Origin: a virus
Lineage: Duplodnaviria > Caudoviricetes
Virus record (IMG/VR): IMGVR_UViG_3300027804_002812
Span: 262,292 to 326,291 of that record
DNA: 64,000 nt
Direction: 5' to 3' (one strand)
In this document: piece after piece, positions 1 to 64,000 of the stretch
Numbering within the stretch: the stretch's first letter is position 1
How the letters are laid out: the number at the start of each line of letters is the position of its first letter
The notes under the pieces: model-generated
Seen by the model: only the letters and a program-made list of their open reading frames with translations
What the model was told of the DNA's origin: nothing
Database searches by the model: none
Translations under genes and position numbers: made by a program

Positions 1-712
1 TTCTTTTTATAATTGGTACCATTGTTTCTTCGAATGGAAAATTCTGTGAACATTTAATCTCGAATATTGGGAGGTCTTTATAAAATTCGGTTTGATTCCA
101 TTTTGAATTTGAATCAATAATTTCGGTAAGTGTCCGTTCATCAATTCCACCTTCAGATATCAAACTCAAATGTGTTCTGTTCGTGGATTTATCTTTTTTG
201 TCGGGTTTAATCTCATACTCCCACACATACATCTTTTCTTCAGACTTTCGATAGAAAAAAATGTAACCCGAGCCAGATATTAGATTTTTTTTGTTTTTTC
301 GTAAATACAAATCAATAGATTCGAATGCGATGTTCCATATTGATTTGGCAATGTTGAAGGCATCAAATAGTTTTGGTCCCGAAAACTTCAAAGTTTTATC
401 CAATTCATTTTCTTCTTGTTCGGTTAATTGTCTTGGTTTTTTTGGAGTTAATTCTTTAACAAGTATTTCATCATCAGGTGATTCAAATTTCTTATTGGTT
501 AACAAAAGTGTATTCTCCTTTGAGATTGATTGAATATTTGCTAAATGTAATGACAATTCCACAAAATTTGGGTATAGTTCAAACTTGTCAAAACTTTGGT
601 CACATTTCTGAAGATAGTTCAACAAGGTATATTTGTTGTACTCGAAATCCAATGGTTCTTTGAACATCCATTCTGGATTTAATTTGAATGATATCTTTTT
701 CTTTCTACCCAT
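1..712 (-). CDS. Conserved hypothetical protein resembling a Bacteroidota chromosomal family (3' end runs off window)
   Basis: Not in ORF track because no stop lies in the window. Manual translation from ATG at 712 is open to base 1: MGRKKKISFKLNPEWMFKEPLDFEYNKYTLLNYLQ...FPFEETMVPIIKR. The W-x5-DFEY-x-KY-x-LL-x-YLQ and FP-x-EET-x2-P-x2-KR motifs recall an uncharacterised Bacteroidota family. Confidence 0.75.
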   Translation of the reverse strand, partial: MGRKKKISFKLNPEWMFKEPLDFEYNKYTLLNYLQKCDQSFDKFELYPNFVELSLHLANIQSISKENTLLLTNKKFESPDDEILVKELTPKKPRQLTEQEENELDKTLKFSGPKLFDAFNIAKSIWNIAFESIDLYLRKNKKNLISGSGYIFFYRKSEEKMYVWEYEIKPDKKDKSTNRTHLSLISEGGIDERTLTEIIDSNSKWNQTEFYKDLPIFEIKCSQNFPFEETMVPIIKR

Positions 713-738
713 AGGGAAATTATAATAGTTATTAACTA

Positions 739-1581
739 TTAATCAATTCTCATTATATAAAATAAGTCTCCGTCAGCATAAACCTCGTGAGCCTCTCCAT
801 CATACCTTGCAAGAAAATGTCCATAACCGTCTGTATCAATCAAATCTTCGATAAGAGATTCCACATCAACAAATCGTTCCCAATTAACGTCAAATTCGTC
901 TATAAACCACCATGGGTCTCTTCTGACATCACGTAAATTATCCGCAATCCTTTCTTCAATTAATTCATCAGGAAACTCCCCTTCAGGTTCTGAATTTATT
1001 TCTTCAATTTCAATTTCGTATTCGTCAATTAATTCGTTGAATTCTACTATCTTGGATGAAAGCCAACTATCATTTTTCCCACCCATTGCATTTTGAAATT
1101 GTTTAATCCCATTTTCTAATCTCTCCTTCTTCTTGGTAAGAATTTCGACTTGCTCAAGTTGTTTTCCAGACAACATTCTATCTTTGTCATCGAAATATGC
1201 TTCAGGATAATCATTGATATCTTCAGTATAATACTCTTCCGCGTAATTAATGACTTCTTCTATATCTAAATGGCCTTCCACAAAATCTTTATTGAAAGTT
1301 TCTATCCCTTCCGTTTCTATCATATCTTTGATGTAATTATAACAAGAATCTCGGGTATCATATTCATCACCAACAGCATATTCCTTATCCTCAACAATGA
1401 TCAGATCCATATCAAAATAGTCTCCTCCATACACTATATCGTCCAAAGTTGTGTCCTCGTCCAAATCTCCAACATCTTTTAGCCAACTCAAAAGGAGTTC
1501 AGCCTTCAATTTTAATGAGGGATTTTCCAAAAATAGTTTGGTTCGGTCTTTGGCGGATTCATTTTGTTGTGAAAATTTCAT
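739..1581 (-). CDS. Highly acidic hypothetical protein with central coiled coil
   Basis: 280 aa ORF; hand count about 78 D/E of 280; C-terminal DGYGHFLARYDGE motif; TATTTAT 14 nt upstream. Confidence 0.75.
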   Translation of the reverse strand: MKFSQQNESAKDRTKLFLENPSLKLKAELLLSWLKDVGDLDEDTTLDDIVYGGDYFDMDLIIVEDKEYAVGDEYDTRDSCYNYIKDMIETEGIETFNKDFVEGHLDIEEVINYAEEYYTEDINDYPEAYFDDKDRMLSGKQLEQVEILTKKKERLENGIKQFQNAMGGKNDSWLSSKIVEFNELIDEYEIEIEEINSEPEGEFPDELIEERIADNLRDVRRDPWWFIDEFDVNWERFVDVESLIEDLIDTDGYGHFLARYDGEAHEVYADGDLFYIMRID

Positions 1582-1595
1582 CAGTTTTTTATTTA

Positions 1596-1640
1596 ATAAA
1601 TATCTTTATGCAATATAATTAAAGTAAGGAACTATTTATA
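1596..1640. promoter_or_regulatory. Divergent pair of TATTTAT(A) putative phage late-promoter motifs
   Basis: TATTTAT on - strand at 1596-1602 upstream of ATG 1581; TATTTATA on + strand at 1633-1640 upstream of ATG 1669. Confidence 0.5.
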
Positions 1641-1668
1641 GACATAAACAAATTAAATTATCACCACC

Positions 1669-1824
1669 ATGGGATGCGGATGCAAAAACAATAATCAACC
1701 TCAGCCTCAGGCTCAACAACCAACAACAACTCAATTAGTAAAAGAACAACAAAATGAGAGTGTTAAGGCGGCTATCAAAAAAACTGTAGAGAAGTATTAC
1801 AACGTAAACAAAACTTCTAACTAA
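1669..1824 (+). CDS. Small 51-aa protein starting MGCGCK, with a Gln/Pro/Thr-rich linker
   Basis: Below the ORF-track cutoff: MGCGCKNNNQPQPQAQQPTTTQLVKEQQNESVKAAIKKTVEKYYNVNKTSN*. Upstream TATTTATA and downstream terminator hairpin. Confidence 0.7.
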   Translation: MGCGCKNNNQPQPQAQQPTTTQLVKEQQNESVKAAIKKTVEKYYNVNKTSN

Positions 1825-1846
1825 GTTTTAGTGTAAGGGATTTATG

Positions 1847-1873
1847 AGAGGGACAATTTTTTGTCCCTTTTTT
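1847..1873 (+). terminator. Rho-independent terminator
   Basis: AGGGACAA-TTTT-TTGTCCCT followed by a T run, just after stop 1824. Confidence 0.7.
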
Positions 1874-1885
1874 GTATTTATTAAT

Positions 1886-2881
1886 ATGGATTTTCAAAAA
1901 ATAATAGACGATTTCAATGATGGTGAATTTGACGCTGAACTTTTTTTTGGTGATTGGGACACATTTTTTACTGTTTTGGACAAAAGAGGTTTAATTAACC
2001 AAATTGATATTGAGAATACAGAGGTACAGAATGCGTTGTTAATTTGGCTTCATGGTAGGGACCGTAAAAGGTTCCTTGAATTTGTTGAAGATAAATTGTC
2101 GGATATTTTCGTTGACGAAAATGGCGTGGTTTATTTGGATTTGGATGAAAGGTCTGATTTGGCGAATTTTTTCTGTGAACGCACCCGAAATGGTCTCTCA
2201 ACATACTATATAAATGCCATTCTTTCAGGTGAAAACGATGCCTTTTTCAATTACGACACAACTGATAGTGTTTATCGTGATGTTATTGAAGGGCTAACCC
2301 CAAAAAATATGAAACGTCTTAGAGAATATGTAGTCGAAAATCTAAAAGGCCAAAAAATAAAAACTGAAACTATCGAACTAGAAGATATTGCAAGGGAACA
2401 AGGTCATCCCGAATATGTTATAGTCGATGATTCTATAACGGCGCAAACTATCATAGACGATAAAGAGTCAATGAATTACCTTTTAGAGACTTATCTTGAA
2501 GAGTTAAATGACGAACTACTGTCCATTCATAATAATGCTTACAACCAAGCATATGAGAGTGAACTTTACGGAAAAATTTTCAGTGAATTACAAGAATATA
2601 TAAACGGTAATGGTGAATATTATTCACAACCTCACCGTTTCAAAAAAGATACAATGACTCAACGGTTTAGAGTTCCTGTTGCATCGAACTTTGACGAAAT
2701 AATTTTGGACTATTTAATTTCAAACAAGAATCGAGGATCTCGTGGATTATTAGAATATTGGGGTGATTACATACCAATGATTCAAGATGAAAAAGATTGT
2801 TTAACGGTACATTCCCCAGACTATCCTGACTTTAGAGAGGTTGAAAATAATATTAATGAAATTTTCACCGATTACATCTAA
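1886..2881 (+). CDS. Acidic hypothetical protein
   Basis: ORF track starts at 1844, inside the terminator; ATG 1886 (MDFQKIID) is preferred and follows TATTTAT at 1875-1881. Confidence 0.7.
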   Translation: MDFQKIIDDFNDGEFDAELFFGDWDTFFTVLDKRGLINQIDIENTEVQNALLIWLHGRDRKRFLEFVEDKLSDIFVDENGVVYLDLDERSDLANFFCERTRNGLSTYYINAILSGENDAFFNYDTTDSVYRDVIEGLTPKNMKRLREYVVENLKGQKIKTETIELEDIAREQGHPEYVIVDDSITAQTIIDDKESMNYLLETYLEELNDELLSIHNNAYNQAYESELYGKIFSELQEYINGNGEYYSQPHRFKKDTMTQRFRVPVASNFDEIILDYLISNKNRGSRGLLEYWGDYIPMIQDEKDCLTVHSPDYPDFREVENNINEIFTDYI

Positions 2882-2938
2882 TTATTCTATTCTTTTTGTA
2901 AGTACAATTTATTATCATTCAACAAATCAGTTAATTAA

Positions 2939-3685
2939 ATGATATTAAAGAAGACTAACAGCAGGGTTTATACAATAAATTTATTTTCAGACTATCTACT
3001 AACCAAAATCCCAAACACAGAAGAATCAATTTTCTCTGTAGCAGATTGTAAAAATTTCATTATTATAAAAGGCAAGACCTCCCATAAAGAAATTTTGGAT
3101 ATCAGTTCAATAACAAAAGAGTTCAACGAAAAATACGAACCTGAAACACCAATTTCTCACACAATAGATTTAATTGAATATGATTGTAAGTTATCCAAAG
3201 TAAAAAATTTGGAATTCATCTTACATAAGTCAGAAAACTGTTCTTACCATAAAACCCAAATTGAAAAATTCTCCTTGAATGAATCATCATTTGATTTCAA
3301 TTGTTACCCATCGAAAGTATCTGATGATGATTTGATTGTGACATCCGAATTCCCTCATGGTTATTCCTTGAATCAGGGAAGGCTTATCTATCTTTACGGA
3401 AAACATATTTTTTATAGTATTCCAACTAACTACAGAGATTCATCCATTATTTTTAATCTGTCTTTGGAAAAAAATGATGATAATGATAATATCATATCAA
3501 TCTTTGATGTGGATAAAAACTCTGAAGATGAAACCTTAAAGTCCGCAATATTAGATGTATTCGATTTTGATATGTCTTGGTTATCATCTGAAATGAAAAA
3601 AGTGGATTGGAGTGTTGAACTCACAAATCCACTCGAGGAATATCCTTTTATCAAAAAGAAAAACAAGGACTTTATTATTTTCTAA
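2939..3685 (+). CDS. Degenerate, shortened S-adenosylmethionine synthetase (MetK/MAT)-fold protein
   Basis: Segments align by eye to the MAT N- and C-domains: INLFSDYLL~DQISDAIL; FIIIKGKTS..LDISSI~VFVTGEIT..VDIPKI; GYSLNQGRLIYLYGKHIF~GKDPSKVDRSAAYMARYIA; LKSAILDVFDF~IREVFDL; EYPFIKK~FPWEK. GHPDK and GGGAFSGK are absent. Confidence 0.55.
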   Translation: MILKKTNSRVYTINLFSDYLLTKIPNTEESIFSVADCKNFIIIKGKTSHKEILDISSITKEFNEKYEPETPISHTIDLIEYDCKLSKVKNLEFILHKSENCSYHKTQIEKFSLNESSFDFNCYPSKVSDDDLIVTSEFPHGYSLNQGRLIYLYGKHIFYSIPTNYRDSSIIFNLSLEKNDDNDNIISIFDVDKNSEDETLKSAILDVFDFDMSWLSSEMKKVDWSVELTNPLEEYPFIKKKNKDFIIF

Positions 3686-3981
3686 ATAATCCCAACATTC
3701 TTTCGATGTTCATTGATTATTTGAAGTGCTTCCGTCAACTCGTTATAATTTTTTTCAGGTGTGTATAGGAAGGATTTATAATCCTTCCCACTACCTTCAA
3801 TAATCAATAATGCTGGAATCATATCATTATCAGTTATTTCACTGAAAATGTCGTATTCATCTTTATACTCATCGATATCTCTATCAAAAAATTCAACTCC
3901 CTCTTCCTTCAACATTTTTTTGAAGTCGACACAAAAGGGACATCCTTTCATAGTATAGACAATTACATTCAGATCCTTCAT
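3682..3981 (-). CDS. Glutaredoxin/NrdH-like redoxin
   Basis: VIVYTMKGCPFC active-site motif, 99 aa. Confidence 0.85.
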   Translation of the reverse strand: MKDLNVIVYTMKGCPFCVDFKKMLKEEGVEFFDRDIDEYKDEYDIFSEITDNDMIPALLIIEGSGKDYKSFLYTPEKNYNELTEALQIINEHRKNVGII

Positions 3982-3986
3982 AATCT

Positions 3987-4304
3987 TTAATCTAATAATT
4001 TAAGAAGTTGATCTGGTGACATCACACCTGGCTTTGAAAAAGTTTCCTCTCCATTCTCAAATATTTTAATCGTAGGAACTCCCCTAACATTCCACTCTTT
4101 CATAAGGTCCATATCTTGTTCAATGTCAAATTTATAGACCCCGTATTTCGGTGTTCCTTTTTGCATTAAAGATTCATTAACTTTTTCAAGGTTTCCCAAC
4201 ATTATTTTGCACGGTCCACACCAAGTTGCAAATAGGTCAAGGACGAAGTTTTCCTTGTTGTTAATTTTTTGTTTTAGTTCTTCACTTGTTAGTTGTTTTG
4301 TCAT
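3987..4304 (-). CDS. trxA: Thioredoxin
   Basis: DLFATWCGPC active site and cis-Pro motif VRGVPT, 105 aa. Confidence 0.92.
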   Translation of the reverse strand: MTKQLTSEELKQKINNKENFVLDLFATWCGPCKIMLGNLEKVNESLMQKGTPKYGVYKFDIEQDMDLMKEWNVRGVPTIKIFENGEETFSKPGVMSPDQLLKLLD

Positions 4305-4620
4305 TGTTAAATTGTTTTAATAGTTGTTGTATAAAAATTGTTAGTTCGCTGTATTGACTCTGATTGTAATAGACAATTAAATTCGATTCAACTTCACCTA
4401 ACAATAAATATAAATAAAATCCCTGTTTTGTTTTATAAATTTTTTTATTGAATTCAGTTTTTACATTAATAATACCTGTGAATGCCTCACTCCAAACGAC
4501 TTCTAAACTTCTATTATCAATGAATTTATAAATAGAATGTCCAGGAAAATCCAATCTTAAACTGGAAAAAACGTCCGAACCAATTTCTTTGTTTTTTATG
4601 TATTCAGGTTTTTCTACCAT
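4282..4620 (-). CDS. Hypothetical protein
   Basis: 112 aa ORF co-directional within the operon. Confidence 0.6.
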   Translation of the reverse strand: MVEKPEYIKNKEIGSDVFSSLRLDFPGHSIYKFIDNRSLEVVWSEAFTGIINVKTEFNKKIYKTKQGFYLYLLLGEVESNLIVYYNQSQYSELTIFIQQLLKQFNNDKTTNK

Positions 4621-4625
4621 AGTTA

Positions 4626-6302
4626 TTAAAAGTCTAATGTACGAGGTCCCTCGATTGTTTTATGTCTCCATTTCAAGAAACCATCCTCATCCCAATATGA
4701 GTCGGATTCAAAGAATACCCCATTATAACACTTTTTGGTTATTTTCACGGTTTCAAATCTATCATCGTTTACGTAATATAACATTTTCAAATCCAATTTC
4801 AATAGCCAGTACATCCATTCATCCGATAATTTCCCATTGTATTTCCCCAAACTTTGTACTCTACGACATTTAACCTTATCATCCTCTCGATATAACTGAT
4901 ATTCAATAGTTGCCCTTTCCTCAGAATATCTTGAACCCTTCCTGAAAGATAGTATTATATTTGACGGCTTACCAATATAGGTTTTTACACAGTTTGATTG
5001 AATTGAACTTTCTTGATTATATGAGGTTGAATCATCCAATAATACAGGATAATATTCTCCCAATGGTTGTTCCAAATGTTCGTAAGAATAGATAGGGTAA
5101 ATCCTTTCATAGTGACCATTTTTATAGAATGTCAATTTATCCGACCAATCCAAATGTTCATTTCTAAAGATGTCTACATCATTACTCATCCACCTCAAAT
5201 CGGTTTCACCATACATTTTTAATTGGGTGTAAATTTCAATGTGGTCGATGAATGTATAGGTGTCTAGCATTTCCTCAAAGTATACTTTCTTGAATAAATT
5301 GAATACCCTACGTAGTTCATCTTTACCAATTACATTTACAAACTCAGCGGGAACATCCCTATCTTTGATTTTGAACTCAGAATTCAAAGTTTGTAAAATA
5401 AAATCATCATCTTGATTAATCCAATCATCACCGAATAATTTTCTTGCTATCAAGTACAAGTCCAAGTTAAGTGATTTACAACCATGAAGACATTTTTTTA
5501 ATTTCTTTCCAGTCAATCCATTATGTATCATAAACGCATCCACCAATCGATTGTCATTCTTTTTAAGTGTCTTTCTAAAGATAGGACCAACTAATTTGGA
5601 AGAATACAAATGGAAATTGTTTGGATACTTAATCCCTTTTTTGTCTAAATAAAACTTGAATAATCTTTTGTCTAAACTAAAGAAACTAATTAATCCTCTC
5701 CCATCAATCTCATCCATAAATTTTGATGATGCATCCACAGCAACCTCTATAGAGTTATGTGAATATGACCATATTTTATCTCTTATGACATATCCTATGT
5801 TTGATATCGGTTCGTATAAGAAAAAATTTTTGTGAAGTTTTTTATGTACTTTCTTCTTATTTTGATAATTGCGTAAAAATCCTGAGTATACATCACCAGT
5901 TTTGGTGTTGACGGTGATGTAGTCTACGTTCCGAACAACTTTGAACCACTTGTTTCCAACTTTTCTTTCTCTAAACCCATTAAAGACCTTCATAGAGACC
6001 TTATCTCCATCACGTTCGACCACAATCATCAAATAAGATTTGAGTACCCTAGCTAAAGGATTTCCGTAGTGTAACACAAAGTCCTCCTCAACATTGGAAA
6101 CGAAGTTCTCTAAATAAACATCAGATTTTTTTGATAAGTTTATTTTATCATTTGCACAAAGTAGTTGGTCCCAAATATCCGCTTCATTTTCATCATCGAA
6201 AAAATATTTGTTTCTTGAGTGCGGGAAGGTAATCGGAACGGTGTCGTGAAATACGACCGTAGTGTAAGCGTCATAACTAACTTTGAAAATTTCTTCTTTC
6301 AT
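4626..6302 (-). CDS. PcfJ-like domain protein
   Basis: C-terminal PVLLDDSTSYNQESSIQSNCVKTY...RATIEY...VQSLGKYN matches the PcfJ-type E-x4-(H/N)CV-x-TY...Q-x2-G-x2-N pattern. Confidence 0.7.
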   Translation of the reverse strand: MKEEIFKVSYDAYTTVVFHDTVPITFPHSRNKYFFDDENEADIWDQLLCANDKINLSKKSDVYLENFVSNVEEDFVLHYGNPLARVLKSYLMIVVERDGDKVSMKVFNGFRERKVGNKWFKVVRNVDYITVNTKTGDVYSGFLRNYQNKKKVHKKLHKNFFLYEPISNIGYVIRDKIWSYSHNSIEVAVDASSKFMDEIDGRGLISFFSLDKRLFKFYLDKKGIKYPNNFHLYSSKLVGPIFRKTLKKNDNRLVDAFMIHNGLTGKKLKKCLHGCKSLNLDLYLIARKLFGDDWINQDDDFILQTLNSEFKIKDRDVPAEFVNVIGKDELRRVFNLFKKVYFEEMLDTYTFIDHIEIYTQLKMYGETDLRWMSNDVDIFRNEHLDWSDKLTFYKNGHYERIYPIYSYEHLEQPLGEYYPVLLDDSTSYNQESSIQSNCVKTYIGKPSNIILSFRKGSRYSEERATIEYQLYREDDKVKCRRVQSLGKYNGKLSDEWMYWLLKLDLKMLYYVNDDRFETVKITKKCYNGVFFESDSYWDEDGFLKWRHKTIEGPRTLDF

Positions 6303-6315
6303 ATTTTAATTATAA

Positions 6316-6346
6316 TAAAAAAAATGGGGGATATAAACCCCCCACT
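6316..6346 (-). terminator. Rho-independent terminator after DUF932 gene
   Basis: - strand GTGGGGG(G)-TTTATAT-CCCCCAT followed by a long T run. Confidence 0.8.
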
Positions 6347-6349
6347 TAA

Positions 6350-7099
6350 TTAACAATAAGACTCCGCCAACTCCCAAAGATTAGTATTAATCTTGTTGAT
6401 GGATTGGAAGTTTTTCAATTCTTTCATCGAAGTGAATCTTCCTTTTTCGGATTGGTATCTCAAACCTCCTCGAACAAACTTCTCTTGAATTACGTTGAAC
6501 GTAGTCCAAACTGAACTTCCTGAATCCTCATGTCTGATAGGACGAAGGAAGTCCTCAAATTTGATTTTAGGGATTGACCCTCTTTCCCAACGGATTGAAG
6601 TGGCTTTGGTTACAAAGTCAACCACTTTTTCTTCATCCAAGAATGTAGTCTCCATCTTACCTACAGACCTTTGGATTACTGGCAGTCTTTCCGCAAATTG
6701 GTCTGTGATTTGTTTCACTGTCCCCATGTCAAACTTCATGTGTTTAACAGAAATTTTATCCGAAAGGGACGTTGGTACTGTTAGACCATTGGAACAAACT
6801 AATCGATAAAGTCCAGCGCTTACTGAGAACGTACTCATTCCATTGTGGGAGTTTCTGATAATCGCCTCTACCAAAGAATCCCCTACCTGTGGAAATTCCA
6901 CATTACGTAGTCTTAACTCATGTTGAGCGTAAGATCCTCTACCATTTTGTTTAGCGGAGAACACTTTCCATCCTTCATTCTCAAAGTTTTCGAGAATGTC
7001 CATTGTCGGTACAAAAGTGTACTTGTTCGACATTTTTGGAGATGGAGAGGTGGTGAATACTGAGGGAGCGATTCTCTTAAGGTAGTCTGTCGTTATCAT
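6350..7099 (-). CDS. DUF932/DUF945 family protein
   Basis: Motifs Y.FVPT..IL, HELRL, IRNSHNG.S.F....G.YRLVCSNGL and WTTFNVIQE. Confidence 0.85.
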   Translation of the reverse strand: MITTDYLKRIAPSVFTTSPSPKMSNKYTFVPTMDILENFENEGWKVFSAKQNGRGSYAQHELRLRNVEFPQVGDSLVEAIIRNSHNGMSTFSVSAGLYRLVCSNGLTVPTSLSDKISVKHMKFDMGTVKQITDQFAERLPVIQRSVGKMETTFLDEEKVVDFVTKATSIRWERGSIPKIKFEDFLRPIRHEDSGSSVWTTFNVIQEKFVRGGLRYQSEKGRFTSMKELKNFQSINKINTNLWELAESYC

Positions 7100-7118
7100 G
7101 TCTTATTGATTTAGAATT

Positions 7119-7150
7119 CAAAGATATGATAAGAAATTTAATTTGCCAAA
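7119..7150 (-). promoter_or_regulatory. Bacteroidota sigmaA-type promoter (-33/-7)
   Basis: - strand TTTG (7150-7147), 20 nt spacer, TATCTTTG (7126-7119), 19 nt before ATG 7099; exact match to the TTTG/TAnnTTTG consensus. Confidence 0.75.
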
Positions 7151-7151
7151 C

Positions 7152-7433
7152 TCAATTCAAAAAAAGATAACCAAATTTCGTTTTTTGAATAAAATTTTTT
7201 GAAAGTTCTTCAACTACCTGTTTATCAGGTTGATTAATTTCGGAGCAGACATCAATTAATTGAGATTGGGTGAGGCTCACGTCCTCACCCTTCTCATAAT
7301 TTTCAATCGCTATTTCTTTGATTTTGGTGTAAAAGTATTCTTCCTTGTCTTTGGAGACCAAATTCAATAAGTCAGTAGGATTTTCCCTAAAAAACTTAAT
7401 GATGTTATTCATGTATATCTCAACATCAACCAT
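7152..7433 (-). CDS. Hypothetical protein
   Basis: 93 aa ORF in co-directional series. Confidence 0.6.
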   Translation of the reverse strand: MVDVEIYMNNIIKFFRENPTDLLNLVSKDKEEYFYTKIKEIAIENYEKGEDVSLTQSQLIDVCSEINQPDKQVVEELSKNFIQKTKFGYLFLN

Positions 7434-7459
7434 ATCAATTAAAATTAATTTACGAAATA

Positions 7460-8800
7460 CTAATTTTCACTTTTGTCCATATATTCCAAATCCCACATGT
7501 TAGGGCCTATTGGATCGCCTTTTTCTTCTATTTTCTTAGGTACTCTTACATTGTCACATCCTTTTAGATTCAAAAACATAAGATTCGGTAAATCAGCAAC
7601 ACAATCAGGTATTGTTCTTAATTCAGGATTTCTAGTAATCGCTAAAAAATTCAAATTTTTAAGATTACATATTGAATCAGGTATTTTTGAGAAAGTAATA
7701 TTGTCTGTAAGAATATTAGTCAAGTTTTGAAGCTTACCAATATCTTCCGGTAATTCTACATGTATAGGGTCTTTACTGTCTCTGTTTTGAATTAGAATTC
7801 TTTCCAAAGATTTAGGTAAACTGTCCATTAAGTCCTCTAAACCATATAATGCAATGAATTTACCAACAGAACCTGAACTTAAACTCTCAATTTTTAATTC
7901 TTTACCTCCGAGTACAATGCCTTTAGCAAATTCAGGTTTGAAGAAAGGTTTCAACTCGGACATAGGCCCATTCAATAGTTGAACTAAATCTTGTTGTCTG
8001 TCATCCTTATCCATGAACTGGTTAGATTGAAAATGGAATTGATATCTTTCCTTAGGAAGTCCTGTCATTGGACTGACATCGGTATCATTAGGATTAAAAA
8101 TTACATATAGAGGTCCATCTTTTATGTATCTGTCGAACCAGCTAGCACCTGGTGCTGAAGTACACCATCTCGTTTCTTGGTTGTTTCCACCATAGAAACA
8201 AGCCGCTTCCTTACCTACCGCTCCTTTATCCTCAATTTCTACAACTCTCCAATTTTCCCCGTCATAAACCAACTTTGCGCCTGGATGAACAGGTGCAGAT
8301 TTTCTTTCAGCCTTTGTTGTAGTCGCTAATGTTAAATCAAAATCTTTAACCGCGTCATAAAGTTGATCAGGTGTCAACTTATTGATGTCTCTCATTTCTT
8401 TAGGAAGTCGTCCTTTGAATCTATCAAACTTTTTAAGATCATCAGTAACCTTGTAAAGGTCTTCCATGAAAACATCCTTAGCGCGTTTTACATCTTTTTC
8501 ATAGGTATAATCACCAGGATTTGTTTCAGTTTTTGGCATCAAATAATGCTTCACCAGCCAAGGAACATAACTTCCAGCTTTAATCTTACCCAATTCCTCA
8601 GGAGTGGCAGTTTCAATGTCCACGTTGTTTAATCTAGTTGTTGGGTCTGCTAATACCAAATCAACAAACTCTTTCTTTGAAAGTTTAGGTCTTAACTTAT
8701 TACCCTCTTTGTCCTTACCAGATTTAGTTAAAGCGTTCATCAAAACCTCAAATCTTGACTGTTCAACTATGATTGACTTTAATAACGAAGTAAATTTCAT
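7460..8800 (-). CDS. Phage 'WC(T/I)S' domain protein fused to C-terminal leucine-rich repeats
   Basis: AACFYGG...TRWCTS...WFDRY core; C-terminal LxxLxxLxLxxN-like units (LPEDIGKLQNLTNI, IPDSICNLKNLNFL, IPDCVADLPNLMFLNL). Confidence 0.7.
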   Translation of the reverse strand: MKFTSLLKSIIVEQSRFEVLMNALTKSGKDKEGNKLRPKLSKKEFVDLVLADPTTRLNNVDIETATPEELGKIKAGSYVPWLVKHYLMPKTETNPGDYTYEKDVKRAKDVFMEDLYKVTDDLKKFDRFKGRLPKEMRDINKLTPDQLYDAVKDFDLTLATTTKAERKSAPVHPGAKLVYDGENWRVVEIEDKGAVGKEAACFYGGNNQETRWCTSAPGASWFDRYIKDGPLYVIFNPNDTDVSPMTGLPKERYQFHFQSNQFMDKDDRQQDLVQLLNGPMSELKPFFKPEFAKGIVLGGKELKIESLSSGSVGKFIALYGLEDLMDSLPKSLERILIQNRDSKDPIHVELPEDIGKLQNLTNILTDNITFSKIPDSICNLKNLNFLAITRNPELRTIPDCVADLPNLMFLNLKGCDNVRVPKKIEEKGDPIGPNMWDLEYMDKSEN

Positions 8801-8844
8801 TTAACTTTAATTTATTAATAAATATATTGTTATTACAAAAATAA

Positions 8845-9684
8845 TTAATAATTCAATATTAACAGCTCTTCACCCATATTTTGTTTTGTACCTTTTTTCG
8901 CTGCGGCGGCTTTAGCAAATTCTTTTTTCTCCCATCTATTTTTGGTTTCAGGAAACCAATCGTGTAATAGTTCAAAATCATAGTAGGATAAACTGAACTT
9001 ACCTTGTACCTTGTTCAAAGCAATTGCCAATCTTTCATGATCATCTCTATCAAAATCATGGTTACTATAATAATTTTCAGTTTTCCAATAAGGTGGATCA
9101 ACATAAAAATAAGTGGATGGTGAATCATATTTCTCAATCACATCTTGAAAGTCCAAATTCTCTACATCAGTAATTTTGAGAAAATGGTCAACCCATTTTG
9201 GTTTACTAAGTTTGTCTCTGAATGCAAGATATTTCGATCTATATTTACCCTTCAAATCAATGAAATTAGACGTTTCAGGTTTACTACCACTGAATACTTG
9301 TGACAATACATAAACATACTTCGCAGCGGTAAGATAATCACACTTCCCAACGTTGAACCTTTCATTGAATATCTCAGACTGAAACATGTAGAACTTATCT
9401 CTTAGTTCTATTGGAGTGTATGCCACCCCAACTTTCTGTACTTCGATTTCATCCATTACACGTTGAAGCTCTGATGGATTCTGAACACATTGAAATAGAT
9501 TGTAATTTAATGGATTAAAGTCATTGTAAACGACTTTCTTAAGGTTTGGATACTTTTCCATATCCATGTTAAAAAAACACCAAAACATACCTGAAAAAGG
9601 TTCTACATATGTTTCCATGTCTGTTGGATAAAATGGTACTATCCACTTACCTATTTTTGATTTACCTCCAATATAACTTATCAT
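8845..9684 (-). CDS. D12-class N6-adenine DNA methyltransferase (Dam-like)
   Basis: YIGGKS, EPFSG, YNDFN and YVDPPY motifs in Dam-family order; target sequence unknown. Confidence 0.9.
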   Translation of the reverse strand: MISYIGGKSKIGKWIVPFYPTDMETYVEPFSGMFWCFFNMDMEKYPNLKKVVYNDFNPLNYNLFQCVQNPSELQRVMDEIEVQKVGVAYTPIELRDKFYMFQSEIFNERFNVGKCDYLTAAKYVYVLSQVFSGSKPETSNFIDLKGKYRSKYLAFRDKLSKPKWVDHFLKITDVENLDFQDVIEKYDSPSTYFYVDPPYWKTENYYSNHDFDRDDHERLAIALNKVQGKFSLSYYDFELLHDWFPETKNRWEKKEFAKAAAAKKGTKQNMGEELLILNY

Positions 9685-9688
9685 AGCA

Positions 9689-9720
9689 CAATGATAATAA
9701 AAAAATTTAACAAAGGCAAT
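9689..9720 (-). promoter_or_regulatory. Bacteroidota-type promoter variant upstream of the methylase
   Basis: - strand ATTG, 20 nt spacer, TATCATTG (one mismatch), 4 nt before ATG 9684. Confidence 0.45.
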
Positions 9721-9893
9721 TACTTATAACAATTTTTGTAAGGGCGACAGGAGGCTTTCTGTGTAAATCCCATTTCATCACACGGTGTCGACTCACAATA
9801 GGATTTACTATACTTACGAGGTTTTTTATATTTCCCCTGTTCCTTCTCGTCAAGGTACATATAAAGGATTCTACGAATTTGTTCACTTAGCAT
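9720..9893 (-). CDS. Small 57-aa Cys-rich protein
   Basis: Below cutoff: MLSEQIRRILYMYLDEKEQGKYKKPRKYSKSYCESTPCDEMGFTQKASCRPYKNCYK* (four Cys); fills an otherwise empty gap. Confidence 0.7.
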   Translation of the reverse strand: MLSEQIRRILYMYLDEKEQGKYKKPRKYSKSYCESTPCDEMGFTQKASCRPYKNCYK

Positions 9894-9903
9894 ACTTATA
9901 ATT

Positions 9904-10044
9904 ATGGCAGAATGTAAAAAATGTAATCAAAAACCAACAAGTAAAACACAATATTACACAATTGGTATTGGTGTTTATCTTTTAGGGTCATCAATCTACG
10001 GAACAGTAAAAATATTTGAATTACTAATTGGATTAATTAAATAG
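9904..10044 (+). CDS. Small 46-aa membrane protein with N-terminal CxxC
   Basis: MAECKKCNQKPTSKTQYYTIGIGVYLLGSSIYGTVKIFELLIGLIK*; one hydrophobic helix. Confidence 0.6.
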   Translation: MAECKKCNQKPTSKTQYYTIGIGVYLLGSSIYGTVKIFELLIGLIK

Positions 10045-10951
10045 TCCTCTCGAACTTTACGTTCAATTTCAAATACATATCCCCTCCATTATAACCCTTA
10101 CCTCTTAACCTTAAGGGTTTGGACGTATCGAACACCTTTGGAGAATCTATCCTTAACTCACCATCAGGATGTGGAATATTGTATTTATCTTTTTTCAAAT
10201 CTTCCAAATTCAAAAATAAGTTATAAATTAAGTCGTTGTTGAATTTCTCGAAACCGTCTTTAGGCACCACCTCAATTTGAATTACCAAATCACCGTATTC
10301 TCCATTCTTAAAATCACCAGCTCTTTCTATTTTTAGGTATTGACCACTATCAACTCCCTTAGGGATCATAAACCTTAAGTCCGCAGCAGTTTGTTTTGTG
10401 CCTCTACCATCACACCCATAACATTTGTGAACCAAAGTATATCCTCTGCCTCCACAAGTTGGACAAGCGGATCTAACTTGTTGAGTCATAAATCCAGTTC
10501 CAAAGTATTTCATAAAGAATCCTTGTCCATTACAAGACCCACACTTTTGTTGTTCCCCACCTGCCCCACTACATACATTGCAATGAGTATCCTTCATATA
10601 TTGAATGGTCTTTTCGTCTCCCTTATATGATTCAATCGGATTGATTTGAACCCGTACAATTTTATCAGGAGCACTCTTTCGTTTCGGTTGTTGGAACCCT
10701 CCACCAAACATTTGTGAAAACATTTGTTCGTACGCAGTACCTTGAAATGGATTATTTCCTCTGTTGTCGTATTCAGCTCTTTTATCAGGATTACCTAAAA
10801 TTTCATATGCTTCTGCAATTTCTTTGAACTTCTCTTCCCCCTGAGGATTTTTGTCAGGATGGTATTGTGCCGCAAGTCTTCTATAAGACTTTTTTATTTC
10901 ATCCTGAGAGGCTTTCTCTTCAACTTCTAAAATTTTATAGTAATCTTTCAT
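10037..10951 (-). CDS. dnaJ: DnaJ chaperone (type I, with zinc finger)
   Basis: J-domain with HPD, short G/F region, four CxxCxGxG repeats, C-terminal GDL domain. Confidence 0.95.
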   Translation of the reverse strand: MKDYYKILEVEEKASQDEIKKSYRRLAAQYHPDKNPQGEEKFKEIAEAYEILGNPDKRAEYDNRGNNPFQGTAYEQMFSQMFGGGFQQPKRKSAPDKIVRVQINPIESYKGDEKTIQYMKDTHCNVCSGAGGEQQKCGSCNGQGFFMKYFGTGFMTQQVRSACPTCGGRGYTLVHKCYGCDGRGTKQTAADLRFMIPKGVDSGQYLKIERAGDFKNGEYGDLVIQIEVVPKDGFEKFNNDLIYNLFLNLEDLKKDKYNIPHPDGELRIDSPKVFDTSKPLRLRGKGYNGGDMYLKLNVKFERTI

Positions 10952-10953
10952 AT

Positions 10954-11598
10954 ATGGAGAACTACATGGTAGTCTTATTCAAGAATAAAAAAAAGAAAAA
11001 AATTATAAAGAAGTTTATAACATTCTCCCGTGCAAAACAATTTTATGATAAATTAATTAAAGAATCAAACGAAGTATTATTTGAAGTTAAAGTTGAAGGT
11101 GGCGCCGAATGTAGGTACGAAGTGGGAATTGTGGAGATGAGTTCAAAACAATTAATCCCAGTTTATATGACCGACGAGTATGGCAGAAATATCAAAGTTA
11201 AATTGGATGAAGATGGTATGACTTTGTTCAAAATTGAACCGTATAAAAAAGAAGAAACCATTTACGACATCAGGGAACAGAAAAAAATAAAAACACAAAC
11301 CTTTATTAAAAAATATTTGAAGGGGGACGGTTTGAAAATGATTTCAGTACTTAATAATAAAATTGTTCTCCAAGAAGACGAAAAGATTCACCTCTTTACA
11401 TTAAAGTCAGAAAGTGAATCTTCAAGATTTGTTGATAGTATTTCCTCGTATTTTTTCAAAATCAAAAGAGGAGATTGTTTGTTTGTAAAAGATTATTCTA
11501 CCGCACAAAGGAAATCTTTATATGCATTATTAGAATCTGCAGGTATCGATAAAAAAATATTATATAGGAAATTTACGACGCTACCTCAGTCAAAATAA
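10954..11598 (+). CDS. Hypothetical protein
   Basis: Likely start MENYMVV at 10954; the ORF-track start at 10867 lies inside dnaJ. Confidence 0.7.
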   Translation: MENYMVVLFKNKKKKKIIKKFITFSRAKQFYDKLIKESNEVLFEVKVEGGAECRYEVGIVEMSSKQLIPVYMTDEYGRNIKVKLDEDGMTLFKIEPYKKEETIYDIREQKKIKTQTFIKKYLKGDGLKMISVLNNKIVLQEDEKIHLFTLKSESESSRFVDSISSYFFKIKRGDCLFVKDYSTAQRKSLYALLESAGIDKKILYRKFTTLPQSK

Positions 11599-11803
11599 AA
11601 TGAAATTCTGTGCCTGAAATATCAATAGAAAATTGTTTGTGATGTCGATCAACCTCCCTGAAATGATTAATAACACTGGTATATTCTCCCTTTGGTAACT
11701 CGAATACAATTGTTGCCTTACCACTAAAAATAGTCTGACAGGACTCAGCAATTAATGCCAACTTTTCTAACTCCCCAAAATTAATATCTTTATCTTCTGC
11801 CAT
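11573..11803 (-). CDS. Hypothetical protein
   Basis: 76 aa ORF, last in a - strand run. Confidence 0.6.
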   Translation of the reverse strand: MAEDKDINFGELEKLALIAESCQTIFSGKATIVFELPKGEYTSVINHFREVDRHHKQFSIDISGTEFHFILTEVAS

Positions 11804-11961
11804 AATGTTAGTTTTTTAGGTTCTCGGAACAATTCTTCTTTTTTGATACCACGAATTTCCTCAATATATTTTCTTTTTGTATTTTCAATTTCCTTTGTAT
11901 CTTTCAACTTTTCACTTTCCAACCAATTCAGTATCGACTGGTTCCTGTTCGTCTTGCTCAT
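11767..11961 (-). CDS. Small hypothetical protein (C-terminal LWQKIKILILG)
   Basis: Likely start MSKTNRN at 11961. Confidence 0.55.
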   Translation of the reverse strand: MSKTNRNQSILNWLESEKLKDTKEIENTKRKYIEEIRGIKKEELFREPKKLTLWQKIKILILGS

Positions 11962-12385
11962 AGTCAGAATCATTATCGTCATCATCCAATTCAACATCTA
12001 ATTCTGGTGTATCATCACCATCATCGAAGTCAAAATATAAATTTTGAAGTTTATCTAAATCAGTTTTTTCAAATGTAGATTTCAATCGTTCAACAGTTTC
12101 TTTGAATAATCTTTCTTTTAATTCTTTTTCTTTGTTTAACTTAATGACCTTAGATATTTTTGTCATAGTCTTAGAAACTTCAGAATCATCTATAGGAGAA
12201 ACAAATGAAATCCCTTTCAGGTTTTGATTTTCTGCCTCAAATCCGACAATCTGACCTTCTTCAACAATACTTTTAGGTAAAGACCATTTAGTAGGGAAAA
12301 CCATATCAAAACTTAAGTAAGTTTTTAGTTTCCTAATCGAGTGTAGATACTCAACAAATGGTAATAATTCTTTATAAAAACTCAT
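11912..12385 (-). CDS. Hypothetical protein with acidic tail
   Basis: 157 aa; start overlaps the upstream stop (ATGA). Confidence 0.65.
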   Translation of the reverse strand: MSFYKELLPFVEYLHSIRKLKTYLSFDMVFPTKWSLPKSIVEEGQIVGFEAENQNLKGISFVSPIDDSEVSKTMTKISKVIKLNKEKELKERLFKETVERLKSTFEKTDLDKLQNLYFDFDDGDDTPELDVELDDDDNDSDYEQDEQEPVDTELVGK

Positions 12386-12570
12386 GATAGATATATGTAG
12401 GTGATGATGTAACTTATTGATAATCCTAAGGTTATAAGTTCCCTGTTAGAATAAACCAAAGGTTTTGGTTCTTTTTCTAACAGGGCTCCTATAAATTTTA
12501 ATGCGTGTCTTAGTGACACTAATATTGTAAACACAAATATAAAAAAATATATTGTATTAATATTATGCAT
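12382..12570 (-). CDS. Small two-helix membrane protein
   Basis: Likely start MHNINTIYFF at 12570; two hydrophobic stretches. Confidence 0.6.
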   Translation of the reverse strand: MHNINTIYFFIFVFTILVSLRHALKFIGALLEKEPKPLVYSNRELITLGLSISYIITYIYLS

Positions 12571-12745
12571 TTTTCTCGGTTTTGCTGTGTTCAAGAACCT
12601 CAGTTCTGAATTGTTGAAGTAAAGCTTTTAGTTCTTGTGCAGATTTTCTTGCACGGGTACCCGCACTTTTATTACCTTTATAGAATTTAGCCGCATCAAC
12701 TGACAATAGTTCAGTAAGTTCTTTAATTTGTTCTAATGTTTCCAT
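12563..12745 (-). CDS. Histone H1-like / Hc1-family small nucleoid protein
   Basis: DAAKFYKGNKSAGTRARKSAQELK matches the KF...GNK.AG.R.RK..QE.K pattern of Bacteroidota Hc1-family proteins. Confidence 0.8.
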   Translation of the reverse strand: METLEQIKELTELLSVDAAKFYKGNKSAGTRARKSAQELKALLQQFRTEVLEHSKTEKNA

Positions 12746-12825
12746 TTCTAATCTAATTAATGTTTATTGTTTATGTGATAAAAATAACTTTATTTACTCC
12801 TGTGTAAATAGAGGATGGTTTTTTT

Positions 12826-13302
12826 CTACTTAACATTTTTCTCCATCATTTTGTAAATCTCCGTAATCATATCCAAATCTGACTTGCTAAATGGTTTTGA
12901 CATATTGAATATATCATTCAGAAATATTGGAACCGAGTCTTTAACTTTCTTGTCACTTTGGTTATAAAATGTGTCCATGTAAAAAGACTTAAGATAGTCT
13001 TTATGTTCACCATTCAAGGTAATGACTATATTTTCTTTCTTAAAATTTTCAATCATTTTCTCCCAACACCAGTCAAAATGAGATTTTTTATCATCTTGAG
13101 ATAAAACTATTTTAGTTTCAATTGCATTGCCATTTGAATCACCCATATAGGTGTCAGTAATCACATAGTTCAATGATTTGAATATGTCACCATATAATTC
13201 AATTTTTTCATAAATCATATTGTGCACGTTAAACCAAATGACCACTTCGTCATTGGGAACTGGTTTGGCTATCCAATTAAAAAAATTCTCCATAGAGTTC
13301 AT
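12826..13302 (-). CDS. Hypothetical protein
   Basis: 158 aa; alternative start at 13293 (MENFF). Confidence 0.7.
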   Translation of the reverse strand: MNSMENFFNWIAKPVPNDEVVIWFNVHNMIYEKIELYGDIFKSLNYVITDTYMGDSNGNAIETKIVLSQDDKKSHFDWCWEKMIENFKKENIVITLNGEHKDYLKSFYMDTFYNQSDKKVKDSVPIFLNDIFNMSKPFSKSDLDMITEIYKMMEKNVK

Positions 13303-13341
13303 CTATGGAGAATATAATACAAATCAAATAAATGTGAATTT

Positions 13342-14802
13342 TTATTGTGTTTTTCTGTTGTATCCGATAAGATTTTTCATCTTTTCCATCTCTTCAGAAA
13401 TAACTTTAGACTTTTTGTTTTCAGTTGACTCAAGTTGGTTCATTATTTTCTGTGCCTTTGCCGTAGAACCTTTCTTCAATCCACCTGATTGTGTTTTGTC
13501 ACCAGCAATATCTACAGGTTGTGGTTGTCTCTTGTATGAAACATTCATTTGTTCCGCTCCGTACAAATTATCGTCAAAATTCTTTTTGAATCTGTCGCCA
13601 ACTTTTTCACTTCTTTTAGAAACGTTTCCTAATGCTTTACCATCTTTACCTGTTACAGCATTTCCGTTTTTAGAATCACCTTTGATTTGCTTCTCAATCA
13701 TCTCGTCATCAGGTTTGATTTCATCATAAACTAAATTAGTCATTCCAGGATATGCGAATGCCTCGATATACTCTTCTACTGCATCGGATGGATGATATTT
13801 CTTTTCCTTGTGGTCTTTTTCCATGTCGTAATTACTTTGAGGGAAATCGTCAGGGTTTTCGTCATATCCTCCATCACCTGATACCATGTCCTTCATGTAA
13901 TCCTTCATTTTCTTAATTACCTCTTTAGCGTAATCATCATTTTCTTTTTTATTAAGACCCAAAACCTTATCAGTTTTTTTCAAACCTTCAGGACTCTTGT
14001 TAGAAATATTTGATTTTTCGTCTTTATCTTTAACTGATTGTTCCAACACGATTTGTTCTATTAGGTCAATCAATTCATCCTCAGTCAATTTCAAAGAAGA
14101 TTTTCTATTTTCTTTAACCTTGTATGTTTTTCCATCAACTTCAAAGGAATCTTTACCAGATTTCTTCGCGTCAGCTAATGCCCCACTAAATGCATTCCCT
14201 TCTTCAGTTTCAGCCTCTCCCATATCTCTTGGAGTTCTAACTCTGAATGGCTTTCCATACCTTTTTTTATATAAGTCAAAGAATTTTTTACCCTCTTCAC
14301 CTTGTGCAAATAATCTTTGTTTTCCACCATACTTAGAATCAAATGAATCGAAATCGTCAAACTCTTCTTCATCATAATCAAAGTCAAAATCTCCAGTATA
14401 TTGTCTATCGTCTTCGTCATAAAATCCGTGTTCATCATCAAATGAACCAATCATTTTTGGTCTACGAGTCACATGAAACTTATCTCTACCCATTTCCATA
14501 CCCATATCTTCTTTTTCGAAGTCATCTCCACTCTCACTTTCATCATCGTAGAAATAAAACTCATCAACTTCTTTTTTGTGATTTTTAGTATCTCTAAGTT
14601 TTTTGAAGTCAGCAGCTGTGATTTTACCTTTTGGTTCTGCAACATCAATCTTTTTTTGGCCACCTTTAAGTTGTTCGTCAACTTCAATCTCAGTCCATTC
14701 TCCTTCTTCTAATTGTTCAGAAATTTGTTTTGCTTTATTTTCAATTTCCTCATTCAATATTTTGGAAACTAATTTGTCTATGTTGATTTTGAAATTACTC
14801 AT
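13342..14802 (-). CDS. Acidic low-complexity protein, probably head/scaffold-associated
   Basis: EGNAFSGALADAKKSGKDSFEVDGKTYKVKE motif of the kind seen in large-phage late proteins; TATTTAT at 14820-14826 upstream. Function inferred. Confidence 0.55.
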   Translation of the reverse strand: MSNFKINIDKLVSKILNEEIENKAKQISEQLEEGEWTEIEVDEQLKGGQKKIDVAEPKGKITAADFKKLRDTKNHKKEVDEFYFYDDESESGDDFEKEDMGMEMGRDKFHVTRRPKMIGSFDDEHGFYDEDDRQYTGDFDFDYDEEEFDDFDSFDSKYGGKQRLFAQGEEGKKFFDLYKKRYGKPFRVRTPRDMGEAETEEGNAFSGALADAKKSGKDSFEVDGKTYKVKENRKSSLKLTEDELIDLIEQIVLEQSVKDKDEKSNISNKSPEGLKKTDKVLGLNKKENDDYAKEVIKKMKDYMKDMVSGDGGYDENPDDFPQSNYDMEKDHKEKKYHPSDAVEEYIEAFAYPGMTNLVYDEIKPDDEMIEKQIKGDSKNGNAVTGKDGKALGNVSKRSEKVGDRFKKNFDDNLYGAEQMNVSYKRQPQPVDIAGDKTQSGGLKKGSTAKAQKIMNQLESTENKKSKVISEEMEKMKNLIGYNRKTQ

Positions 14803-14829
14803 TGTTTTTATTTTTTATAATAAATATCT

Positions 14830-15807
14830 TTATTTGTTACTTTTGTTCTTATTTCGGTATTCATGCTCCAAAATAGTTATAATCACAGACTCATCAATAT
14901 TCAATTTACTTGCCACTCTCTTTATTGCTTCTTTAACTGATTCATTTTTACTTAATTTCAAGTTTGTGATATCACCCTGATTACAATATGGGAATGTTGT
15001 ACATTTCTTCTTAATCTTTACAAATGACCCTCCTTTATATTGTGTCTTTCGACTTGGCCCCCAATCCTTTTTCTTTGTTGATTTTGCCCACATTGCAGGT
15101 GTTTCATATCCTCCTGATGAACCTGTTGTTGTCGCCTCTTTCGCTTCAACTTTCTCAACTTCACTCTCTTCCAATTTTGGTGTTTCACTTCTACTTCTTT
15201 CCCAAAACTGATCATCACCACCAAAAACTGGCGCTGAATATGCTCCAACAGAACCTGATCCAGTTGCTTCTTTGGGCTCCGATTTCTTAATTTGTTTGAA
15301 AGCACATCTCTTCAAAAAATCTACGTGGTCAAAATCAACTTTTTCCCTCTTCAATTTTTTAATCATATTATGTGCAACCTCTTTTCTGTTAGACGTATCT
15401 TTGATTTGCTTGATAATTTCAATTATTCCATCAACCATTTCTTTATCATTTTGGTCGGACTCATTGTGTTTAATTTCGTTTGTCTCCATCTTAGATAATT
15501 TATCGTAGTACTTTGGGTCTTCTGATATGTGGTCCATAGCAATTTCTTTTGCTTTCTCCTTATCGTCTGTATGTTCCATCTCAACTTTAACACCTTTATC
15601 AAATTGTTTGGTTAATACTTTAACATCAACTTTGTGTTTTTTTGCAATATCACTCAAACTTTTATCATCAGCAACTCCTCCTTCAAGTTTTTCCTCTGTG
15701 AATCCTTGTTTATATTTCATGTGGTCTTGTAATGTTGATGAGTTTAGACTTATCTGCGAAAACGCTTTATCTAAACTATTCTTGAATAAATCTGCTGAAC
15801 TTTTCAT
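14830..15807 (-). CDS. DUF5661-like domain protein
   Basis: LEGGVAD...KGVKVEMEHTDD...AKEIAMDHISEDPKYYDKL; two EAT..GS.G.Y..P motifs; CTTFPYCNQGD. Confidence 0.7.
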   Translation of the reverse strand: MKSSADLFKNSLDKAFSQISLNSSTLQDHMKYKQGFTEEKLEGGVADDKSLSDIAKKHKVDVKVLTKQFDKGVKVEMEHTDDKEKAKEIAMDHISEDPKYYDKLSKMETNEIKHNESDQNDKEMVDGIIEIIKQIKDTSNRKEVAHNMIKKLKREKVDFDHVDFLKRCAFKQIKKSEPKEATGSGSVGAYSAPVFGGDDQFWERSRSETPKLEESEVEKVEAKEATTTGSSGGYETPAMWAKSTKKKDWGPSRKTQYKGGSFVKIKKKCTTFPYCNQGDITNLKLSKNESVKEAIKRVASKLNIDESVIITILEHEYRNKNKSNK

Positions 15808-15818
15808 TTCACTTATTT

Positions 15819-16064
15819 TTAGGCATTCTTAAGTCTTGGCTCCCAATAACTTCTATTCATCCACATGAATTGGTAGAATTCTCGGAACATTCTTAATGTG
15901 ATGTCTTTGACTTCACCCTCGAGTTTACCTCGTTTAATTTCTTTCTGAATTCTATCCATCAACTGGTCTTCAAACTGTTTAATAGTATTATTGTTCATAA
16001 AGGATTTTATTTCTTTACGAATCATAACTTCTATTTCTTTAGCTTCTGAACTTGTAAGTGCCAT
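15819..16064 (-). CDS. Hypothetical protein
   Basis: 81 aa; start overlaps the upstream stop. Confidence 0.65.
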   Translation of the reverse strand: MALTSSEAKEIEVMIRKEIKSFMNNNTIKQFEDQLMDRIQKEIKRGKLEGEVKDITLRMFREFYQFMWMNRSYWEPRLKNA

Positions 16065-16489
16065 TAGTTACCTATTAATAAAAACGTGGTTAATCCCAAC
16101 CCTGCAAAAGTACCCAACTTCCATAAAAAAGTTTGAGCTCTTTGTCCCTTTAATTCTTTATGTAAACTATCCGTTAACTCTTTGGATAATTTAAGTTGCT
16201 CGTCCTTTTTTCCAATGATGAACTGATTATTCTCATCTTTTTGTGTCAAAATGGTAATGATATTATCTTTTTGTGACTCTCTTTCCTCCACTTTTTGAAG
16301 TTTGAGTTTCATAAATCCCATTTCTTCCTTCAATCCATCATATTTCAACAAATCTTGATAGACCAATCTGGCAACTCTAACGCTTAATACTACTTTGGAA
16401 GAATCTGTTGTCTCAGTTTGAATAACGGTCTGCGAAAAGCTTCTCGAGCTCAACATTACCAATAAAACCAACACTAATAACTTTTTCAT
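16064..16489 (-). CDS. Signal-peptide, coiled-coil and C-terminal TM protein (spanin-like candidate)
   Basis: MKKLLVLVLLVMLSSRSFSQ signal peptide, heptad region, hydrophobic C-terminus; lies near the amidase. Confidence 0.5.
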   Translation of the reverse strand: MKKLLVLVLLVMLSSRSFSQTVIQTETTDSSKVVLSVRVARLVYQDLLKYDGLKEEMGFMKLKLQKVEERESQKDNIITILTQKDENNQFIIGKKDEQLKLSKELTDSLHKELKGQRAQTFLWKLGTFAGLGLTTFLLIGN

Positions 16490-16763
16490 CAGTTTGTTCT
16501 TTTACCATTTCTATATTGTTATCGATTTCATGAATTTCTTTGGTTATAGAATTTACTGTTTCTTTTATTACCAAAACTTTTTCATCCATCTCTTTATTGA
16601 CAGATTGAGCAGAATCAATTTCAACTTGGATATTCTCAATTTTTTCTTTATAGGATTTAACATCTGTTTTAATCCCATTTGTATTCAAAATATTCCATAA
16701 CGCTAACACTAATACTATCACTAGTAATATGTTTTGTTTGTTATTGATTATTTTCTCTCTCAT
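16413..16763 (-). CDS. N-terminal TM plus coiled-coil protein (i-spanin-like candidate)
   Basis: NILLVIVLVLALWNIL anchor followed by long heptad repeats. Confidence 0.5.
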   Translation of the reverse strand: MREKIINNKQNILLVIVLVLALWNILNTNGIKTDVKSYKEKIENIQVEIDSAQSVNKEMDEKVLVIKETVNSITKEIHEIDNNIEMVKEQTDEKVISVGFIGNVELEKLFADRYSN

Positions 16764-16764
16764 C

Positions 16765-17337
16765 TTAAACTGGTGATTCCGATGTCTTCTTTCTATTCGC
16801 CAAAACTTTACCCCACTTGGACTTAAATTTTTGGTAGAATTGTTGAAGTTTATTTATTAAAGTTAAAAACTCCTCATCGACTTTTATCATTTCTCCATTG
16901 ATGTATATTCCACTGTTCTCTCCAATTGTTAGGATGAAATCAATGTCTTCATCAATAAGTTTCCCCGACCACTCAACGCTATTTTTATATACATTCAATG
17001 TGTTGAAATCAACCAAGTCGGAAACCTCCTCAACGAATTCGTCCATCGTCTCTTGGAAAGCAACTTTCTCATCTGTGGTGATATCCAAATCACTTCTATC
17101 TTTACCGTGAAGTTTCAAAATACCACCAGAAATTCTGTATTTTTGGGACTTGTCTTTTGGAGTTGGTTCTTCACCAGCTTCAATATCAGTCTCAGCAGTA
17201 TCATACTCAACATCTTGTTGGATCCTACTTTCAACATCTTTAGCAACGTTTATTTGTCCGTCTTGCTCAAAGAGTAATTTGGACTTCTTTAATAGAGATT
17301 TAATCTCATCGTACCTTTCGTTATGCAAATTGCTCAT
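16765..17337 (-). CDS. Hypothetical protein
   Basis: 190 aa ORF in operon. Confidence 0.65.
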   Translation of the reverse strand: MSNLHNERYDEIKSLLKKSKLLFEQDGQINVAKDVESRIQQDVEYDTAETDIEAGEEPTPKDKSQKYRISGGILKLHGKDRSDLDITTDEKVAFQETMDEFVEEVSDLVDFNTLNVYKNSVEWSGKLIDEDIDFILTIGENSGIYINGEMIKVDEEFLTLINKLQQFYQKFKSKWGKVLANRKKTSESPV

Positions 17338-17926
17338 TTTCTAAAAATTTAATAAAGGTTTCGAAATTGAATGATGGGCTCAAGTCTGTGAATGTGGAGT
17401 TATAGTTACTTCTCGAGCAAATACCCTCGAAGTTTTCTATATTATCCACTTTCGTATTATGACCTACACACGTCTTTTCAATCTGAAGAGTATCTGTCAA
17501 ATACTTACACAACTCAGCAGTCATTTGAATTTGCTCAGGAGTGTAAGGTTGCCAAAAATAATAGTCTCTCCATTTTTTTTCGTAAACCTGTTGATTATAA
17601 ATACTTCCTTTCCAGTTAATATAATGATTGGATAATGGTTTCTTTTCCAACCATCCCAAATTCTCCAAACTCACAATTATCGAAAGTTTATTTGTTATTA
17701 CATCGTCAAAGAAATTACTATGTCCTTCATTGGACAATAATTGTAATACCCTTCCATCTCGAGTCACAACATAGTTTGGTATTTTATCGTATTTGGTGTT
17801 GTACCTAAACGTAAGGGAAGCCAAGTATTCCTCGACTTCCCTTGAAGTATGACACAAAATTATTTGCGTCTTTTGTTTGTATTTTCCTGTTGGTTTGAAT
17901 TTTCCGTATCTTTCAATATTAACCAT
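17321..17926 (-). CDS. N-acetylmuramoyl-L-alanine amidase (Amidase_2), probable endolysin
   Basis: IILCHT, YVVTRDGRVLQL, SIIVSLENLG, VGH, DLSPSF; the first Zn-ligand position reads C-H instead of H-H. Confidence 0.8.
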   Translation of the reverse strand: MVNIERYGKFKPTGKYKQKTQIILCHTSREVEEYLASLTFRYNTKYDKIPNYVVTRDGRVLQLLSNEGHSNFFDDVITNKLSIIVSLENLGWLEKKPLSNHYINWKGSIYNQQVYEKKWRDYYFWQPYTPEQIQMTAELCKYLTDTLQIEKTCVGHNTKVDNIENFEGICSRSNYNSTFTDLSPSFNFETFIKFLENEQFA

Positions 17927-18629
17927 GACTTCTCAAATAACTGAGCCTTTTAACTTCAGAATCAGAATTTGATTCTTCTTTGAGTTCATTTTCTAAAACT
18001 CCAAATTTTTGTTCATTCAGTTTTCTTAATTCATTTTCCAACTTTTCCAGTTCTTCTTGAGTTGGTGTATATTTTTCTTTATCGACTTCCGCCTCCATCT
18101 TACCCGCCTGAATACTTAATTGGTCAATATCCAAAACTTGAGGTTGTGGAGTTGGCGTTTTTTTCTTTTCCTCTTCTTCAAACTTAACTAACATGTGCAA
18201 GAATGAAAGAGAAATTATTGGTAACATACCTCCAGCAAACAAAGCCAAAAATCTTTTATGACCAACAAAATCACCAGATTCAACACCCAAATAACTAACA
18301 AAAGGATCAACTAAATCAACCCAATCCTTAAATGATTGTGAATCAACATCGATGTATTGATAGGCAAAGAAAATATTTCCAATGAACTGAATAAGTGTCA
18401 CAATACCGAATGGGAAATATACCTTAGATCCCATCTGTGCTGAGATTGCCGCCAATGCAGAAAGAGCAGCGATTTCAATACCCACTGACAAATAAATCGC
18501 CCAACTTAATGGATTTGATAATCCATACCAAGAAGTTACGTGAGATATGGATACAAATGCAACGGTTAAGATTGGAACTAAAAAGGAAATATAAATTATT
18601 GCCTTGAAATTCTTCTGAACCCAATTCAT
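17919..18629 (-). CDS. Multi-pass membrane protein (about 4 TM) with cytoplasmic coiled tail
   Basis: Four hydrophobic segments then a charged tail; immediately upstream of the amidase, so a holin-like candidate. Confidence 0.6.
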   Translation of the reverse strand: MNWVQKNFKAIIYISFLVPILTVAFVSISHVTSWYGLSNPLSWAIYLSVGIEIAALSALAAISAQMGSKVYFPFGIVTLIQFIGNIFFAYQYIDVDSQSFKDWVDLVDPFVSYLGVESGDFVGHKRFLALFAGGMLPIISLSFLHMLVKFEEEEKKKTPTPQPQVLDIDQLSIQAGKMEAEVDKEKYTPTQEELEKLENELRKLNEQKFGVLENELKEESNSDSEVKRLSYLRSHG

Positions 18630-18913
18630 TTCCTCTGTGATTTAAGTTTTTTTATCTCATCTTCGATTTCAGTTTGTCTTCTGACATCAAATAATTTTCT
18701 ATCGGTAGCCTGAATCATTCTTTTTTCTGCCTCCAATCCTGAGATTTGTAATTCAATGTTTAATTCTTGTTTGGTATATGTCGAATCTTTAATTGCGGTA
18801 ATCTCTTGTCTTACTTTGGTTAATTCTCTTGAATCACCACAAGACTTGAACAATGTGAGTAAGGTGATTACCAAAACAATAATAACAAAGTTGTTTTCAA
18901 TAAATTTTTTCAT
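18626..18913 (-). CDS. N-terminal TM protein with FKSC, possible lipoprotein
   Basis: VIIVLVITLLTLFKSCG followed by coiled coil. Confidence 0.55.
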   Translation of the reverse strand: MKKFIENNFVIIVLVITLLTLFKSCGDSRELTKVRQEITAIKDSTYTKQELNIELQISGLEAEKRMIQATDRKLFDVRRQTEIEDEIKKLKSQRK

Positions 18914-18943
18914 AACAATTTTATTTTGATTTATCCTTAAAAT

Positions 18944-18973
18944 ATAAAAGGTGTATTAAATAAATACACCCTT
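18944..18973 (-). terminator. Hairpin terminator after the sigma gene, containing TATTTAT
   Basis: - strand GGTGTATT-TATTT-AATACACC followed by TTTT; TATTTAT at 18960-18966. Confidence 0.65.
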
Positions 18974-18982
18974 TATCCTAAT

Positions 18983-19780
18983 TTACAGATAGTCGAAGAG
19001 AATACCCGTTTCGTTTCGTAACTTTCTCAAAGCTTTTTCTTTGATTTGTCTAACCCTTTCTTTGGTCAAATCGAAGTCAGTTCCAATGTCCTCAAGGGTT
19101 CTTGTTGAACCTGATAACCCAAAATAATCTTCAATAATCACCTTTTCTCTCTCGTCTAAGACATCCAACATATTCAAAAGTTTTTCTTTCAAAGTGTCTT
19201 CAGTGGATAAATTTTTGTCAGCCAAATCAGCGTTTGGATTAACCAAAATGTCCAATAATGTATCACCTTCTTCATTAAGTGGATTATCCAAGTTAATGGT
19301 ATAAGGTAGATTCACCATCTTTTCGGGTAATTCAACACCAGCCTTTTCAAGTTCTTTCTTAGCCTTATGAAGTTCTTGGACAACATTGACAGGAAGACGA
19401 ATGGTTCTCGCGTTCTCATTCAAAGATTGCAATATGGATTGTCTAACCCACCATACAGCATAAGAAATGAATCTTAATCTTTTAGTCCAATCAAAGTTTT
19501 CGATCGCCTTCATCAATCCAAGATTACCTTCAGCAATCAAATCACATAAATCCAAACCTTGATTCTGATATTGTTTGGACACGGTGATAACGAAACGCAA
19601 GTTACCTTCCAATAATTCTTTTTGGATTTCTTTCTTCTCTTCTTCAGTAATAAACCCTGATAACATTCTTTCAGCAAGTTCACGTTCCCTCTCAGGAGTC
19701 ATGACCTTAATTTTTCGAATGTCTTTCAGATAATGACTGATTTCTTCTTGATTAATTGGAATTGAGGATTTTTCTTTCAT
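18983..19780 (-). CDS. rpoD: Sigma-70 family primary-type sigma factor (Bacteroidota sigmaA-like, no region 1.1)
   Basis: NLRFVITVSKQYQNQGL, EGNLGLMKA, RFISYAVWWVRQSILQ, RTIRLPVN; region 4 TLEDIG..FDLTKERVRQIKEKALRKLR. Confidence 0.92.
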   Translation of the reverse strand: MKEKSSIPINQEEISHYLKDIRKIKVMTPERERELAERMLSGFITEEEKKEIQKELLEGNLRFVITVSKQYQNQGLDLCDLIAEGNLGLMKAIENFDWTKRLRFISYAVWWVRQSILQSLNENARTIRLPVNVVQELHKAKKELEKAGVELPEKMVNLPYTINLDNPLNEEGDTLLDILVNPNADLADKNLSTEDTLKEKLLNMLDVLDEREKVIIEDYFGLSGSTRTLEDIGTDFDLTKERVRQIKEKALRKLRNETGILFDYL

Positions 19781-19781
19781 A

Positions 19782-20336
19782 TTAGTTATTACTGTAGTTT
19801 TGAAGTAGAGTTAATTCGTGTTTGGTAAGGGAGTCCATTCCTAAGACATTAATCTTATCCAAGATGGTATCCAAAGTTGTTTTCACTGCTGGAGTACCCA
19901 TCCAAGGTGCAAGCTTGGACTTGAATTGTGACTCCAATTCATTTGAAAAACTCATATCGATATCATCCTCATCATAGTCATTATACAAATCAGTATTCTC
20001 AACAACACCTTTCATGTCGATTGAATAGTCATTATTTTGTCCAGGATTATCTAAATCAAATAAATGTCCAGATTTTTCGTAAGGGACATGAACTGACACT
20101 TTGTCAGATACTTCTGTCAAAATTAGTATTTCACTATCTACATGGATAAGTCCAGTGATATATTCAAAGATTTCGTCTTTAGGAACATCTGTTGCGAAGT
20201 ACATCATTATAATTCCTCCTCCGAATTGAAACTTCATGTTTGGTGAATCCACCAATGGTGCGACTGACATTACCATTTGATTACAACTTTCGTCTGTAAT
20301 GAAATTACCAATAACTGTGGCTAAGTAGTTTTTCAT
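19782..20336 (-). CDS. Hypothetical protein with C-terminal DUF6576-like helix pair
   Basis: C-terminal LDTILDKINVLGMDSLTKHELTLL. Confidence 0.65.
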   Translation of the reverse strand: MKNYLATVIGNFITDESCNQMVMSVAPLVDSPNMKFQFGGGIIMMYFATDVPKDEIFEYITGLIHVDSEILILTEVSDKVSVHVPYEKSGHLFDLDNPGQNNDYSIDMKGVVENTDLYNDYDEDDIDMSFSNELESQFKSKLAPWMGTPAVKTTLDTILDKINVLGMDSLTKHELTLLQNYSNN

Positions 20337-20351
20337 GTGTTTGATTATTTT

Positions 20352-20852
20352 TTACAAAGATACTGATTTAATATTACTAACAAAATATACTCTTCCTTTA
20401 GTTCCCGAATGTTGCTCGTACCACTTACCTTCTTTATCTTTCCAAACATATGGATTGTTTGGGTCGACATCCCATCGATACTGTGAATAGAAGTCGAAAT
20501 CTTTTTTTAATAGATTGGATTTGTGTGAGTCATGAAACTTTTGATTACCGAACCAATCAGGATAGATTACTGGTTCATCAATATCCTCCTTATCCATAGT
20601 GTTCTTGAACCCACGTTTAACCCACTCGTCAATACTTGCATTCAAGTACATCTTCAAAAGTGGAACATGGTTCCTCCACATAACAGAGCATGGATGGTTT
20701 ACCCACCCTTTGTAGGGGGTACCATCCAACTTTAATCTGCCAGTGATTGCACTGATAATTTGATAGGTTTCAACTCGTTGTTTACCGAGTCTCTTGTTGT
20801 CAAGGACTCTCATTGATTCAGTAATGTCTGAGTATGGTAGGAATGTTTGCAT
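20352..20852 (-). CDS. Pyrimidine-dimer DNA glycosylase / MSMEG_6728-like protein
   Basis: MQTFLPY, LDNKRLGKQRVE, HPCSVMW, HKSNLLKK motifs. Confidence 0.85.
   Translation of the reverse strand: MQTFLPYSDITESMRVLDNKRLGKQRVETYQIISAITGRLKLDGTPYKGWVNHPCSVMWRNHVPLLKMYLNASIDEWVKRGFKNTMDKEDIDEPVIYPDWFGNQKFHDSHKSNLLKKDFDFYSQYRWDVDPNNPYVWKDKEGKWYEQHSGTKGRVYFVSNIKSVSL
20355..20384 (-). promoter_or_regulatory. Bacteroidota sigmaA-type promoter
   Basis: - strand TTTG, 18 nt spacer, TATCTTTG; 18 nt before ATG 20336. Confidence 0.6.
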
Positions 20853-20856
20853 ACCA

Positions 20857-20864
20857 CAAAGATA
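20857..20864 (-). promoter_or_regulatory. Bacteroidota -7 element (possibly leaderless transcript)
   Basis: TATCTTTG ends 4 nt before ATG 20852; no clear -33 element. Confidence 0.5.
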
Positions 20865-20885
20865 TACATTATGAATTGAATTGCA

Positions 20886-21491
20886 CTATTCCCACTCCAA
20901 AATTTGTTTGTTAATTTTGATAATTTGTTTTCTTAGATATTCTTGAACCAACTTTTTGAAATCACTATACCACTTTTGTTTTCCCTTGTCTGTGAATACC
21001 AAGTCTTTTTTCGCGTTTTTGATTTGAAGTTGACCTTTACCTAATGCTCCTACACCTAATACGGAAATATCCAATTCCCAAATGAAAAATACTTTGATGT
21101 CAACAATATTTACCCACCCATTTTCGAGTTTATATTTCACAGATACATAAATAAGTTCTTTCTTATCGGATGAGAATAATTTCTTAATCTTATCTATAGA
21201 AGTAAGATTTGGCATCGAGAAACCAGAGTCCATGTCGTGAGTCTTAGGGTCGATATAGAACGATACCAAGTCAGAAACTAATGTAACATCTTCGATGGAT
21301 TTTTTACTCCTTGGTCCCTTAGTTTCAGTAATCAAATCACTTTTGGCATTCATTAAAATTTCAGTCACCTTACTTTCTACCAAATCACCTACTGTTCTTT
21401 GCATGCCACCATTAACCAATTCAAAACTTCTCAAGTTTTCGGTTAGCAAATTCTGAATGTACTCTTTTACCATTACTTTCTTTTTTTTCAT
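20886..21491 (-). CDS. PD-(D/E)XK restriction-endonuclease-like protein
   Basis: GDLVE...EDV...YIDPKT...SMPNL pattern; own TATATTTG element at 21520-21527. Confidence 0.55.
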   Translation of the reverse strand: MKKKKVMVKEYIQNLLTENLRSFELVNGGMQRTVGDLVESKVTEILMNAKSDLITETKGPRSKKSIEDVTLVSDLVSFYIDPKTHDMDSGFSMPNLTSIDKIKKLFSSDKKELIYVSVKYKLENGWVNIVDIKVFFIWELDISVLGVGALGKGQLQIKNAKKDLVFTDKGKQKWYSDFKKLVQEYLRKQIIKINKQILEWE

Positions 21492-21542
21492 ATCGTTTAT
21501 TTTTGGTTAACTTATTTTTCAAATATACTAAAAATTTTCGAA

Positions 21543-21570
21543 TAAAAAAATCTCACAATTATTGTGAGAC
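21543..21570 (-). terminator. Rho-independent terminator overlapping the sbcC stop
   Basis: - strand TCTCACAA-TAA-TTGTGAGA followed by T7. Confidence 0.7.
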
Positions 21571-23940
21571 TTTTGAAATATTATCAACCTTACTTATCCT
21601 GACCACGTTATTGGACCAGTTATTTACAAGTGGATTGTGAGTGATTACAAATATCTTCTCAAAGTAATCTCTCATTTTGGTAAAGAATTCCCCAACCATT
21701 TCAAGATTATCATTAGAAATTTTTCCGAACACTTCGTCCCACACAATTATGTTTGGTTTTGGAAGTGAACAAACTTTTGATAGTACCGCTCTCAATGCCA
21801 TCGCTGCAATCGTTCTTTCATAACCAGATCCTGACACCATCAGTTTTTCAACACCAGTGGAGTTATCTATCATGATGAACTCAACCTCATTCTTGTCATT
21901 GATACGGATTTCCAAACTGAAGTACGCTGAGTCCTGAAGCAATCTCTGAAGTTCAGAATTAATCAATGGCATCATGGTCTTCATAATCATTTTGGTGATT
22001 CCATTCTTACCATAAATTTCAACGTAGATTTTATAAATCTTTTCACGTTCAAACTCCTCAGCAATCTTAAGAATGATGTCGTTGTTCTTTTCGATTCTTG
22101 ACTCCAAAGATTCTATCCGTGTTGAATTTGTGGTCTGCGTTCTTTCATATCCCCGCTTTTCATTAATAAGTTCATCAATACGTAAACCAGCCTTAACTAA
22201 CTGAGCGTCAATCTCATTATTTTTCTTAATCTTGTCTTGAACTTCCTCGTATCTTCTGAGTTTATCTTTAACTTGAGTCAATTTGAGTTCAGTGGATTCC
22301 AAAGATAGTTCATACTTCTCCTTGATGAGTTTGTTTCTTTCATATTCATCAAAGTCTTTCTTGAGTTGTGTGAAGGATTGTTCTTTCTTTTCGTACCCAT
22401 CAATTTCTTCTTTGAAATCCTCAACAAGTCTTTTGAATGAATCGAGTTGTTTAATTTTCTCGTTGGTCAATTTAGCCTCCATCAATTTGATTCCACAATG
22501 TTCGCATTGAATTCCGTCACCATATTTTTCAATAAGGTCTTGGATTTCCTCAACTTTGTTCTCACAAGTAACCAGTTCGGCAAATCTTGATTTGATTACC
22601 TCTTTTACATTATCATGTTTATCTTCATGATAAAACTCTTTTGGTTCAACGATTTTGATTTCGTTGATTTGTCTTGTGGTTTTATCTCTGGACTCTTCGA
22701 GGTCAGAGATTTCTGATTGAAGTTTAATTGGATTCAAAGTAACCAATTCCTTATCCAAATCCATGAATTTAGATTTGAGAAGATTATCCTTGTATTCTTG
22801 TCCCTTCTGAAGTCTTGCATCCACGTCTGAGATGTTTTTGGACATCAAGTTAATCTCATCCTTCATTCTACCTATCTCCTCACCAGAGTTGATGTTATCT
22901 TGTTTCAGAGACTCTGTGTTATAGACATTGGACACCATCCCTTTGGAAAACTCAGAATAAATTTCTTTACCAGTTTCTTCCTTTTTCTTTAGGAATTCCA
23001 ATCCAAGGAATCTACTCAAGACCTGTCCTCTCGCAGTTGGTTTTGCCTCCAACAAGTCCTCAAGATTGGACGCGGTCGTAACAATAGTCATCAAGAAATC
23101 TTCCATACTTCCGATGGACTTCTTCATGAAATTTTCAGTCTCCCTTCTTTGTTCACCTGTGAAGTTTTGTAGTTGTCCGTCAGCAAGTTTTTTGAAAAAC
23201 TCCAATTCAGTTTTGATATTCCATTCACCAGCCTTGGACTTCTTTCTTTCTATTTGACGCAAGATAACATAGTCTTCACCATCAATAGTAATATCACCTT
23301 GAACACTAACTTTGTTTACATCGGTAAACCTATTGAAGATTTCTTCAGCCTTCTGAGTTTTGGTTGTTGTATTGAAGAATAAAAACAATAGAAGGTCAAC
23401 GGTTAATACCGTCTTCCCTCCAAAGTTTGGTGGATCTGATTCAACTACCGTAATCCCATTACACTTTTCAAAATCAATTACCTGATTCTGCCCGTAGGAA
23501 AGAAAATTACTGAATTCAATCTTCTTGATGTACCATCTTTTGAATGGTGTCACCTCAACCTCATTCGCTAACATTCTGTTTTCAACCGCAAGGTCAATGT
23601 TCATAAGTTGGTCGAAGTATTGGTCTTGACCTTTGGATTCCAAATAACTTTTTACCAACTCTTTTTGATAATTCTTATCCATGATGTTTACTGAAACATC
23701 AATAGTCTGTTGGGATTCGTCATCAGAACTTTTCACTTTAGTAATAACGTTTATATTCGTTGAAGAATACTTTTTCATAAAGTATTGCTTCACAGACTTT
23801 ATTCGTTCCTGAGTAAAGTTTTCTGGTGTGTCTTCCCAAATTACCTGTATATAAGGATTTTCCAAAATAGACGTATCTATATTATTTGGCATATTCGTGT
23901 AGTTGTAAGTTGGATATGGATTAAACAAATCCCATTTCAT
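21559..23940 (-). CDS. sbcC: SbcC/Rad50/gp46-like SMC ATPase with N-terminal extension
   Basis: IEFSNFLSYG, variant Walker A NFGGKT, zinc hook CEHC, signature SGSGYE, Walker B IVWDE, H-loop ITHN; alternative start at 23892. Confidence 0.9.
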   Translation of the reverse strand: MKWDLFNPYPTYNYTNMPNNIDTSILENPYIQVIWEDTPENFTQERIKSVKQYFMKKYSSTNINVITKVKSSDDESQQTIDVSVNIMDKNYQKELVKSYLESKGQDQYFDQLMNIDLAVENRMLANEVEVTPFKRWYIKKIEFSNFLSYGQNQVIDFEKCNGITVVESDPPNFGGKTVLTVDLLLFLFFNTTTKTQKAEEIFNRFTDVNKVSVQGDITIDGEDYVILRQIERKKSKAGEWNIKTELEFFKKLADGQLQNFTGEQRRETENFMKKSIGSMEDFLMTIVTTASNLEDLLEAKPTARGQVLSRFLGLEFLKKKEETGKEIYSEFSKGMVSNVYNTESLKQDNINSGEEIGRMKDEINLMSKNISDVDARLQKGQEYKDNLLKSKFMDLDKELVTLNPIKLQSEISDLEESRDKTTRQINEIKIVEPKEFYHEDKHDNVKEVIKSRFAELVTCENKVEEIQDLIEKYGDGIQCEHCGIKLMEAKLTNEKIKQLDSFKRLVEDFKEEIDGYEKKEQSFTQLKKDFDEYERNKLIKEKYELSLESTELKLTQVKDKLRRYEEVQDKIKKNNEIDAQLVKAGLRIDELINEKRGYERTQTTNSTRIESLESRIEKNNDIILKIAEEFEREKIYKIYVEIYGKNGITKMIMKTMMPLINSELQRLLQDSAYFSLEIRINDKNEVEFIMIDNSTGVEKLMVSGSGYERTIAAMALRAVLSKVCSLPKPNIIVWDEVFGKISNDNLEMVGEFFTKMRDYFEKIFVITHNPLVNNWSNNVVRISKVDNISKVSQ

Positions 23941-23942
23941 TT

Positions 23943-24131
23943 TTATTGTTGTGTTTCAGAAGTTCCGTTTTGTTCAGACTCTTGTTTTTTCTTAAATTCT
24001 TCCATCTGAAGTTTCATTGTCTCATTAAACAACTTCTGAATTGCCGATTGTTGTGTCTTGATAGATTGATTTCTATTTTCAACTCTTTTTCTGTGAGCTT
24101 TAGCTCCACCTCTTACTTTTGATTTTCCCAT
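23943..24131 (-). CDS. Small basic hypothetical protein
   Basis: 62 aa, MGKSKVRGGAKAHRKRV. Confidence 0.65.
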   Translation of the reverse strand: MGKSKVRGGAKAHRKRVENRNQSIKTQQSAIQKLFNETMKLQMEEFKKKQESEQNGTSETQQ

Positions 24132-24135
24132 TTTG

Positions 24136-24729
24136 TTAGTCGTTTAATGTAAATAATTGAACGGTAACTCCCTTACCATTGGTCGCCTGAAAGTCATAAT
24201 CAACTTCCAATTCAGTTCCCTTGAAGAAAACTTTGTTAATAAAGTCCCAGTCTGCATAATCAGTCCCTATTGTACCAGGGATATATGAAAAATCTTTTGG
24301 TGATGGAACTTCTTCAGATTCAAAATTAAATCCATAAACCATTCCTTTGTTCTCTTCCATAAACAGCAAAACATTCTCATTCTCACCTTCAGAAGGAAAT
24401 CCATGATAATCAACACTTTCATAATTTTCATCAATTTCATAGTGGTCAGTCATTTCATCCAATTTGAATGTAACAATGTCCTCACCATTTTCATCTGCAA
24501 TTATGAAACTAAGTCCATCATTGTCCATAGGTTTGTCAATAACCCACATATTTGTGTTAAAGGGTTCATAACCTTCAACGATTGTTTCCAAGTCCCAAGC
24601 CATTTCACTCAGGTCCTCATATCCATTTTCTTCTTGATATTCTTGAATATCTTGAACCTGTTGGTCGGTAAGGGATTGTGCGGATGCGTTCAATTCCCAC
24701 CCGTAAACTTTTAATTGATACTTTGCCAT
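24136..24729 (-). CDS. Acidic hypothetical protein
   Basis: Likely start MAKYQLKV at 24729; roughly a quarter D/E. Confidence 0.7.
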   Translation of the reverse strand: MAKYQLKVYGWELNASAQSLTDQQVQDIQEYQEENGYEDLSEMAWDLETIVEGYEPFNTNMWVIDKPMDNDGLSFIIADENGEDIVTFKLDEMTDHYEIDENYESVDYHGFPSEGENENVLLFMEENKGMVYGFNFESEEVPSPKDFSYIPGTIGTDYADWDFINKVFFKGTELEVDYDFQATNGKGVTVQLFTLND

Positions 24730-24755
24730 TTTGTTTTTATTTTGTTGTTTGTTTT

Positions 24756-25106
24756 TTATTCTGATTTTGGTCGATTTACTTCGAACCATTCTACAATTGC
24801 ATTTATTGCCCATACGGCTCCTGAGGCAAACATTCCATCAAAAAACCAAGAGTACCATAATGATTCCCCAATGATTATATTCCAAGGAGAATATACAAAA
24901 ATTCCAATAAAGAATCCAACCCAAGTTGACGTACACATCATACATCTTAGCATATCGGATAAGAATATCCAAAAATCTTGGAAAATTGAGTCAACATCTG
25001 CCGCCCATTTGTTTATCGCGTTTCTTGGTCTATTGAAAATACTTCCATAAACGAGGATGTTGCTCATACCATAAGCCATTATCATCCATATTAATATTTG
25101 TACCAT
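24756..25106 (-). CDS. DUF1360-like membrane protein
   Basis: Three hydrophobic segments with CMMCTSTWVG. Confidence 0.65.
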   Translation of the reverse strand: MVQILIWMIMAYGMSNILVYGSIFNRPRNAINKWAADVDSIFQDFWIFLSDMLRCMMCTSTWVGFFIGIFVYSPWNIIIGESLWYSWFFDGMFASGAVWAINAIVEWFEVNRPKSE

Positions 25107-25111
25107 AATTT

Positions 25112-25999
25112 TTATTTATATAATGTGTCGTCCAAATTTGAACCTTTGAGGAATGCCGCTTTTCTATCTTGTTGGAATTTTTGAATTTCTTCAATAGTTT
25201 TTTGGTATTCCATAATCTGTTTATCTTTCTCGATATTGTCTTGTTTCAACTTTTGAACAGTATTTTGAATTGCCTCTAACTTTGATTTCAATCCAATATC
25301 AGTACTCTCTTTTTCAATAACTACTTCTTTGATAATTTCTACAGGAACCTCCTTAATCACTTCAATTACTTTTTCGAGTGGTGGAGTTTGTCTAAGAATG
25401 TCTAAAGAATGTCTAAGTTCGTCTAATTCTTTATCCTTTTTAGACATTTCTTCTTGGAAAATATTTTCCATTTCTTGAGTTTTAGTGGAAAATACTTTGC
25501 GTTGTTGTTCGAATTCCTGTTCTTTTTGGAAAATTTTTGTGTTCATCTCTTCTTGGTCAGTAACATAAACTACCTTATCAACAGGAACCTCTTTGATGAC
25601 ATCCTTGATTACCACCTTCTCAACGGGTATTTCTTTGATAATCTCAACAACTTTTTCAACCACCCTTTCAACAGGAACTTCTTTAATAATTTCTACAACC
25701 TTTTCGACTGGTACTTCTTTGATGATTTCAACAATCTTTTCTATAGGAACCTCGACGTATTCTACCCTTACTACTTCTTTAATAACCTCCACAGGAATCT
25801 CCACTCGTTTTTCAACAATGACCTCCTTTTCCACCTGTTTTTCGCGAGTTCCACCCACATTTAATAAACCATACCTCTCAATATTAAATCCCTCAAGGTA
25901 AGATTTCTTAATCACCTCACTAATTCTCAAGTCATTCATATTACAATATGATATGAGATCTTTGTTTTCAGTGGAAGAAAGGTTTAGTTTATATTCCAT
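25112..25999 (-). CDS. Protein with VPVEKVVEIIKE (articulin/alveolin-like) repeats and coiled coil
   Basis: About 12-residue repeats (EIIKEVPVEKVV) followed by a heptad coiled coil. Confidence 0.7.
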   Translation of the reverse strand: MEYKLNLSSTENKDLISYCNMNDLRISEVIKKSYLEGFNIERYGLLNVGGTREKQVEKEVIVEKRVEIPVEVIKEVVRVEYVEVPIEKIVEIIKEVPVEKVVEIIKEVPVERVVEKVVEIIKEIPVEKVVIKDVIKEVPVDKVVYVTDQEEMNTKIFQKEQEFEQQRKVFSTKTQEMENIFQEEMSKKDKELDELRHSLDILRQTPPLEKVIEVIKEVPVEIIKEVVIEKESTDIGLKSKLEAIQNTVQKLKQDNIEKDKQIMEYQKTIEEIQKFQQDRKAAFLKGSNLDDTLYK

Positions 26000-26779
26000 T
26001 TAGTAATTTACAAGTTTTTCGGTTCCGTCAACTAAGTTATCAATTGAGTTTATATAAAATGATAGGAAAGGTTTTGGGTTCGGAAGGTCAACAAAGTCAT
26101 ACTGGTCTTTCTCAATATCATAAACACCATAACCATGTTTGGTTACTCTCTCTCCGAAGTTCTGTTGGATAGTTGACCCAACCATGTACGCTTTCTTTCC
26201 ACCAGGAATGTCAAACACTTGTCTCTTGTGAATGTCTCCACAAAGTACCAAGTCACACCCCTTGAACTTACTCGTATCAAACCCATCCTCAAATTTATAT
26301 CCAATATCGGTGTAAAGACCAGTGACAGGTCCGTGAAATAGACCAATGTTCTTGTTTTTGGACTTTTCAATATTAGGTTGAATGTTGTGTTCCATCAAAG
26401 AATACACACACCAGTTAACATTCTCATCCTCATATACACCACGATTCTTGTAATAAACTATGTTATCATTCTTCAACGAATCGATAATAGGAGTTAGAGC
26501 GTCCAAACGAGTATTGTTATTCTCAAGGAAGTCGTGGTTACCAATAATTACAATAGTCTTTGTAATTTTTGCGCACTCAGTCAATATCCAAGCAACAAAC
26601 TCCACCAACTCTGGTGTCATCTGATTTTTGGAATGAACCAAATCACCAGTAAAAACTATTCGGTCAGGTTGTAAGGTTGTCCATTCCTTTAACGCAGATT
26701 CAAGGATTCCACGATATAAATCATGGTCCTTGAATAATCTTACGTGTAAGTCAGAAAAATGAATTAATCTGTTAATCAT
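26000..26779 (-). CDS. sbcD: SbcD/Mre11/gp47-like metallophosphoesterase nuclease
   Basis: SDLH, GDLVH, GNHD, LFHG, GDIH motifs; only 259 aa. Confidence 0.88.
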   Translation of the reverse strand: MINRLIHFSDLHVRLFKDHDLYRGILESALKEWTTLQPDRIVFTGDLVHSKNQMTPELVEFVAWILTECAKITKTIVIIGNHDFLENNNTRLDALTPIIDSLKNDNIVYYKNRGVYEDENVNWCVYSLMEHNIQPNIEKSKNKNIGLFHGPVTGLYTDIGYKFEDGFDTSKFKGCDLVLCGDIHKRQVFDIPGGKKAYMVGSTIQQNFGERVTKHGYGVYDIEKDQYDFVDLPNPKPFLSFYINSIDNLVDGTEKLVNY

Positions 26780-27008
26780 TTATTATAACTTTCATATCTT
26801 CTTCAAAAGGATTAAATCCTTTGTTTATGTGTCCACAGAAATCACACGCATATATCGGGAAAGGTACTGTGGTATCTTCGGGAGAACCAGTCATTAACTT
26901 CGGAACTAATTTCAAATAAATTACTTCTTTGAAGTACATATGTTGACACTGCTCACACTTAATTGTTGGTACGTCCCGTAAATTGATTTTAGGTTTTTCT
27001 AAATCCAT
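26772..27008 (-). CDS. Small zinc-ribbon protein
   Basis: CEQC...CDFCGH. Confidence 0.75.
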   Translation of the reverse strand: MDLEKPKINLRDVPTIKCEQCQHMYFKEVIYLKLVPKLMTGSPEDTTVPFPIYACDFCGHINKGFNPFEEDMKVIIND

Positions 27009-27870
27009 ATTTTGTATTGTTTAATGTTTCTATAAATGATTCTACTTTTGTCTGTGCTTTCCTAATATACGACAAATCTCCTCCTTCATCAAGTTTAGAC
27101 AAGTGTAGCTCGAACTTTGTAAAATCAAGCTTACTGATTGTATTAACAAACGAGTTGACAAAATCTCTACTCAGTTTAGATTCCCTCGTCTTAATAAAGT
27201 GATACCTAAAGGTTGTGAAAATTTGAAATAACTTTTCAAGTTCCCATTCACTAGCAATTAAATGACTCTCATGGGCATACTTATCTTTCACATCATATAA
27301 TTTGATACTTTCATTCAACCCTCCTTGAGCAAACTCAAGGTAAAAAGCAACTTTCCTGTAGTTCTCATTCTTAGTTTCCGTTTTATCAATCAGGTATGCA
27401 AGAAATCCGTCTCGAGTGTAGTTCTTAAAAATTGATTCGTTGTTTTTAGTTGTAGTGCACCATTTTGTGTTTGCTCCATACTTCATGGAACCTTTATGGG
27501 TTTTAGGTTGAAGTAAAATGAACTCTTCCGTCTCGAGGAGAACATTGATATGGTCTTCTTTTACGAAATATTTTTCTTCTTTTATTTGTTCCGCAATTTC
27601 AATAACATCTTTTAACTTTTGATAATTTCCATATTCTTTGGAATAAATGTCTTTGTTGTTGATGTATGGAAGCATCTCATTAAACTTAATGACATCTTTA
27701 ATGATTCCACCAGTAGTTCTGTAAGATCCTCCAAGTTTTCTATCCTCCCAAGTCTTCAACATGAAGTCCAAATACTTTTTTGTGGGTGTAGTATCCCCTT
27801 CAACAAATTTGGTGAAACTTGCCGTGGAAACCTCAGGATATTTCTTTTTCAAATCATCTACCTTTGACAT
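26989..27870 (-). CDS. Phage 'WC(T/I)' domain protein, paralogous to the N-part of 7460-8800
   Basis: PKTHKGSMKYGANTKWCTT...FKNY...LAYLIDK. Confidence 0.7.
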   Translation of the reverse strand: MSKVDDLKKKYPEVSTASFTKFVEGDTTPTKKYLDFMLKTWEDRKLGGSYRTTGGIIKDVIKFNEMLPYINNKDIYSKEYGNYQKLKDVIEIAEQIKEEKYFVKEDHINVLLETEEFILLQPKTHKGSMKYGANTKWCTTTKNNESIFKNYTRDGFLAYLIDKTETKNENYRKVAFYLEFAQGGLNESIKLYDVKDKYAHESHLIASEWELEKLFQIFTTFRYHFIKTRESKLSRDFVNSFVNTISKLDFTKFELHLSKLDEGGDLSYIRKAQTKVESFIETLNNTKYGFRKT

Positions 27871-27898
27871 ATCAATTCTATAATTTTAATGTTAAACA

Positions 27899-27929
27899 CA
27901 ATAATACGAATAATTTTTTACTTATCAAA
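27899..27929 (-). promoter_or_regulatory. Bacteroidota-type promoter variant
   Basis: - strand TTTG, 19 nt spacer, TATTATTG (one mismatch). Confidence 0.5.
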
Positions 27930-27953
27930 AAAATAACCACCCTTCGGTGGTCA
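27926..27953 (-). terminator. Rho-independent terminator
   Basis: - strand ACCACC-GAAG-GGTGGT followed by TATTTTTTTT. Confidence 0.75.
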
Positions 27954-28796
27954 TTTCTTTAGATACTTTTTCATATCCATTCCCATAATAATATCGATTA
28001 CTTCTTGAGGAACTTTATATTCATCATAAACTGAATCTTCTTTCAAGTGAGAGATGACACATCCATATAACTTCAGATTCTCGTATTTGGTTCCCTGTAA
28101 CATTTTAACAAGTAACTTCCCATAGAATGGTAATTGAAGGTAATAGTGCCCCAACGCTGTATTCGGATACTTTTGAAATGGTTCGTACATTCTATCAGTA
28201 TAACCCGTTTCAACAAAGTTTTTTGGTTTGTTTGTTTTCCAATCCGTAATCACCAATCCAAACTCCGTATTCTGTCTGTTTGGAATAATCCAAACTTTAT
28301 CTGGTTGTCCAACATATCCCAACTCAGGGTCACCCAAAACCATTTCGGTGTCAAGAAGAACTGCTCCCCTCTCTTCCATCAGTTTGATATATTGTTCACC
28401 CGCCCTAATCATCGCATCTCCTTTGATAAGTTGGGATGGGTCACAAGTGAAAATGGGTTGTCTGACTTCCTTATAGTTTCCGTTTCTCTCGATGGTTTTT
28501 TTCTCCAACACAAAGTGAACACGAGACCCCATATTTGTGGAATATTCTCCAGCTGCAGCCCACACCTCTTTCAGTTTCTCAGCTTCTTCAGGGTCGCCAC
28601 CAGCCTTCTTCAAAGCCGCTTCATCTATAGGAAACTCCCGATAGAACTTCTTAAGTATTTTGGATACTGAAGGGTAGTCTTGTCTACCACCCATAGTGTA
28701 AATGTGATTGTCTTCTTCAAAGACCAATCCCAAACTTTTTTGTCTCTCAGAGATAATTTCACGTATCTCTGATACGACCGATTTCAAATCTATCAT
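27951..28796 (-). CDS. PD-(D/E)XK exonuclease (Cas4/RecB-like phage exonuclease)
   Basis: GSRVH, TEMVL, GQPDKV, DWKTNK, YYLQLPFY motifs. Confidence 0.85.
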   Translation of the reverse strand: MIDLKSVVSEIREIISERQKSLGLVFEEDNHIYTMGGRQDYPSVSKILKKFYREFPIDEAALKKAGGDPEEAEKLKEVWAAAGEYSTNMGSRVHFVLEKKTIERNGNYKEVRQPIFTCDPSQLIKGDAMIRAGEQYIKLMEERGAVLLDTEMVLGDPELGYVGQPDKVWIIPNRQNTEFGLVITDWKTNKPKNFVETGYTDRMYEPFQKYPNTALGHYYLQLPFYGKLLVKMLQGTKYENLKLYGCVISHLKEDSVYDEYKVPQEVIDIIMGMDMKKYLKK

Positions 28797-28797
28797 T

Positions 28798-29712
28798 CTA
28801 TCTTATTTCGTAATAATACTCATCAATTTGTCCCCGTAGGTCACAAACGTCTTTATCGACTGGCAATTTAACTATTTTAATTTTATTGTACAACCTCCCC
28901 CCATTTAGTTCATGATACACTCGTAGTCCATCTTCAAACGCATCTCCATCACAACAGATGATGACTTGAGCGTTCGCCTTGGTATATAAAGTTTCAAATA
29001 ACAACTTACTCATCTTTTTCCCCAACATCACAATAGAGTTGGATAGGAAGAAGGAGTCGAATGCCCCTTCACACAAATATATATCTTTATCCCAGTCAAT
29101 CAAACTCTCATTGAAAATTATCTCATCTTTGGGAACTGAGGGGTTCTTATACTTCATCTTCTTGGGTACCCAAGATCTTGCGACAAAATAGTTCAACACA
29201 TTCTCTTTATTAAATGAAGGTACAATAATTCTATAGGCAAAGTCACCACTTACGGTATAACCTATCTTGAACCTCTCAATCATCTCATCAGTGATACCTC
29301 TTGATTGGAGGTATCTGTATGCTTCCATGTGTGGAATAAATCTTGGGTTGGAATCTTGAAATGTGGTATAACCTTCAGGTAGTCTAAGTTTGGGTCGTTT
29401 GACATCCTCTTGTTTGAGCTCCTCTGGTTTGATTAAGTTGTATACTTTCTTTTGACCTTTGGTCGCATACTGGTCAAATAGTTTCCCCAACGGTCCGTGA
29501 GTTCCGTGGGTCTCACCACAAGACCAACACTTATAAACGTGTTTACCATAGTTGATTTCCAAGTTACCCTTACCATCACCACCATCCAAACCTTTTTCTT
29601 CAGCGCAGACAGGACAGTCAAAAGATATTTGACCTTTTGATTCGTAGTGTTGGTGGAAGTCACCAAGAAACTCCGTGAGTAATTCTACTAATACGTCAAC
29701 CTCGTCTGTCAT
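28798..29712 (-). CDS. DNA primase (zinc finger plus TOPRIM)
   Basis: CPVC...CWSC, YL.SRGI, RIIVP, CEGAFD, CCDGD, DVCD. Confidence 0.9.
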   Translation of the reverse strand: MTDEVDVLVELLTEFLGDFHQHYESKGQISFDCPVCAEEKGLDGGDGKGNLEINYGKHVYKCWSCGETHGTHGPLGKLFDQYATKGQKKVYNLIKPEELKQEDVKRPKLRLPEGYTTFQDSNPRFIPHMEAYRYLQSRGITDEMIERFKIGYTVSGDFAYRIIVPSFNKENVLNYFVARSWVPKKMKYKNPSVPKDEIIFNESLIDWDKDIYLCEGAFDSFFLSNSIVMLGKKMSKLLFETLYTKANAQVIICCDGDAFEDGLRVYHELNGGRLYNKIKIVKLPVDKDVCDLRGQIDEYYYEIR

Positions 29713-29729
29713 TCTACAAGTATAATCAA

Positions 29730-29897
29730 TTATTCCTCATTATCATCAGGATAGGGATTCAATCCAACAATGTTTTTTCTCCACCACTTCATAACAGGGT
29801 GAGTTTCATCAAGATACTTCTCAATAAAATAATAAGCAATCGCGAATACGGTTGTTATAGTCAAACAACCGAAATAGAATAAAATTAACCAATCCAT
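29730..29897 (-). CDS. Small 55-aa membrane protein
   Basis: Below cutoff: MDWLILFYFGCLTITTVFAIAYYFIEKYLDETHPVMKWWRKNIVGLNPYPDDNEE*. Confidence 0.6.
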   Translation of the reverse strand: MDWLILFYFGCLTITTVFAIAYYFIEKYLDETHPVMKWWRKNIVGLNPYPDDNEE

Positions 29898-30250
29898 TTT
29901 ATGGTTTTTATATCTGCGGCGTAGTTCAATCGAACACTAAAAATCGACAGGTGTGGACGTAGGTGATTGATAAAGAATTTTCGTAAAACTCTATTGAGTT
30001 TCAACTTGGAAATACGTTTGAAATCTTTTGTGTATAGTTGGTGGTCGAACCATACGTAAGATCCTCCGCATTTAACATGAATTTTACCCACGAAAGTAAC
30101 ATCAACTTCTTCTTGGAAGTCATACTGACGATAGTGAGTAATCTGAATGGTCCCTTCGATATTATCATCCTTGATATTCAAAGTGCCGTACTTTTTGACT
30201 ACTCGTCTGAGTGCTTTTGCCTCGGGGGTTTTTATCACGTATCCTTTCAT
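29885..30250 (-). CDS. Basic hypothetical protein
   Basis: 121 aa; preceded by a host-type promoter. Confidence 0.65.
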   Translation of the reverse strand: MKGYVIKTPEAKALRRVVKKYGTLNIKDDNIEGTIQITHYRQYDFQEEVDVTFVGKIHVKCGGSYVWFDHQLYTKDFKRISKLKLNRVLRKFFINHLRPHLSIFSVRLNYAADIKTIKWIG

Positions 30251-30254
30251 AAAG

Positions 30255-30286
30255 CTAAGATACTATAAAAAAATTAACCTACCAAA
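30255..30286 (-). promoter_or_regulatory. Bacteroidota-type promoter variant
   Basis: - strand TTTG, 20 nt spacer, TATCTTAG (one mismatch), 4 nt before ATG 30250. Confidence 0.55.
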
Positions 30287-30881
30287 TTTCTTTCATCTTC
30301 ATATAACCAAGTGCAGCGCAATATGCATCCGTTTGGTCATAGTTTTCTTTTTTAAGAGTATTGTTCTTTGTGTATTGCCAAGTAATTTGTGGTTCTCTCT
30401 TTGCAACTAACTCCCATATAACCACTTTCTTATCAATATCCTTTGACATCCCACCAAACAAAACATATTTATCTTTGTCATTGGGTTGAACTAAATGAGG
30501 GAACGCAAATTTTCGTGAGTTGTACGTTGAAATAAATTCAGGAACCACTCCCAATACGTCATATACTTCTTTACAAATTAATGTATTGAATCTCATCAAA
30601 GTACTGACAGTGTAAACGTTATTGGAGTTCAATAAAGGTTCTTCAATGACAACATACTGAATACCAAGTTCTTTGTAGGATAATAATTTTTCTCTGAAGA
30701 TTTGTGCTTTGAGTAGTAATTCTTCAATTTTATTTTCTACCTTTGGTTTTGGAACTGGAGAGATGTGAGTTAATTCTAATAAATTTCCAGTACCGATGTC
30801 GAATAAAGACCAACCTATCGTTTTGGTCGACACATCAAGCCCAAGTACTTTGGGCGAATCTTTCCTAATGTTTTTTGACAT
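30279..30881 (-). CDS. RuvC-like Holliday junction resolvase
   Basis: VLGLDVST, VIEEP and YDQTDA catalytic acidic motifs. Confidence 0.8.
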   Translation of the reverse strand: MSKNIRKDSPKVLGLDVSTKTIGWSLFDIGTGNLLELTHISPVPKPKVENKIEELLLKAQIFREKLLSYKELGIQYVVIEEPLLNSNNVYTVSTLMRFNTLICKEVYDVLGVVPEFISTYNSRKFAFPHLVQPNDKDKYVLFGGMSKDIDKKVVIWELVAKREPQITWQYTKNNTLKKENYDQTDAYCAALGYMKMKEIW

Positions 30882-30883
30882 AA

Positions 30884-33070
30884 TTAAAAATCTAGCTTTA
30901 CTACAAATTGTTGAATACCCTGTCTTAATTCAGGGGATTGTAGCTTAGATATAACAATAAGATCATTATTTTGATCGTAAAGCCCTATTTCAGTAATATA
31001 TGATTTTGTTCCTTGTGTCCACGTAGGGTTAGACGTATTTGTAAACTGATTTCTATTCAAGTTCACCAAATATTTCATCTCATAAATCGTTGCCGAGATG
31101 TCAGTTTCAAAATTCCCATAAAAATAATACTCATCACCAAAGTTTAACACATCCGTTTGTCCATTCAATGGAATGTCCAAATAATTCTGCAGTTGGTATG
31201 CCGCGGCGTTGTTGTAATCGTCAGGTCCTATTTGGAATGTTGTCCCTGTCAATGATGTTTGAGTTATGTATCCATTTGATAATGTCATTGCGGAGGTTAC
31301 ATCTATCTGTCTCCAAGCCGTTGGTGAAGGTCTTGTATCTCCCGTAACCATTTGACAAATGATTTTCATGGATGTTGCGGTATATCCTGTAAACTCATTA
31401 ACTCCCAAGAATCCAAACTCTCCTCCGAATCTTACTGCAACGTTTTGAGTGTTTGCCGTAACCGAACTTGTTGGTTGCACCACGGAATAATAATTACAGT
31501 GAAGGGAACTTGTAACACCTGTTTGTGATTCAAATAAATAACTCACCCAAAATCTCTGATCCGGATTTGTCATGAGTCCGTTAGAATTGTTTCCTGTATC
31601 ACAAATGTTTGGAGTTAATAAACTCAACTTTGGCGCAGGTAATGTAAAGTTCCTGTTTGATTTGTATGATAAAGCAGCAATTACTTCTTCATCATCAACC
31701 ACAATAATTTCTTGGTCAGGGAATACTTTACCGATTCTATTCAAATTACCATTACTATCCGCATTAGTATCCCACAAATGATAGTATCTTATACCAGGGT
31801 CATTCATGTCAATGTTTTTTGTTGACTTAATGTAATATGGTATACATAAATTGTATCCTGGAGGGTCAATATAAAAATTTTGCCCGATTGTGGTCCCTGT
31901 TGATTTATGCCACATCAATGTTGGCATACTCAATTTGAAATGTCTTGCCAATCCAATATCATCAGTCGGATTCTGTGGGTCAAATGGTTGTGTCGAAAAC
32001 TTCTCCCCATAGATATGATCTATATCTTGGTTGGTGTAATGAATAATTGCAATGGCTTTTTGGTCCTGAGGTCTTACAACAATTTTCTCATCGAAGGAAT
32101 TATAATAAAATACTTGACTCGTATCAGTTTGTCCTGATGGTTCGTTGTATCCCAAATATTCTTTAGTACCTATGTATGATACTGACCCAAACTTAGTATA
32201 GTCTTCGTATGTACTACTGAATAATCCAGCCGGACTCTCAGTCCAAGGAATGTTCATGTTCCAAATAAGAGTATTCTCTCGATTACTTACGTCACAAGGA
32301 GATTCAAAGTTGAGAGTATCTGTTTGCCAATAAGGTGCTGGCGTTACAAAGTCATATAACTCTGTCATCCCTGACGGATAAACGTATAATCTAGCAAAGT
32401 TTGTTTGGTCTGGTAGATTATCAAACGTTGGTAAGGATCTGTCTAAAGTTAATGTAAATGTACTTCCTGTCGTTCCTGTAACAGGACTCATGTTTTGAAT
32501 TTTATATGTTAAAATTTGGTTTGTAGTAAAATCGCCACATCCACCATTTCCATCATATACAATCGTAACAAAATCATTAATAGACGGAGTACCTGATGTC
32601 AAACAACTTGTTGGTGAACTATCAAATTCGATTTGCATGGAAGTTTGTCCTGACAACGTTGACATATCAACCCAATAACTTGTGGTCATTGTATATGCCG
32701 TACTTGTCTGTATTTGAGTAACTCCAGTTGTGAAAAATCCTTTTACTCCCGCAGAATTATAGACCTGTTGGAAGTTACTATCCATAAAAGGTATTCCATA
32801 AGTGTTACCTGTTGAACCTTGTACATAGTATGGATATTTTATATTTTGTTTGTTCGACTGTGGTGACCCTGTATCATTTTGTGCGTTAAACGCTGGCATC
32901 AAAATATTATTATTGGTCTGATTATAGTTCGGTACTGCAGTATAACTCACCTCACTATCTCCAATTTGGAAATAGGAAATATTGAAGTTACCTTGAGAAA
33001 GGTTTCTACGTCCAACATCTGTAAGTCGGGTGTTAATAAGTCCTGCAGTATTTTTAATAATATAAGCCAT
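30884..33070 (-). CDS. Virion structural protein (baseplate/tail-fibre attachment type)
   Basis: N-terminal LTDVGRRNLSQG..NISYFQIGDSEV and C-terminal YITEIGLYD.NNDLI.ISKL..P.....VVKLDF, patterns typical of tail-collar/fibre attachment proteins; TATTTATA 4 nt before ATG. Confidence 0.65.
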   Translation of the reverse strand: MAYIIKNTAGLINTRLTDVGRRNLSQGNFNISYFQIGDSEVSYTAVPNYNQTNNNILMPAFNAQNDTGSPQSNKQNIKYPYYVQGSTGNTYGIPFMDSNFQQVYNSAGVKGFFTTGVTQIQTSTAYTMTTSYWVDMSTLSGQTSMQIEFDSSPTSCLTSGTPSINDFVTIVYDGNGGCGDFTTNQILTYKIQNMSPVTGTTGSTFTLTLDRSLPTFDNLPDQTNFARLYVYPSGMTELYDFVTPAPYWQTDTLNFESPCDVSNRENTLIWNMNIPWTESPAGLFSSTYEDYTKFGSVSYIGTKEYLGYNEPSGQTDTSQVFYYNSFDEKIVVRPQDQKAIAIIHYTNQDIDHIYGEKFSTQPFDPQNPTDDIGLARHFKLSMPTLMWHKSTGTTIGQNFYIDPPGYNLCIPYYIKSTKNIDMNDPGIRYYHLWDTNADSNGNLNRIGKVFPDQEIIVVDDEEVIAALSYKSNRNFTLPAPKLSLLTPNICDTGNNSNGLMTNPDQRFWVSYLFESQTGVTSSLHCNYYSVVQPTSSVTANTQNVAVRFGGEFGFLGVNEFTGYTATSMKIICQMVTGDTRPSPTAWRQIDVTSAMTLSNGYITQTSLTGTTFQIGPDDYNNAAAYQLQNYLDIPLNGQTDVLNFGDEYYFYGNFETDISATIYEMKYLVNLNRNQFTNTSNPTWTQGTKSYITEIGLYDQNNDLIVISKLQSPELRQGIQQFVVKLDF

Positions 33071-33096
33071 TGTCTATAAATAGTTGTTCTGTTTTT

Positions 33097-35586
33097 TTAT
33101 GATATCGGTCCGAAGTCGCAATTTACTACAACAGTTATACAAGTAACGTTGGTTGGATTATTCGTATCTCTTAAACCAAAATAAACCGTTCCATTTGGTA
33201 CGTAAAGATAATCTGTTGTATTTCCTTGTAGCGAGTTGAATACCCCGTTCAACGCATCATTACAAGTTGTGTAATATGTGTCTGTCATGTCGTACTGACC
33301 AGATCCGCCAGCAATACCTGTGATGAACACAGAATTAATTCCTCCAAATCCACAAAGTACATTAGATGTTGCGACCAATGGTTTAGACGGGATATTACCT
33401 GTTGAACTAAAGTTCACACTGTTACTATTAATTGTATTTGAAGTTGTGTCAGAAATCACCGTACAACATCTACATCCATTAATACTTGATTGAGTGAACT
33501 GAGCACTAATTTGTTGTTGAAGATTGGTTATGCAGTTGCTTTGAGTGTTAGTTTGTCCACTTGTAATAGACAATACAGAAGTACTGGTGATTAAGACAGG
33601 AGAGTTTATCCCAATCTGTAATTGGTATGTATCCGCATCAGTAACCGCAGTAAATGTTTCAGGGCTACAATTTGGTCTGCTACCAGTCTGAACTACTGTC
33701 TGAGTTGTTGTTGGAGTTTTAGTAACTCCATTCTCAGTGATGGTGAACGTATCATTGATTAATCCAGTACCAGGCCCGTTATAAGTTTTTATGGATGATA
33801 GGGTCAAATTGAATGGTATGGTAACTCCAGGTGGTAATGGTGGAGTACTTACAACTTGATAATATGTTGTATTAGAATTGTAATTACTCAAATTAATAGT
33901 TTGAGTTGCTAACGTATTAGCACTCAAGGACAATTGATAAGTCACCGGTTGTTGTGTAAACCCAACTGTAATACTTTCTATTTCAGTATTACCCGCAGAA
34001 TCTCTTACCGTTATTGTATATGTTCCAGCACACAAGTCTTCAAAAACATTTGTCGACTGATATGTAGATCCTCCATTAATAGAGAATAGATATGGAGGAT
34101 ATCCATATTGAGCGTTGACCGTTATATCACCATCACAATTCACAACACTATCACATGAGTTATTGTTTACAGACAAGGCTACTTGCATTGGTATCACCGA
34201 AGGACAAACACCTTGAGTCATAGTTACACTATATGTATTAACTCCACCAGCAATTACCCATCCTGAAAGTGGAACTGAAGATGAAGATGTACTAATGAAT
34301 ATACCTCCACCTACAGGGTTGAATGGTATTGTCGGATTAGATCCGGTTACTTCCCATCTAGTTAATGTGGAGTTCCAAACAATATTGTATTGGCCATTAT
34401 CAGTTGTCCAAGTTGTTCGACCATTTCTCATTCCATTGCAGTTAAATTGTAACGGACCATAAGCGGTTGAAGTACTTAAAGCAATTAAACACAATTGAGG
34501 ACAAACTCCTGATGGAGTAACTGTTGGTGTTGCAGTTGGACTCGGAGTAATAGTTGCAGTTGGAGGAAACAAACTACAAACAGTATTTGCGGTATAATCT
34601 CCATAATAATCGACAACAGTTACTTGATAATTTCCTTGTGGTATGCCAACCAAAGTTTGTGTTCTTTGTCCTCCATCCCAATAAATAGAATAAGGACTTG
34701 TACCTCCAGTGATTTTCAAAGATAAAATTCCATCCAAAGAACTTGAAGAACTTGGCATTGATATAGGAAAACAAGTTACACCCATATCAAAAAGAGTGAA
34801 TACTTCACAATCATTCTTTAATCTCACCACCGCTTCATTTGTTGGTGTCTGAGTTGGAGTTTTAGTTACAGATGGAGTTAATGAACTTGTCGGAGTTATG
34901 GTTGGAGTTGCAGTATTAGTTGGCGTTAAAGTCGGAGTTTGTGTAGGTGTTGGAGTTGGACAAGTGACTGAAGCAGTTATATTTAATTTTACAACACCAT
35001 TCGATGGCTTAGTATAATCCATTGTTATGGATAGTCCACTCTGAGTTCCTTGTTGGAAGTTACCACAACAGTCGGTATAAAAATAACTCGAACCTGGATT
35101 GACTAATGTGTATGCCTGTCCACATAAAATTGGCGTTGGTGATGGTGTCGCATTTGGAGTCCTTGTTTGGGTTGGTGTTACCGTTGGAGAAGAGGTAATC
35201 GTTGGAGTTGGTCTTGGAGTCCTTGTTGGTGTTACACTAGGTGTTTGAGTTGGAGTGTTAGATGGAGTATTAGTTGGTGTTGAGGTTTGACTTGGTGTGA
35301 CAGAAGGATAACAACTCGAATCATCCGTACATTCATTACCAGTGTCTGTGACGGTGATACCGTCAATTACTTCAATTTCCCCAAAGAAACCATATTTGAA
35401 AGTTGGAGTGTTAGATAAAAATGAACAAATATAAAATGCAAATCCTCCCGAAATATTTACAGTCGGAATAGTTGCAGTGTTCGTATTTTGAGTCGCCCCA
35501 TTACAGTCGGTATAGACAACATACAATTGTTGACCTCCACTGGTGGACAATTCAAATGGGACTTCAATGTAAAAACAAGTACACAT
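33097..35586 (-). CDS. Fibre-like protein: Cys modules, Thr-Pro linkers and two SprB-type repeats
   Basis: GGTSPYSIYWDGG..TQTLVGIPQGNYQVTVVD and GYPPYLFSINGG..YQ..NVFEDLCAGTYTITVRD; (TP)n tracts. Confidence 0.7.
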   Translation of the reverse strand: MCTCFYIEVPFELSTSGGQQLYVVYTDCNGATQNTNTATIPTVNISGGFAFYICSFLSNTPTFKYGFFGEIEVIDGITVTDTGNECTDDSSCYPSVTPSQTSTPTNTPSNTPTQTPSVTPTRTPRPTPTITSSPTVTPTQTRTPNATPSPTPILCGQAYTLVNPGSSYFYTDCCGNFQQGTQSGLSITMDYTKPSNGVVKLNITASVTCPTPTPTQTPTLTPTNTATPTITPTSSLTPSVTKTPTQTPTNEAVVRLKNDCEVFTLFDMGVTCFPISMPSSSSSLDGILSLKITGGTSPYSIYWDGGQRTQTLVGIPQGNYQVTVVDYYGDYTANTVCSLFPPTATITPSPTATPTVTPSGVCPQLCLIALSTSTAYGPLQFNCNGMRNGRTTWTTDNGQYNIVWNSTLTRWEVTGSNPTIPFNPVGGGIFISTSSSSVPLSGWVIAGGVNTYSVTMTQGVCPSVIPMQVALSVNNNSCDSVVNCDGDITVNAQYGYPPYLFSINGGSTYQSTNVFEDLCAGTYTITVRDSAGNTEIESITVGFTQQPVTYQLSLSANTLATQTINLSNYNSNTTYYQVVSTPPLPPGVTIPFNLTLSSIKTYNGPGTGLINDTFTITENGVTKTPTTTQTVVQTGSRPNCSPETFTAVTDADTYQLQIGINSPVLITSTSVLSITSGQTNTQSNCITNLQQQISAQFTQSSINGCRCCTVISDTTSNTINSNSVNFSSTGNIPSKPLVATSNVLCGFGGINSVFITGIAGGSGQYDMTDTYYTTCNDALNGVFNSLQGNTTDYLYVPNGTVYFGLRDTNNPTNVTCITVVVNCDFGPIS

Positions 35587-35649
35587 CTAGTAATTTATTA
35601 TATCTTATAATTATAAGAACTCACAATATTTTGTATACATTTGTGAAGT

Positions 35650-36297
35650 TTATGGACACGCAACAAAACTTGTTATAGTCCCGCTAGTATCCACTTGTAC
35701 AGCATAATTATTTCCTCCGAAAGTGAATTTTGTGAATCTATTGTTTCCGTTATATGGATTAAATAATGCCCCACCAAATGCCGTTTGATAAATTTTCACA
35801 CCAATTACAGGAATTGTATTCGCCTCATTGATGAAAGTATAATAATTAACCGAAGTAAATGTATCACTACAAGTGTTAGCAGAAGTCGGAAATGTATTCT
35901 GTCCGACCAAATGAAGTGAAAATACTGGTGTTACCGATGGAGTCGGAGTAAATGTTGGTGTAGTTGTTGGAGTTGATGTTTGTGTTGGACTTACTGTTGG
36001 AGTATTCGTTTGAGTTTGAGTTGTAGTTGGTGTTTGAGTTGGTGTTAGAGTCGGTGACGCGGTAATACTTGGTGTCGGAGTTGGTGTGATAAAAATAACC
36101 TCCCCATCAACACACCCATTGTTGTCCTCAATTTTTATTACAATGTTAGTCTCATCATAAGGTGGTGGGACTGTAAAAGTGTAAGGAAAAACCGAAACAG
36201 TTGCAACAGACACACAACTTCCACTCGAAGAATTACAATAGAAAATGTCGACTGGTGTATTTGCAGTTACTGAAGTTATTGTTACTTGTTGACTCAT
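35650..36297 (-). CDS. Two-domain virion-like protein with Thr-Pro linker
   Basis: Likely start MSQQVTI at 36297; N-domain paralogous to that of 36315-37739. Confidence 0.7.
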   Translation of the reverse strand: MSQQVTITSVTANTPVDIFYCNSSSGSCVSVATVSVFPYTFTVPPPYDETNIVIKIEDNNGCVDGEVIFITPTPTPSITASPTLTPTQTPTTTQTQTNTPTVSPTQTSTPTTTPTFTPTPSVTPVFSLHLVGQNTFPTSANTCSDTFTSVNYYTFINEANTIPVIGVKIYQTAFGGALFNPYNGNNRFTKFTFGGNNYAVQVDTSGTITSFVACP

Positions 36298-36314
36298 GTT
36301 AATATAATTAATAT

Positions 36315-37739
36315 TTAAGTTGAGGTTGGTGTTGGAGTATACGTCGGAGTTGTGGTTGGCGTTGGTGTCGGATAAGGACAATTTAATAATGTTCCGAATG
36401 GACTCAAGAATGCTATATCATTAACATTAACTCCATTATATTGTGAAAATTCTCCAAAAACAATGTGTACCCCATTATTCAATATAATACCGGTGTTAAA
36501 AGAATTTCCTGAATAAGCTAAACCAGTTCCATAATCAAACGTGTTATCAATGCTTCCATTTTGATTTAGTCGTACTAAACCATTAGCGGACACACCACTG
36601 TAAGTATCAAAGTCACCAATAACAAAATATTTGTTATTATATTTCAAAATAGTTGTCGAATATGTTAGTCCACTGAATCGATTAAATCCAGGTCCAGAAT
36701 TGAATGTCCCATCAATCGAACCGTCAGTATTTAATCTTACAATTTGTCGATTTGTTTGTCCACTATATTCAAAAAATGCCCCTACTGCAAGTATTTTACC
36801 CTCATCAAGTACACCTGAATAGACTGTTCCATTAAATCCAGTCCCACTACTAAATGTATTATCAACAGATCCATCATCATTCAATCTAACAATTCGAACA
36901 TGGGAGTTCCCATTTACAGTTGTAAAATCACCAAGGATTATTTTTTTCCCATCACTTTGTAAAATAATATCGAAAACCTGTCCATTCAATCCAAGTCCTG
37001 TATTGAATGAATTATCAACACTTCCATCACTGTTTAACCTGATTAAATTTGAATGTGGATTTCCATTATATTGTGTGTAATTCCCACCGACTAATATTTT
37101 ACCATTCGTTTGAACTTTAATAACCCAAACCGTATTATTAAATCCAGTACCGGCACTAAAAGTATTATCAATCGATCCATTAGTATTCAACCTGATAATC
37201 TTTCCGTTGGATGCTCCACTGTAAGAACTAAAAAATCCTCCGACCATTATTTTGCCGTCAGCCTGTAATTCTATGTCATACACTGCATCGTTAAATCCTG
37301 TACCTATATTAAATGTATTATCAATACTTACATCACTGTTAACCCTTACAATTCTATTGAAAGATTGTCCACTATAACTAGTGAAAAGTCCTCCAAAAAT
37401 AATTCTACCACTACTATCTTCAACCGCAGCTTCAGCTTGGTCGTTGAACCCTCCATTAAAACTATAACAATAGTTCCAAGGGGTTGAACTTGGAGTTGGT
37501 GTTGGTGTTACAGAATAATTTACCGAACTTGTTCCGGATATGATACAATTGTTTGCATCAATTGCCTTTATCATATAATTCGCAGATGTGTCGTAAGGTA
37601 CTGGTATATCAAACACATATGGAAATGATGAATCCGTAATTGTTGATATATAAAAACAACCAGATCCGTCGACTTGACAAACATAAATGTCATATGGGGT
37701 TTGTCCTGAAATATCGTTTATAGTTACTTGTACTGCCAT
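36315..37739 (-). CDS. Delta-60 repeat seven-bladed beta-propeller protein
   Basis: Seven units of the type LQ.DGKI.VGG.F..Y.G.....I.RLN.DGS.D.TF..G.GFN; (TP)n flanks. Confidence 0.85.
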   Translation of the reverse strand: MAVQVTINDISGQTPYDIYVCQVDGSGCFYISTITDSSFPYVFDIPVPYDTSANYMIKAIDANNCIISGTSSVNYSVTPTPTPSSTPWNYCYSFNGGFNDQAEAAVEDSSGRIIFGGLFTSYSGQSFNRIVRVNSDVSIDNTFNIGTGFNDAVYDIELQADGKIMVGGFFSSYSGASNGKIIRLNTNGSIDNTFSAGTGFNNTVWVIKVQTNGKILVGGNYTQYNGNPHSNLIRLNSDGSVDNSFNTGLGLNGQVFDIILQSDGKKIILGDFTTVNGNSHVRIVRLNDDGSVDNTFSSGTGFNGTVYSGVLDEGKILAVGAFFEYSGQTNRQIVRLNTDGSIDGTFNSGPGFNRFSGLTYSTTILKYNNKYFVIGDFDTYSGVSANGLVRLNQNGSIDNTFDYGTGLAYSGNSFNTGIILNNGVHIVFGEFSQYNGVNVNDIAFLSPFGTLLNCPYPTPTPTTTPTYTPTPTST

Positions 37740-37752
37740 ATTAATATTTTAT

Positions 37753-40700
37753 TTAACATTGTGTTGATGATAATCCGATTACAACTCCCGATCCATTCAA
37801 GTCCCAATTCGCTCCTTGGTGGAATACATATATTTGACTAACCACTGTTGTTAAAGTTGAATCTGTATATAATATACATCCAGCGCTAATTGTTTGGCAA
37901 TTCGAATACAATGTTTTCGGATTAATAATAGCGTCAGAACAAGCATCAAACACACTTATGTCACTCACACCACTGTTTCCAAATGCCCCAATGTTTCCTG
38001 TAGCACAAGTCTCACAATTAGAATAAGTTTGACTCGGAACCCCTGTGAAATAATTCCCTCCAAAGTTTATCGGTGTAACTTTTGGTGATGGTATATAGGA
38101 TGTATTAAACTGTCCAACAAAGTACCAACAATTTCCGTCATTATCTTTGAATGTTTCATTCACTGCAATTGGGAAAGATATTGGTTGAGTTTGAATAACT
38201 TGAGTTATTGTTCCTCTTCCTCCGCCGATACGATTACAAGATTGATAAACGTATAGGTAGTTAGGAGTTGCCGATGGTGACGCAGTTATAGATGGTGTTG
38301 GAGTGTTTGTAGCGGTTGGAGTTCTAGTTTGAGTTGGTGTAGGTGGAGGTGTGGTTCCAACGGTTGCCGTCTGAGACGGTGTCGCGGTTTGTGTTGCAGT
38401 TACACTTGGCGTAATACCCGCAGTTGATGTTGGAGTGTTAGTCGGTGTTGATGTCGTAGTTGGTGTAGGTGTTGGAACATTACTACAGAATTCACATGAA
38501 GAATAAATTTGTACAATACTTCCAAGAGTACTATTAGATGACAAGTTACTATCATCTCTCGTATATACAACACAACGATTTACTCCGTTAACTTGTACAA
38601 ACATTGTCATACCAATTGATACAGGTGTACCCGCAAATGATAATGAATCTGTGGTATAGAATTCTTCACCCGTATTACATTCAGTCAATACTTTTACAGA
38701 TACACAACTGAATGTTTCATCTAACATTTCAAATGTTACATTACCTCCAATAGACACTGTTCTTGTAAGTGTCACCGAAGGAGTCAAGGTTACAGTTGGT
38801 GTCGTAGAAGTATAACCACTTAATGTAAAGTTTATTCCAACTCCACTACAGAAGTTACCTGTTGGAGATGGTGTTGGAGTAACACCGAATGAGCTTATTG
38901 TGAAATTAACATCATTACAACCAATACTCGGAGTTGGAGTAACTGGTGGAACGTAAGCACAATCGAAATACGCATTGAAATCAAATGTTGAACAATCAAC
39001 TCCAGTAGGTGTTGGAGTTGGACAAATCCCGCCATTGAAATCATTTGCAGATATATCAGGACATTGCGAATAACATGGGTAAGAACCTCTTAATAAACAA
39101 GTTCCTCCTGGAGTTGCTCCACTAGCTAAACACCAGTAATCACCAGTATAATAGATAACCGCTGAAGTTATTCCATCTCCAGAATAATAAATTCTTGAAT
39201 TATATGTTCCGGCAGATTCATAGTTTCCATTGTATCCTGAAAAAGAAGGTAAAGTTGTATAGAAACAAAAATCAGTGAATGCACATGCTGAAGGTGAAGG
39301 TGATACGGTTGGTGTTTGAGTCGGAGTCGGTTGTGGTGTGTTAGTTGGCGTTGGAGTCGGAACACAGAATGAACAATCATCAAAATCGGGGTCACCGAAG
39401 TCAGGGCCACCAGGTCCAGATAATTCAACAAAACTATAACACTCACCGTTGTAAAGATAAGCGGCTCCAACAAATGCAGTATCCTCATTTACATTAGCGT
39501 AGAAAACATCCCCATTTGAACACTTGGTTAATAATGCAGCAGTCACAGCTGTTCTTGGACACAGAGAATCCGCACATGTTGGAACTTGTGTAAATGTAAC
39601 ACCAAGGGAGTTATATATCGTACCGACAGTAAATCCACTTACGATTGTGGCACATCCTTCGAATTCAACACTACCAGTAATATAGTAAGTGTTTCCAATT
39701 ACAGTAGGAATACTTGGTCCTCCGAATCTGAATATGTTTGAACCATTTGTACAATCTTGAAATTGTACAACAATACTATTCGTTGGCGTCGGTGTTTGTG
39801 TTTGTGTTGGAGTCTGTGTTGAAGTATTAGTTGGAGTTTGAGTCTGTGTTGAAGTATTAGTTGGAGTTTGAGTCTGTGTTGAAGTATTAGTTGGAGTTTG
39901 AGTCTGTGTTGAAGTATTAGTTGGAGTTTGAGTCTGTGTTGAAGTATTGGTAGGAGTATTCGTTGGAGTTTGAGTCTGTGTTGAAGTATTGGTAGGAGTA
40001 TTCGTTGGAGTCTCGGTAGGAGTCACAGTAGGCGTGTTTGTGGGTGTTTCAGATGGAGTTTGTGTTGGAGTTTGTGTTGGTGTTTCAGTATTAGTCGCCG
40101 TCTGAGTTGGTGTCTCAGTCGGAGTATTAGTTGGAGTCTCACTCGGAGTGTTTGTCGGTGTCTCTGTTGGAGTTGGTGTCTGAGTTTCTGTCGCAGTAGG
40201 CGTTAATCCAACCGTAGCTGTGGGGGTCGAAGTTTCAGTTGGAGTCGGAGTTTGAGTTGGCGTCTCTGTAGGGGTTTCTGTTTGTGTTGCGGTTGGGGTT
40301 GGGGTCAATCCTTCAAAACATCCACCGCAGAAACTTTCATCAACTTGAATAATAGTCAATCCAACCGATGCCGTAACACTCCCTAAAATTGCACAGAAAT
40401 ATCCTGTACCACCAGGATATGGAACGTTAGTTATAGATTGAGAAACGTGATTACAATTCAAATAAGTTATTGTATTAACACCAGAAGGATCTCCATCATT
40501 CGTATATTGATAACAAACACATCCATCCGCAGAAGGTGTTATTGTGGGAGTTGCGGTAATTGTGGGAGTAGGACTTGGAGTTTCACTTGGTGTTACTGGC
40601 GGAGTTTCAGTTGGAGTTGGTGTAGTTCCGACTGTTGCCGTTGGAGTTGGGGTCACGGACAAACAACACTCAGTTAAAGTTTGACTGACTGTAGAAACAG

Positions 40701-40947
40701 GCCCAACTATTTGAGTATTATTTTTATAGTAATAAATGTTAGGTGAAGGAGAACCTGTAGTATCAATACAAAGGTCATTCAAAAATGTACCCGAAAGTGT
40801 ATAAAGTTCTTGTTGTGAGTTTCCACTACAATCAATATAATCGACGTATACTGTGCCATCAAACTTACCAGGGTCGGTATTCCCCGTTGAGTCATCCAAA
40901 TCTAATTGGTCGATAATTACATCATAATAGAAACACGTACACGCCAT
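37753..40947 (-). CDS. Large mucin-like virion protein: Cys modules joined by long Thr-Pro linkers
   Basis: 1064 aa; repeated Y/F.DC.G modules; T/P/Q/E/N/S tract at about residues 217-389; TATTTATA 18 nt upstream. Confidence 0.75.
39811..40011. repeat. Coding tandem repeat: four perfect 30-nt units plus about two 42-nt units
   Basis: AGTCTGTGTTGAAGTATTAGTTGGAGTTTG at 39811, 39841, 39871 and 39901, then a 42-nt variant twice; encodes [10 protein letters not shown]. Confidence 0.95.
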
Positions 40948-40965
40948 AAATTTTTTAGCTTACAA

Positions 40966-41053
40966 TATAAATAACCAGACATCAGGTTTTTATACATCCA
41001 ATAATATAGTTTTGTTGAAAACTAAATAAAGTAGTATCTCGATAATATTTATA
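40966..41053. promoter_or_regulatory. Divergent TATTTATA motifs serving the fibre operon (-) and the glycosyltransferase operon (+)
   Basis: - strand TATTTATA at 40966-40973; + strand TATTTATA at 41046-41053, 5 nt before ATG 41059. Confidence 0.55.
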
Positions 41054-41058
41054 GTTGT

Positions 41059-41229
41059 ATGAAACTTCTAAACACAATTCAAAATATTATTAAAGAGGCT
41101 GAAGAACAATATAACAATGCCTGTGATTCATGTGTCCCTGTTGAAGAATTGGACAGACTTGAAAAACGCTACAAAGATTCCCTCAAACTACTGAAGTTAT
41201 ACCAGTCTGAAGAAAAAAAGAAACAATAA
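41059..41229 (+). CDS. Small 56-aa protein with CxxC
   Basis: Below cutoff: MKLLNTIQNIIKEAEEQYNNACDSCVPVEELDRLEKRYKDSLKLLKLYQSEEKKKQ*. Confidence 0.65.
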   Translation: MKLLNTIQNIIKEAEEQYNNACDSCVPVEELDRLEKRYKDSLKLLKLYQSEEKKKQ

Positions 41230-41282
41230 TTTCAACCCAAGTCAATAGATTTTTTTGAAAACCTTTCATATATTCTAACAAT

Positions 41283-42224
41283 ATGAAAGACCCACTTTTG
41301 GATTTACACCTTTGTAGAGGACTTGGAGATACTATTTGTTCAACCCCAACTTTACGTAAATTATTTTTTGCATACGGAAAAAAAATATCCGTATTAACTG
41401 AACACCCCTATATTTTTAAGAACAATAAATACGTTAACAAGATTTTTAATTCTTCAGAAACTACTCGAGAAAGTTTAGAAGAACAATATGAATTGTTAGT
41501 CAGTTTTGCACCAAATTTAGAAAATGCATATAAATTAGGGCTACGTCATAATGTAATGGACATTCGGCAGTTTCACTCATCAGGATTGGGGTTTCAATTA
41601 TTACCTGAAGAATGTACCGTAGAATATACTCCCGATGAATGGGAACCAATTGAAAATCTTCCTGATAAATTTGTTTTAATACATCCAGTACAAAGTTGGG
41701 CGGCAAGAACATGGGACGCGGATAAATGGAAACTATTGTCCAATATGTTGAACGACAATGACATTGCCGTTGTATCCGTTGGAAAGTCCTCGAGTGAAAT
41801 AGGATTTCATATGGTTCAAAAACCTGTTTTCGATTTTCCTATAAAGTTGGGATTAAACCTAATGAACCATACCACCATTTCACAAACATGGTGGTTAATA
41901 CAAAAAAGTTTGGCATTTATAACGATGGATTCAGGCCTTCTACATTTAGCGGGATCTACAGATGCAAACATTATTCAACTTGGTAGTTCAATAAATTGGA
42001 AACTTAGAGCTCCATTCAGGAATGGACGACAAGATTATAAGTACCATTATGTTGATGGTGATTGTAAAATTGCTTGTGCCTCAGACATGAGATATGGTGT
42101 CAGAGAATGGAACTCCATACGTGGAATTCCACCATTGGTTAATTGTTTAGAAAATAAAAAAGAATTTGTTTGCCATCCGAATGTGTCACAGGTATTCAAT
42201 AAAGTTAATGAAATAATAAAGTAA
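41283..42224 (+). CDS. GT-B glycosyltransferase, GT9/heptosyltransferase-like, with four C-terminal Cys
   Basis: GLGDTICSTP, FVLIHP....ART.W, ITMDSGLLHLAG; C-terminal CKIAC...C...CHP. Confidence 0.8.
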   Translation: MKDPLLDLHLCRGLGDTICSTPTLRKLFFAYGKKISVLTEHPYIFKNNKYVNKIFNSSETTRESLEEQYELLVSFAPNLENAYKLGLRHNVMDIRQFHSSGLGFQLLPEECTVEYTPDEWEPIENLPDKFVLIHPVQSWAARTWDADKWKLLSNMLNDNDIAVVSVGKSSSEIGFHMVQKPVFDFPIKLGLNLMNHTTISQTWWLIQKSLAFITMDSGLLHLAGSTDANIIQLGSSINWKLRAPFRNGRQDYKYHYVDGDCKIACASDMRYGVREWNSIRGIPPLVNCLENKKEFVCHPNVSQVFNKVNEIIK

Positions 42225-42228
42225 AAAA

Positions 42229-45200
42229 ATGCCAGAAAGTTATAAATTTTTCAAAGAAGAAGTAAAAAATTACTTAATCAATAATGTCTCCCTTTCATCA
42301 AAAATATTAGATGTTGGACCAGGTGTTGGTACTTATTCTGAACTCATACGAAATTTTGGTTATAAAATTGATTGTGTCGAAATATGGGAACCATACGTAG
42401 AAACCTATAACTTGAAAGAAAAATACGACAACGTATTTGTCGGAGATATCATGGATTTTGACATATCTAACTACGATTTCATTATCTTGGGGGATGTTTT
42501 AGAACATCTCCCAAAAGAACAAGGTATGTCTTTGATTCAAAGAATTCATAAATTAGGTAAACAATGTTTAGTAGCAGTACCTTATCAAATGGAACAAGGT
42601 GAACATAATGGAAACATCTATGAAACTCATCATCAGTCCGATTTGACTATACAGTTAATGACAGAAAGATACCCTGAACTAACTATGATTTATTCTAATC
42701 ATTACTATGGATATTATGTCTCTACAGAAAAAATAACTATTGGAACTAAATTTGAAAAATCATTTGTTTTATACTCAACTGAAAATTATTTTGATATCCT
42801 CACAGAATGTGTGAAATCAATTAGAGAGTTCAGTGAACTTCCAATCATTGTTTACCTTATTAATTCAGATAGACAAATTGAAGTCCCCAAGACCAAAACA
42901 ATAAGATGGGATTTACAGATTGATGATTTATCTGATGACTTATACCTAAATCATAATAATAATTTTTATATTGATAGAAAAAATCCAACAATCTATAAGA
43001 TTCTAATTCAAAGACCATTAATCGTAAAAGATGCTCTATCAAAATATTCCGATACTATTTGTTATGTTGATAGTGATTCAATTGCAACTCCATTAGTAGA
43101 TACAATATTTTCATATTTCAACCAAACGTCTAATTACCCTTATTTTGTGGAAGGGATTTATGAATTTTTAATACTCAATGGGATAGGAGTCGGAGGCGAG
43201 TTAAATGAAACTTTAGAACATAATGCATGTGAACTTTTTGGAGTAGACCAATCAGTTAGAAAAAATTATAGACAAACTGGCTATTTTATTGCAGGTCAAA
43301 ACACTTATGACTTTTTAGATGAATGGTATTGGATGTGTAATCACCCAAAAATTCTGAATAATATCGGTCATTACACACCATTTAATGAAGAAACAATCGC
43401 AAACGTTTTGCTTTGGAAGTATAATATCCAAGAAGGCCTTCCATATATATATGTCAACGGAACTTTTGACACAATAAATAAAATGTATAATGAAGTAGAG
43501 TACAAAGGAGATGGAATTCGTAATTTTCAAGGAGACTGGCTGAGAGTCCCATATCATAAAGAACACCTTTTGTTTTTTCATGGAGAAAAAAAACCTGAAA
43601 CTATGAGACAAATGGTAGAAGAAATAAAAAAACACAATAACGTATCTGAAGAAATTCAAGTACACTCTCCCGAATCAAATTCAGAAAAACTACGAATTTT
43701 ATTTTTAGCCCCTCACTTATCTACGGGCGGGATGCCAGCATATTTACTCAAAAGAATTGAATCCCTGTCATTACATTATCCATTTATAGAATTTTTCTTG
43801 GCTGAGTTTTGTCAATATTCCACACTATATACGGTTCAACGAGATAGAATAAAAGAAATAGTACCCGAAGAAAGATTTTGGACTATTAATACCTTGAATG
43901 ACCATAATGTTGAGAACTCTATGAAAGTAATTGACCTCATCAAAACTCATTTTATTGATATTGTTCACATAGATGAAATGATTGAAGGTTTTGATTCATT
44001 CAACAAAGTCCCTGACGAACTCAAACATGCTCTATATGACAATAATAGAACTTGGAGAGTTGTTGAAACCTGTCATAATATTTGGTTCGATCCAGAATCT
44101 TCCAAACTATTTCATCCTGACGCTTACGCATTATGTACTCCTTACCACTTGGAAAAAACATTCAAGAAAATGCCTTCACATATGGAAGTTTTTGAATTCC
44201 CAATCGAAAATAGATTTCGATCTAGAGTTGAACAAGTAAGGGCACAAGAGGAATTAGGATTGGACATTTCAAAAGTACACATAATTAATGTTGGACTTTG
44301 GACTTCGGGTAAAAATCAAAGAGAAGGAATTGAAATTGCCAAACATTTTGAAGGAGGAAATGTTGAGTTTCATTTCGTAGGTAATCAAGCATCAAACTTT
44401 GAAAGTTACTGGAAACCCTTGATGTCCGATCTACCATCAAACGTCAGAATTTGGGGAGAAAGAAGTGATGTAGATACATTCATGAAAGCTTCAGATATTT
44501 TGATGTTCAACTCAACTTGGGAATGTAATCCTCTTGTGATACGCGAAGCAGCATCATTAGGTTTGAAAATTATTGCAAGAGACCTTCCACAATATGTCGG
44601 CATGTTTAATGGATTGATTACCCCTCTTACTGATGACATTCCCACAAATGTCAACAATTTACGTAGATTGATTTCCTCAAGTCGTGACTATCAAATTTTA
44701 GATGGTATGACTGAAGAATTTGCAGTAAAACATTATAATCTATATAAATTCTTACTAACTCAAGAACCAAGAAAAAAAACAAAAAGTAATACCAAAGTGC
44801 AGATTAAACAATTTTTTATAAACGAACCTTTCTTGGAAATTGTTGGTCAAAGTGATAGTGAATATGATGTTAAGTTTTTTGACGAGTTCGGTGTCTGTAA
44901 TTATCATAATACGATAAAATCAAACCATTGGATTAAATTAAATCGGAAATACTTTACTAAATGGAATACAAAAATCCTTGAGGATAAAGTTTTAATCTAT
45001 GACGAAACCCTAAATTATGAAAGCAAACGGGTTTTCATAAATTTTGATAGTAGTTCTTTAGGAGATACTGTATCATGGATACCTTATGTCTTAGAATTCA
45101 AAAATACCCATAAATGTGAGGTGATTGTTTCGACATATTGGAACCATTTATTCCGCGAAGCTTATCCTGAATTGGAATTTGTTGAACCAGGAAGTGTTGT

Positions 45201-45861
45201 ACATAATATTCACGGGCAATATAATCTTGGGTGGTTTTATGATAACAATAGAGAACCTACCTTACCAAATACAATTCCGTTACAACAAGCTGCAACAAAT
45301 ATATTGGGGCTACCTTATAAAGAGATTAAACCAAGAATCTCTTATAAAATTCTCGAAAGACCTTATGAAGAAAAATATGTTACAATTGCCACCAACTCAA
45401 CCGCAGGATGTAAGTTTTGGACAAAAGAGGGATGGCAAGGCCTTATCAATTATCTTCATTCTCTCGGATATAAAGTTATCAATGTATCTAAAGAAAACAA
45501 TCGATTTGACAACTGTGAAAAAATAAAAGATACTGCAATGGATTATACAATGAATGTCATCCATCACAGTGAATTCTTCATTGGGTTATCCAGCGGATTA
45601 TCTTGGTTATCTTGGGCAATGGGTAAACACGTTGTGATGATTAGTAATTTCACAGAACCTGACCACGAATTTACTTCTAACTGTACAAGAATAACAAATC
45701 CAAATGTTTGTAACGGATGTTGGAATAGTCCTATATATAAATTTGATAAAGGAGATTGGAATTGGTGTCCAGTTCACAAAGGAACAAACCGACAATTTGA
45801 ATGTCATACATCAATAACACCAGAAATGGTAATAAATAAAATACAACACTTATTAATATGA
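42229..45861 (+). CDS. Four-domain enzyme: SAM methyltransferase + GT-A + GT-B (GT4-like) + TibC/Aah-like protein O-glycosyltransferase
   Basis: ILDVGPGVG (MTase); YVDSDS (DxD); ILFLAPHLSTGG...FNSTWECNPLV..EA (GT4); FDSSSLGDTVSWIPY...FIGLSSGLSWLSW..GK.VVMISNF...CNGCW...WCP...EC (Aah/TibC-like). Confidence 0.8.
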   Translation: MPESYKFFKEEVKNYLINNVSLSSKILDVGPGVGTYSELIRNFGYKIDCVEIWEPYVETYNLKEKYDNVFVGDIMDFDISNYDFIILGDVLEHLPKEQGMSLIQRIHKLGKQCLVAVPYQMEQGEHNGNIYETHHQSDLTIQLMTERYPELTMIYSNHYYGYYVSTEKITIGTKFEKSFVLYSTENYFDILTECVKSIREFSELPIIVYLINSDRQIEVPKTKTIRWDLQIDDLSDDLYLNHNNNFYIDRKNPTIYKILIQRPLIVKDALSKYSDTICYVDSDSIATPLVDTIFSYFNQTSNYPYFVEGIYEFLILNGIGVGGELNETLEHNACELFGVDQSVRKNYRQTGYFIAGQNTYDFLDEWYWMCNHPKILNNIGHYTPFNEETIANVLLWKYNIQEGLPYIYVNGTFDTINKMYNEVEYKGDGIRNFQGDWLRVPYHKEHLLFFHGEKKPETMRQMVEEIKKHNNVSEEIQVHSPESNSEKLRILFLAPHLSTGGMPAYLLKRIESLSLHYPFIEFFLAEFCQYSTLYTVQRDRIKEIVPEERFWTINTLNDHNVENSMKVIDLIKTHFIDIVHIDEMIEGFDSFNKVPDELKHALYDNNRTWRVVETCHNIWFDPESSKLFHPDAYALCTPYHLEKTFKKMPSHMEVFEFPIENRFRSRVEQVRAQEELGLDISKVHIINVGLWTSGKNQREGIEIAKHFEGGNVEFHFVGNQASNFESYWKPLMSDLPSNVRIWGERSDVDTFMKASDILMFNSTWECNPLVIREAASLGLKIIARDLPQYVGMFNGLITPLTDDIPTNVNNLRRLISSSRDYQILDGMTEEFAVKHYNLYKFLLTQEPRKKTKSNTKVQIKQFFINEPFLEIVGQSDSEYDVKFFDEFGVCNYHNTIKSNHWIKLNRKYFTKWNTKILEDKVLIYDETLNYESKRVFINFDSSSLGDTVSWIPYVLEFKNTHKCEVIVSTYWNHLFREAYPELEFVEPGSVVHNIHGQYNLGWFYDNNREPTLPNTIPLQQAATNILGLPYKEIKPRISYKILERPYEEKYVTIATNSTAGCKFWTKEGWQGLINYLHSLGYKVINVSKENNRFDNCEKIKDTAMDYTMNVIHHSEFFIGLSSGLSWLSWAMGKHVVMISNFTEPDHEFTSNCTRITNPNVCNGCWNSPIYKFDKGDWNWCPVHKGTNRQFECHTSITPEMVINKIQHLLI

Positions 45862-46532
45862 ATTTAGAAAACTTTGTTTGGGAACCTAAATGTTATGAAG
45901 GATTCCGAGAAACCGTTGAAAAAGAAATTTTCGTGGATAAAATTTACGAAAGATTTTTTGAAGTTGAAGAGGGAGATGTGGTATTTGATATTGGTGCGAG
46001 TCTTGGTCCATTCACCTATTCTATTTTACACAAAAATCCTTCACAGGTGTTTGCCTTTGAACCAAGTTTTGAAGAATTCAAGACATTAGTTTTGAACACC
46101 AGACATGGAAATGTTACTCACATAAACAAAGGTATTTCCAACACCATTGGAGAATTCGAATTTTCAGAAGTATTTGATGTTTCAGGTAATCATAAACTTT
46201 ATTCAACCACATTTAATAAAGTAATCCAAGATTACAATATTAAAAAAATTGATTTCTTAAAAACTGACTGTGAAACTGGAGAATACGACATTTTCACTTT
46301 GGAAAATTTGTTTTGGATTAAAAATAATGTGAGAAAAATTTCAGGTGAATGGCATTTAAGAGAAGAATGGATGAAGGAAAAGTTCAGAATATTTAGAGAT
46401 GTTTATTTAAGATTTTTCCCTAACTTCAAAGTATATTCATTTGATGGTATTGACATTACTTGGTCAATTTGGAATGAAAATTTTATTCCTTATTACAACG
46501 AAATTATGATTTATATCGATAATAGAAATTAA
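45858..46532 (+). CDS. FkbM family methyltransferase
   Basis: VVFDIGASLG, AFEP, IDFLKTDCETGE. Confidence 0.85.
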   Translation: MNLENFVWEPKCYEGFRETVEKEIFVDKIYERFFEVEEGDVVFDIGASLGPFTYSILHKNPSQVFAFEPSFEEFKTLVLNTRHGNVTHINKGISNTIGEFEFSEVFDVSGNHKLYSTTFNKVIQDYNIKKIDFLKTDCETGEYDIFTLENLFWIKNNVRKISGEWHLREEWMKEKFRIFRDVYLRFFPNFKVYSFDGIDITWSIWNENFIPYYNEIMIYIDNRN

Positions 46533-47338
46533 ATCAAACTACTTGGTACGTAATTTCTGAAGTTTGAATAAATGTGATTCAATAATGATTTTGAATAATT
46601 TTGATTGTGTTTCGGTCCCGGATGAATATTATCAACCGCATCATCTATGAATGACCCATATGTCCCATCAAACCTATTGAACTCATTATGTGTTGTAGGA
46701 ATACCCATCCATCCATTCCACAACCAATTACATTTTTTGGATTCTAAAAAATATTTTATTAAGAGGTGATTTTTATACCAATTCATAAAATCTTGATAAT
46801 CATTCTGAATCGTTGTTAAACTATGTTGGATTTCTCTTCCCTCTTCAGTTTCCTCTGTGTAACCCCACTGTGAAGTTATCATAAATGGTTCTAATCCTCC
46901 ATCTTTGGTGTATAGTTCTCTTCTTTGTGGAGAAGTATACATAATCAAAACTAAATCAGGTTTGATAAAATCATAATAAGTTATCAAACATCTTGATATG
47001 TAATCATTACTTCTCCCTCCCATACCAAAATTATGGTTTACTCCATTCGAAATTAATTTAGAAAATTGAGCCGGCCACGTTTCATCATTATTAACACCAA
47101 CCCCTTCTGTATTTGAGTCCCCAATACTCATTATCTTAAATCCGTCTTTATGAATAGAGTCTCCTCTGAACCCCAATTCATTATATGTATAGGTACATAA
47201 ACGAGTTTTGTCAGATCCAGATGTTTGATACGACTTGTTGACCTTCTCAGATAAATTCCATTTATAGCTCGAAATTTCAAATCCTTCAGGTGTCCAATAT
47301 TTCAAATTATCTACACAGGGGTAATAGGTTTGATTCAT
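46529..47338 (-). CDS. SGNH/GDSL-like hydrolase or O-acyltransferase-fold protein
   Basis: GDSNTEG, NFGMGGRSN, DNIHPG blocks. Confidence 0.7.
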   Translation of the reverse strand: MNQTYYPCVDNLKYWTPEGFEISSYKWNLSEKVNKSYQTSGSDKTRLCTYTYNELGFRGDSIHKDGFKIMSIGDSNTEGVGVNNDETWPAQFSKLISNGVNHNFGMGGRSNDYISRCLITYYDFIKPDLVLIMYTSPQRRELYTKDGGLEPFMITSQWGYTEETEEGREIQHSLTTIQNDYQDFMNWYKNHLLIKYFLESKKCNWLWNGWMGIPTTHNEFNRFDGTYGSFIDDAVDNIHPGPKHNQNYSKSLLNHIYSNFRNYVPSSLI

Positions 47339-48414
47339 TATATTAAAGTTTTAACAGGCGTAATAAATTCTTGTAGGTTACTCCAACTATAATTGTTTGG
47401 TAAGAAAGAATTAACTTCTTTTATAAATTCATTATACTCCGAATGAGATTCATTCCAAATTTGTTCTAATAAAAAATCCTCTTCACTAAATGTACCCCAA
47501 TTAGTTATCTTACCAAAAAACACATTTACCTTTTCACCAAAAATAGAATACATCAAATCGTAGAATAACTTCATTTCTTTATAATTTTTTTGTTGAACTA
47601 CAAATGAAGTTTTTATGGTCCTTAAAGTTGGTATTGTTGAAATAAACTTTAAGTTATCTAATAATATATCCCAATTGCCATTTATTCTTGTTTTTGTTTC
47701 ATAGGTTTCTTTAGTTCCTGCATCAACACTAATTTCACAACTTGTAACATATTGATGTATGTTCGGCATCGATTCCCACATTTCTTTAGTCCAACGTGTA
47801 GCATTAGTGTGTAAGTGAATTGATTTCAGTTTTGGCCATTTGGATTTATCAAAATTTCTTAAAAAATCTCTAAAACCAACTGACACAAATGGATCTCCAC
47901 TACCCGTTATATATAATGTATTCACCTCGTTTCCATATGCATCTTCAATATCTTGTATGTCTTGTTTTACTTTTTTTATTTTATTACTGTCCGCAATAAT
48001 CATATTTAATCGACATGAAGGACATTCAAGATTACAGCTCCTGTCCATTGAAAATTGTACTAACTGTGGCGAAGTTAATTTTCCTTCCTTATATTTTTTT
48101 ATTTTTATATCTAAATTAGAGCTTAATTTATCTTTGTGGTAAAGAGGATAGACTCTACCAACATCTCCAAAGGTTTTCAATTGATGTATAAACGGGCAAT
48201 GATTATGATCACAATATCTATATGACCCATCTAATATACTATCTCGAATATCATTTGCTTCTTCTGAATTCCATGCGTCGTATGGTTTAGTATTTTCAGG
48301 TAAAAATTTAGTTAACCATGACGCACAACATAAAAATCTTTGATGGTCATGAATTTCTATAGAAGTGAAGGGAACCGCACAAATATAATTTTTTAATAAA
48401 TTTTTTTTCACCAT
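47338..48414 (-). CDS. Radical SAM enzyme with N-terminal SPASM/twitch-like domain
   Basis: CAVPF...LCC...C..CP N-domain; CNLECPSC; TGSGDPF, HTNA, ISVDA. Confidence 0.85.
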   Translation of the reverse strand: MVKKNLLKNYICAVPFTSIEIHDHQRFLCCASWLTKFLPENTKPYDAWNSEEANDIRDSILDGSYRYCDHNHCPFIHQLKTFGDVGRVYPLYHKDKLSSNLDIKIKKYKEGKLTSPQLVQFSMDRSCNLECPSCRLNMIIADSNKIKKVKQDIQDIEDAYGNEVNTLYITGSGDPFVSVGFRDFLRNFDKSKWPKLKSIHLHTNATRWTKEMWESMPNIHQYVTSCEISVDAGTKETYETKTRINGNWDILLDNLKFISTIPTLRTIKTSFVVQQKNYKEMKLFYDLMYSIFGEKVNVFFGKITNWGTFSEEDFLLEQIWNESHSEYNEFIKEVNSFLPNNYSWSNLQEFITPVKTLI

Positions 48415-48471
48415 AAAATTATCTCAATTTATTTTTCGTATCTAATAGACACACAGAAATTTTCTATCATT

Positions 48472-48921
48472 TTATAAAAAATTTCTTTGGCTTTCTACAT
48501 CAAGAGGATTATTCATCATAAACCCAATCAAAGTATACCTTTTTCCAACACAATTATTTACTCGATGGTATTCTTCTCCGCTAAAATATACCATATCTCC
48601 AACCTTTGGAGTGAATTCATTGTTGTCAAAAATAAGCTCACCTCCCGTAAAATCTTCATTAAGAAAAACAATGAAAGACCATGGATTATGATGCAAGTGT
48701 GGAATTTCAACCTGATTAATACTGTCATCCACCATTTGAACTCTGAACTTTTTGAAAGAAAAATTTGAGAACTTTTTTACTTCTAATTCTCTTCCCATTA
48801 AATCAACAAAATAAAATTTATAATATTCATCCCCATAATATTTTTTATCTTCATTGTGGAAAATATCCATGAAATAATTAATTTCATCAGAAGTTAAAAA
48901 AGATGGAATATATTTTATCAT
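48472..48921 (-). CDS. 2OG-Fe(II) oxygenase
   Basis: PHLH..WSFIVFLN..FTGGEL...HRV....GKRYTL. Confidence 0.85.
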   Translation of the reverse strand: MIKYIPSFLTSDEINYFMDIFHNEDKKYYGDEYYKFYFVDLMGRELEVKKFSNFSFKKFRVQMVDDSINQVEIPHLHHNPWSFIVFLNEDFTGGELIFDNNEFTPKVGDMVYFSGEEYHRVNNCVGKRYTLIGFMMNNPLDVESQRNFL

Positions 48922-48923
48922 TG

Positions 48924-49451
48924 TTAAAATAGTTTTGTTTCAGTTCCTAATTCTTTATAAGTTATAAAATAAACAAAAGAATATCGTGTACCTTTGGTGA
49001 TTTCGGTAACTTCATGAAGAACTTCAGAATCCATTTTATATAATAATCCCTTTTCTGTCGCCAACTTTCCATCAGGATTATAGGTGATAAGTTCACCTCC
49101 CTCAAAATCATCATTTAATTTGGCTCCAATGATTAAGGCCCAATCATTTTGTCTTTCTCTATCAACGTGTTTGGTAAATTTACCACCCGTAAAAAATTCA
49201 TGAGCATAAAAATAGTTGCCTTCTTTTATTTTATTGTTTGGATACTCGTCTTTCAAAAAATCAGAAATCAAATCGAAAAACCATTGTGTCGACTCTTCTC
49301 GTTTGACTTCACAAATATTATAATCTAATCTAGATTTATGTAATCCCGCAGGTGAACAAACATCAGGGCAATATCTAACATTAGATTTACCAAAATAGGA
49401 AATCCATGATATTACTTCGTCACACTGCTCATTTGTCAATTTCATAATCAT
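48924..49451 (-). CDS. 2OG-Fe(II) oxygenase (prolyl-hydroxylase-like)
   Basis: KHVD...LN.DFEGGEL...HEV..ITKGTRYS. Confidence 0.88.
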   Translation of the reverse strand: MIMKLTNEQCDEVISWISYFGKSNVRYCPDVCSPAGLHKSRLDYNICEVKREESTQWFFDLISDFLKDEYPNNKIKEGNYFYAHEFFTGGKFTKHVDRERQNDWALIIGAKLNDDFEGGELITYNPDGKLATEKGLLYKMDSEVLHEVTEITKGTRYSFVYFITYKELGTETKLF

Positions 49452-49993
49452 TATATAATTTGTTGAGGTATCATTAAATCACTTTTTTTCACCCAAAATA
49501 CCATAGAGTATCTTACACCTTCAGTAACTTCACTAACCCAATGTGGTATTTTTGAGTCAAAACTGATACAATTTCCTCTTGAGGAGTTAGCAATATAATC
49601 TTCAAACATCAAGTCACCCCCTACATAAGATCCATGTTCAGACAATTGGATAATATACGACCTATATCTTTCCCCTCTTTCCTTGTCACCAGAATCATAA
49701 TTAAGAACATTATTATCCCTATGAACAGGGAAAGAATCTCCAACGACATATTTCCTTACCAATAAGTTATGAACCTGTTCTTCATTTGAGAATGTAAATG
49801 GTTTTAGATTCAACTCAGGAAAGATAGAAAAAAACTCTTCGGGTATATCTTCGTGTGATACTAGCCCTTCTTGCCCACATTTACCATATCTCCTCCCCCT
49901 TTCAATAACATCCAAAACTCCACTTTCAAAGTATTGAATGAAATAATCACACAAACTATGACTCAATAAAATTTTTTCTTCAATTGATTTCAT
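49451..49993 (-). CDS. 2OG-Fe(II) oxygenase (prolyl-hydroxylase-like)
   Basis: HRD...YVGGDL...PHWV..VTEGVRYSMV; likely start MKSIEEK at 49993 (ATGA overlap). Confidence 0.88.
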   Translation of the reverse strand: MKSIEEKILLSHSLCDYFIQYFESGVLDVIERGRRYGKCGQEGLVSHEDIPEEFFSIFPELNLKPFTFSNEEQVHNLLVRKYVVGDSFPVHRDNNVLNYDSGDKERGERYRSYIIQLSEHGSYVGGDLMFEDYIANSSRGNCISFDSKIPHWVSEVTEGVRYSMVFWVKKSDLMIPQQII

Positions 49994-50571
49994 ATGATTT
50001 GTTTCTCTATTTGTTTTTGATTGAGTATATCGATACAAAAACTTCCAGCATAAACTATCCTCTTTTTTTCCGAGTTTGGAGTCGGTATTGCAGTATGTCG
50101 TATGTCTGCTGGAAATATAAATATATCCCCAACTTCAGGTAAAAATTTATATCTTTGTTTATTTTCGTCTTCAAATACTATACATCCTTCATCCCCACTT
50201 ATTTCATCTGTTGTCTGTAAATAAAACGTGAAAGTATAATCTGTTAAAATATTTGACCTACCAGAAGGATGAACTTGAATGTGTTGATGCATCCATTCTA
50301 AATTGAACCCTTTTTTTTGAGTATACACCCAATAATGTTGAGCATAATTGGTGAATTTTTTATTAGATATATTCTCTATTTGATTTTTAATATATGAATT
50401 TATCGATTGAAAACACTCCGTTTCTATTTCTATCCAAACAGAATTATCATTGGTATGTGTTGCCATTCCATCATTTAACTCAACATATTTCAAAAATTCA
50501 TCAATAGAATACTCATTATTGTACTTCCCTTTATATATTGTGAACTTTTCAGATAACTTTATTGGCGTCAT
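49990..50571 (-). CDS. Putative 2OG-Fe(II) oxygenase (TIGR02466-like)
   Basis: MHQH...FYL...G.I.F...PEVGDIFIFPADIRHTA.P...RIV. Confidence 0.8.
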   Translation of the reverse strand: MTPIKLSEKFTIYKGKYNNEYSIDEFLKYVELNDGMATHTNDNSVWIEIETECFQSINSYIKNQIENISNKKFTNYAQHYWVYTQKKGFNLEWMHQHIQVHPSGRSNILTDYTFTFYLQTTDEISGDEGCIVFEDENKQRYKFLPEVGDIFIFPADIRHTAIPTPNSEKKRIVYAGSFCIDILNQKQIEKQII

Positions 50572-51170
50572 ATGATAGATGTTGGTGACTTGAATTTTAT
50601 AATACCATCTCCCTTTACGAAAATTCCATTCTTAAAATAAGTCCAGTTAATCGTATGAATTGGAGTAACTATTTTTGTAAATTTATGTGGGTCAATCTTA
50701 TATTCATAATAATTCAACTCACTTTGTTTTCTAAATGTAAAATAATTAAAAATCGATAAAATACAATTATCATTAGCAATAGTTTTACAATAATCTTCAA
50801 ATTTTTCGTAATTGATATCGTCATGTGTATCCATGAATATTCCATCAAATTTTTGATTAAGTTTTGGGATAACCTCCACCCAATCTCCAAATATAATGGT
50901 TACATTTGATTTGTTTTTAGCCCAATTTTGAGCTTTTTCATAAATCTGAGGATTAATTTCAATACAGGTATAATGATTAGCTAAACTACTCATTTTGTTT
51001 GCAGAAAATCCCATACCAAAACCAACATCTAAAACGTTACCCCCATTTTGACAAACTATATATGAGTACATTTCCATCAAAGATTTTGATGCAGAATCCA
51101 TAACAATAGATCTCGGGTTATTCTTAAAATGAATATTTTTATCCGTAAAAACGACTACTTCATCTTTCAT
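50568..51170 (-). CDS. Class I SAM methyltransferase, RMT2/guanidinoacetate-methyltransferase-like
   Basis: VMD....LME, GGNVLDVGFGMG, CIEINP, GDW, FDGIFMDT. Confidence 0.75.
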   Translation of the reverse strand: MKDEVVVFTDKNIHFKNNPRSIVMDSASKSLMEMYSYIVCQNGGNVLDVGFGMGFSANKMSSLANHYTCIEINPQIYEKAQNWAKNKSNVTIIFGDWVEVIPKLNQKFDGIFMDTHDDINYEKFEDYCKTIANDNCILSIFNYFTFRKQSELNYYEYKIDPHKFTKIVTPIHTINWTYFKNGIFVKGDGIIKFKSPTSII

Positions 51171-51182
51171 GTGTATTATACA

Positions 51183-51614
51183 TTATAGTAAATCTTTTTT
51201 ATTAAAACGCTCGTATCTCCCATAATTACTCAATAATTCTTCGCCCTTATATATTATTCGGTTAGTAAGGAATGTGTCCTTATCTATGTTGGACTTATCG
51301 AATCCACTATTAATAAAGTAGTATGGTGTAGTATAAATCCAATGGCATCCTTTTGTCAACTTTACATAGGTACGGTTATCTGACGGAAAATCAGGTCCAT
51401 ATAAAAATATGTCTTTGATATGAGTATAAAGTTCGTTAGGTAATAGAAGTAATTCAGATTCTAATATTGGATACAAACCTGTTTCTCCATTCCAAACTTC
51501 AAATGGATTAATTTGAGATGGAATGTCTTTGATTGCAAATACACCAATTCCTTGGACTCTACTTGGTTTTAACCTTACAAAAATTTTGGTAGATATATAC
51601 TCGAAGGGAGTCAT
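51183..51614 (-). CDS. SET domain protein
   Basis: LKPSRVQGIGVFAIKDIP, YFINS (NH motif altered), I.KGEELLSNYG. Confidence 0.8.
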   Translation of the reverse strand: MTPFEYISTKIFVRLKPSRVQGIGVFAIKDIPSQINPFEVWNGETGLYPILESELLLLPNELYTHIKDIFLYGPDFPSDNRTYVKLTKGCHWIYTTPYYFINSGFDKSNIDKDTFLTNRIIYKGEELLSNYGRYERFNKKDLL

Positions 51615-51757
51615 TACATATGCTTTGCAATAAACAATTCAAAAAACTTGGCAACTGTTTGATTGACTTGTGTTTTTTCAGTTTGACTTAAAGCACTTGT
51701 TTTTCTTGTCTCAACTTGAGACATAGTTACTTTCTTATATAATGATGGATTTGTCAT
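51614..51757 (-). CDS. Unannotated 47-aa peptide between the ATP-grasp/Hint gene and the SET gene
   Basis: MTNPSLYKKVTMSQVETRKTSALSQTEKTQVNQTVAKFFELFIAKHM*; starts 7 nt after the upstream stop, and its TAA overlaps the SET ATG (TAATG). Confidence 0.75.
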   Translation of the reverse strand: MTNPSLYKKVTMSQVETRKTSALSQTEKTQVNQTVAKFFELFIAKHM

Positions 51758-51764
51758 GTTTTTA

Positions 51765-54020
51765 TTATTTATTGTGAACTAAAATTTTATTTGCAAAAAA
51801 GTTATGATTTTCCGAAACACTTAATAGATTGTAAACAGTATGTGAGCTTACATCTTCTTTAACACTAATAATGGTTATATCAGTTTTATCATCTTTAATA
51901 CATACATCACCTTCTTGAAGATTTTTCGCTTCAACCCAACCTTTTTCTTTTACGAAGAATGGATGTTCAGGAGTTGTAGTTAATAATGTCGTATCATCAA
52001 ATACCAAATCAATAACATCTTCAACATTATGTATTTTCAAATCACCAACAATACCTAATTCAGTTTCTCCAGTCAATTCATTATAAGTAAGAACTTTTTC
52101 CCCAACAACAACATCTTCAATATTTTTGTATTCTCCATCAAGTAAAGTTATTTTGGTACCCGCAACAAAACAACGATTGTGTACTAATCGATTGTTTGCA
52201 AAAAAGTTATGGTTGTTTTCCACTACTTTTACATTATAAACAATTACTGCCTCTGAAATAATATCAATTGATTTAATAAGGGACTCTGTACCATCTTCCT
52301 TAAGGATTTTAATTCCGACTTCAGCTTGTCTAGTGGTCAACCCATAAACGTTAAGTGTATACTTAGGGTCTTGTGATATCCAACCGATTTGACGTGAATA
52401 AATTGGGTGGTCCAACGTTGACTCCAAAATTGTATCATCCTCGAATGTATACTTTACTGTTTTGTCAACTTTTCTAGAACCAACACCTCTAACTTTTTGT
52501 TTTTCAACCATAGAGGTATTAAAATTATAAGATAAAACTACATCACCAATTTGAATATTTTCAACATTTTTTTGTGTTTTATCTTCCAAAGTTATTTTTG
52601 TACCAGCAACAAAACAAGGTGCGTTATGTGAAATTACTCCGTTGAATGGTGTTGACCCACTAATAATATAGGTATCAGTATCTTCAGCGTCAAGTTCTAC
52701 TAATTTCAAACTAGTATCCGTAGTGACATAAAAATTGACCTCATCGATCCCAATCAAATCGCCATCGATGTCATACAAATAATCAACTTCAGGTCTCAAA
52801 TAAACGGAAAGTTTATATTTGGAAATGTTTGTGGAAGAATCATAAACTAAAAAGTGTTTATTTGCCCCGATAAATTTAGATTCTGAATCAACCACGATTT
52901 CAACTAACCCCCCATACTTCAATTGTTTCTCATCCTTAAAAACAACTTCAGATGTAGTCATATAAGACCCTTCGGGAAAATATTGTCCTTCAAATGTCCA
53001 ATTCATAATTTCTGAATTTATTTCAACTTGAGGAGACCCTGAAATGAAAAACGATTTAATAAATTCTCCGACACCAACATCTGCAATCGGCTTATACTCC
53101 TCATCCTCCATTAAAATTTGATGAGTTGACAATAGTCCACCACAATCCAATTTTATGAAATTTGTGGTGTATTCATAATAATGATGGTCAGATATTTTAT
53201 TAACATATTGAGTATCATCAACTTCAGATTGAATACTGGTTGGCAATTCGAATATTGAGCTAATCTTATAATTGTGTAATGTAATTATATCTAAATTACC
53301 TCCATACACAATATGAAAACTTCTAACCGAGATGATATGATCATCCTCATCTAAACTAGAAGGCCCATAATGATATTGTTGAATAATTTTATTTTCGGTA
53401 TTTATTGAACTTAAAAAAGATGCCCATCTGTCCTCGTCACTTTCACCTTCAACAGTAGAACCTATTTTATAAAAATCTATTGGATTGAATTGTTCAATCA
53501 TGTCCTTAACCGCAACATCAGGGACATTTGGTGAATTAATTATTGAATCTAAACTATTGTTAGATTCTGTTGAGGACGAATAAAAGTACGAAACTACTTT
53601 GGATGATTCATTATTTGACGTAAATAAATTAAGAAGTTCTACAGTACCTTTACAATAGGTACTATCAAAAAGTGCAGACTCGTCATAAGCCAATCTCAGT
53701 ATAAATTTATCACTTGAGTCAGGAATCGTCGCAGGATAAATTGTATTAATATCTTCATCATGTAAATTTATAACCGTAACAAATGGTGCGTCAGCAGTTA
53801 TAGTATTTGAAATATGAGTTACAATTTTATCATGAATGAAAGGCTTATATACAATATCAAGTTGAGTAATGTTATTTGTCTGAAGTACACTTATAAATTC
53901 GGTAAAATCGAAATTATATAATTCATTACCAACGATACTTGTATCGGTGTTAAACTCCAATAATCTTAAATTATCATTCGTGTCTTTAACAAAGTCAGCC
54001 GAAAATAAAGTTCCTTTCAT
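51765..54020 (-). CDS. Circularly permuted ATP-grasp ligase fused to three tandem Hint domains
   Basis: N-terminal SADF...LLEFNTD (D9/E22/N24), AVK, IIQQY, SVR; Hint1 about G295-N466, Hint2 C469-N615, Hint3 C617-N750, then K751. Confidence 0.8.
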   Translation of the reverse strand: MKGTLFSADFVKDTNDNLRLLEFNTDTSIVGNELYNFDFTEFISVLQTNNITQLDIVYKPFIHDKIVTHISNTITADAPFVTVINLHDEDINTIYPATIPDSSDKFILRLAYDESALFDSTYCKGTVELLNLFTSNNESSKVVSYFYSSSTESNNSLDSIINSPNVPDVAVKDMIEQFNPIDFYKIGSTVEGESDEDRWASFLSSINTENKIIQQYHYGPSSLDEDDHIISVRSFHIVYGGNLDIITLHNYKISSIFELPTSIQSEVDDTQYVNKISDHHYYEYTTNFIKLDCGGLLSTHQILMEDEEYKPIADVGVGEFIKSFFISGSPQVEINSEIMNWTFEGQYFPEGSYMTTSEVVFKDEKQLKYGGLVEIVVDSESKFIGANKHFLVYDSSTNISKYKLSVYLRPEVDYLYDIDGDLIGIDEVNFYVTTDTSLKLVELDAEDTDTYIISGSTPFNGVISHNAPCFVAGTKITLEDKTQKNVENIQIGDVVLSYNFNTSMVEKQKVRGVGSRKVDKTVKYTFEDDTILESTLDHPIYSRQIGWISQDPKYTLNVYGLTTRQAEVGIKILKEDGTESLIKSIDIISEAVIVYNVKVVENNHNFFANNRLVHNRCFVAGTKITLLDGEYKNIEDVVVGEKVLTYNELTGETELGIVGDLKIHNVEDVIDLVFDDTTLLTTTPEHPFFVKEKGWVEAKNLQEGDVCIKDDKTDITIISVKEDVSSHTVYNLLSVSENHNFFANKILVHNK

Positions 54021-54076
54021 AATCTTTTTGGTTATATATTAAATATCTTGCAAGGATTTAATCTGTTTATGTTATT

Positions 54077-54619
54077 CTACAAAAGGGTCTTGCCCTTAGA
54101 AGTTGTAGTTCTCGAAATACAAATGTGAGTTAGTTCCAAACTTTGCGGTAATTTTAACTGAAAATCGATAACATCGTATATTTCAGAAAAATTAACCTTA
54201 TTAAAACCAACTCTTTTATTGTGTTCCAAAGTATTCGGATATAAATTAACAATTCTCACTTTTTTATCGAGATTTGAATTAATCATCTTCAAAGAGGATT
54301 GTTGTAACTTTAACTTACTTTCCCGATAATCGTCAAAACTTCCATTATTAAAAATGGCCGATGTCAGAATGTTGAAAATTGTCTTATCCTTGTATTTCCA
54401 CTGGTCGAAAAGTTCTTCGAATATTTTCTGTTGGTAACTCGGATGATAAGTATTATTTATGAAAACATCTAAATCAACAACATCATTCAATATTTTTTCG
54501 TAATTTTTCAAGTCATATCCATTACTTCTTGAAAATCCGATAACTTCATGATTTTTTCCCAACAAATCAAACAACCCTTTTCCTAAGAAATCACTGTGTC
54601 CTGTTATTCCTATCCTCAT
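54077..54619 (-). CDS. Short SDR-type NAD(P)-dependent oxidoreductase
   Basis: IGITGHSDFLG, FINN, YRESK (YxxxK). Confidence 0.75.
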   Translation of the reverse strand: MRIGITGHSDFLGKGLFDLLGKNHEVIGFSRSNGYDLKNYEKILNDVVDLDVFINNTYHPSYQQKIFEELFDQWKYKDKTIFNILTSAIFNNGSFDDYRESKLKLQQSSLKMINSNLDKKVRIVNLYPNTLEHNKRVGFNKVNFSEIYDVIDFQLKLPQSLELTHICISRTTTSKGKTLL

Positions 54620-55128
54620 ATCAAACTAACTGGTTCTTTGATATTTTCCTTGAATAAAAATATTATTAGTGAATATCTAATCCCATTTTCAATTTTGGTC
54701 ACCTCGTGTTCTCTAGTATTTCTGAAAGAATATATCGTCCCCGCTTTTTTCGGAATAATCTCTTTCGGTCCATACAAAATAAAATCACCTCCATCATAGT
54801 CATCATTCAAACAAACTCCGACATTTAATTTTTGATTAGGATAGTATATATCACTATGTCTTTCAAATTGATTTCCGGACTCGTATTTGTGTAAATGTAT
54901 TACTTCAAACGGTTTGACTATTTCAACATTCTCATCTAAAAGCAAAAATTCAGTTATTTTATCAAAAATCCAAGAGACATTTTCATTTCTAAAAATGTTG
55001 TAATACGTATATGTTATTTTTTCTCTTGGTCTTTCAACATGTATACTATTTGCATCTCGATGAGTACCTTCAATTTCTTGAGTTAATTTTATTATCTTAT
55101 CACACTCTTCTTTTGAAAACGATACCAT
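54616..55128 (-). CDS. 2OG-Fe(II) oxygenase (prolyl-hydroxylase-like)
   Basis: RHSD...LNDDYDGGDF...HEV..IENGIRYSL. Confidence 0.88.
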   Translation of the reverse strand: MVSFSKEECDKIIKLTQEIEGTHRDANSIHVERPREKITYTYYNIFRNENVSWIFDKITEFLLLDENVEIVKPFEVIHLHKYESGNQFERHSDIYYPNQKLNVGVCLNDDYDGGDFILYGPKEIIPKKAGTIYSFRNTREHEVTKIENGIRYSLIIFLFKENIKEPVSLI

Positions 55129-55164
55129 GTTTTAATAATAAAATAATTTGATTAAAAATCAAAT

Positions 55165-55281
55165 TTAATGGTTGTAAATAAAAGGGTCTCTCTTTTTCAA
55201 CTCTTCAATTTTCTTTTTTAATTCTTTTTTCCTTTTGCGGTCTTTAATTTTTTTCAAAAACCAGTCAATAATTTTCTTCAT
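55165..55281 (-). CDS. Small basic 38-aa 'KRDPFIY' protein
   Basis: MKKIIDWFLKKIKDRKRKKELKKKIEELKKRDPFIYNH*; start overlaps the carbamoyltransferase stop (ATGA). Confidence 0.7.
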   Translation of the reverse strand: MKKIIDWFLKKIKDRKRKKELKKKIEELKKRDPFIYNH

Positions 55282-56945
55282 AGTATTTTGTGTATTATAT
55301 AATTATCTAAAACTAACAAGTCCAAGTCAGTATCCTTGAAAGTTTCTATTGCATTAAACGGATTCAGTACCATTGTTTTATCTTTAACGTTGAATGATGT
55401 ATTCAATATAATTGGATACCCACTTAGTTTTTCAAACTCAATTAATAAGTCGTGAATAACAGTATTTTCATATACAGTTTGAATTCTTGACGTTCCGTCC
55501 ACGTGAACAACTGCCGATAATTTATCTGCGTATTCTTCTCTAACTTTAACAATTTGATTCATGTATGGTACATCATCAATTGTGTAGAAAAACTCATTCT
55601 GTTTCTCTTTAATAACCATAGGGGCAAAAGGACGAAACCCCTCTCTTTTCTTAATCAATTTATTAATTCTGGATTTCATATCGGGTACAGTAGGGTCGGC
55701 TAAAATAGACCTGTGTCCTAATGCTCTTGCTCCGAATTCGATTCTATCTCTATACCACCCAACTACTTTACCTTCATGGATTTTTTTGGCTACGTATTTT
55801 ATTAATATATTGTAATCGTGAATTTCAAAAAAGTTCAAATTTTTAATGTGACCCATATAAAATTCAACATCATACTTTGGTCCCAAAAAAGGATTCTTGG
55901 TAACTCTTTTTGTTAATTTTTTATTTTGTACAAGGTAATGAATACAAGCTCCAACACAGGATCCAGCATCAGATGGTGCGACTGGTATCCAAATTTTTTC
56001 AAACTCAGAATTGGATACTATCTTCCCATTCGCAGTACCATTGTACGCCGAACCACCTCCTAAGCAAAGATTATTACTACCAAGATTTTTCAAACTTTTG
56101 ATAATATCAAATAAAACTTCTTCGTATCTTAGTTGAACTGCCGCTGCTAAATTTTGATGAATTGTAGTAATTTCTTCTTCAGTTAATCTTGGTGAAATAC
56201 CTAAATGTTCTATTAGTTTTTCGTTGAACATCAATTTTTCTGACTTATCCCAACAAAAAACATCCATATCACAGATTAATTCTCCATCTTTGAATTCTAT
56301 TAAACTTCTAATTTTTTCAATATACTCTTTAGGGTCTCCGTATGACGCTAATCCCATTAATTTATATTCTCCTTCATTTGGTTTGAATCCCAAATACGAA
56401 GTCATTGTAGAATAATAAAGTCCTAATGAATGTGGATATTTACCCAAATCATGATATTCAATTCCATCATTATCCGCCAAACCAAAAGATAATGTGTCAA
56501 TTTCACCAACACCATCAATAGATAAACAGATTGCCCTTTCAAAATCGGAAGTGAAAAAAGAATAATACTGATGTGCCAAATGGTGTTCGGAGTAAAATAC
56601 TCTTCCCTTAAATGGCTTCAAATGTTTATTTACATCTGATATATTTTTTAAGATTTTAACTAAAGATTTCAAAGAATATTTCGGTGACGTAAAAAAGTTT
56701 TTCTTGATGTTACTCAATACTCTTTTTAGTTTCAGATTGAGGTCTTCATAATAACAAACCATTTCAATATCATCATAGGTTATGTTATAATATCCGAAAA
56801 TATGTTGAATCGTATTAATTGGAAAAGAACTGTCGTGTTTGATTCCCGTAAATTTTTCCTCTTCACAAGCAAACACCAACTCCCCGTTTTTGAATAGACA
56901 GGCGGATGAATCGTGATAAAAGGATGAAATGCCAAGTACGTACAT
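55278..56945 (-). CDS. NodU/CmcH-family carbamoyltransferase
   Basis: LGISSFYHDSSACL, EEEKF, HHLAH, DGVGE, SLGLYY, GEYKLMGLASYG, EFGARALGHRSILADP, FRPFAP, LNTSFN. Confidence 0.95.
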   Translation of the reverse strand: MYVLGISSFYHDSSACLFKNGELVFACEEEKFTGIKHDSSFPINTIQHIFGYYNITYDDIEMVCYYEDLNLKLKRVLSNIKKNFFTSPKYSLKSLVKILKNISDVNKHLKPFKGRVFYSEHHLAHQYYSFFTSDFERAICLSIDGVGEIDTLSFGLADNDGIEYHDLGKYPHSLGLYYSTMTSYLGFKPNEGEYKLMGLASYGDPKEYIEKIRSLIEFKDGELICDMDVFCWDKSEKLMFNEKLIEHLGISPRLTEEEITTIHQNLAAAVQLRYEEVLFDIIKSLKNLGSNNLCLGGGSAYNGTANGKIVSNSEFEKIWIPVAPSDAGSCVGACIHYLVQNKKLTKRVTKNPFLGPKYDVEFYMGHIKNLNFFEIHDYNILIKYVAKKIHEGKVVGWYRDRIEFGARALGHRSILADPTVPDMKSRINKLIKKREGFRPFAPMVIKEKQNEFFYTIDDVPYMNQIVKVREEYADKLSAVVHVDGTSRIQTVYENTVIHDLLIEFEKLSGYPIILNTSFNVKDKTMVLNPFNAIETFKDTDLDLLVLDNYIIHKIL

Positions 56946-57472
56946 TATGAATTATATTTTTCAGGATATTCGTTAATTAAGGTTATCCCTCCCTCATTTA
57001 TTGCATGGTCATAAGCGTTTTTAACATCATCCGCAGTCAAACAATCAAAAAATTTTATTGTTTGAGTTATTGACTGAAACTCTTTGAAATAATTATTTCT
57101 GTGTTGAGGGCCTGGATTCAAAGGTATTTCCGATCCTTTACCAACTCTAATAATCATATTTGGTTTCCACTGACCATTGCTCATTAATTCCATCTTATCA
57201 ACATGGTTTATTAATTGATTAGCCGCACAAATCAAAAAGTCCCATCTCGGATAAAATGTAATCACAAATTTTCCTGTCATTGCAATACCCAAAGACATTC
57301 CCATTTGAGAATCTTCCATCACCGGTAATTCAACCATTTTTTCTTTTGGAACATCGACCAAAGTTGAACTCATCGGGTTTCCCGGAAATAATATCTGTTG
57401 TCCAAGAAAAATAGTATCATCCATTTTTCCTAACTTGGTCATTGCGATTGTTAATGAATCTTTGTATTCCAT
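56945..57472 (-). CDS. TPP-dependent E1-beta/transketolase pyrimidine-binding domain (no C-terminal domain)
   Basis: IFLGQ, ELPVME..QMGMSLG.AM.G, DFLICA.NQL.NH, GPQH; only 175 aa. Confidence 0.8.
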   Translation of the reverse strand: MEYKDSLTIAMTKLGKMDDTIFLGQQILFPGNPMSSTLVDVPKEKMVELPVMEDSQMGMSLGIAMTGKFVITFYPRWDFLICAANQLINHVDKMELMSNGQWKPNMIIRVGKGSEIPLNPGPQHRNNYFKEFQSITQTIKFFDCLTADDVKNAYDHAINEGGITLINEYPEKYNS

Positions 57473-58668
57473 TATATTAAACTTTTGAAAAACTTATAAT
57501 CAGTTTCATCTTGTAATATACTCGTAACTTTTTTCTTATTAAGTTCAAATCTTTCCTGATTATTTTTATAAAAATTAATTATTTCGTCTTTGATAGAATT
57601 TAATCTTTTCACTTCATCAACAAACATAAAAAGCCGTTTTCTCGGGTCTTTTTCATTGTCATAAGAATAATCAATAATATCATCAAACAAATCAAAATCA
57701 TATCTTTCTTTCAAGAACTTATTATGTTCAAAATTAGCCAATATCAAAGGAATTTGAGAATAATAAATTGGCATCAATGATTTTTCTGTAATATGGATTA
57801 CATCTGTGGATATGTAACCAGTTTCGGTAACAATATTAACATATGAATTTCTATAAGGATTCATTTCATATGTTTTATAAAAGTCAATGAAGTAAGGTGG
57901 CTGGTCAACTCTATAATCTTCTTCAAACCTACTTTTTTTAATCCCTGATTTTTGAAGAAACAATATTTCATTATAATATTCTTTGAAATCGTCCCTATCA
58001 AAAACTTCAAAAAATAAGTTGTATGATGGTGTTCCATCTGGATCAGAGAATCGTTCGTTTAATTCATTACCTCGTAACATCGTCCAATCAACTTCATCTA
58101 ATATCCCTTCTCGTTTCAGTAAAGCTAACAGAGACACTCTATGTGGTTTTAACATTCTGTTATAACACATAAAAAATGATTCTTTATCTTTTTGAAATTC
58201 GTACTTGAATGAGGTCATTCCTTCGACCGCCACATAAGGTAATCTATTTGAAGTATGTCCAACAACTTTACTATTCAACTCATTGATTAATTTTTTTATT
58301 TTCTGATTTCCATTGATTGCAATTATCTGATTCGAATTAATCGATTCTTCATTACAATATTTTTCGATAAGTTTTATTACGTTTCCATTGTCGGACTCAT
58401 GTTCCGCTAAAATAACAAGAAAACAATTGGAGTATAATTTCATTAACTCTTTTACTTTTGAGGATGCAGGAAGTGATTGGAAATTTTCCATATAAGTTCC
58501 TGTTATTGTAAATGAATAATATTTTTGTTCGGAGTCAACCTCAAAATTATTTATATCAATCATTTTAATCCCGTCAACTTTGTTAGCGGTCAAAGTGTTA
58601 AAAATATGTTCCTTTTCGTTTTCGATATTACTATCAAACAATAAATTAAAATACTTCATAATCTTCAA
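57472..58668 (-). CDS. Putative GT-B glycosyltransferase (GT10-like TEK motif)
   Basis: YNR..KPHR..LL; YVNIVTET...ITEKSLMPI...IPLIL; FDLFDDIIDYSYD. Confidence 0.5.
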   Translation of the reverse strand: MKIMKYFNLLFDSNIENEKEHIFNTLTANKVDGIKMIDINNFEVDSEQKYYSFTITGTYMENFQSLPASSKVKELMKLYSNCFLVILAEHESDNGNVIKLIEKYCNEESINSNQIIAINGNQKIKKLINELNSKVVGHTSNRLPYVAVEGMTSFKYEFQKDKESFFMCYNRMLKPHRVSLLALLKREGILDEVDWTMLRGNELNERFSDPDGTPSYNLFFEVFDRDDFKEYYNEILFLQKSGIKKSRFEEDYRVDQPPYFIDFYKTYEMNPYRNSYVNIVTETGYISTDVIHITEKSLMPIYYSQIPLILANFEHNKFLKERYDFDLFDDIIDYSYDNEKDPRKRLFMFVDEVKRLNSIKDEIINFYKNNQERFELNKKKVTSILQDETDYKFFKSLI

Positions 58669-59298
58669 TTAAAATACAACCCACTTACCTGTTCCATAAT
58701 GAGGCCAATGTTTTTCATACTCGTAGTAAACTACTTCATTAGGTATTTCCTCTTTTTTGCCCCATGTTTCGATTGTTGGAGTATTTGTAGAAACTCCATT
58801 ATCTTCAACAACAAATCTAACAGGTAATTCAAAGTTTTTTATATATTTGTAGTTTTCCATAAAAGTACCTGTCTCAAAAGTCATGTCCCCAATAAAACAC
58901 CAAACAATTTCATTCTTATTATCTCGTTTATTAGACATTGCAACGCCAGTAGCAATTGGAATTATTCCACCGACAATCGCCGAACTATAGAATTTTTTTT
59001 CTTTATTGATGATACTAATCGATCTCCCATCCAAAATTTCTGATTCTAACCAATCAGGTGATACTCCTTTAAGTAAAGCATGATAATGAGACCTCCATGT
59101 AGAAAATACCCAATCATTCTCTGAAATTCTTTTGAAGATTTCAATAAGATGTTTTTCATTACCTCCACTCAAATGAACAGGGCCTCGTATTTTACCAGTT
59201 TCCCAACTTTCAACTATTTTATTTTCAAAATGAATAAGTTCTTCTTCATTCCAGTTGTGTTCTCTAACTATTGGATACTGTTCTAAATTTTTTATCAT
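58669..59298 (-). CDS. TPP-dependent E1-alpha-like subunit (short)
   Basis: GPVHLSGGNE, STWRSHYH, SAIVGG, GDMTFETG...EDNG TPP-binding motif; 209 aa. Confidence 0.85.
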   Translation of the reverse strand: MIKNLEQYPIVREHNWNEEELIHFENKIVESWETGKIRGPVHLSGGNEKHLIEIFKRISENDWVFSTWRSHYHALLKGVSPDWLESEILDGRSISIINKEKKFYSSAIVGGIIPIATGVAMSNKRDNKNEIVWCFIGDMTFETGTFMENYKYIKNFELPVRFVVEDNGVSTNTPTIETWGKKEEIPNEVVYYEYEKHWPHYGTGKWVVF

Positions 59299-59312
59299 AT
59301 ATTTTAATAAAA

Positions 59313-59924
59313 TTACTTGTTAAAGGATACTATACTAAACCTTGGCGTTTTCGCATAACTTTCAACTGAACTTACAAAATGAGGTTGTCTGAAAACTTTA
59401 TTATTCAATAATACTACTCTATTGAATTTAGGAAAAATTTGTTGGTTAAACTCTTCATCTGCTTCAGAACAAATGTTAAGAATACCACCCCAATCCCAAA
59501 TCCACTCTTTATTTACGTAATAGATTAAATTAATTTTTCCTGCATAGTCATCCATGTGCATTCTGTAATGGTCTCCACTATCAAGTTTATAACATCTTAT
59601 GTCAAACTGATTCAAGATAAATGGTGATACTTTTTCAAGGGCATCAATAAAGTAATCTTCGAATATTTTCGATATGTAATCATCTTTCTCCAAATCAGAT
59701 GACCTACTGAAACTAGAAGTATAAACCTCGGTTTCTTTTGGTAATGTTGATGACTCAGTTTTGAATACATGCGAATAATGATTTTCTCTTTCCTGTAAAG
59801 TTTTTTCCCACGTGTTCGCATTAACAAATAACTCATGTAAATTATTTGCATAATCATTGGGTAAAAAATTATCGATTACAGAATATCCCTGTTCGTTCAG
59901 TTCCTGTTTAACTCTATCTAACAT
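59313..59924 (-). CDS. 2OG-Fe(II) oxygenase (EGLN/prolyl-3-hydroxylase-like)
   Basis: HMD...[14 protein letters not shown]...PKFNR...HFVS...RFS. Confidence 0.88.
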
Positions 59925-59934
59925 ATTAACTTAG

Positions 59935-60342
59935 TTACTCCCAACTAATACCCCAATCCTTAAACTCCGCAGCCAAACAATCAGTTTTATAGTCTTTTCT
60001 ACCACCTACAATTTCTTGTATTCTATTTTTTGCAGTATTACGAACTCCATTTAATCCATGTGTCAACTCCAAATTATTACCTTCTTTGATTCCCTTACGA
60101 TAGTTGGACTCATTATGCCAAATGTGTAAGTTTGTTTGAGCTAAAACAACAATAGACCTTACGGTCTTTGCATCAATAACACCTTTCTGTTCTTTAAGAA
60201 TCAAATCAATGTCGTGTTCGATGTCTCTAATTTCTTGAGCATATTCCTCTTTGTGTTCGGGAATAAAAACTTCTTTTAATTGTGAAATACTGAGTCTATC
60301 AATTAACTCGGCAAGTGTTGGTAAGTATTTTCTCTTCTCCAT
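59935..60342 (-). CDS. Conserved helical protein of sugar-biosynthesis clusters (DUF6165-like)
   Basis: PTLAELIDRLSI.QLK...N..IW..E...R....N..RN..KN.I pattern. Confidence 0.6.
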   Translation of the reverse strand: MEKRKYLPTLAELIDRLSISQLKEVFIPEHKEEYAQEIRDIEHDIDLILKEQKGVIDAKTVRSIVVLAQTNLHIWHNESNYRKGIKEGNNLELTHGLNGVRNTAKNRIQEIVGGRKDYKTDCLAAEFKDWGISWE

Positions 60343-60343
60343 A

Positions 60344-61351
60344 TTATCTGTTCAAAAATTTTCTTCCTTTATTTATTCTTTCTCTCCAATATTCTAATAG
60401 GTCATCCATTGTTTGATTGAAGGTTATTTTGGGTTCCCATCCAGTCATTTCTCTGAATTTAGTTGTGTCAGGTATTTGTAAATCCGCATCTATGGGCCGT
60501 AATCTATTTTGGTCAACTACTACTTCTATATTCTTAACCGTAGATTTTGATAATAGATAATTCAACGTATCACCAACTTTACAAGTATAAGACCCCCCAA
60601 TATTATAATATGCACCTGCAGATGGATTAATATTTAATAACATCCAGTATGCTCTGACAGCATCCCTAACATCGGCGTATGTCCTAAGTGAGTCCAAATT
60701 ACCCACAAATATTTTTGGTTCTTGTAATCCATATTCTATCATTGCGATTTGTTTTGCAAATGTTGATTCATGAAATACATCTCCTCTTCTCGGTCCTGTA
60801 TGTGTAAACATTCTGGTAGTCATCACCTTCATGTTATAAGCTTCCCCATAATACCGACCAATCAAATCTGTACCCACTTTAGATATCGCATACGGAGATG
60901 CAGGATGTAACGAGCACTCCTCATTGATGGGTAATTTATCTTTACTAACCCTACCAAAAATTTCGCTTGATGCACACACATGTATAAGAGCATCTTTATA
61001 CTGAGATTTTCTAAGCGCTTCTAATAAATTTGCGGTACCAATTATATTTGTTTGTAATGTTTCAATCGGAGAATCAAAACTAGTTTGTGGATAGGATTGT
61101 GCTCCAAGGTGGAAAACATAGTCAGGTTTAGAAATATCTATCGCGTTTACAATTGAACTATAGTCATTCAAATCTCCATATATCAACTTAATTCTATCTG
61201 TGGTATTAATGATATCAGTTAAATGTTCGATGTTATCCATAGATTCATTCCACCTACAAAACCCATAGATTTTTATAGTTGTTTTTTCTAAAAGAAAATC
61301 AACCATGTGAGATCCGACCATCCCTAAAACACCTGTGATTAATACATTCAT
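60344..61351 (-). CDS. gmd: GDP-mannose 4,6-dehydratase family
   Basis: LITGVLGMVGSH, HLGAQS, SSEIFG, SPYAISK, FTHTGPRRG.VF, RDAVRAY, LRPID. Confidence 0.85.
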   Translation of the reverse strand: MNVLITGVLGMVGSHMVDFLLEKTTIKIYGFCRWNESMDNIEHLTDIINTTDRIKLIYGDLNDYSSIVNAIDISKPDYVFHLGAQSYPQTSFDSPIETLQTNIIGTANLLEALRKSQYKDALIHVCASSEIFGRVSKDKLPINEECSLHPASPYAISKVGTDLIGRYYGEAYNMKVMTTRMFTHTGPRRGDVFHESTFAKQIAMIEYGLQEPKIFVGNLDSLRTYADVRDAVRAYWMLLNINPSAGAYYNIGGSYTCKVGDTLNYLLSKSTVKNIEVVVDQNRLRPIDADLQIPDTTKFREMTGWEPKITFNQTMDDLLEYWRERINKGRKFLNR

Positions 61352-62523
61352 TGATATATTTCTTTGAAGATTTTTTCAGTTATCCTCCAGTTATCCTGCA
61401 ATTCAAAAGATCCGGCATAATTACTATCAAAGTCCCTAAGTAGAATGTTATATTCATCTTTGTTTTCTTCGATTATCGTTTTTAATTGATTTGGAATATA
61501 CTCATCATTATAAACAATTGCCGTCGCCGTGTCAATATTTGACTGTGATAAACCCATCACGCTATCTCGGACTTCCCCAAAATTTTTGTTTTTTATCGAG
61601 TACAGATTATCAATTATCCCAAAACATCTTGAAGAGATTAAACTAGCCTTATCAAATTCATAATCAAAAATATCCCCATATAATCCAAAATTATACTTAT
61701 ATAAATTGGTATTTTGACCTTTAGCACCTAATACTAAAAAAGGTTTACCGAATAAAATACTCTTAAATGTTTTTTCAGTATGGAACATAAACTCTTTAGT
61801 CAATTCAGGAAATTCATGATTGTACGCAAGGTATGGGTAGGTTTCCGCTACAACATCAATTAAATTAGGTGCATTTAGTATTTTTTCCGAAAATATACGT
61901 TGGGGAACGTCGTCAGATTTATCATAAAAATCATCGAATGATAACTTCCTCGGTGTGAAATACTTGAAATCCCATCGAGAGAATTCAGAATGTTGCCATG
62001 TATTTATTCCATAATCAAATAGTTCAAATTTATATAAATAATCCAATAATATCGCCCTATGGTTCCTTTCATGGTTATTTAGATTTAGATAAAGTTTATC
62101 GATTGGTCTATATTGATTGAATAATTCAGAAGGTTTTTTACCATAAAAATTAACCATCCCATAAAAAGTGTAATGGAGTAATGCGGTAGGCCAAAACAAA
62201 ACTTCAAAGTTTTTGATTGGATTTGTTTTAATATTCGAATATGCATCACTGTAATCACAACCAACAAGTAGATAAAACTTAATATTATTTTTTAATAAAG
62301 TATCTTCTAAATTTTGATAATCTTCAGAATGATTTGGATTATTTACGTAATCGTGTGTGAGATAACTCAAAAATCTTTCATCAAACGCTTCCCAAGGTTG
62401 CCAAATTATAGCATGACTTTCAGGTTTTATTTTATCTATCAATTCACTAATCTCTCTCACATTAATAGAACTATTAGACGGATTGATTAACAAAACACTT
62501 TTATGGAACCTATAATCGATCAT
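61348..62523 (-). CDS. Putative GT-B glycosyltransferase (GT10-like TEK motif), paralogue of 57472-58668
   Basis: LNN..RNHR..LL; IDVVAET...HTEKTFKSI..GKPFLVLG; FGLYGDIFDYEFD. Confidence 0.5.
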   Translation of the reverse strand: MIDYRFHKSVLLINPSNSSINVREISELIDKIKPESHAIIWQPWEAFDERFLSYLTHDYVNNPNHSEDYQNLEDTLLKNNIKFYLLVGCDYSDAYSNIKTNPIKNFEVLFWPTALLHYTFYGMVNFYGKKPSELFNQYRPIDKLYLNLNNHERNHRAILLDYLYKFELFDYGINTWQHSEFSRWDFKYFTPRKLSFDDFYDKSDDVPQRIFSEKILNAPNLIDVVAETYPYLAYNHEFPELTKEFMFHTEKTFKSILFGKPFLVLGAKGQNTNLYKYNFGLYGDIFDYEFDKASLISSRCFGIIDNLYSIKNKNFGEVRDSVMGLSQSNIDTATAIVYNDEYIPNQLKTIIEENKDEYNILLRDFDSNYAGSFELQDNWRITEKIFKEIYQ

Positions 62524-63469
62524 GGCCCTTAAACCAATTAATTGTTTCAGTTATCCCTTGTTTGAAAGTATAAGTTGGCACAAATCCGATCTCAGTATTT
62601 ATTCTCTCCGTACTCACCGCTCTGAAAGGAATTGTCGTTGGCTTAGAATCGTCCCAAATTACATCAGGTTTTAATTCACTTACTTCTATAATTGTATCAA
62701 CAATTTCACCAATAGTAATACCTCCACCATATCCCAAATTATAAGGTCTCATGGATTCTCCCTTCTCAATAATCAAAAGGCCACCTTTAACTACGTCTTT
62801 AACATATAGAAAATCTCTAACAATATCAGGTGACCCCCACACTACAAATGGATTTTCACCACTTAATAATCTTTTAATTAATGCAGGCACAACATGACAG
62901 GTTTTCAAATCGAAGTTATCATAAGGTCCAAATATCGCAGTACCTCTTGCAATACAAATTTCCATTTCACCTAATCGTGAAACGTGTTCCATCAACTTCT
63001 CTCGATATCTCCTCATCCATCCATACCCATAGTAAGATTTATAAGGTTCATCCACCCAAAACTCATCTTCGGTTAGTGGTCTTCTGATGTCAGGATATCC
63101 TGTAGAACTATTAAGATCTAAAAATCTTTTTACTTTTGATTTGTACGATGCTTCCAATACATTTCCAATTATTTGGATTTGTTTCAATGAAATTTGTACA
63201 TCAGTTGGTACTGTGGAAGGATGAGCAATTTGTCCCGCACAATGAATTACATAATCACAACCTTCAACAAGCTTGAAACAATCTTCTAACTTTGTTAGGT
63301 CTAAATTTTCATGAACAATGATACTATCATGCGTATATTGTAATGGAGATTTGTGAGTATGAGTAATAACTTTCGCACCTTGTTTGACAAGTTCAATTAA
63401 ATAATGAGTACCTATGAATCCGGATCCGCCAGTTACTACAACCTTTTTACCTTTGAAAAATTCACTCAT
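62510..63469 (-). CDS. GDP-L-fucose-synthase-like extended SDR (epimerase/reductase)
   Basis: VTGGSGFIG, HCAG, FGPYDNF....HVVPALI, VWG...RDFLYV; the YxxxK position reads YGWMR. Confidence 0.8.
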   Translation of the reverse strand: MSEFFKGKKVVVTGGSGFIGTHYLIELVKQGAKVITHTHKSPLQYTHDSIIVHENLDLTKLEDCFKLVEGCDYVIHCAGQIAHPSTVPTDVQISLKQIQIIGNVLEASYKSKVKRFLDLNSSTGYPDIRRPLTEDEFWVDEPYKSYYGYGWMRRYREKLMEHVSRLGEMEICIARGTAIFGPYDNFDLKTCHVVPALIKRLLSGENPFVVWGSPDIVRDFLYVKDVVKGGLLIIEKGESMRPYNLGYGGGITIGEIVDTIIEVSELKPDVIWDDSKPTTIPFRAVSTERINTEIGFVPTYTFKQGITETINWFKGHDRL

Positions 63470-63470
63470 A

Positions 63471-64000
63471 TCAATGGTTCACAAATGGATTATATCGTTT
63501 ATCTAAAATGTCTTTGTTGTTCAAAAACCACTCTGTAGTTTTTTTAACACCCTCTTCCAATGAAGTATAACTTTTGAACCCATATTTATTCATCTTATTC
63601 ATACTCATCAATCTTTGTTTATCACCACTCGGTACATCGGTATACCACTTAACATCAATGTCTTTTCCTGAATGTTTGATGACTAATTCAACAAGTTCTT
63701 TAATTGAATTACCTTCTCCCGAACCCAAGTTAACAGGTTCAGTAATTTTATTTTCAACAGTAAAAATCATACCTTCAGCAACATCTTCAGCATAAATAAA
63801 ATCACGAATTGGAGACCCATCTCCAAAAACATCTAAAACATCGTTCTCCTGAGCTTTACGTATCAATGAAGGTACAACCATTGCATTAGCAGGATTAAAG
63901 TTGTCATACGGTCCATAAACGTTTGCAGGTCTAACTATTGATATCCTATCCCACCCGTATTGTTTTTTATAGGTTTCAGTTTGTAATTCTCCAATTCTTT
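63471..64000 (-). CDS. Second GDP-L-fucose-synthase-like SDR (5' end outside window)
   Basis: Frame is open to the window edge: KRIGELQ...VRPANVYGPYDNF...VVPSLI...VFGDGSPIRDFIYAEDVA...VNLGSG. Confidence 0.85.
   Translation of the reverse strand, partial: RIGELQTETYKKQYGWDRISIVRPANVYGPYDNFNPANAMVVPSLIRKAQENDVLDVFGDGSPIRDFIYAEDVAEGMIFTVENKITEPVNLGSGEGNSIKELVELVIKHSGKDIDVKWYTDVPSGDKQRLMSMNKMNKYGFKSYTSLEEGVKKTTEWFLNNKDILDKRYNPFVNH

Follow-up and report, generated by a model that had tools for sequence, protein, structure and literature searches.

Glycosylation of virion proteins is in itself already known from mycobacteriophages and giant viruses. In mycobacteriophages, phage-encoded glycosyltransferases (GTs) modify virion structural proteins and the GT genes adjoin structural genes, a precedent taken here from Freeman et al. 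2023 as it is cited in PMC12582341 (ref 80) and PMC12619734 (ref 45). For giant viruses the precedent is fibril glycosylation, the Mimivirus fibril clusters and chlorovirus PBCV-1 A064R exemplifying virus-encoded sugar-nucleotide pathways, many soluble GTs, a multi-domain GT+GT+methyltransferase enzyme and clustering with the genes of the glycosylated surface fibrils (PMC9614988). In bacteria, the soluble, cytoplasmic BAHTs (TibC and Aah) hyper-glycosylate repetitive proteins, and TibC activity needs Asp110, Lys230, Trp305 and Cys339/342/358/370 (PMC4358343). The long Ser/Thr repeat proteins of the Gram-positive serine-rich-repeat (SRR) adhesin system (GtfA/B and GlyE) are also O-glycosylated stepwise in the cytoplasm. 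The mycobacteriophage system reportedly relies on a handful of GTs that use host-made sugar donors and target capsid and tail-tube subunits at their C-terminal extensions, and we know of neither a BAHT initiator nor (Gly-Thr-Ser)n or Pro/Thr (PT) acceptors in giant viruses.

The freshwater phage genome analysed here is 326 kb long, and coordinates below are positions in the window, the whole 64-kb stretch that was analysed. Four Cys-rich modular proteins with Pro/Thr linkers between their modules (33097-40947, minus strand) are encoded divergently from an operon for a GT9-like protein, a 1210-aa protein and an FkbM methyltransferase (41283-46532, plus strand). Convergent to this operon lie genes for soluble sugar-nucleotide and tailoring enzymes and six 2OG oxygenases (46529-64000, minus strand). 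Every element named in the original prediction was found where it had been placed, but the coordinates proposed for the whole system were cut short: 46529-64000 is the tail end of a ~50-kb single-direction block that wraps the contig junction, where the contig ends share a ~130 bp overlap, and runs another 32.7 kb past it. At the head of the block, outside those coordinates, is a 1706-aa tail fibre built on a (Gly-Thr-Ser)406 collagen repeat (Collagen repeats, E 2.5e-160; Peptidase_S74 tail-fibre chaperone domain), the triplets of which contain neither Pro nor Lys.

The locus resembles the mycobacteriophage case in that phage-encoded GTs adjoining structural genes would, as we propose, modify virion structural proteins in the cytoplasm; it differs in having a BAHT-type initiator, a block of at least 50 kb that brings nucleotide-sugar and tailoring enzymes of its own, and candidate acceptors of the fibre type. 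The likeness to giant viruses covers the sugar-nucleotide pathways, the soluble GTs, the multi-domain enzyme and the clustering with surface-fibril genes (here candidates for glycosylation), although those viruses infect eukaryotic hosts and the phage enzyme has no detectable sequence relationship to A064R. As for the SRR system, GlyE is the best structural match of the phage GT-A domain at fold level only (12% identity), but the phage lacks GtfA/B, the accessory Sec system and an SRR adhesin.

The glycosyltransferase operon and its TibC/Aah-type domain

The operon is headed by a 56-aa ORF (41059-41229, plus strand) kept in 13 related loci with a median identity of 77%. The 313-aa GT9-like protein that follows (41283-42224, plus strand; PF01075, E 4e-12) has an LGD motif and a C-terminal Cys cluster, is found in 24 related loci and is a distant paralogue of the BAHT domain (BLASTP E 3e-5). 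The 1210-aa protein (42229-45861, plus strand) consists, in order, of a SAM methyltransferase domain (aa 1-170, 42229-42738; PF08241 and PF13489), a GT-A fold, GT8-like retaining GT domain with a YVDSDS (DxD) motif (42739-43640), a GT-B (GT4-type) domain (43690-44913; PF13692 E 1.9e-8, PF00534 E 1e-7, with the Rossmann half seen in the model) and a TibC/Aah-type (BAHT) O-heptosyltransferase domain (aa 900-1210, 44926-45861). The AF2 model of the GT8-like domain (pLDDT 81) matched GlyE (5gvw, E 5.9e-10) and also UGGT and LARGE1 in Foldseek. The FkbM-family methyltransferase gene (45858-46532, plus strand; PF05050, E 1e-6) was found at 31 related loci.

The C-terminal domain is homologous to TibC (4rb4) across TibC residues 63-386 with an E-value of 3.9e-51, and scored 276 bits against the protein-glycosylating family TIGR04414 (curated NCBIfam cut-off 200 bits) versus 27.8 bits against LPS heptosyltransferases. 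All of the residues required for TibC activity, together with the conserved sugar-binding Thr226, are present: the catalytic Asp (D946), the Thr/Lys/Trp of the sugar site (T1058, K1062 and W1126) and the four-Cys iron finger (C1161/1164/1180/1192) are invariant among 81 phage copies. As in Aah, Ser occupies the position of TibC Pro300. The phage domain differs from the BAHTs in being phage-encoded, in its fusion to the C-terminal side of a methyltransferase and two further GT domains, in lacking most of the N-terminal beta-barrel and in an 8-residue deletion that removes the sugar-binding Arg286; the phage genome, moreover, has no ADP-heptose genes (GmhA was not found) and no autotransporter beta-helix, the acceptor type of known BAHTs. 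To judge from its sequence, aa 900-1210 is a bona fide TibC/Aah-family protein O-glycosyltransferase, as had been predicted, and like its relatives the enzyme is predicted to be soluble and cytoplasmic and would hyper-glycosylate a repetitive protein. Complex prediction gave the domain a weak association with a PT repeat: the score was 0.36, that of the best control 0.00, the predicted interface lay off the active site, and the run-to-run agreement was 19-21%.

The PT genes and the GT operon had been predicted to share a motif, and the divergent promoter region (40966-41053) indeed has a copy of TATTTATA facing each gene set, at 40966-40973 on the minus strand and at 41046-41053 on the plus strand. 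Within the window its count was not above chance (11 versus 8.5 expected). Genome-wide, 46 of the 97 copies lie in gene orientation at most 40 nt upstream of a start, a space that makes up ~2.4% of the sequence, and at 11-26 nt upstream the motif is ~19 times more frequent than expected. A genome-wide motif of late promoter type, TATTTATA stands ahead of the genes for the portal, an endolysin-domain protein and both collagen-like fibres, as well as ahead of the 1064-aa PT gene and the GT operon.

Sugar-nucleotide enzymes, tailoring enzymes and oxygenases

The minus-strand block contains the predicted nucleotide-sugar enzymes as three SDRs detected by HMM: a Gmd-like NDP-sugar 4,6-dehydratase (60344-61351; PF16363, E 8.5e-77), a GDP-L-fucose-synthase-like epimerase/reductase (62510-63469; PF01370, E 5e-42) and the C-terminal part of a third (63471-64000; PF01370, E 1.2e-19), whose gene is interrupted by the end of the contig and resumes at the start of the genome. 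The labels Gmd-like and Fcl-like reflect top NCBIfam matches to gmd (TIGR01472, 176 bits against a cut-off of 415) and Fcl (NF047922, 124 bits), both under the equivalog cut-offs. The other expected tailoring genes are also present on this strand: the two halves of a TPP enzyme (E1-beta/transketolase pyrimidine-binding half, 56945-57472, PF02779, PDH E1 beta E 1.8e-10; E1-alpha half, 58669-59298, PF00676 E 4e-17, TIGR03182 E 3e-28), a NodU/CmcH-type O-carbamoyltransferase (55278-56945; PF16861 E 4e-61, PF02543 E 1e-51, NodU E 5e-44) and, as the last gene of the block, an SGNH/GDSL hydrolase-like protein (46529-47338; PF13472 E 4e-4, under cut-off), possibly an O-acyl esterase or transferase. 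To these are added a twitch-domain-type radical SAM protein (CX3CX2C, 47338-48414; PF04055, NF033640 E 1.7e-17, under cut-off) and a class I SAM methyltransferase (50568-51170; PF13649, E 3.5e-8). The two further GTs of the original prediction are more tentative. A 398-aa protein (57472-58668) has a GT10-like ...TE...TEK...P motif and is tentatively a fucosyltransferase-like GT, but its Atlas score of 0.79-0.80 is a sub-threshold lead only and the PF00852 profile fails to reach it; its 391-aa paralogue (61348-62523), similar to it in the C-terminal part (E 2e-5) and likewise showing a GT10-like TEK motif, is encoded between the genes of the Gmd-like and Fcl-like enzymes.

Six 2OG-Fe(II) oxygenases accompany these enzymes on the minus strand: four small ones in tandem (149, 175, 195 and 193 aa; 48472-50571; PF13640, PiuC match E 5e-5), two with a canonical HxD...H...RYS and two without HxD, one with HSD...H...RYS (54616-55128; PF13640, E 1.3e-9) and one with HMD...H...RFS (59313-59924; PF13661 E 7e-11, PHD2 E 5e-5). 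It had been proposed that several of them are prolyl-hydroxylase-like and that sugars are possibly attached to hydroxyproline; the oxygenases are there, but the likeness is at superfamily level, and for hydroxyproline-linked sugars, the basis of which was this membership, we found no specific support. That these enzymes hydroxylate PT-linker Pro residues to which sugars are then attached, in the manner of the extensins and arabinogalactan proteins of plants and algae, is in our view unlikely. The idea draws on the presence in the island of six P4H-superfamily members, four of them with HxD...H...R(Y/F)S intact (a whole-genome family search, which detected three of the six, placed PF13640 nowhere else), and on linkers that hold hundreds of Pro and are conserved among homologues. 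However, the triplets of the (GTS)n fibres offer no Pro to modify, no Hyp-specific GT was recognised, and small 2OG oxygenases of unassigned substrate are common in aquatic phages.

Candidate acceptors and conservation of gene order

The largest PT protein (1064 aa; 37753-40947, minus strand; phrog_15511 of unknown function, E 6e-25) consists of 21% Thr and 10% Pro, has 44 Cys and no signal peptide, and carries five exact copies of a 10-residue repeat (aa 317-370). Its homologues occur at 12 related loci and the late motif lies 19 nt upstream of the gene, whose product is a candidate O-glycan acceptor. The 474-aa protein (36315-37739, minus strand) has a small N-terminal domain, a PT linker, a DUF5122 beta-propeller (PF17164, E 7.8e-71) and a C-terminal PT tail. 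The ~215-aa PT protein (35650-36297, minus strand; ORF to 36381) has a paralogous N-terminal domain, and its gene probably starts at the ATG at 36297 rather than at the ORF end at 36381, giving MSQQVTITS... in parallel to MAVQVTIND... of the 474-aa protein. In the 829-aa protein (33097-35586, minus strand), the C-terminal 490 aa were modelled by AF2 as a string of Ig-like beta-sandwich domains (pLDDT 72); the best BFVD match was a 'SprB repeat' (E 6.5e-11) and the PDB matches were GhpA and adhesins, so that the modelled chain appears to resemble phage SprB-repeat/Hoc or adhesin-like Ig chains. This protein has 327 metagenomic homologues at E <= 0.001, with 62-100% identity among the 120 matches listed. 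The last large gene of the cluster (30884-33070, minus strand), with its own late motif at 33075-33082, encodes a conserved 728-aa viral protein without a match in Pfam, PHROG or phage databases. Pro/Thr tracts occur in only nine ORFs of the whole genome, and the other flank of the PT genes consists of replication genes (primase, exonuclease and SbcC). The predicted back-to-back layout and Thr/Ser/Pro-rich composition are borne out, but the word 'fibre' is an inference for the PT proteins, which showed no homology to proven virion proteins.

Several related phage lineages likewise have the GT operon placed between Ser/Thr-rich fibre-like genes. Four separate lineages among them (L030, L037, L046 and L053) represent a compact version, in which the operon has divergent PT-protein genes immediately on one side and, immediately on the other, a convergent gene for a giant 2,700-3,200-aa (G-X-Y)700-955 fibre. 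In lineages farther off, the BAHT gene stands alone and antisense beside collagen-like tail-fibre genes. In Mel-JY01, a cultured Microcystis phage (40% identity), it comes after an open frame of the (G-T/S-S)n type and an annotated structural protein rich in Ser. A Ser/Thr-rich ORF lies at most three genes from the BAHT gene in 13 of 38 dereplicated lineages, which are not phylogenetically independent, against a baseline of ~8.5% taken from this genome alone. Such an ORF is absent within 10 kb in 15 of the 38, many of those loci being short, and within 12 kb in the huge phages LR756501 and LR756504, which have the domain.

Alternative substrates and the proposed pathway

The same genes could instead serve to remodel the host surface (LPS, capsule or surface glycoproteins) during infection, for instance as a barrier to superinfection, a role suggested for marine cyanophage 'LPS genes'. 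GT9 and GT25 families are best known for LPS core synthesis, the top NCBIfam matches of the 313-aa GT9-like protein are LPS heptosyltransferases (E ~1e-6, under cut-offs), and sugar-nucleotide genes are frequent auxiliary genes of aquatic phages. Yet none of the proteins of 46529-64000 is a membrane or lipid-carrier component (no flippase, polymerase, ligase or polyprenyl-phosphate GT), and transmembrane segments and signal peptides were found in 0 of 35 proteins of the region, which fits soluble protein glycosylation and not an LPS or capsule pathway. With the key domain falling so clearly in the protein-glycosylating family, the operon under a late-type promoter that structural genes share, and its place beside fibre genes conserved, we regard remodelling of the host surface as improbable. 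A BAHT-type enzyme might also modify cytoplasmic or exported repeat proteins of the host (adhesins, gliding or autotransporter-like proteins), given that bacterial adhesins are the substrates of all characterised BAHTs (PMC4358343) and that the two huge phages have the domain without a fibre-like neighbour; this we judge slightly less probable still, as the gene recurs beside phage fibre genes across many lineages and its fusion to extension GTs and a methyltransferase suggests that an elaborate glycan is being built. Least credible, and very unlikely in our estimate, is the placing of glycans on phage DNA bases as a defence against restriction. Phage GTs and dioxygenases do build glycosylated hydroxymethyl-pyrimidines (10.1101/2023.12.21.572611; PMC13326640), but the island oxygenases are of P4H/PHD type, the sole thymidylate-synthase-family gene is 125 kb away and proteins are the substrate of the BAHT family. 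A search for Tet/JBP-type dioxygenases found none, although the same search was silent in all 14 control genomes, so that their absence is not established.

We favour, at somewhat better than even chances, a late, cytoplasmic, phage-encoded O-glycosylation system whose acceptors are the phage's own Ser/Thr-rich virion fibre-like proteins. The predicted pathway is supported in part, by the soluble glycan set, the TibC/Aah domain, the shared late-type motif and the conserved position; from gene order, our one guide to acceptor identity, the (GTS)n fibre outside the proposed coordinates seems a candidate at least as good as the PT proteins. By homology, the TibC/Aah-type domain would add the first sugar to Ser/Thr hydroxyls of folded or repetitive acceptors in the cytoplasm, perhaps with the stand-alone GT9-like protein taking part. 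The fused GT4 and GT8-like domains may then lengthen the glycan, and the fused and FkbM methyltransferases may cap it, an assembly line comparable to A064R. Donors would be 6-deoxyhexose nucleotides made by the Gmd-like and Fcl-like SDRs, which products of other convergent minus-strand genes may decorate, the TPP pair by two-carbon branching and others by methylation, carbamoylation and acyl handling. Acceptors would be the PT-linker/Ig-like chain proteins on one flank and, on the other, the (Gly-Thr-Ser)406 fibre. What is new is that the sugar genes of 46529-64000 form the tail of a ~50-kb block that starts at a collagen-repeat fibre and crosses the contig junction; with a TibC-type enzyme and ~50 kb of sugar genes lying between Ser/Thr-rich fibre-like genes, the phage probably sugar-coats its own fibres, and the end product would be a glycan coat on the virion fibres.

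The 1210-aa enzyme and its BAHT domain

The GT (glycosyltransferase) operon (41283-46532, + strand) encodes a GT9-like protein, a 1210-aa multi-domain protein (42229-45861) and an FkbM methyltransferase, and is divergent from the genes of four Pro/Thr-linker proteins (hereafter PT proteins). The C-terminal BAHT domain of the 1210-aa protein (residues 900-1210) scored 276.1 bits against TIGR04414, the NCBIfam model 'autotransporter strand-loop-strand O-heptosyltransferase', above its curated cut-off of 200, and matched TibC (PDB 4rb4) with an E-value of 3.9e-51. Its score against LPS heptosyltransferase I was only 27.8 bits. We then mapped the catalytic and structural residues described for TibC (PMC4358343) on to the phage domain. 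Asp110 of TibC, its catalytic base, and Thr226, Lys230 and Trp305 of the sugar site aligned to D946, T1058, K1062 and W1126, and the iron-finger residues Cys339, Cys342, Cys358 and Cys370 to C1161, C1164, C1180 and C1192 with identical spacing. These four residues and the four cysteines were invariant in 81 phage homologues, down to 36% identity. The phage domain keeps the four-Cys motif of a putative iron finger. The position of TibC Pro300 is a serine, as in Aah, and in the HMMER alignment an eight-residue deletion in the phage domain removes the sugar-binding Arg286. Because the alignment starts at TibC residue 63, with 900 aa of other domains lying N-terminal to it, the barrel (TibC residues 1-97) is retained only in part. 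With Arg286 deleted and most of the N-terminal barrel missing, the donor and the oligomeric state may thus differ from those of TibC, which assembles into a dodecameric ring.

A PDB sequence search with the middle 510 aa of the enzyme gave no match, and this region was resolved by folding. Predicted from a 13-sequence alignment (pLDDT 81), it consists of a GT-A domain, with GlyE, UGGT and LARGE1 as the closest structures, followed by the N-terminal half of a GT4 domain. GlyE, a GT8 enzyme, lengthens the glycan on a Ser-rich adhesin of pneumococci. By its domain matches and fold, the 1210-aa protein combines methyltransferase, GT8-like, GT4 and BAHT domains, a four-activity chain similar in logic to chlorovirus A064R (PMC9614988).

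The genome search detected no GmhA/SIS_2 of the ADP-heptose pathway, and ADP-heptose could be supplied by the host. The sole cytidylyltransferase-like ORFs in the genome were three small ones of ~140-150 aa, scattered at positions 213644-213925, 168134-168433 and 260812-260946 of the whole record (genome C1). No autotransporter acceptor was found in the phage. When the BAHT domain was modelled in complex with PT-repeat residues 290-400, the score was 0.36 (verdict 'weak support'), compared with 0.00 for the top control; in calibration, 51 of 78 solved pairs and two of 108 mismatched pairs reached the mark, and a pass of 0.60 or less was mostly wrong. The confident contacts joined residues 3-29 of the truncated barrel to partner residues 390-400, away from the catalytic cleft, and the runs agreed on just 19-21% of contacts. 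We discounted this prediction as evidence.

Candidate acceptors and the sugar-gene block

All of the elements listed in the original prediction were found at the locus, including the PT proteins, the GT operon and the sugar enzymes. The four PT proteins (33097-40947, - strand) are 1064, 474, ~215 and 829 aa long and carry small Cys-rich or β-rich domains between Pro/Thr linkers. The 1064-aa protein contains 21% Thr, 10% Pro, 44 Cys and five exact copies of one 10-residue unit, and PT tracts of this kind occur in just nine ORFs genome-wide. All four lack signal peptides and transmembrane segments despite a very high Cys content (44 and 29 Cys); disulfides, if present, would have to arise once the cell has lysed or in a cytoplasm with unusual conditions. 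For the 829-aa protein, 327 metagenomic homologues were obtained at E≤0.001; the 120 of them that were listed were 62-100% identical and were unnamed or named hypothetical, with conserved linker residues. Its C-terminal 490 residues were predicted to form a chain of Ig-like β-sandwiches (pLDDT 72), whose top structural matches were phage 'SprB repeat' proteins, Hoc, the Aureispira grappling hook and bacterial adhesins. This model fits an extended surface appendage of putative virion association. Neither the 1064-aa protein nor the product of the neighbouring 728-aa gene (30884..33070, - strand) gave a tblastn match in cultured phages, and the other flank of the PT cluster consists of replication genes.

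The sugar genes expected in the island were present, and the island proved longer than originally delimited, as the block runs on across the contig junction. Its window part (46529-64000, - strand) is tightly packed in one direction and encodes an SGNH protein, a twitch-type radical SAM protein, six small 2OG-Fe(II) oxygenases, a methyltransferase, an ATP-grasp/Hint protein, a NodU-type carbamoyltransferase, a split PDH-E1-like TPP pair, a Gmd-like dehydratase, an Fcl-like reductase, a third SDR and two paralogous ~395-aa proteins. Gmd and Fcl were the best matches of their respective genes, both under the equivalog cut-offs; the donor is thus best described as 'a 6-deoxyhexose nucleotide', with GDP-fucose unproven. 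We could not confirm a GT10 identity for the 391-aa and 398-aa proteins (Atlas score 0.79-0.80). The PF00852 (GT10) profile, run over the genome, left both unmatched and hit only a different gene (genome 113,628-114,446), with which they have only an ...E(T/N)...TEK... motif in common (BLASTP E>0.5). A further ORF in the window part of the block (51183-51614, - strand; 143 aa) has the SET-like motifs GIGVFA..., FINSG... and GEELLSNYG and is the sole genome site touched by the SET profile (E 0.36, under the cut-off); the ORF may encode a small viral protein-lysine methyltransferase within the glycan block. The ATP-grasp/Hint protein (51765-54020, - strand; 751 aa) contains three Hint/intein-type domains (PT-HINT E 1e-20, Intein_splicing E 2e-12) behind its N-terminal region and has homologues in 12 related loci.

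Beyond the junction, the minus-strand run continues from genome position 32,736 to 1. It is headed by a 1706-aa collagen-repeat fibre protein (- strand; Pfam Collagen, E 2.5e-160), with TATTTATA 12 nt upstream of its gene. The protein has 406 triplets, almost purely Gly-Thr-Ser without any Pro or Lys, and a C-terminal Peptidase_S74 intramolecular-chaperone domain, a hallmark of tail fibres. The genes that follow on the same strand encode an Anp1-like GT, a methyltransferase, SDRs, a GT2, two GT7+LamG fusions, two radical SAM proteins, DegT aminotransferases, a UDP-glucose dehydrogenase, a GT25, a DUF5672 protein and another SGNH protein. The two fusions are adjacent (genome C1:20262-23128, - strand; 5262-8128 of L002, a part of that genome) and join β-1,4-galactosyltransferase-like GT7 domains to LamG/concanavalin-like lectin domains, possibly as acceptor-binding modules. 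The whole co-directional block spans ~50 kb, and its 3' end is convergent with the BAHT operon. With PT proteins at one end and the collagen-repeat fibre at the other, candidate acceptors thus flank the block on both sides. The GT-family domains in the block and operon are GT2, GT4, GT7 (two), GT8-like, GT9 (two), GT25 and Anp1, and, as in giant viruses, nucleotide-sugar synthesis and several GTs are clustered with fibre-like genes.

The motif TATTTATA equals the core of the T4 late promoter, TATAAATA, in reverse complement, but is read here in gene orientation. It was not over-represented in the window alone. Genome-wide, 46 of its 97 copies lay at most 40 nt upstream of a start codon in gene orientation, mostly at 11-26 nt; the 40-nt upstream space accounts for ~2.4% of the two strands. 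It precedes the portal, endolysin-domain and adaptor-like genes and both collagen-like fibre genes, as well as the 1064-aa PT gene, the 728-aa gene and the small ORF heading the GT operon. Its window sites (33075-33082, 40966-40973 and 41046-41053) are promoter-like, as before ~46 genes, many of them structural. Read as a putative late-type promoter, the motif would place the GT operon in the temporal class of the structural genes.

The phage genome and gene order in related phages

The record (326,291 bp; CheckV completeness 100%; GC 33.7%), whose last 64 kb form the window, is a tailed jumbo phage with a portal gene (phrog_213, E 6e-66) as well as primase, SbcC-like nuclease and exonuclease genes. 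Because its ends overlap by ~130 bp with at least one mismatch (genome C1:1-131 at the start), the sequence closes on itself; IMG/VR classes it as 'linear' despite these ends, and an SDR gene (63471-64000) is split by the arbitrary contig break. Near-identical DNA was found in sequencing runs of 11 studies, mostly labelled freshwater metagenome, and the phage is known from freshwater metagenomes alone. No nucleotide match to a cultured phage was obtained by megablast of the island. From the SprB-like repeats, DUF5122 and low GC, the host may belong to Bacteroidota. HSP70/DnaK, the hallmark used for Moraphage (PMC12619734), was not found in the genome, and the phage was therefore not assigned to that group.

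The BAHT domain was present in 222 IMG/VR contigs (60-93% identity) as well as four database phages, nearly always as the C-terminal module of a multi-GT protein. In four separate lineages (loci L030, L037, L046 and L053), the GT operon lies directly between divergent PT genes and a convergent gene for a (G-X-Y)700-955 protein of 2,733-3,195 aa with 47-58% Ser+Thr. This topology is that of the present genome, minus the intervening 45 kb. In more distant lineages, the BAHT gene stands alone and antisense in a late-gene region, at a distance of one to eight genes from genes for collagen-like tail fibres (PHROG E-values as low as 4e-87). In Mel-JY01 (L019, PP395634.1), a cultured Microcystis phage, the BAHT gene follows an annotated Ser-rich structural protein and an uninterrupted (G-T/S-S)n collagen-like frame of at least 1016 aa (2-3049, + strand). 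That frame overlaps annotated minus-strand 'hypothetical proteins' (1-651 and 739-2298) with PVPEL-type repeats, which are probably antisense shadows in a record annotated on the wrong strand here. Among 38 lineages dereplicated at 85% identity and related to one another, a PT or large Gly/Ser/Thr-rich ORF lay within 10 kb of the BAHT domain in 23 and within three genes in 13, compared with a three-gene baseline of ~8.5% of genes in the present genome alone. In the huge phages LR756501 and LR756504, the BAHT domain had no fibre-like neighbour within 12 kb.

Alternative targets and the proposed pathway

We favour, with moderate confidence, cytoplasmic O-glycosylation of virion fibres late in infection. 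The basis is homology, the lack of membrane machinery, gene order and the promoter motif, and we infer the acceptor, donor and product. The BAHT domain, perhaps with its GT9-like paralogue, would add the first sugar to Ser/Thr; the glycan would then be lengthened by the fused GT4 and GT8-like domains together with further soluble GTs; and the methyl-, carbamoyl- and acyl-transferases, with the TPP pair, would decorate sugars or nucleotide precursors. As acceptors, the (GTS)n fibre and the PT proteins have about the same likelihood and are mutually compatible. It is improbable that the sugar genes instead remodel host LPS or capsule, as there is no membrane step and the family of the key enzyme points elsewhere, and a BAHT-type enzyme directed at host proteins is likewise improbable. 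Glycosylation of DNA appears very improbable: the genome has one ThyA-family gene only, far from the island, and a Tet_JBP search was silent, but control genomes were silent in the same search.

The oxygenases bear on a further possibility, that they hydroxylate proline and sugars are attached to the hydroxyproline. All six belong to the P4H/PHD superfamily; PF13640 or PF13661 was above cut-off in five, and a genome-wide PF13640 search, which detected three of the six, had matches only inside the island. An HxD...H triad and a 2OG-binding Arg/Lys are present in four (48924, 49451, 54616 and 59313). Against hydroxyproline-linked glycans, the similarity to the prolyl hydroxylase PHD2, like that to PiuC, is only at the superfamily level (E ~5e-5), HxD is missing in two of the six, and the collagen-like fibres offer no Pro or Lys to hydroxylate, so that we regard the idea as an improbable speculation. 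The two exceptions (48472-48921 and 49990-50571, - strand) have HLHHN and HQHIQVH in place of HxD and may be inactive or have altered chemistry; the former also showed a weak match to the WelO5 halogenase family (E 2.8e-4).

Extending the favoured late O-glycosylation of fibres, we tentatively propose, as a whole reading that is itself unlikely, an autonomous fibre 'glycocalyx', BAHT-initiated on (GTS)n fibres and PT linkers. It would involve dense O-glycosylation of Pro-free (Gly-Thr-Ser)n collagen-like fibres at a cost of at least 50 kb, ~15% of the genome. The sugars may be structurally required, by analogy with Riftia cuticle collagen, in which galactosylated Thr takes the place of hydroxyproline in stabilizing the triple helix, and some PT prolines may be hydroxylated and glycosylated, as in extensins. 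PT proteins, GT operon and giant (GXY)n fibre would then form an enzyme–substrate module widespread in freshwater jumbo phages.

To our knowledge, BAHT-type enzymes have so far been tied solely to the biogenesis of bacterial (virulence) adhesins, and virion glycosylation by phage-encoded enzymes has been demonstrated in one phage group only, where it alters how the immune system recognizes the particle. Mycobacteriophages are a known case of virion glycosylation by phage GTs, and giant viruses of autonomous glycosylation. Our literature search found no paper tying TibC-type enzymes to phages. A study of large aquatic phages lists core GTs with function unassigned (PMC12619734). As the cultured Mel-JY01 has the same enzyme beside a (GTS)n fibre, the question is directly testable. 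If the proposal is true, the enzymes would provide a soluble, modular toolkit for protein glycosylation, and a large, widespread group of freshwater phages would glycosylate its virions on a far larger scale than known. This would explain both the abundance of 'LPS-like' sugar genes in jumbo aquatic phages and the stability of their Pro-free Gly-Thr-Ser collagen-like fibres.

Follow-up and report, generated by a model that had tools for sequence, protein, structure and literature searches.

A Four-Domain Phage Glycosyltransferase with a Thumbless TibC-Like Domain and Its Possible Role in the Glycosylation of Phage Fibres

Source Genome and Gene Order

What is a tailed phage likely to glycosylate with a single polypeptide that joins a methyltransferase, two glycosyltransferase domains and a C-terminal domain of the TibC/Aah family? 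The protein in question, P0001 (1210 aa; 42229..45861, plus strand), was identified as an open reading frame in the window, a 64-kb stretch of DNA. The source is the 326-kb genome of an uncultured freshwater jumbo phage, which is circular, as indicated by a 131-nt end overlap and by a split gene that is continuous across it.

P0001 belongs to a plus-strand operon. Directly upstream is P0002 (41283..42224, plus strand), a GT9-fold glycosyltransferase of 313 aa with a GLGD motif, and the final gene of the operon encodes P0003 (45858..46532, plus strand), an FkbM-family methyltransferase of 224 aa (TIGR01444, 53.1 bits, cut-off 37.7). The FkbM gene is also immediately 3′ of the fusion gene in loci L009, L010, L012 and L013, and gene order around the fusion is kept in relatives. 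The unit opens with a 56-aa ORF containing a CxxC motif (41059..41229, plus strand), and L009, L010 and L012 have a counterpart of 56–59 aa with similar sequence at this position. A 335-bp spacer upstream of the operon contains two divergent TATAAATA boxes, which correspond to the T4 late-promoter consensus (40966-40973, plus strand, and 41046-41053, minus strand), out of 11 matches in 64 kb. Their positions and orientations are identical in L009 and L012, and the boxes are present in L010 as well. These boxes may act as promoters, and P0001 is probably expressed late.

Divergent from the operon lies P0004 (37753..40947, minus strand; phrog_15511, function unknown), a Thr/Pro- and Cys-rich protein of 1064 aa (Thr 21%, Pro 10%, 131 TP/PT dipeptides) whose position is kept across the close clade. 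Two more ORFs that are Thr/Pro-rich by composition follow on the same strand (33097-35586 and 35650-36381, within 33097..36381). On the other side of the operon, sugar-nucleotide and tailoring genes form a minus-strand block (46529..64000), which encodes GMD-like and Fcl-like proteins, a carbamoyltransferase, E1-like TPP subunits, 2OG oxygenases and a radical SAM protein. It runs across the record junction, past which DegT, UDP-Glc dehydrogenase, epimerase and GT7 genes are found, to a (GTS)n fibre gene (genome positions 27616-32736). The P0001 operon and this fibre gene are the opposite ends of one circularly contiguous glycan island of ~50 kb.

Domain Architecture of the Operon Proteins

Profile searches, a structure model and motifs bear out the four-domain architecture that a preliminary description had read from the sequence. 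This architecture is far beyond chance, since P0001 has 2781 long homologues; one identical protein is on record. Domain 1 (residues 1-165; 42229..42723) is a class I SAM-dependent methyltransferase, with a PF08241 match (28.8 bits, cut-off 21.2) spanning residues 27-108 and SAM motif I, ILDVGPGVG, at residue 26. Among family members it is an optional module. For domain 2 (residues 170-475; 42736..43653), a Pfam search with residues 165-480 gave no match. Its alignment-based AlphaFold (AF2) model (pLDDT 88.2) adopts a GT-A fold, which Foldseek matched to GT6 and GT24 structures and to GT8 proteins (probability 1.00, TM about 0.5), and the DxD motif (D281/D283, DSD) is invariant in 38 homologues. 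The model suggests a GT8-like GT-A glycosyltransferase of the retaining type. Domain 3 (residues 485-865; 43681..44823) is a GT4-family GT-B glycosyltransferase (PF13692, 35.1 bits, and PF00534, 32.1 bits, both above cut-off) with an EX7E motif at residues 765-773. P0001 has no hydrophobic segment (maximum KD19 = 1.08) and neither membrane segment nor signal peptide, which places it in the cytoplasm, the site of virion assembly.

The upstream protein P0002 had been described as GT9-like with four C-terminal Cys, and both features hold (PF01075, 46.3 bits; Cys 261, 265, 288 and 297, invariant in 7 homologues). Against TIGR04414 it gave no match, and against domain 4 of P0001 it shows 22% identity (E 5e-5). 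P0002 and domain 4 have in common with WaaC/WaaF/WaaQ (GT9, PF01075) the GT9 GT-B fold, an N-terminal G-x-G-D and a C-lobe SG-x-x-x-L motif. The best family matches of P0002 are LPS heptosyltransferases, yet at ≤28 bits they fall far under every equivalog cut-off (135-569), and its C-terminal Cys4 cluster is not seen in the WaaF alignment.

A Thumbless Viral Branch of the TibC/Aah Family

Domain 4 (residues 876-1207; 44854..45849, plus strand) had been proposed to belong to the TibC/Aah (BAHT) family of protein O-glycosyltransferases. The HMM comparison recommended at that time places it above the curated TIGR04414 cut-off (275.8 bits against 200), and the TibC structures PDB 4RAP/4RB4 are matched at E about 3e-50. 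It is the only TIGR04414 domain in the whole genome. It contains the motifs SLGDTVSWIPY and CNGC...C...C, and the Cys residues of the putative metal finger (C1161/1164/1180/1192) align with TibC C339/342/358/370, all four being kept in 154 of 159 domain copies. D946, equivalent to the TibC catalytic D110, is invariant (159/159), and T1058, K1062 and W1126 are nearly so. Residue roles were taken from the TibC study, in which the Thr and Lys contact the beta-phosphate and the Trp contacts heptose O4 (PMC4358343). At the stereo-determinant position domain 4 has Ser, like AAH, which takes both ADP-heptose epimers (PMC4358343).

The supposed TibC layout therefore stands for the catalytic Asp, the donor contacts and the Cys4 finger, but not for the beta-hairpin thumb, which is absent throughout the viral clade. 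The corresponding segment has 60 residues in domain 4 against 71 in TibC, about 11 fewer. Because the TibC dodecamer needs this thumb (PMC4358343), a thumb-mediated dodecamer is unlikely here, and the processive ring mechanism of TibC is not simply transferable. The conserved residues suggest that domain 4, which lies on a separate, thumbless viral branch of the family, is still catalytically intact. That branch is a big clade of mostly viral members, found on at least 592 IMG/VR contigs and separate from TibC and AAH (SH-aLRT 100). The viral proteins combine a fixed GT-A/GT4/TibC-like core with swappable additional modules, while the bacterial homologues, at about 400 aa, stand alone. A homologous fusion is also encoded by Mel-JY01, a cultured phage of Microcystis.

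Sugar Donor

Like the preliminary description, we found no ADP-heptose pathway gene within the window. The only rfaE-like genes recovered from the whole 326-kb genome lie at about 213.6-214.8 kb and 168 kb, and gmhA was not found anywhere in it. The phage does have a cluster of cupin, HldC-like and HldA-like genes that match the rfaE domain families best; the HldA/HldC-like pair scores under the equivalog cut-offs. The strong HldC-like gene is present in only one of five relatives searched and is absent from three complete ones. In domain 4, Thr-1107 replaces Arg-286 of TibC, an adenine-N1 contact whose mutation cripples the enzyme (PMC4358343), and only 40 of 159 relatives have Arg at this position. 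An ADP-heptose donor is therefore not assured, and both the substitution and the absence of the HldC-like gene from complete relatives support the earlier suggestion of a possibly different or host-supplied donor.

It is possible, although we hold it only tentatively, that domain 4 uses another NDP-heptose or a hexose, sharing fold and acceptor type with TibC without being a heptosyltransferase. The missing gmhA would fit, as would the glycan island, which carries GDP/UDP-sugar enzymes instead. However, the score above the equivalog cut-off, the retained contacts to heptose O4 and the beta-phosphate, the AAH-like Ser and the rfaE-like cluster all speak against this. The alternative concerns the donor alone and does not conflict with the main explanation given below.

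The phage's kinase/nucleotidyltransferase pair also recalls documented phage clusters that put heptose on 5hmC (bioRxiv 10.1101/2023.12.21.572611), and the operon could in principle glycosylate phage DNA rather than protein. We regard such base hypermodification as very improbable: the described DNA glycosyltransferases belong to two other types, T4 beta-GT-like GT-B and TarP-like GT-A, and not to the TibC family (bioRxiv 10.1101/2023.12.21.572611), and linkage to 5hmC-forming enzymes was not found at the locus, where fibre genes are linked instead.

Candidate Acceptors

Across 68 de-duplicated viral loci, 33 collagen-like ORFs (at least 40 G-x-x triplets) were found in 401 kb downstream of the fusion gene and none in 442 kb upstream; 2.5 would be expected downstream at the own-genome rate (Poisson P about 8e-26). 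These genes are large, proline-poor (Gly-Thr/Ser-Ser)n genes, downstream of the fusion and convergent with it. One occurs in 24 of the 39 loci with at least 5 kb of downstream sequence; the remaining 15 lack a large collagen-like gene, which counts against a fibre acceptor. In the present genome the best acceptor candidate would be the (GTS)n tail fibre (1706 aa, proline-free, 292 GTS and 63 GSS triplets), whose C-terminus matches the tail-fibre structures 6F45 and 8JOV. Its gene is convergent with that of P0001. It is not adjacent, a further point against this acceptor, but ~45 kb downstream, and sugar-enzyme genes fill the interval.

The preliminary description had implied Thr-Pro acceptors, and the main substrates could instead be P0004 and the products of the two Thr/Pro-rich ORFs beside it, with mucin-like glycosylation of their TP linkers. 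The divergent layout with common paired late-promoter-like boxes is kept in L009, L010 and L012, every close-clade locus with upstream sequence has a large Thr/Pro-rich ORF, and three of the genome's six such ORFs lie <8 kb from the operon. Nevertheless, we consider it unlikely that these are the main acceptors. TibC and AAH glycosylate Ser, not Thr (PMC4358343), and the enzyme's linkage across phages is to Ser-rich collagen-like fibre genes downstream, not to Thr/Pro-rich proteins. A divergent Thr/Pro-rich ORF is found in only 20 of 60 viral loci; the link is confined to the close clade, whose loci carry the downstream collagen-like gene too. Ser/Thr/Pro-rich ORFs are not enriched just upstream (6-9%, against 9-10% in the rest of the loci), and the genome's other Thr/Pro-rich proteins are distant, at about 96-102 and 150 kb.

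Another conceivable target is the host (its LPS core, surface proteins or adhesins, for instance), in which case the enzyme would remodel the infected cell surface rather than modify the virion, perhaps as a block to superinfection. LPS-core synthesis is the classical role of GT9 and GT4 enzymes, the P0002 matches point the same way, and similar GT-rich cyanophage islands have been interpreted as modifying the host cell wall (PMC12801897). This appears improbable, given that P0001 has no segment for membrane attachment or export, that the family-defining domain acts on protein in all characterised members (PMC4358343), that the genomic linkage to phage fibre genes is strong and directional, and that there is no autotransporter nearby.

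Proposed Role and Comparison with Known Systems

On balance, P0001 is probably a soluble glycan-assembly enzyme whose TibC-like domain primes the phage's own fibre proteins while its other domains extend and methylate the glycan. Domain 4 would most likely start the glycan on Ser, taking a heptose-type sugar from a nucleotide-sugar donor. Extension would fall to P0002 as well as to the GT4 and GT8-like GT-A domains of P0001, and O-methylation to domain 1 and P0003. An order of initiation, two extensions and a methyl cap is a reasonable inference from domain content. The (GTS)n tail fibre encoded across the island would be the leading acceptor candidate, and the divergent Thr/Pro-rich neighbours may serve as additional ones.

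Homology to TibC (ETEC; 4RAP/4RB4) and AAH extends over the C-terminal 335 residues of P0001, taking in the catalytic domain together with most of the N-terminal barrel. The proteins share the catalytic Asp, the donor-contacting Thr, Lys and Trp and the Cys4 finger. TibC and AAH are likewise cytoplasmic, and their genes are likewise linked to a fibrous surface protein that is repetitive and rich in Ser. TibC, however, is a stand-alone enzyme of 406 aa rather than a domain within a fusion, and domain 4 differs from both enzymes in its separate clade, shorter thumb segment and Arg-to-Thr change. Their partner is an autotransporter, which the phage lacks; its linked proteins are (GTS)n collagen-like fibres and Thr/Pro-rich proteins.

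Mycobacteriophages reportedly O-glycosylate their virions with their own glycosyltransferase genes, a finding ascribed to Freeman et al. 2023 (PMID 37329881, cited in PMC12619734). These are tailed phages that modify their own virion proteins, as proposed for P0001; the acceptors there are reportedly capsid and tail-tube subunit C-termini and the enzymes are separate genes, unlike the P0001 fusion.

In chlorovirus PBCV-1, A064R comprises two rhamnosyltransferase domains and a methyltransferase, and A111/114R comprises three GT domains (PMC7826918). These are soluble viral multi-domain glycosyltransferases, A064R including a glycan methyltransferase as P0001 does, and they assemble the glycan of a structural protein of the virus itself without relying on host enzymes (PMC7826918), much like the role proposed here. 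PBCV-1, however, is a eukaryotic giant virus with N-linked capsid-protein glycans (PMC7826918), and its enzymes have no TibC-family priming domain and are unrelated to P0001 in sequence. Their functions were shown experimentally (PMC7826918), while those of P0001 are inferred.

Our search found no published description of this enzyme type or of phage use of the TibC family on own fibres. If the phage does coat its own fibres with sugar, this would be a use of the TibC family without a published account that we could find. The swapping of modules on a constant core, together with the additional sugar genes inserted in locus L012, fits a diversifying surface glycan.

Domain composition of the fusion protein

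The ORF at 42229–45861 (+) encodes a protein of 1210 residues (P0001) comprising four domains. The N-terminal domain (residues 1–165) is a class I SAM methyltransferase, with a PF08241 score of 28.8 bits (cut-off 21.2) and motif I, ILDVGPGVG, at residue 26; its substrate would be a sugar hydroxyl. It is followed by a GT-A domain (residues ~170–475), by a GT4 GT-B domain (residues 485–865; PF13692, 35.1 bits against a cut-off of 27; PF00534, 32.1 bits against 26.4) with the EX7E motif ECNPLVIRE at 765–773, and by a C-terminal TibC-like domain (residues 876–1207), here called domain 4. A hydropathy scan found no hydrophobic segments in the protein, which is predicted to be soluble.

The GT-A region gave no Pfam match even at E = 1 and belongs to no named family (e.g. 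PF01501) by sequence. It was modelled with AlphaFold on an alignment of 38 homologues (pLDDT 88.2, pTM 0.88), throughout which D281 and D283 of the DxD metal/nucleotide motif (DSD) are invariant; a single-sequence AlphaFold prediction of residues 165–870 (pLDDT 34.7) was discarded. In Foldseek searches, the top matches of the model among solved structures were retaining enzymes, ABO/alpha-1,3-GalT (GT6) and the UGGT catalytic domain (GT24), and those among reviewed proteins were GT8 galactinol synthases and the LPS alpha-galactosyl/glucosyltransferases WaaI/WaaO, all at probability 1.00 with TM only ~0.5 and identities of 8–17%. Because of these values and the missing Pfam family, the domain is classed as GT8-like in fold only, the modelled fold being of the retaining GT8/GT6/GT24 type. 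The preliminary description, which had read a methyltransferase, a DxD GT-A and a GT4-like GT-B in one chain, was correct on all three, as it was in its other statements on the sequence itself.

A thumbless variant of the TibC/Aah family

The closest enzyme family to domain 4 is that of the bacterial autotransporter heptosyltransferases TibC and AAH. Against the NCBIfam profile TIGR04414, named “autotransporter strand-loop-strand O-heptosyltransferase,” domain 4 scores 275.8 bits over profile positions 26–373 of 374, above the equivalog cut-off of 200 and as the preliminary description had led us to expect. It scored 279.9 bits in the whole-genome profile search, is the only TIGR04414 domain in the genome, and matches the two TibC crystal entries with E ~3e-50.

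Residue roles in TibC and AAH (D110, T226, K230, R286, P300, W305, the Cys finger and the thumb) were taken from PMC4358343, and conservation was counted over 159 aligned copies of the domain. The catalytic base D110 corresponds to D946, a position occupied by D in 4RAP and by A in the D110A entry 4RB4, and is invariant (159/159), as is W1126, the counterpart of W305, which contacts heptose O4 (159/159). The beta-phosphate contacts T226 and K230 correspond to T1058 (T or S in 158/159) and K1062 (K in 157/159), and the four-Cys metal finger C339/C342/C358/C370 to C1161/C1164/C1180/C1192, kept in 154/159. The stereoselectivity position, for which TibC has Pro-300 and AAH has Ser-294, is Ser-1121; enzymes with Ser here (AAH and the TibC P300S mutant) accept both ADP-D,D- and ADP-L,D-heptose (PMC4358343).

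Other features of TibC are missing. Its Arg-286 touches adenine N1 and is the basis of ADP specificity, such that the R286A mutation abolishes or largely diminishes activity (PMC4358343); the equivalent residue is T1107, and the residue counts in this column over the 159 copies include T 54, R 40, V 27, I 14 and A 9. The tip of the beta-hairpin thumb (F265/V266), a hairpin that in TibC mediates the ring dodecamer, falls in an alignment gap in domain 4, and the segment holding the thumb (K230 to SGLSWL) is 60 residues long in P0001 and 59–61 in 66/66 viral-clade domains, against 71 in TibC and a cellular median of 71. No autotransporter partner gene was found in the P0001 locus.

Since the Asp, the donor contacts and the Cys finger are kept but Arg-286, the thumb and the autotransporter are absent, domain 4 is by sequence a true and apparently catalytically competent member of the TibC/Aah family, and a variant one for which neither the TibC-type dodecamer nor strict ADP specificity can be assumed. 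The TibC/Aah layout previously ascribed to this domain thus stands with respect to family score, catalytic Asp and four Cys, but does not extend to thumb, Arg-286 or partner. Compared with TibC and AAH, the branch is viral, thumbless, fused to other domains and associated with a different partner protein. The reaction typical of the family, which domain 4 may share, is the O-heptosylation of protein Ser with ADP-heptose.

Neighboring genes and operon organization

Directly upstream, at 41283–42224 (+), lies P0002, a GT9-like gene (PF01075, 46.3 bits). As had been pointed out from the sequence, its product ends with four Cys, and these are invariant in 7 homologues. It shares 22% identity with domain 4 (E 5e-5) and has no match to TIGR04414. 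Downstream of the fusion gene is an FkbM methyltransferase gene (45858–46532, +; NCBIfam match), and the plus-strand unit opens with a 56-aa helical ORF containing a CxxC pair (41059–41229, +), which is kept in this phage and in the relatives L009, L010 and L012. The gene order Thr/Pro-rich gene, 56-aa ORF, GT9, fusion, FkbM is kept in relatives whose fusion proteins are only 58–67% identical.

A divergent TATAAATA pair in the spacer is conserved in relatives. As TATAAATA is not enriched in the window as a whole (11 seen against 7.9 expected), only its paired, conserved spacer placement was taken as evidence. The conserved divergent arrangement and the paired boxes suggest that the Thr/Pro-rich gene and the glycosyltransferase operon are expressed together late, and late expression of P0001 itself is probable.

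Some relatives have further genes in this region. An insertion of five genes between GT9 and fusion in L012 (5703–9974), namely those for a 555-aa FkbM protein, a GT2, a PglD-like acetyltransferase, a DegT aminotransferase and one more methyltransferase, shows that the island takes up whole sugar pathways. In the 299-kb relative L010 (15944–17644), the fusion operon is followed by APS-kinase-like, small cytidylyltransferase-like and sulfotransferase genes, which hint at sulfation of glycan or protein.

Distribution and modularity of the family

A search of 5.8 billion proteins yielded 2781 long homologues of P0001. Among the best 120 of these, the GT-A/GT4/TibC-like core is constant and conservation is highest in the TibC-like domain (66–92% identity). 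The variable modules in the same set are the N-terminal methyltransferase, GT25, GT32, FkbM and a pyruvyl-transferase that sits between GT-A and GT4, and lengths reach 1914 aa. Domain 4 alone, in an exhaustive HMMER search, matched 1477 clusters at 50% identity, 753 of them at E <= 1e-30, and the best 150 of the 1477 are mostly multi-domain. Relatives are encoded on at least 592 contigs of IMG/VR, and the P0001 locus itself is found near-identical in freshwater metagenomes from 11 studies (2017–2022); no RNA runs were among the sequencing runs listed as containing it.

Homologous ORFs in bacterial genomes are mostly stand-alone and 350–460 aa long, against a viral median of 1118 aa. In a midpoint-rooted tree of 136 domains, sampled from the 80 best entries per collection, the 64 viral rows group as a single clade (SH-aLRT 100). 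Fusion genes on two short contigs from Chitinophagaceae bins (L096 and L097, Sediminibacterium and Chitinophaga MAGs) nest within viral subclades and are probably phage DNA; they offer at most a weak hint that Chitinophagaceae are hosts.

The cultured cyanophage Mel-JY01 of Microcystis (PP395634; L011:3065–8430) encodes a 1226-aa fusion running from GT4 to a TibC-like domain (TIGR04414, 317 bits). Its annotation reads only “methyltransferase FkbM,” and the gene immediately before it encodes an ISSS-repeat “structural protein” that is 18% Ser. A 639-aa “cytidylyltransferase-like” protein of this phage was considered as a sign of heptose synthesis and dropped, as it had no NCBIfam match. The JGI automatic annotation already places the TIGR04414 name on P0001-type proteins. 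Our literature search on phage TibC-type enzymes found no paper describing them; a moraphage paper (PMC12619734) does not concern the phage lineage of P0001.

Collagen-like fibers as candidate acceptors

The partner gene was sought in 68 de-duplicated viral loci, with a collagen-like ORF defined by at least 40 G-x-x triplets. None occurs in 442 kb upstream of the fusion gene, against 33 in 401 kb downstream, where 2.5 would be expected at the rate of the phage's own genome (2 per 326 kb; Poisson P ~8e-26). This asymmetry serves as an internal control for the link. A downstream collagen-like ORF is present in 24 of the 39 loci with at least 5 kb of downstream sequence, and those listed all lie on the opposite strand. 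Statistically, the linked partner of the fusion gene in viral loci is a collagen-like (G-T/S-S)n gene. Small G-x-x ORFs are also found nearby in 14 of 68 bacterial loci.

The window forms the final 64 kb (262,292–326,291) of a 326,291-bp virus record whose completeness is rated 100%. The record is listed as linear, yet its first and last 131 bases are 99.2% identical to each other, and the record boundary cuts through a GDP-fucose-synthase-like epimerase gene, of which 63471–64000 of the window runs exactly into genome positions 1–576. The assembly is therefore circular or circularly permuted, which places the one giant collagen-like gene of this genome (27,616–32,736, −) ~45 kb downstream of the operon and convergent with it. 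Its 1706-aa product, the (GTS)n fiber, contains 292 GTS and 63 GSS triplets and 1% Pro, and its C-terminus matches the solved phage tail-fiber proteins 6F45 and 8JOV and the MYRF chaperone domain.

Between operon and fiber lies a single minus-strand gene block rich in sugar enzymes, including a GMD-like dehydratase, Fcl-like reductases, a carbamoyltransferase, E1-like TPP subunits, a DegT, a UDP-Glc/GDP-Man dehydrogenase and two GT7-lectin fusions. The fusions, near the fiber gene (L177:262–3128; genome 20262–23128), are ~480-aa paralogues that join a GT7 (beta-1,4-galactosyltransferase-like) domain to a concanavalin-A-like lectin. At 55278–59298, the NodU/CmcH-type carbamoyltransferase (555 aa) adjoins split pyruvate-dehydrogenase-E1-like TPP subunits (209 and 175 aa); together they probably serve sugar tailoring, by carbamoylation and two-carbon branch transfer. 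Given the downstream link across loci, the convergent fiber in the same genome, the intervening sugar genes and the lone TIGR04414 domain, the (GTS)n fiber is the best acceptor candidate.

The preliminary description had instead named Thr-Pro peptides as test substrates, and the adjacent Thr/Pro-rich proteins are possible additional acceptors. Thr makes up 21% and Pro 10% of P0004 (37753–40947, −), which is divergent from the operon and whose Cys-rich domains are separated by long TP linkers; two similar genes adjoin it. Both the gene order from the Thr/Pro-rich gene to FkbM and the TATAAATA pair are conserved across the relatives with 58–67% identical fusions. The association is clade-specific, however, a divergent Thr/Pro-rich ORF being present in only 20 of 60 viral loci, and in a within-locus test the 5 kb upstream of the fusion gene proved no richer in Ser/Thr/Pro-rich ORFs than the rest of the loci. 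Moreover, the residue modified by TibC and AAH is Ser, not Thr (PMC4358343). Members of the close clade (L010, L017, L018, L024 and L025) have Thr/Pro-rich genes upstream and a collagen-like gene downstream together. The Thr-Pro idea thus retains its conserved neighbors in close relatives but does not generalize; the fiber is the better acceptor candidate for domain 4, and the Thr/Pro-rich proteins are perhaps acceptors of P0002 or other transferases.

Searches with P0004 gave nothing among 50,697 phage records and placed it in no Pfam or NCBIfam family, and its Atlas matches are unnamed viral clusters only, below 0.9. Its left flank contains replication genes rather than a structural module. 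Between the Thr/Pro-rich genes, 36315–37739 encodes a 474-aa protein in which the DUF5122 beta-propeller repeat (PF17164, 234 bits) occurs six times. Small 2OG-Fe(II) oxygenases resembling prolyl-4-hydroxylases (PF13640), at least six in number, are also encoded in the island beside the Thr/Pro-rich proteins (48472–51170, 54616–55128 and 59313–59924), and might hydroxylate Pro, or Lys/Asp, in them ahead of glycosylation.

Source of the sugar donor

As the preliminary description had noted for the ADP-heptose pathway, the 64-kb window contains no heptose-pathway genes. Elsewhere in the genome, a three-gene cluster (G000:C1:213226–214755; L008:7226–8755) encodes a cupin whose matches, all weak, are sugar-isomerase-like (mannose-6-P/lyxose isomerase), a 139-aa nucleotidyltransferase (rfaE domain II, 105.8 bits against a cut-off of 181.5; next family 57) and a 247-aa PfkB kinase (rfaE domain I, 113.6 bits against a cut-off of 345; ribokinase 47). 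Both enzymes thus fall below the HldE/RfaE equivalog cut-offs, and a whole-genome search for gmhA found none. The cluster is possibly a phage module for NDP-heptose or a related sugar that operates without GmhA. Viruses are reported to encode NDP-heptose enzymes, usually without the phosphatase (PMC11461863, PMC11573728).

Assignment of the HldC-like gene to the promiscuous STTR5 type was dropped, as the phage motif is RLDKFSTT and the published STTR5 motif (F/L)XXGRSTT. The strong HldC-like nucleotidyltransferase was found in only 1/5 relatives and in 0/3 complete ones, for which reason a tight link with the fusion gene was rejected. This enzyme could also serve DNA heptosylation; that the operon itself glycosylates phage DNA is the reading we rank last, behind protein glycosylation. 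With no pathway in the window, no gmhA, sub-cut-off enzymes and a patchy HldC-like gene, the donor may be host-derived or other than ADP-heptose, and the chances that the transferred sugar is a heptose are roughly even.

A proposed glycan assembly line

The analysis establishes domain identities, conserved residues, synteny and gene co-occurrence; from these we infer a chemistry, an order of steps and acceptors as follows. Domain 4 would prime Ser on fiber proteins; the GT4, the GT8-like GT-A and the GT9 enzyme would then lengthen the glycan, and the two methyltransferases would cap it. Diversification could proceed through module swapping and through inserted sugar genes, such as DegT, PglD and GT2 in L012. 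In its broadest form, to which we give somewhat less than an even chance, the proposal is that a phage-specific thumbless TibC/Aah branch is the priming module of shufflable multi-enzyme glycan assembly lines, in which methyltransferase, GT25, GT32, pyruvyl-transferase and FkbM are swappable. These would coat collagen-like (Gly-Thr/Ser-Ser)n tail fibers, and here perhaps Thr/Pro-rich proteins too, with variable methylated glycans, and would amount to a widespread means of virion glycosylation among aquatic phages that has gone undescribed until now.

The chlorovirus proteins A064R (two GTs and a methyltransferase) and A111/114R are likewise multi-domain and have been characterized experimentally (PMC7826918). 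Together with the reported virion glycosylation of mycobacteriophages, they are the closest functional analogues of P0001.

A TibC relative that looks catalytically intact forms the constant core of a viral protein family of great abundance (at least 592 viral contigs and 2781 long homologues), in which it is fused to extension and capping enzymes and genomically tied to collagen-like phage fibers. If the proposal is true, the system would be a counterpart of fibril glycosylation in giant viruses in which the swapping of modules acts as an arms-race device, and would answer the question raised in PMC11573728 on the purpose of virus-encoded NDP-heptose synthesis genes. The family would also supply a ready-made set of natural enzymes, soluble and modular, for glycosylating proteins, and Mel-JY01, which is cultured and carries a homologous fusion, is a ready experimental system for the fiber-glycosylation idea. 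Protein heptosylation or a related O-glycosylation would then be a common fiber coating among environmental phages, with a bearing on host recognition by the virion, its protease resistance and its stickiness.

Follow-up and report, generated by a model that had tools for sequence, protein, structure and literature searches.

The locus analysed here raises the question of what a phage makes with a ligase, a very short protein and a series of oxygenases and methyltransferases, all encoded in one run of genes. A preliminary description had read this run as a RiPP-like tailoring operon. We analysed it within a stretch of 64,000 nucleotides (the window) of a 326-kb IMG/VR record; the module comes from an uncultured freshwater giant phage, and a T4-type gp23 in the record agrees with the phage context that had been claimed. 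The RiPP reading was partly supported, and the locus is not a classical RiPP cluster. It is a conserved, undescribed module, the core of which is the ligase and the small protein only, the tailoring set varying from phage to phage.

All open reading frames that had been named were found where they had been placed, and the tight packing was seen as well. All genes given below are on the - strand. Stop and start codons overlap as ATGA between 2OG-Fe(II) oxygenase e and the SDR, between the methyltransferase and oxygenase d and between oxygenases d and c, and as TAATG between the small open reading frame (pep47) and the SET gene and between oxygenases c and b. For oxygenase c the start at ATG 49993, which forms the ATGA overlap with the upstream stop, is likelier than one at 50038. 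The run reaches at least to 46529, by which a radical SAM gene and a GDSL gene are added. Only a few short metatranscriptome contigs match 50-60 kb of the window, too little to demonstrate expression.

The ligase gene (51765-54020) encodes 751 amino acids, assigned from an AF2 model and profiles to an ATP-grasp domain and three Hint units. This is the architecture described before, with two corrections: the ATP-grasp domain is circularly permuted as modelled, and the first Hint unit is degenerate. Sequence searches of the ligase domain, the SET protein and the SDR against PDB, Pfam, NCBIfam and PHROGs yielded nothing usable, and therefore structure or profile methods were required. The AF2 model of the ligase has a pLDDT of 95. 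Its ATP-grasp domain (residues 1-292, 53145..54020) has YgiC, YjfC, GspS and eukaryotic glutathione synthetase as best structural matches (Foldseek E 5e-6), and ArgX/LysX-LysW structures (PDB 3vpb, 5k2m) are among the fold matches. All of the 11 best structural neighbours are permuted ATP-grasps, with VIA Z scores of 7.4-9.6 (the best with 208 residues aligned at an rmsd of 4.0), aligned from residue 1-3, whereas the non-permuted RimK, LysX, TTLL and Ddl align only from about residue 50. The metal motif D9...E22-x-N24 comes first in the chain, as the permutation predicts. In 76 ligase sequences D9, E22, R109 and D119 never vary, and conservation reaches at least 90% at N24, K172 and R233; these are the putative nucleotide- and metal-binding residues. 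The ligase is a circularly permuted ATP-grasp of the glutathione/glutathionylspermidine-synthetase type.

The three Hint units follow directly. The degenerate unit (residues 293-466, 52623..53144) was recognised by alignment to canonical units (hhalign probability 97.7%, E 1.6e-12) and by its conservation: neither Cys1 nor the block B His is kept, while E446, D449, H465 and N466 are conserved. A spacer of Ala-Pro (52617-52622) separates it from intact unit 1 (residues 469-615, 52176..52616), found by Pfam PT-HINT, Intein_splicing and others and by a profile match to PDB 2lwy. A single Arg (52173-52175) comes next, then intact unit 2 (residues 617-750, 51771..52172; Pfam, profile against PDB), and finally Lys751 with the stop codon (51765-51770). 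The closest solved relatives of the units are the BIL domain 2lwy (profile E 1.6e-24) and 6y75. Family-wide the intact units carry Cys1 (373/374), TxxH and a terminal His-Asn (330/336), with T67, H70 and N147 invariant in the unit alignment. The residue after His-Asn is R or K in most units, and a bare C, S or T at +1 was not recorded; in some relatives the Cys of the next unit stands directly after the degenerate Hint. We therefore take the second and third Hint units to be type-A BIL-like and without a nucleophile at +1, and self-cleavage is predicted for them from these residues. The array is C-terminal, carries no endonuclease domain and has only Lys751 after the last unit, which is not the arrangement of an intein; with only this Lys there is also no toxin or C-extein for release. 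Proline at -1 is unfavourable for the N-terminal cleavage of inteins. The first BIL unit here has Pro at -1, from its Ala-Pro spacer.

The spacers could themselves be the product. The tandem Hints would then excise them (Ala-Pro, Arg and Lys here, Pro-rich stretches of 5-9 residues elsewhere) as activated or cyclised micro-peptides, which the neighbouring enzymes would modify; each spacer does lie between a site of Asn cyclisation before it and one of Cys1 thioester formation after it, and spacers are often Pro-rich. We consider this very improbable. Neither the length of the spacers (0 to 9 residues) nor their sequence is conserved, and Pro-rich linkers are trivially explained. One dipeptide per protein of 751 amino acids would be very costly, and the ATP-grasp domain and pep47 would be left without a role. 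The ...HNK end is near-universal, with a lone K after the last unit in 120 family members, but most loci have no SET gene. For the same reasons (the near-universal ...HNK, SET and methyltransferase genes in a minority of loci, spacers of 0-9 residues) we rejected, as a general rule, micro-exteins that match the neighbouring enzymes.

The ligase family comprises 820 homologues in 250 clusters at 50% identity. Nearly all begin with the ligase domain at residue 1, and the full-length members have Hint units after it. The family is found almost exclusively in aquatic T4-like giant phages that have not been cultured, on contigs of up to 326 kb. A first scan of cellular genomes gave no ligase match; a second one, over 185,579 species genomes, gave a single contig of 2.8 kb binned with a Cyanobium MAG and too short to name a host. 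Megablast of the locus DNA against cultured phages found no match, and tblastn of the whole ligase found only helicase inteins, which match the Hint part; the ligase domain is thus absent from the cultured phages of that collection. In the literature we found no description of an ATP-grasp with Hint units in phages, nor of tandem BIL arrays.

Directly after the ligase stop, at a distance of 7 nt, lies the gene of the 47-residue protein pep47 (51614..51757). That this short reading frame is real, as had been claimed, follows from the survey of ligase neighbourhoods in IMG/VR that the preliminary description had proposed: in 80/82 loci a small reading frame of 43-53 amino acids follows the ligase gene at a distance of about 0-100 nt, and purifying selection acts on it (median dN/dS about 0.23). 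In an alignment of 59 sequences pep47 is conserved over its whole length, with Y7 invariant, K8 at 90% or more and a conserved C-terminal amphipathic helix (...KFFELFIAKHM); its last position is variously L, S, T or M, and some sequences run on for a few residues more. In a model of the complex, nearly all 47 residues lie on the ATP-grasp domain and the degenerate Hint, with an ipSAE of 0.91 against 0.02 for the best control. That ipSAE mark was reached by 58 of 80 solved complexes and by 2 of 110 mismatched pairs. Three runs had at least 96% of the contacts in common, at a partner pLDDT of at least 92. The N-terminal strand of pep47 was modelled as beta-augmentation on the ligase, and its C-terminal residue 47 falls outside the confident contacts.

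This evidence bears on the RiPP reading, in which pep47 would be the precursor of a bioactive peptide, released after modification by the ligase, oxygenases, methyltransferases and radical SAM enzyme. What remains of the claimed architecture is the short reading frame strictly coupled to the ligase and the tailoring enzymes of RiPP type that adjoin it, and beta-augmentation is also how leader peptides bind. The other parts of a RiPP cluster are missing: pep47 is conserved end to end and has no leader and variable core, the model buries almost all of its residues on the ligase, the ATP-grasp is not that of graspetides, and pep47 stays the same while the tailoring set differs among phages. No leader peptidase or exporter was recognised among the reading frames from 41283 to the end of the window, several of which have no family match, and a weak GDSL hydrolase was the only candidate release enzyme in those scanned. 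We hold a released peptide to be unlikely. Judged from the modelled complex, pep47 looks like a bound subunit or carrier and not like a leader-core precursor.

The ligase/small-frame pair is near-invariant and 2OG, SET, methyltransferase and radical SAM genes cluster beside it, and therefore the neighbours are not a chance assortment. Individual loci differ: SET and methyltransferase genes are found in a minority of them, and some hold the pair with few or no neighbours carrying the C-terminal tail described below. The five 2OG oxygenases that had been claimed were found, four with a PF13640 match, namely a (48472..48921, ending ...QRNFL), b (48924..49451, ...ETKLF), c (49451..49993, ...PQQII) and e (54616..55128, ...PVSLI, E 1.3e-9), and the fifth, d (49990..50571, ...EKQII), at a weak Pfam score of 22.8 bits against a 27-bit cut-off. 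The SET assignment (51183..51614, ...KKDLL) was likewise upheld by the family profile, which matches PDB SET domains at E 2.7e-7 and aligns positions 10-141 of 142; the gene has no Pfam match by itself, and one homologue has a weak precomputed PF00856 match. The gene at 50568..51170 (...PTSII) encodes a class I SAM methyltransferase (Pfam Methyltransf_25, E 3.5e-8), and the earlier epithet of GAMT-like goes back only to a precomputed PF27704 match of a homologue. The SDR (54077..54619, ...GKTLL), also claimed before, has no Pfam match, but its AF2 model (pLDDT 87.5) matches classical SDRs in Foldseek (E 9e-9, TM 0.65-0.76), and both the TGxxxxG and the YxxxK motif are conserved, with G7, G13, Y98 and K102 invariant. 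Its residues 174-180 have a pLDDT below 50, so that the tail is predicted to be disordered. The added genes encode a twitch-type radical SAM enzyme (47338..48414, ...VKTLI; Pfam, and NCBIfam NF033640 at 63.6 bits, below the family cut-off) and the weak GDSL/SGNH-like hydrolase (46529..47338, ...PSSLI), the last gene of the - strand run. Upstream, a carbamoyltransferase (55278..56945) ends in ...HKIL; its membership in the system is doubtful, only 4 of 18 orthologues having the tail, and it may belong to an adjoining sugar cluster.

The 2OG oxygenases, SET protein, methyltransferase, SDR, radical SAM and GDSL enzymes have a C-terminal tail in common, K-[STKN]-[LI]-[IL]-COOH. By consensus there is K at -4 (56%), S, T, K or N at -3, L or I at -2 (89%) and I or L at -1 (92%). 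The tail is found in 13 of 17 consecutive genes here against roughly 10% genome-wide. It is present in 71-100% of the orthologues for 13 of 15 unrelated enzyme families (radical SAM 38/40, SDR 12/12, oxygenase e 55/57) and in about half for oxygenase d and GDSL; in PhoH, GMD, epimerases, the ligase and pep47 it stands at 0-14%. Over 63 unique loci the tagged fraction is 87% at gene +2, directly after the small reading frame, and declines with distance to 11-16% about 14-16 genes away. By itself the genome-wide excess is weak, the tail being found on 8.6% of called genes and on 7% of discarded reading frames; the signal lies in the clustering and in the conservation across orthologues. We also considered the tail as a by-product of the ATGA and TAATG overlaps and rejected this. 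GDSL, SDR and oxygenase a have the tail without an overlapping start, and TPPb and pep47 overlap a start yet lack the tail; moreover, the codons vary (TTA, TTG, CTT, CTA, ATA, ATC, ATT, TTT), and positions -3 and -4 are constrained as well.

The shared tail is the strongest sign that the tailoring enzymes form one system. It may be read by the ligase complex, the link between the two being one of co-location and lineage only; alternatively, its reader could be a host protease or another phage hub. The pair and the tail could even be two unrelated things side by side, the pair having a role of its own (e.g. modifying a host protein or metabolite), the tail being another signal (a ClpX-type degron, a sliding-clamp-like hub or capsid targeting), and the clustering reflecting a shared hypervariable island. 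The tail does resemble the ClpX signal of MuA, about 20 tagged genes lie elsewhere in the genome, and in basal loci the pair stands beside PhoH with few tagged genes. Ten of the tagged genes from elsewhere were searched against Pfam, with almost nothing found. Against this, the tagged fraction peaks sharply at the gene after the pair and declines with distance, and the tail is missing from all five 2OG homologues of cultured phages, a collection that yielded no ligase domain. We give this separation of the two some weight but regard it as rather unlikely.

The reading that we favour, with some reserve, is a three-part module of a pro-protein ligase, its obligate partner pep47 and a tail-tagged tailoring set, in which a ligase hub scaffolded by pep47 would recruit the tailoring enzymes. 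What was established directly is how the genes are built, that their catalytic residues are conserved, that the ligase and pep47 genes are paired, that the two proteins are predicted to bind, and that the tail exists and clusters. The ligase would be made as a pro-protein, fused to a degenerate Hint and two intact, nucleophile-less type-A BIL-like Hints, and the BIL units would detach themselves through a Cys1 thioester and the cyclisation of Asn, by which the ligase would mature. As an obligate partner, pep47 would wrap the ATP-grasp domain and the degenerate Hint. With ATP, the complex would activate the C-terminal carboxylate of a peptide as an acyl phosphate and join it to an amine; the likeliest carboxylate would be the C-terminus of pep47. 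On this view pep47 would be a small carrier or scaffold, like LysW and the pearlin scaffolds, and the tail-tagged enzymes would dock on the ligase-pep47 hub and modify whatever it carries. In this model a single-turnover, self-cleaving array has no obvious role beyond maturation.

The same parts could be assembled into a protein-conjugation machine. The ATP-grasp would activate the C-terminal carboxylate of the tagged enzymes or of pep47 and couple it to a lysine or to a Hint Cys1 thiol, as in Pup/PafA, TTL/RimK or an E1-E2 relay; tethering, packaging or regulation could be its purpose. The permuted ATP-grasp relatives all act on peptide C-terminal carboxylates, the shared tail is free and clusters round the ligase, Lys8 of pep47 is nearly invariant, and intact Cys1 thiols are fused to the ligase. 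Joining whole enzymes through their C-termini nevertheless has no known precedent, there is no known target, and the Hint units keep the full set of self-cleavage residues, which a mere thiol carrier would not need; we think such a machine improbable. Its most elaborate form, a new conjugation system in which the K-x-L-I carboxyl of tagged enzymes or the pep47 carboxyl goes as acyl phosphate to a Hint Cys1 thioester and then to an amine, and thus a functional analogue, encoded by a phage, of the relay in E1-E2 or Pup ligation, with the C-terminal tag serving as the address, is slightly more doubtful still.

Should the three-part module be correct, unrelated tailoring enzymes would for the first time be seen to be addressed to one hub by a short C-terminal tail that they share, and a tandem intein-like array would for the first time be found in nature as a built-in component of an enzyme. 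The module offers a testable explanation for the long-standing puzzle of the many P4H-type 2OG oxygenases in aquatic myoviruses. The tail could serve as a genome-mining handle for further members of the system, and the predicted nucleophile-free self-cleaving Hint units would, with a docking tail of four residues, be useful in protein engineering.

Among known systems, GspS, YgiC, YjfC and eukaryotic glutathione synthetase share with the phage ligase the fold, the permutation, the Mg-binding D...ExN strands placed first and the conserved Lys/Arg positions. Known permuted ATP-grasps phosphorylate a peptide C-terminal carboxylate and then add an amine. The phage domain of about 290 amino acids is much smaller than the GspS-type enzymes, at 8-14% sequence identity, and unlike these it has no Pfam, NCBIfam or PHROG match, is fused to Hint units and by prediction needs a partner of 47 amino acids. 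Graspetide/microviridin clusters likewise have an ATP-grasp enzyme beside a short reading frame, sometimes with a methyltransferase, but that enzyme belongs to a different clade and is not permuted, and the precursors have a leader-core organisation with T/S/K...D/E core motifs, which pep47 lacks.

The Hint units are like type-A BIL and pretoxin-HINT domains (Clostridium thermocellum BIL4, PDB 2lwy; PF07591) in being mini-Hints of 135-150 amino acids with Cys1, TxxH and a terminal His-Asn, without +1 nucleophile and without homing endonuclease. The chemistry of type-A BILs is an N-terminal thioester and Asn cyclisation, with cleavage dominating over splicing (PMC4031507). Unlike known BILs, the phage units stand in tandem at the C-terminus, separated by spacers of just 0-9 residues, follow a degenerate Hint in which only the residues for C-terminal cleavage are kept, and are obligatory in a phage enzyme family.

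MuA carries the C-terminal ClpX recognition signal RRKKAI (PMC8138137), and as there, basic residues followed by an aliphatic C-terminus are found on otherwise unrelated proteins. The tail here differs in being K-[STKN]-[LI]-[IL] and in belonging to about 15 enzyme families that gather around a single ligase gene.

The LysW systems (with LysX/ArgX) and the pearlin TglA also have a protein of about 50 residues encoded beside a ligase. LysW is a small zinc ribbon carrier with an acidic EDWGE-type end. In contrast, pep47 is basic, without Cys, not a zinc ribbon and without the acidic end, its chain finishing in ...AKHM. The phage ligase is permuted, neither of RimK/LysX type nor a tRNA-dependent PEARL, and with neither a zinc ribbon ending in an acidic Glu nor such a ligase the pair is not an amino-group carrier system of the LysW kind; the resemblance would seem to be functional only. 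In the LysW and pearlin systems the product is built on the C-terminus of the small protein and then worked on by several tailoring enzymes, as described for the scaffold chemistry of TglA (PMC9016710). Neither of these has a common tail on its tailoring enzymes, as the phage module has.

The window forms the final 64 kb of the IMG/VR virus record of 326,291 bp. The record carries genes for a major capsid protein of the T4 type (PF07068, E 1e-62), a DNA primase of phage type and an SbcC-like nuclease subunit, and its source is an uncultured freshwater T4-like jumbo phage. Comparison with cultured phages at the DNA level gave no close relative, and this DNA was found again in freshwater metagenomes from about 12 studies, 2017 to 2022.

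The tightly packed minus-strand run of the preliminary description (48472-55128) is present as described, and most gene junctions in it are ATGA or TAATG overlaps. It extends downstream into a radical SAM gene followed by a GDSL-like gene, the whole covering 46529-55128 (-), and upstream lies a cluster of sugar-nucleotide, carbamoyltransferase and glycosyltransferase genes. Pfam assigned PF13640 (P4H-type 2OG-Fe(II) oxygenase) to five ORFs, one of the five below the cut-off. It also recognised one methyltransferase as class I SAM and matched Hint families in the protein of 751 aa at 51765-54020 (-), here called the ligase. The SDR, SET and ATP-grasp calls of the preliminary description had no Pfam support and were examined separately; all three were upheld. 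The 180-aa SDR protein was modelled (pLDDT 87.5) with a classical SDR fold (Foldseek E 9e-9, TM 0.65-0.76), and the TGxxxxG and YxxxK motifs are invariant in its family. The profile of the 143-aa SET family matches SET-domain structures over nearly its full length (E 2.7e-7), and the fold model of ligase residues 1-295 is closest to permuted ATP-grasps.

Some further observations were made around the upstream cluster. A 38-aa ORF at 55165-55281 (-) overlaps the carbamoyltransferase stop via ATGA, and an AT-rich gap of 36 nt separates it from the following gene. A split TPP-dependent enzyme is found at 56945-59298 (-), consisting of an E1-alpha-like part of 209 aa and a transketolase-pyr-like part of 175 aa; between them lies a 398-aa protein without a Pfam match that ends in ...FKSLI; the common C-terminal tail described below is carried by only 4 of 10 of its orthologues. 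In a freshwater metatranscriptome run a small number of short contigs falling within 47488-59298 match parts of the methyltransferase, 2OGe (one of the 2OG oxygenases), carbamoyltransferase and TPP genes exactly or almost exactly, a hint of transcription.

Residues 1-295 of the ligase were modelled from a 61-sequence alignment, giving a pLDDT of 95. The best solved Foldseek matches are YgiC, YjfC, glutathionylspermidine synthetase and eukaryotic glutathione synthetases (E 5e-6 to 1e-4). An independent all-against-all alignment ranked 11 permuted ATP-grasps at the top (Z 7.4-9.6), aligned from ligase residue 1-3, in agreement with a metal motif, D9...E22-x-N24, at the extreme N-terminus; for the peptide ligases ArgX/LysX, RimK and TTLL, which are not permuted, the alignment begins only at about residue 50. 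Among 76 relatives D9, E22, R109 and D119 are invariant, and N24, K172 and R233 are each conserved in at least 90%. Judged from predicted fold, N-terminal metal motif and conserved residues, the enzyme is very probably active, and by homology we infer that its substrate is a peptide C-terminal carboxylate. A rival reading would place such a ligase in a protein-conjugation relay.

The remainder of the protein is an array of Hint units. Residues 469-615 and 617-750 are mini-Hints with a Cys start and a His-Asn end, and residues 293-466 make up the third Hint, which is degenerate (hhalign 97.7%, E 1.6e-12); Cys1 and the block B His are gone from it in most relatives, and E446, D449, H465 and N466 are kept. 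Across 207 family members Cys is the first residue of 373 of 374 canonical units, and His-Asn closes 330 of 336; R or K comes after His-Asn in most units, with no bare Cys, Ser or Thr recorded at +1. A single Lys is usually all that comes after the final unit. The nearest solved relatives of the canonical units are the bacterial intein-like (BIL) domain 2lwy (E 1.6e-24) and the Hint-type chain 6y75/6tmm, and by their sequence these units have the features that define type-A BIL domains. Domains of this type form an N-terminal thioester and cyclise the terminal Asn, with cleavage mostly, rather than splicing, as the outcome (PMC4031507). One to three canonical units are found per family member and the degenerate Hint is missing in some; Hint units come after the ligase domain in the full-length members retrieved. 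The array thus belongs to the protein as an integral, selected part, and its identity as a mobile intein was rejected. A spacer-peptide factory is the reading that fits the data worst, because the spacers are not conserved. In one related locus, L077, the ORF that comes after the ligase gene (from about 11970) is 218 aa long, and its beginning, MSFLPYSKVRLADGSYKSFN, resembles one more Hint-like start.

The ligase is paired with a small protein, pep47 (47 aa, 51614-51757, -). We compared 82 related loci, 80 from IMG/VR and two from metagenome contigs, and in 80 of them an ORF of 43-53 aa begins about 0-100 nt past the ligase stop, all but two within 35 nt. L077 is the sole full-length locus without it. 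An alignment of 59 distinct pep47 sequences shows an invariant Tyr7, a near-invariant Lys8 and a conserved amphipathic C-terminal helix, and the median dN/dS is 0.23 (67 pairs). Complex prediction of ligase residues 1-468 with ATP, Mg and pep47 gave an ipSAE of 0.91, versus 0.02 for the best of three controls, on a calibration whose mark was met by 58 of 80 solved complexes and 2 of 110 mismatched pairs and which is rough here, given our own alignments and the riding ligands. At least 96% of the contacts are common to three runs, with a partner pLDDT of at least 92. In the model pep47 residues 6-12 pair with degenerate Hint residues 429-433, residues 20-23 contact ligase residues 250-257, and the C-terminal helix lies on ATP-grasp residues 8-20, 129-142 and 232-238. 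The prediction supports binding of pep47 to the ligase. A true RiPP pathway, the rival behind the preliminary description, would make the small peptide a leader-core substrate; as modelled, pep47 instead looks like a subunit clasping two ligase domains.

The tailoring enzymes share a C-terminal tail, K-[STKN]-[LI]-[IL]-COOH. In twelve proteins of the run and its surroundings the last two residues are aliphatic and follow polar or basic ones (SSLI, KTLI, RNFL, TKLF, QQII, KQII, TSII, KDLL, KTLL, VSLI, HKIL and KSLI), and 13 of 17 consecutive genes here are tagged versus about 10% genome-wide, a binomial chance of order 1e-10 by our own arithmetic. In the 82 loci the tail is found in 71-100% of distinct orthologues in 13 of 15 unrelated families (four 2OG paralogue groups, x157, two SET groups, MTase, radical SAM, SDR and three unknowns), in about half of the orthologues of GDSL and of the oxygenase 2OGd, and in 0-14% of PhoH, GMD, epimerases, sugar-cluster 2OG, ligase and pep47. 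The consensus is K at -4 (56%), S/T/K/N at -3, L/I at -2 (89%) and I/L at -1 (92%). Over 63 unique loci, 87% of the genes directly after the small ORF are tagged; the share is 54-67% at +3 to +7, and down to 11-16% by about 14-16 genes' distance. In the SDR model the tail is predicted to be disordered. No tail is present on five 2OG homologues of cultured phages (cyanophages, a Methylophilales phage and a Xanthomonas phage), which stop right after the last beta-strand; the ligase domain was not found in the cultured-phage collection that supplied them. Comparison of junctions ruled out the tail as a by-product of overlapping start codons. An unrelated degron-like tail is a further rival, and the phage tail does resemble RRKKAI of MuA; position and common tail together tie the accessory enzymes to the ligase-pep47 pair.

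Tagged genes also occur elsewhere. On the opposite strand a 1210-aa methyltransferase/GT4/GT9 fusion (42229-45861, +) ends in ...QHLLI, and the tag may therefore extend past the minus-strand operon into glycan genes. Four to five further tagged genes, one GDSL-like and the others without Pfam match, are found where the linear record begins (G000:C1:2502-9201, locus L087), so the island at the window's end probably runs on over the ends of the record and the genome may be circularly permuted or complete. A second, looser group of about 10 tail-bearing genes (ends ...KLI, ...NLI, ...DLI, ...KLL, ...KLF) is found at G000:C1:216079-249358 (loci L088, L089), and Pfam on five of them gave no match. 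Among the relatives, some (L021-L027) have a tandem pair of SET paralogues (157 and 144 aa) immediately behind the small ORF (about 12040-12944 in L021), and others have fused methyltransferases of 329-380 aa (L007:13499-14638, L072:13294-14280). A tagged 189-aa family (L003:12942-13511 and relatives) begins ...AEPRSGSSNL, which we take to recall the PAPS-binding loop of sulfotransferases; if sulfotransferase-like, it would bring a further type of tailoring enzyme into the tagged group.

In the simplest loci the ligase-pep47 pair has a conserved 120-aa gene on one side and PhoH on the other. The pair is the core, and the tailoring enzymes are a variable accessory set. The parts of the module belong to known superfamilies. 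No PHROG match was obtained for ligase domain, degenerate Hint, pep47, SET or SDR, hardly any of 185,579 cellular species genomes contains the ligase domain, and a literature search found no description of such an architecture; the module family is apparently undescribed in the literature searched.

We favour a hub model, whose chemistry is a proposal. The BIL units would mature a pro-ligase, the ligase-partner complex would carry out ATP-dependent carboxylate-amine ligation on a peptide C-terminus, and the tagged enzymes would dock via their tails and modify the ligation product. The ligated C-terminus would most simply be the partner protein's own, in the manner of LysW and of the pearlin scaffolds, whose working mode serves as our analogy for pep47 (PMC9016710). 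The likeness of LysW systems to the proposed role of the pair is that the product is built on the C-terminus of a small scaffold.
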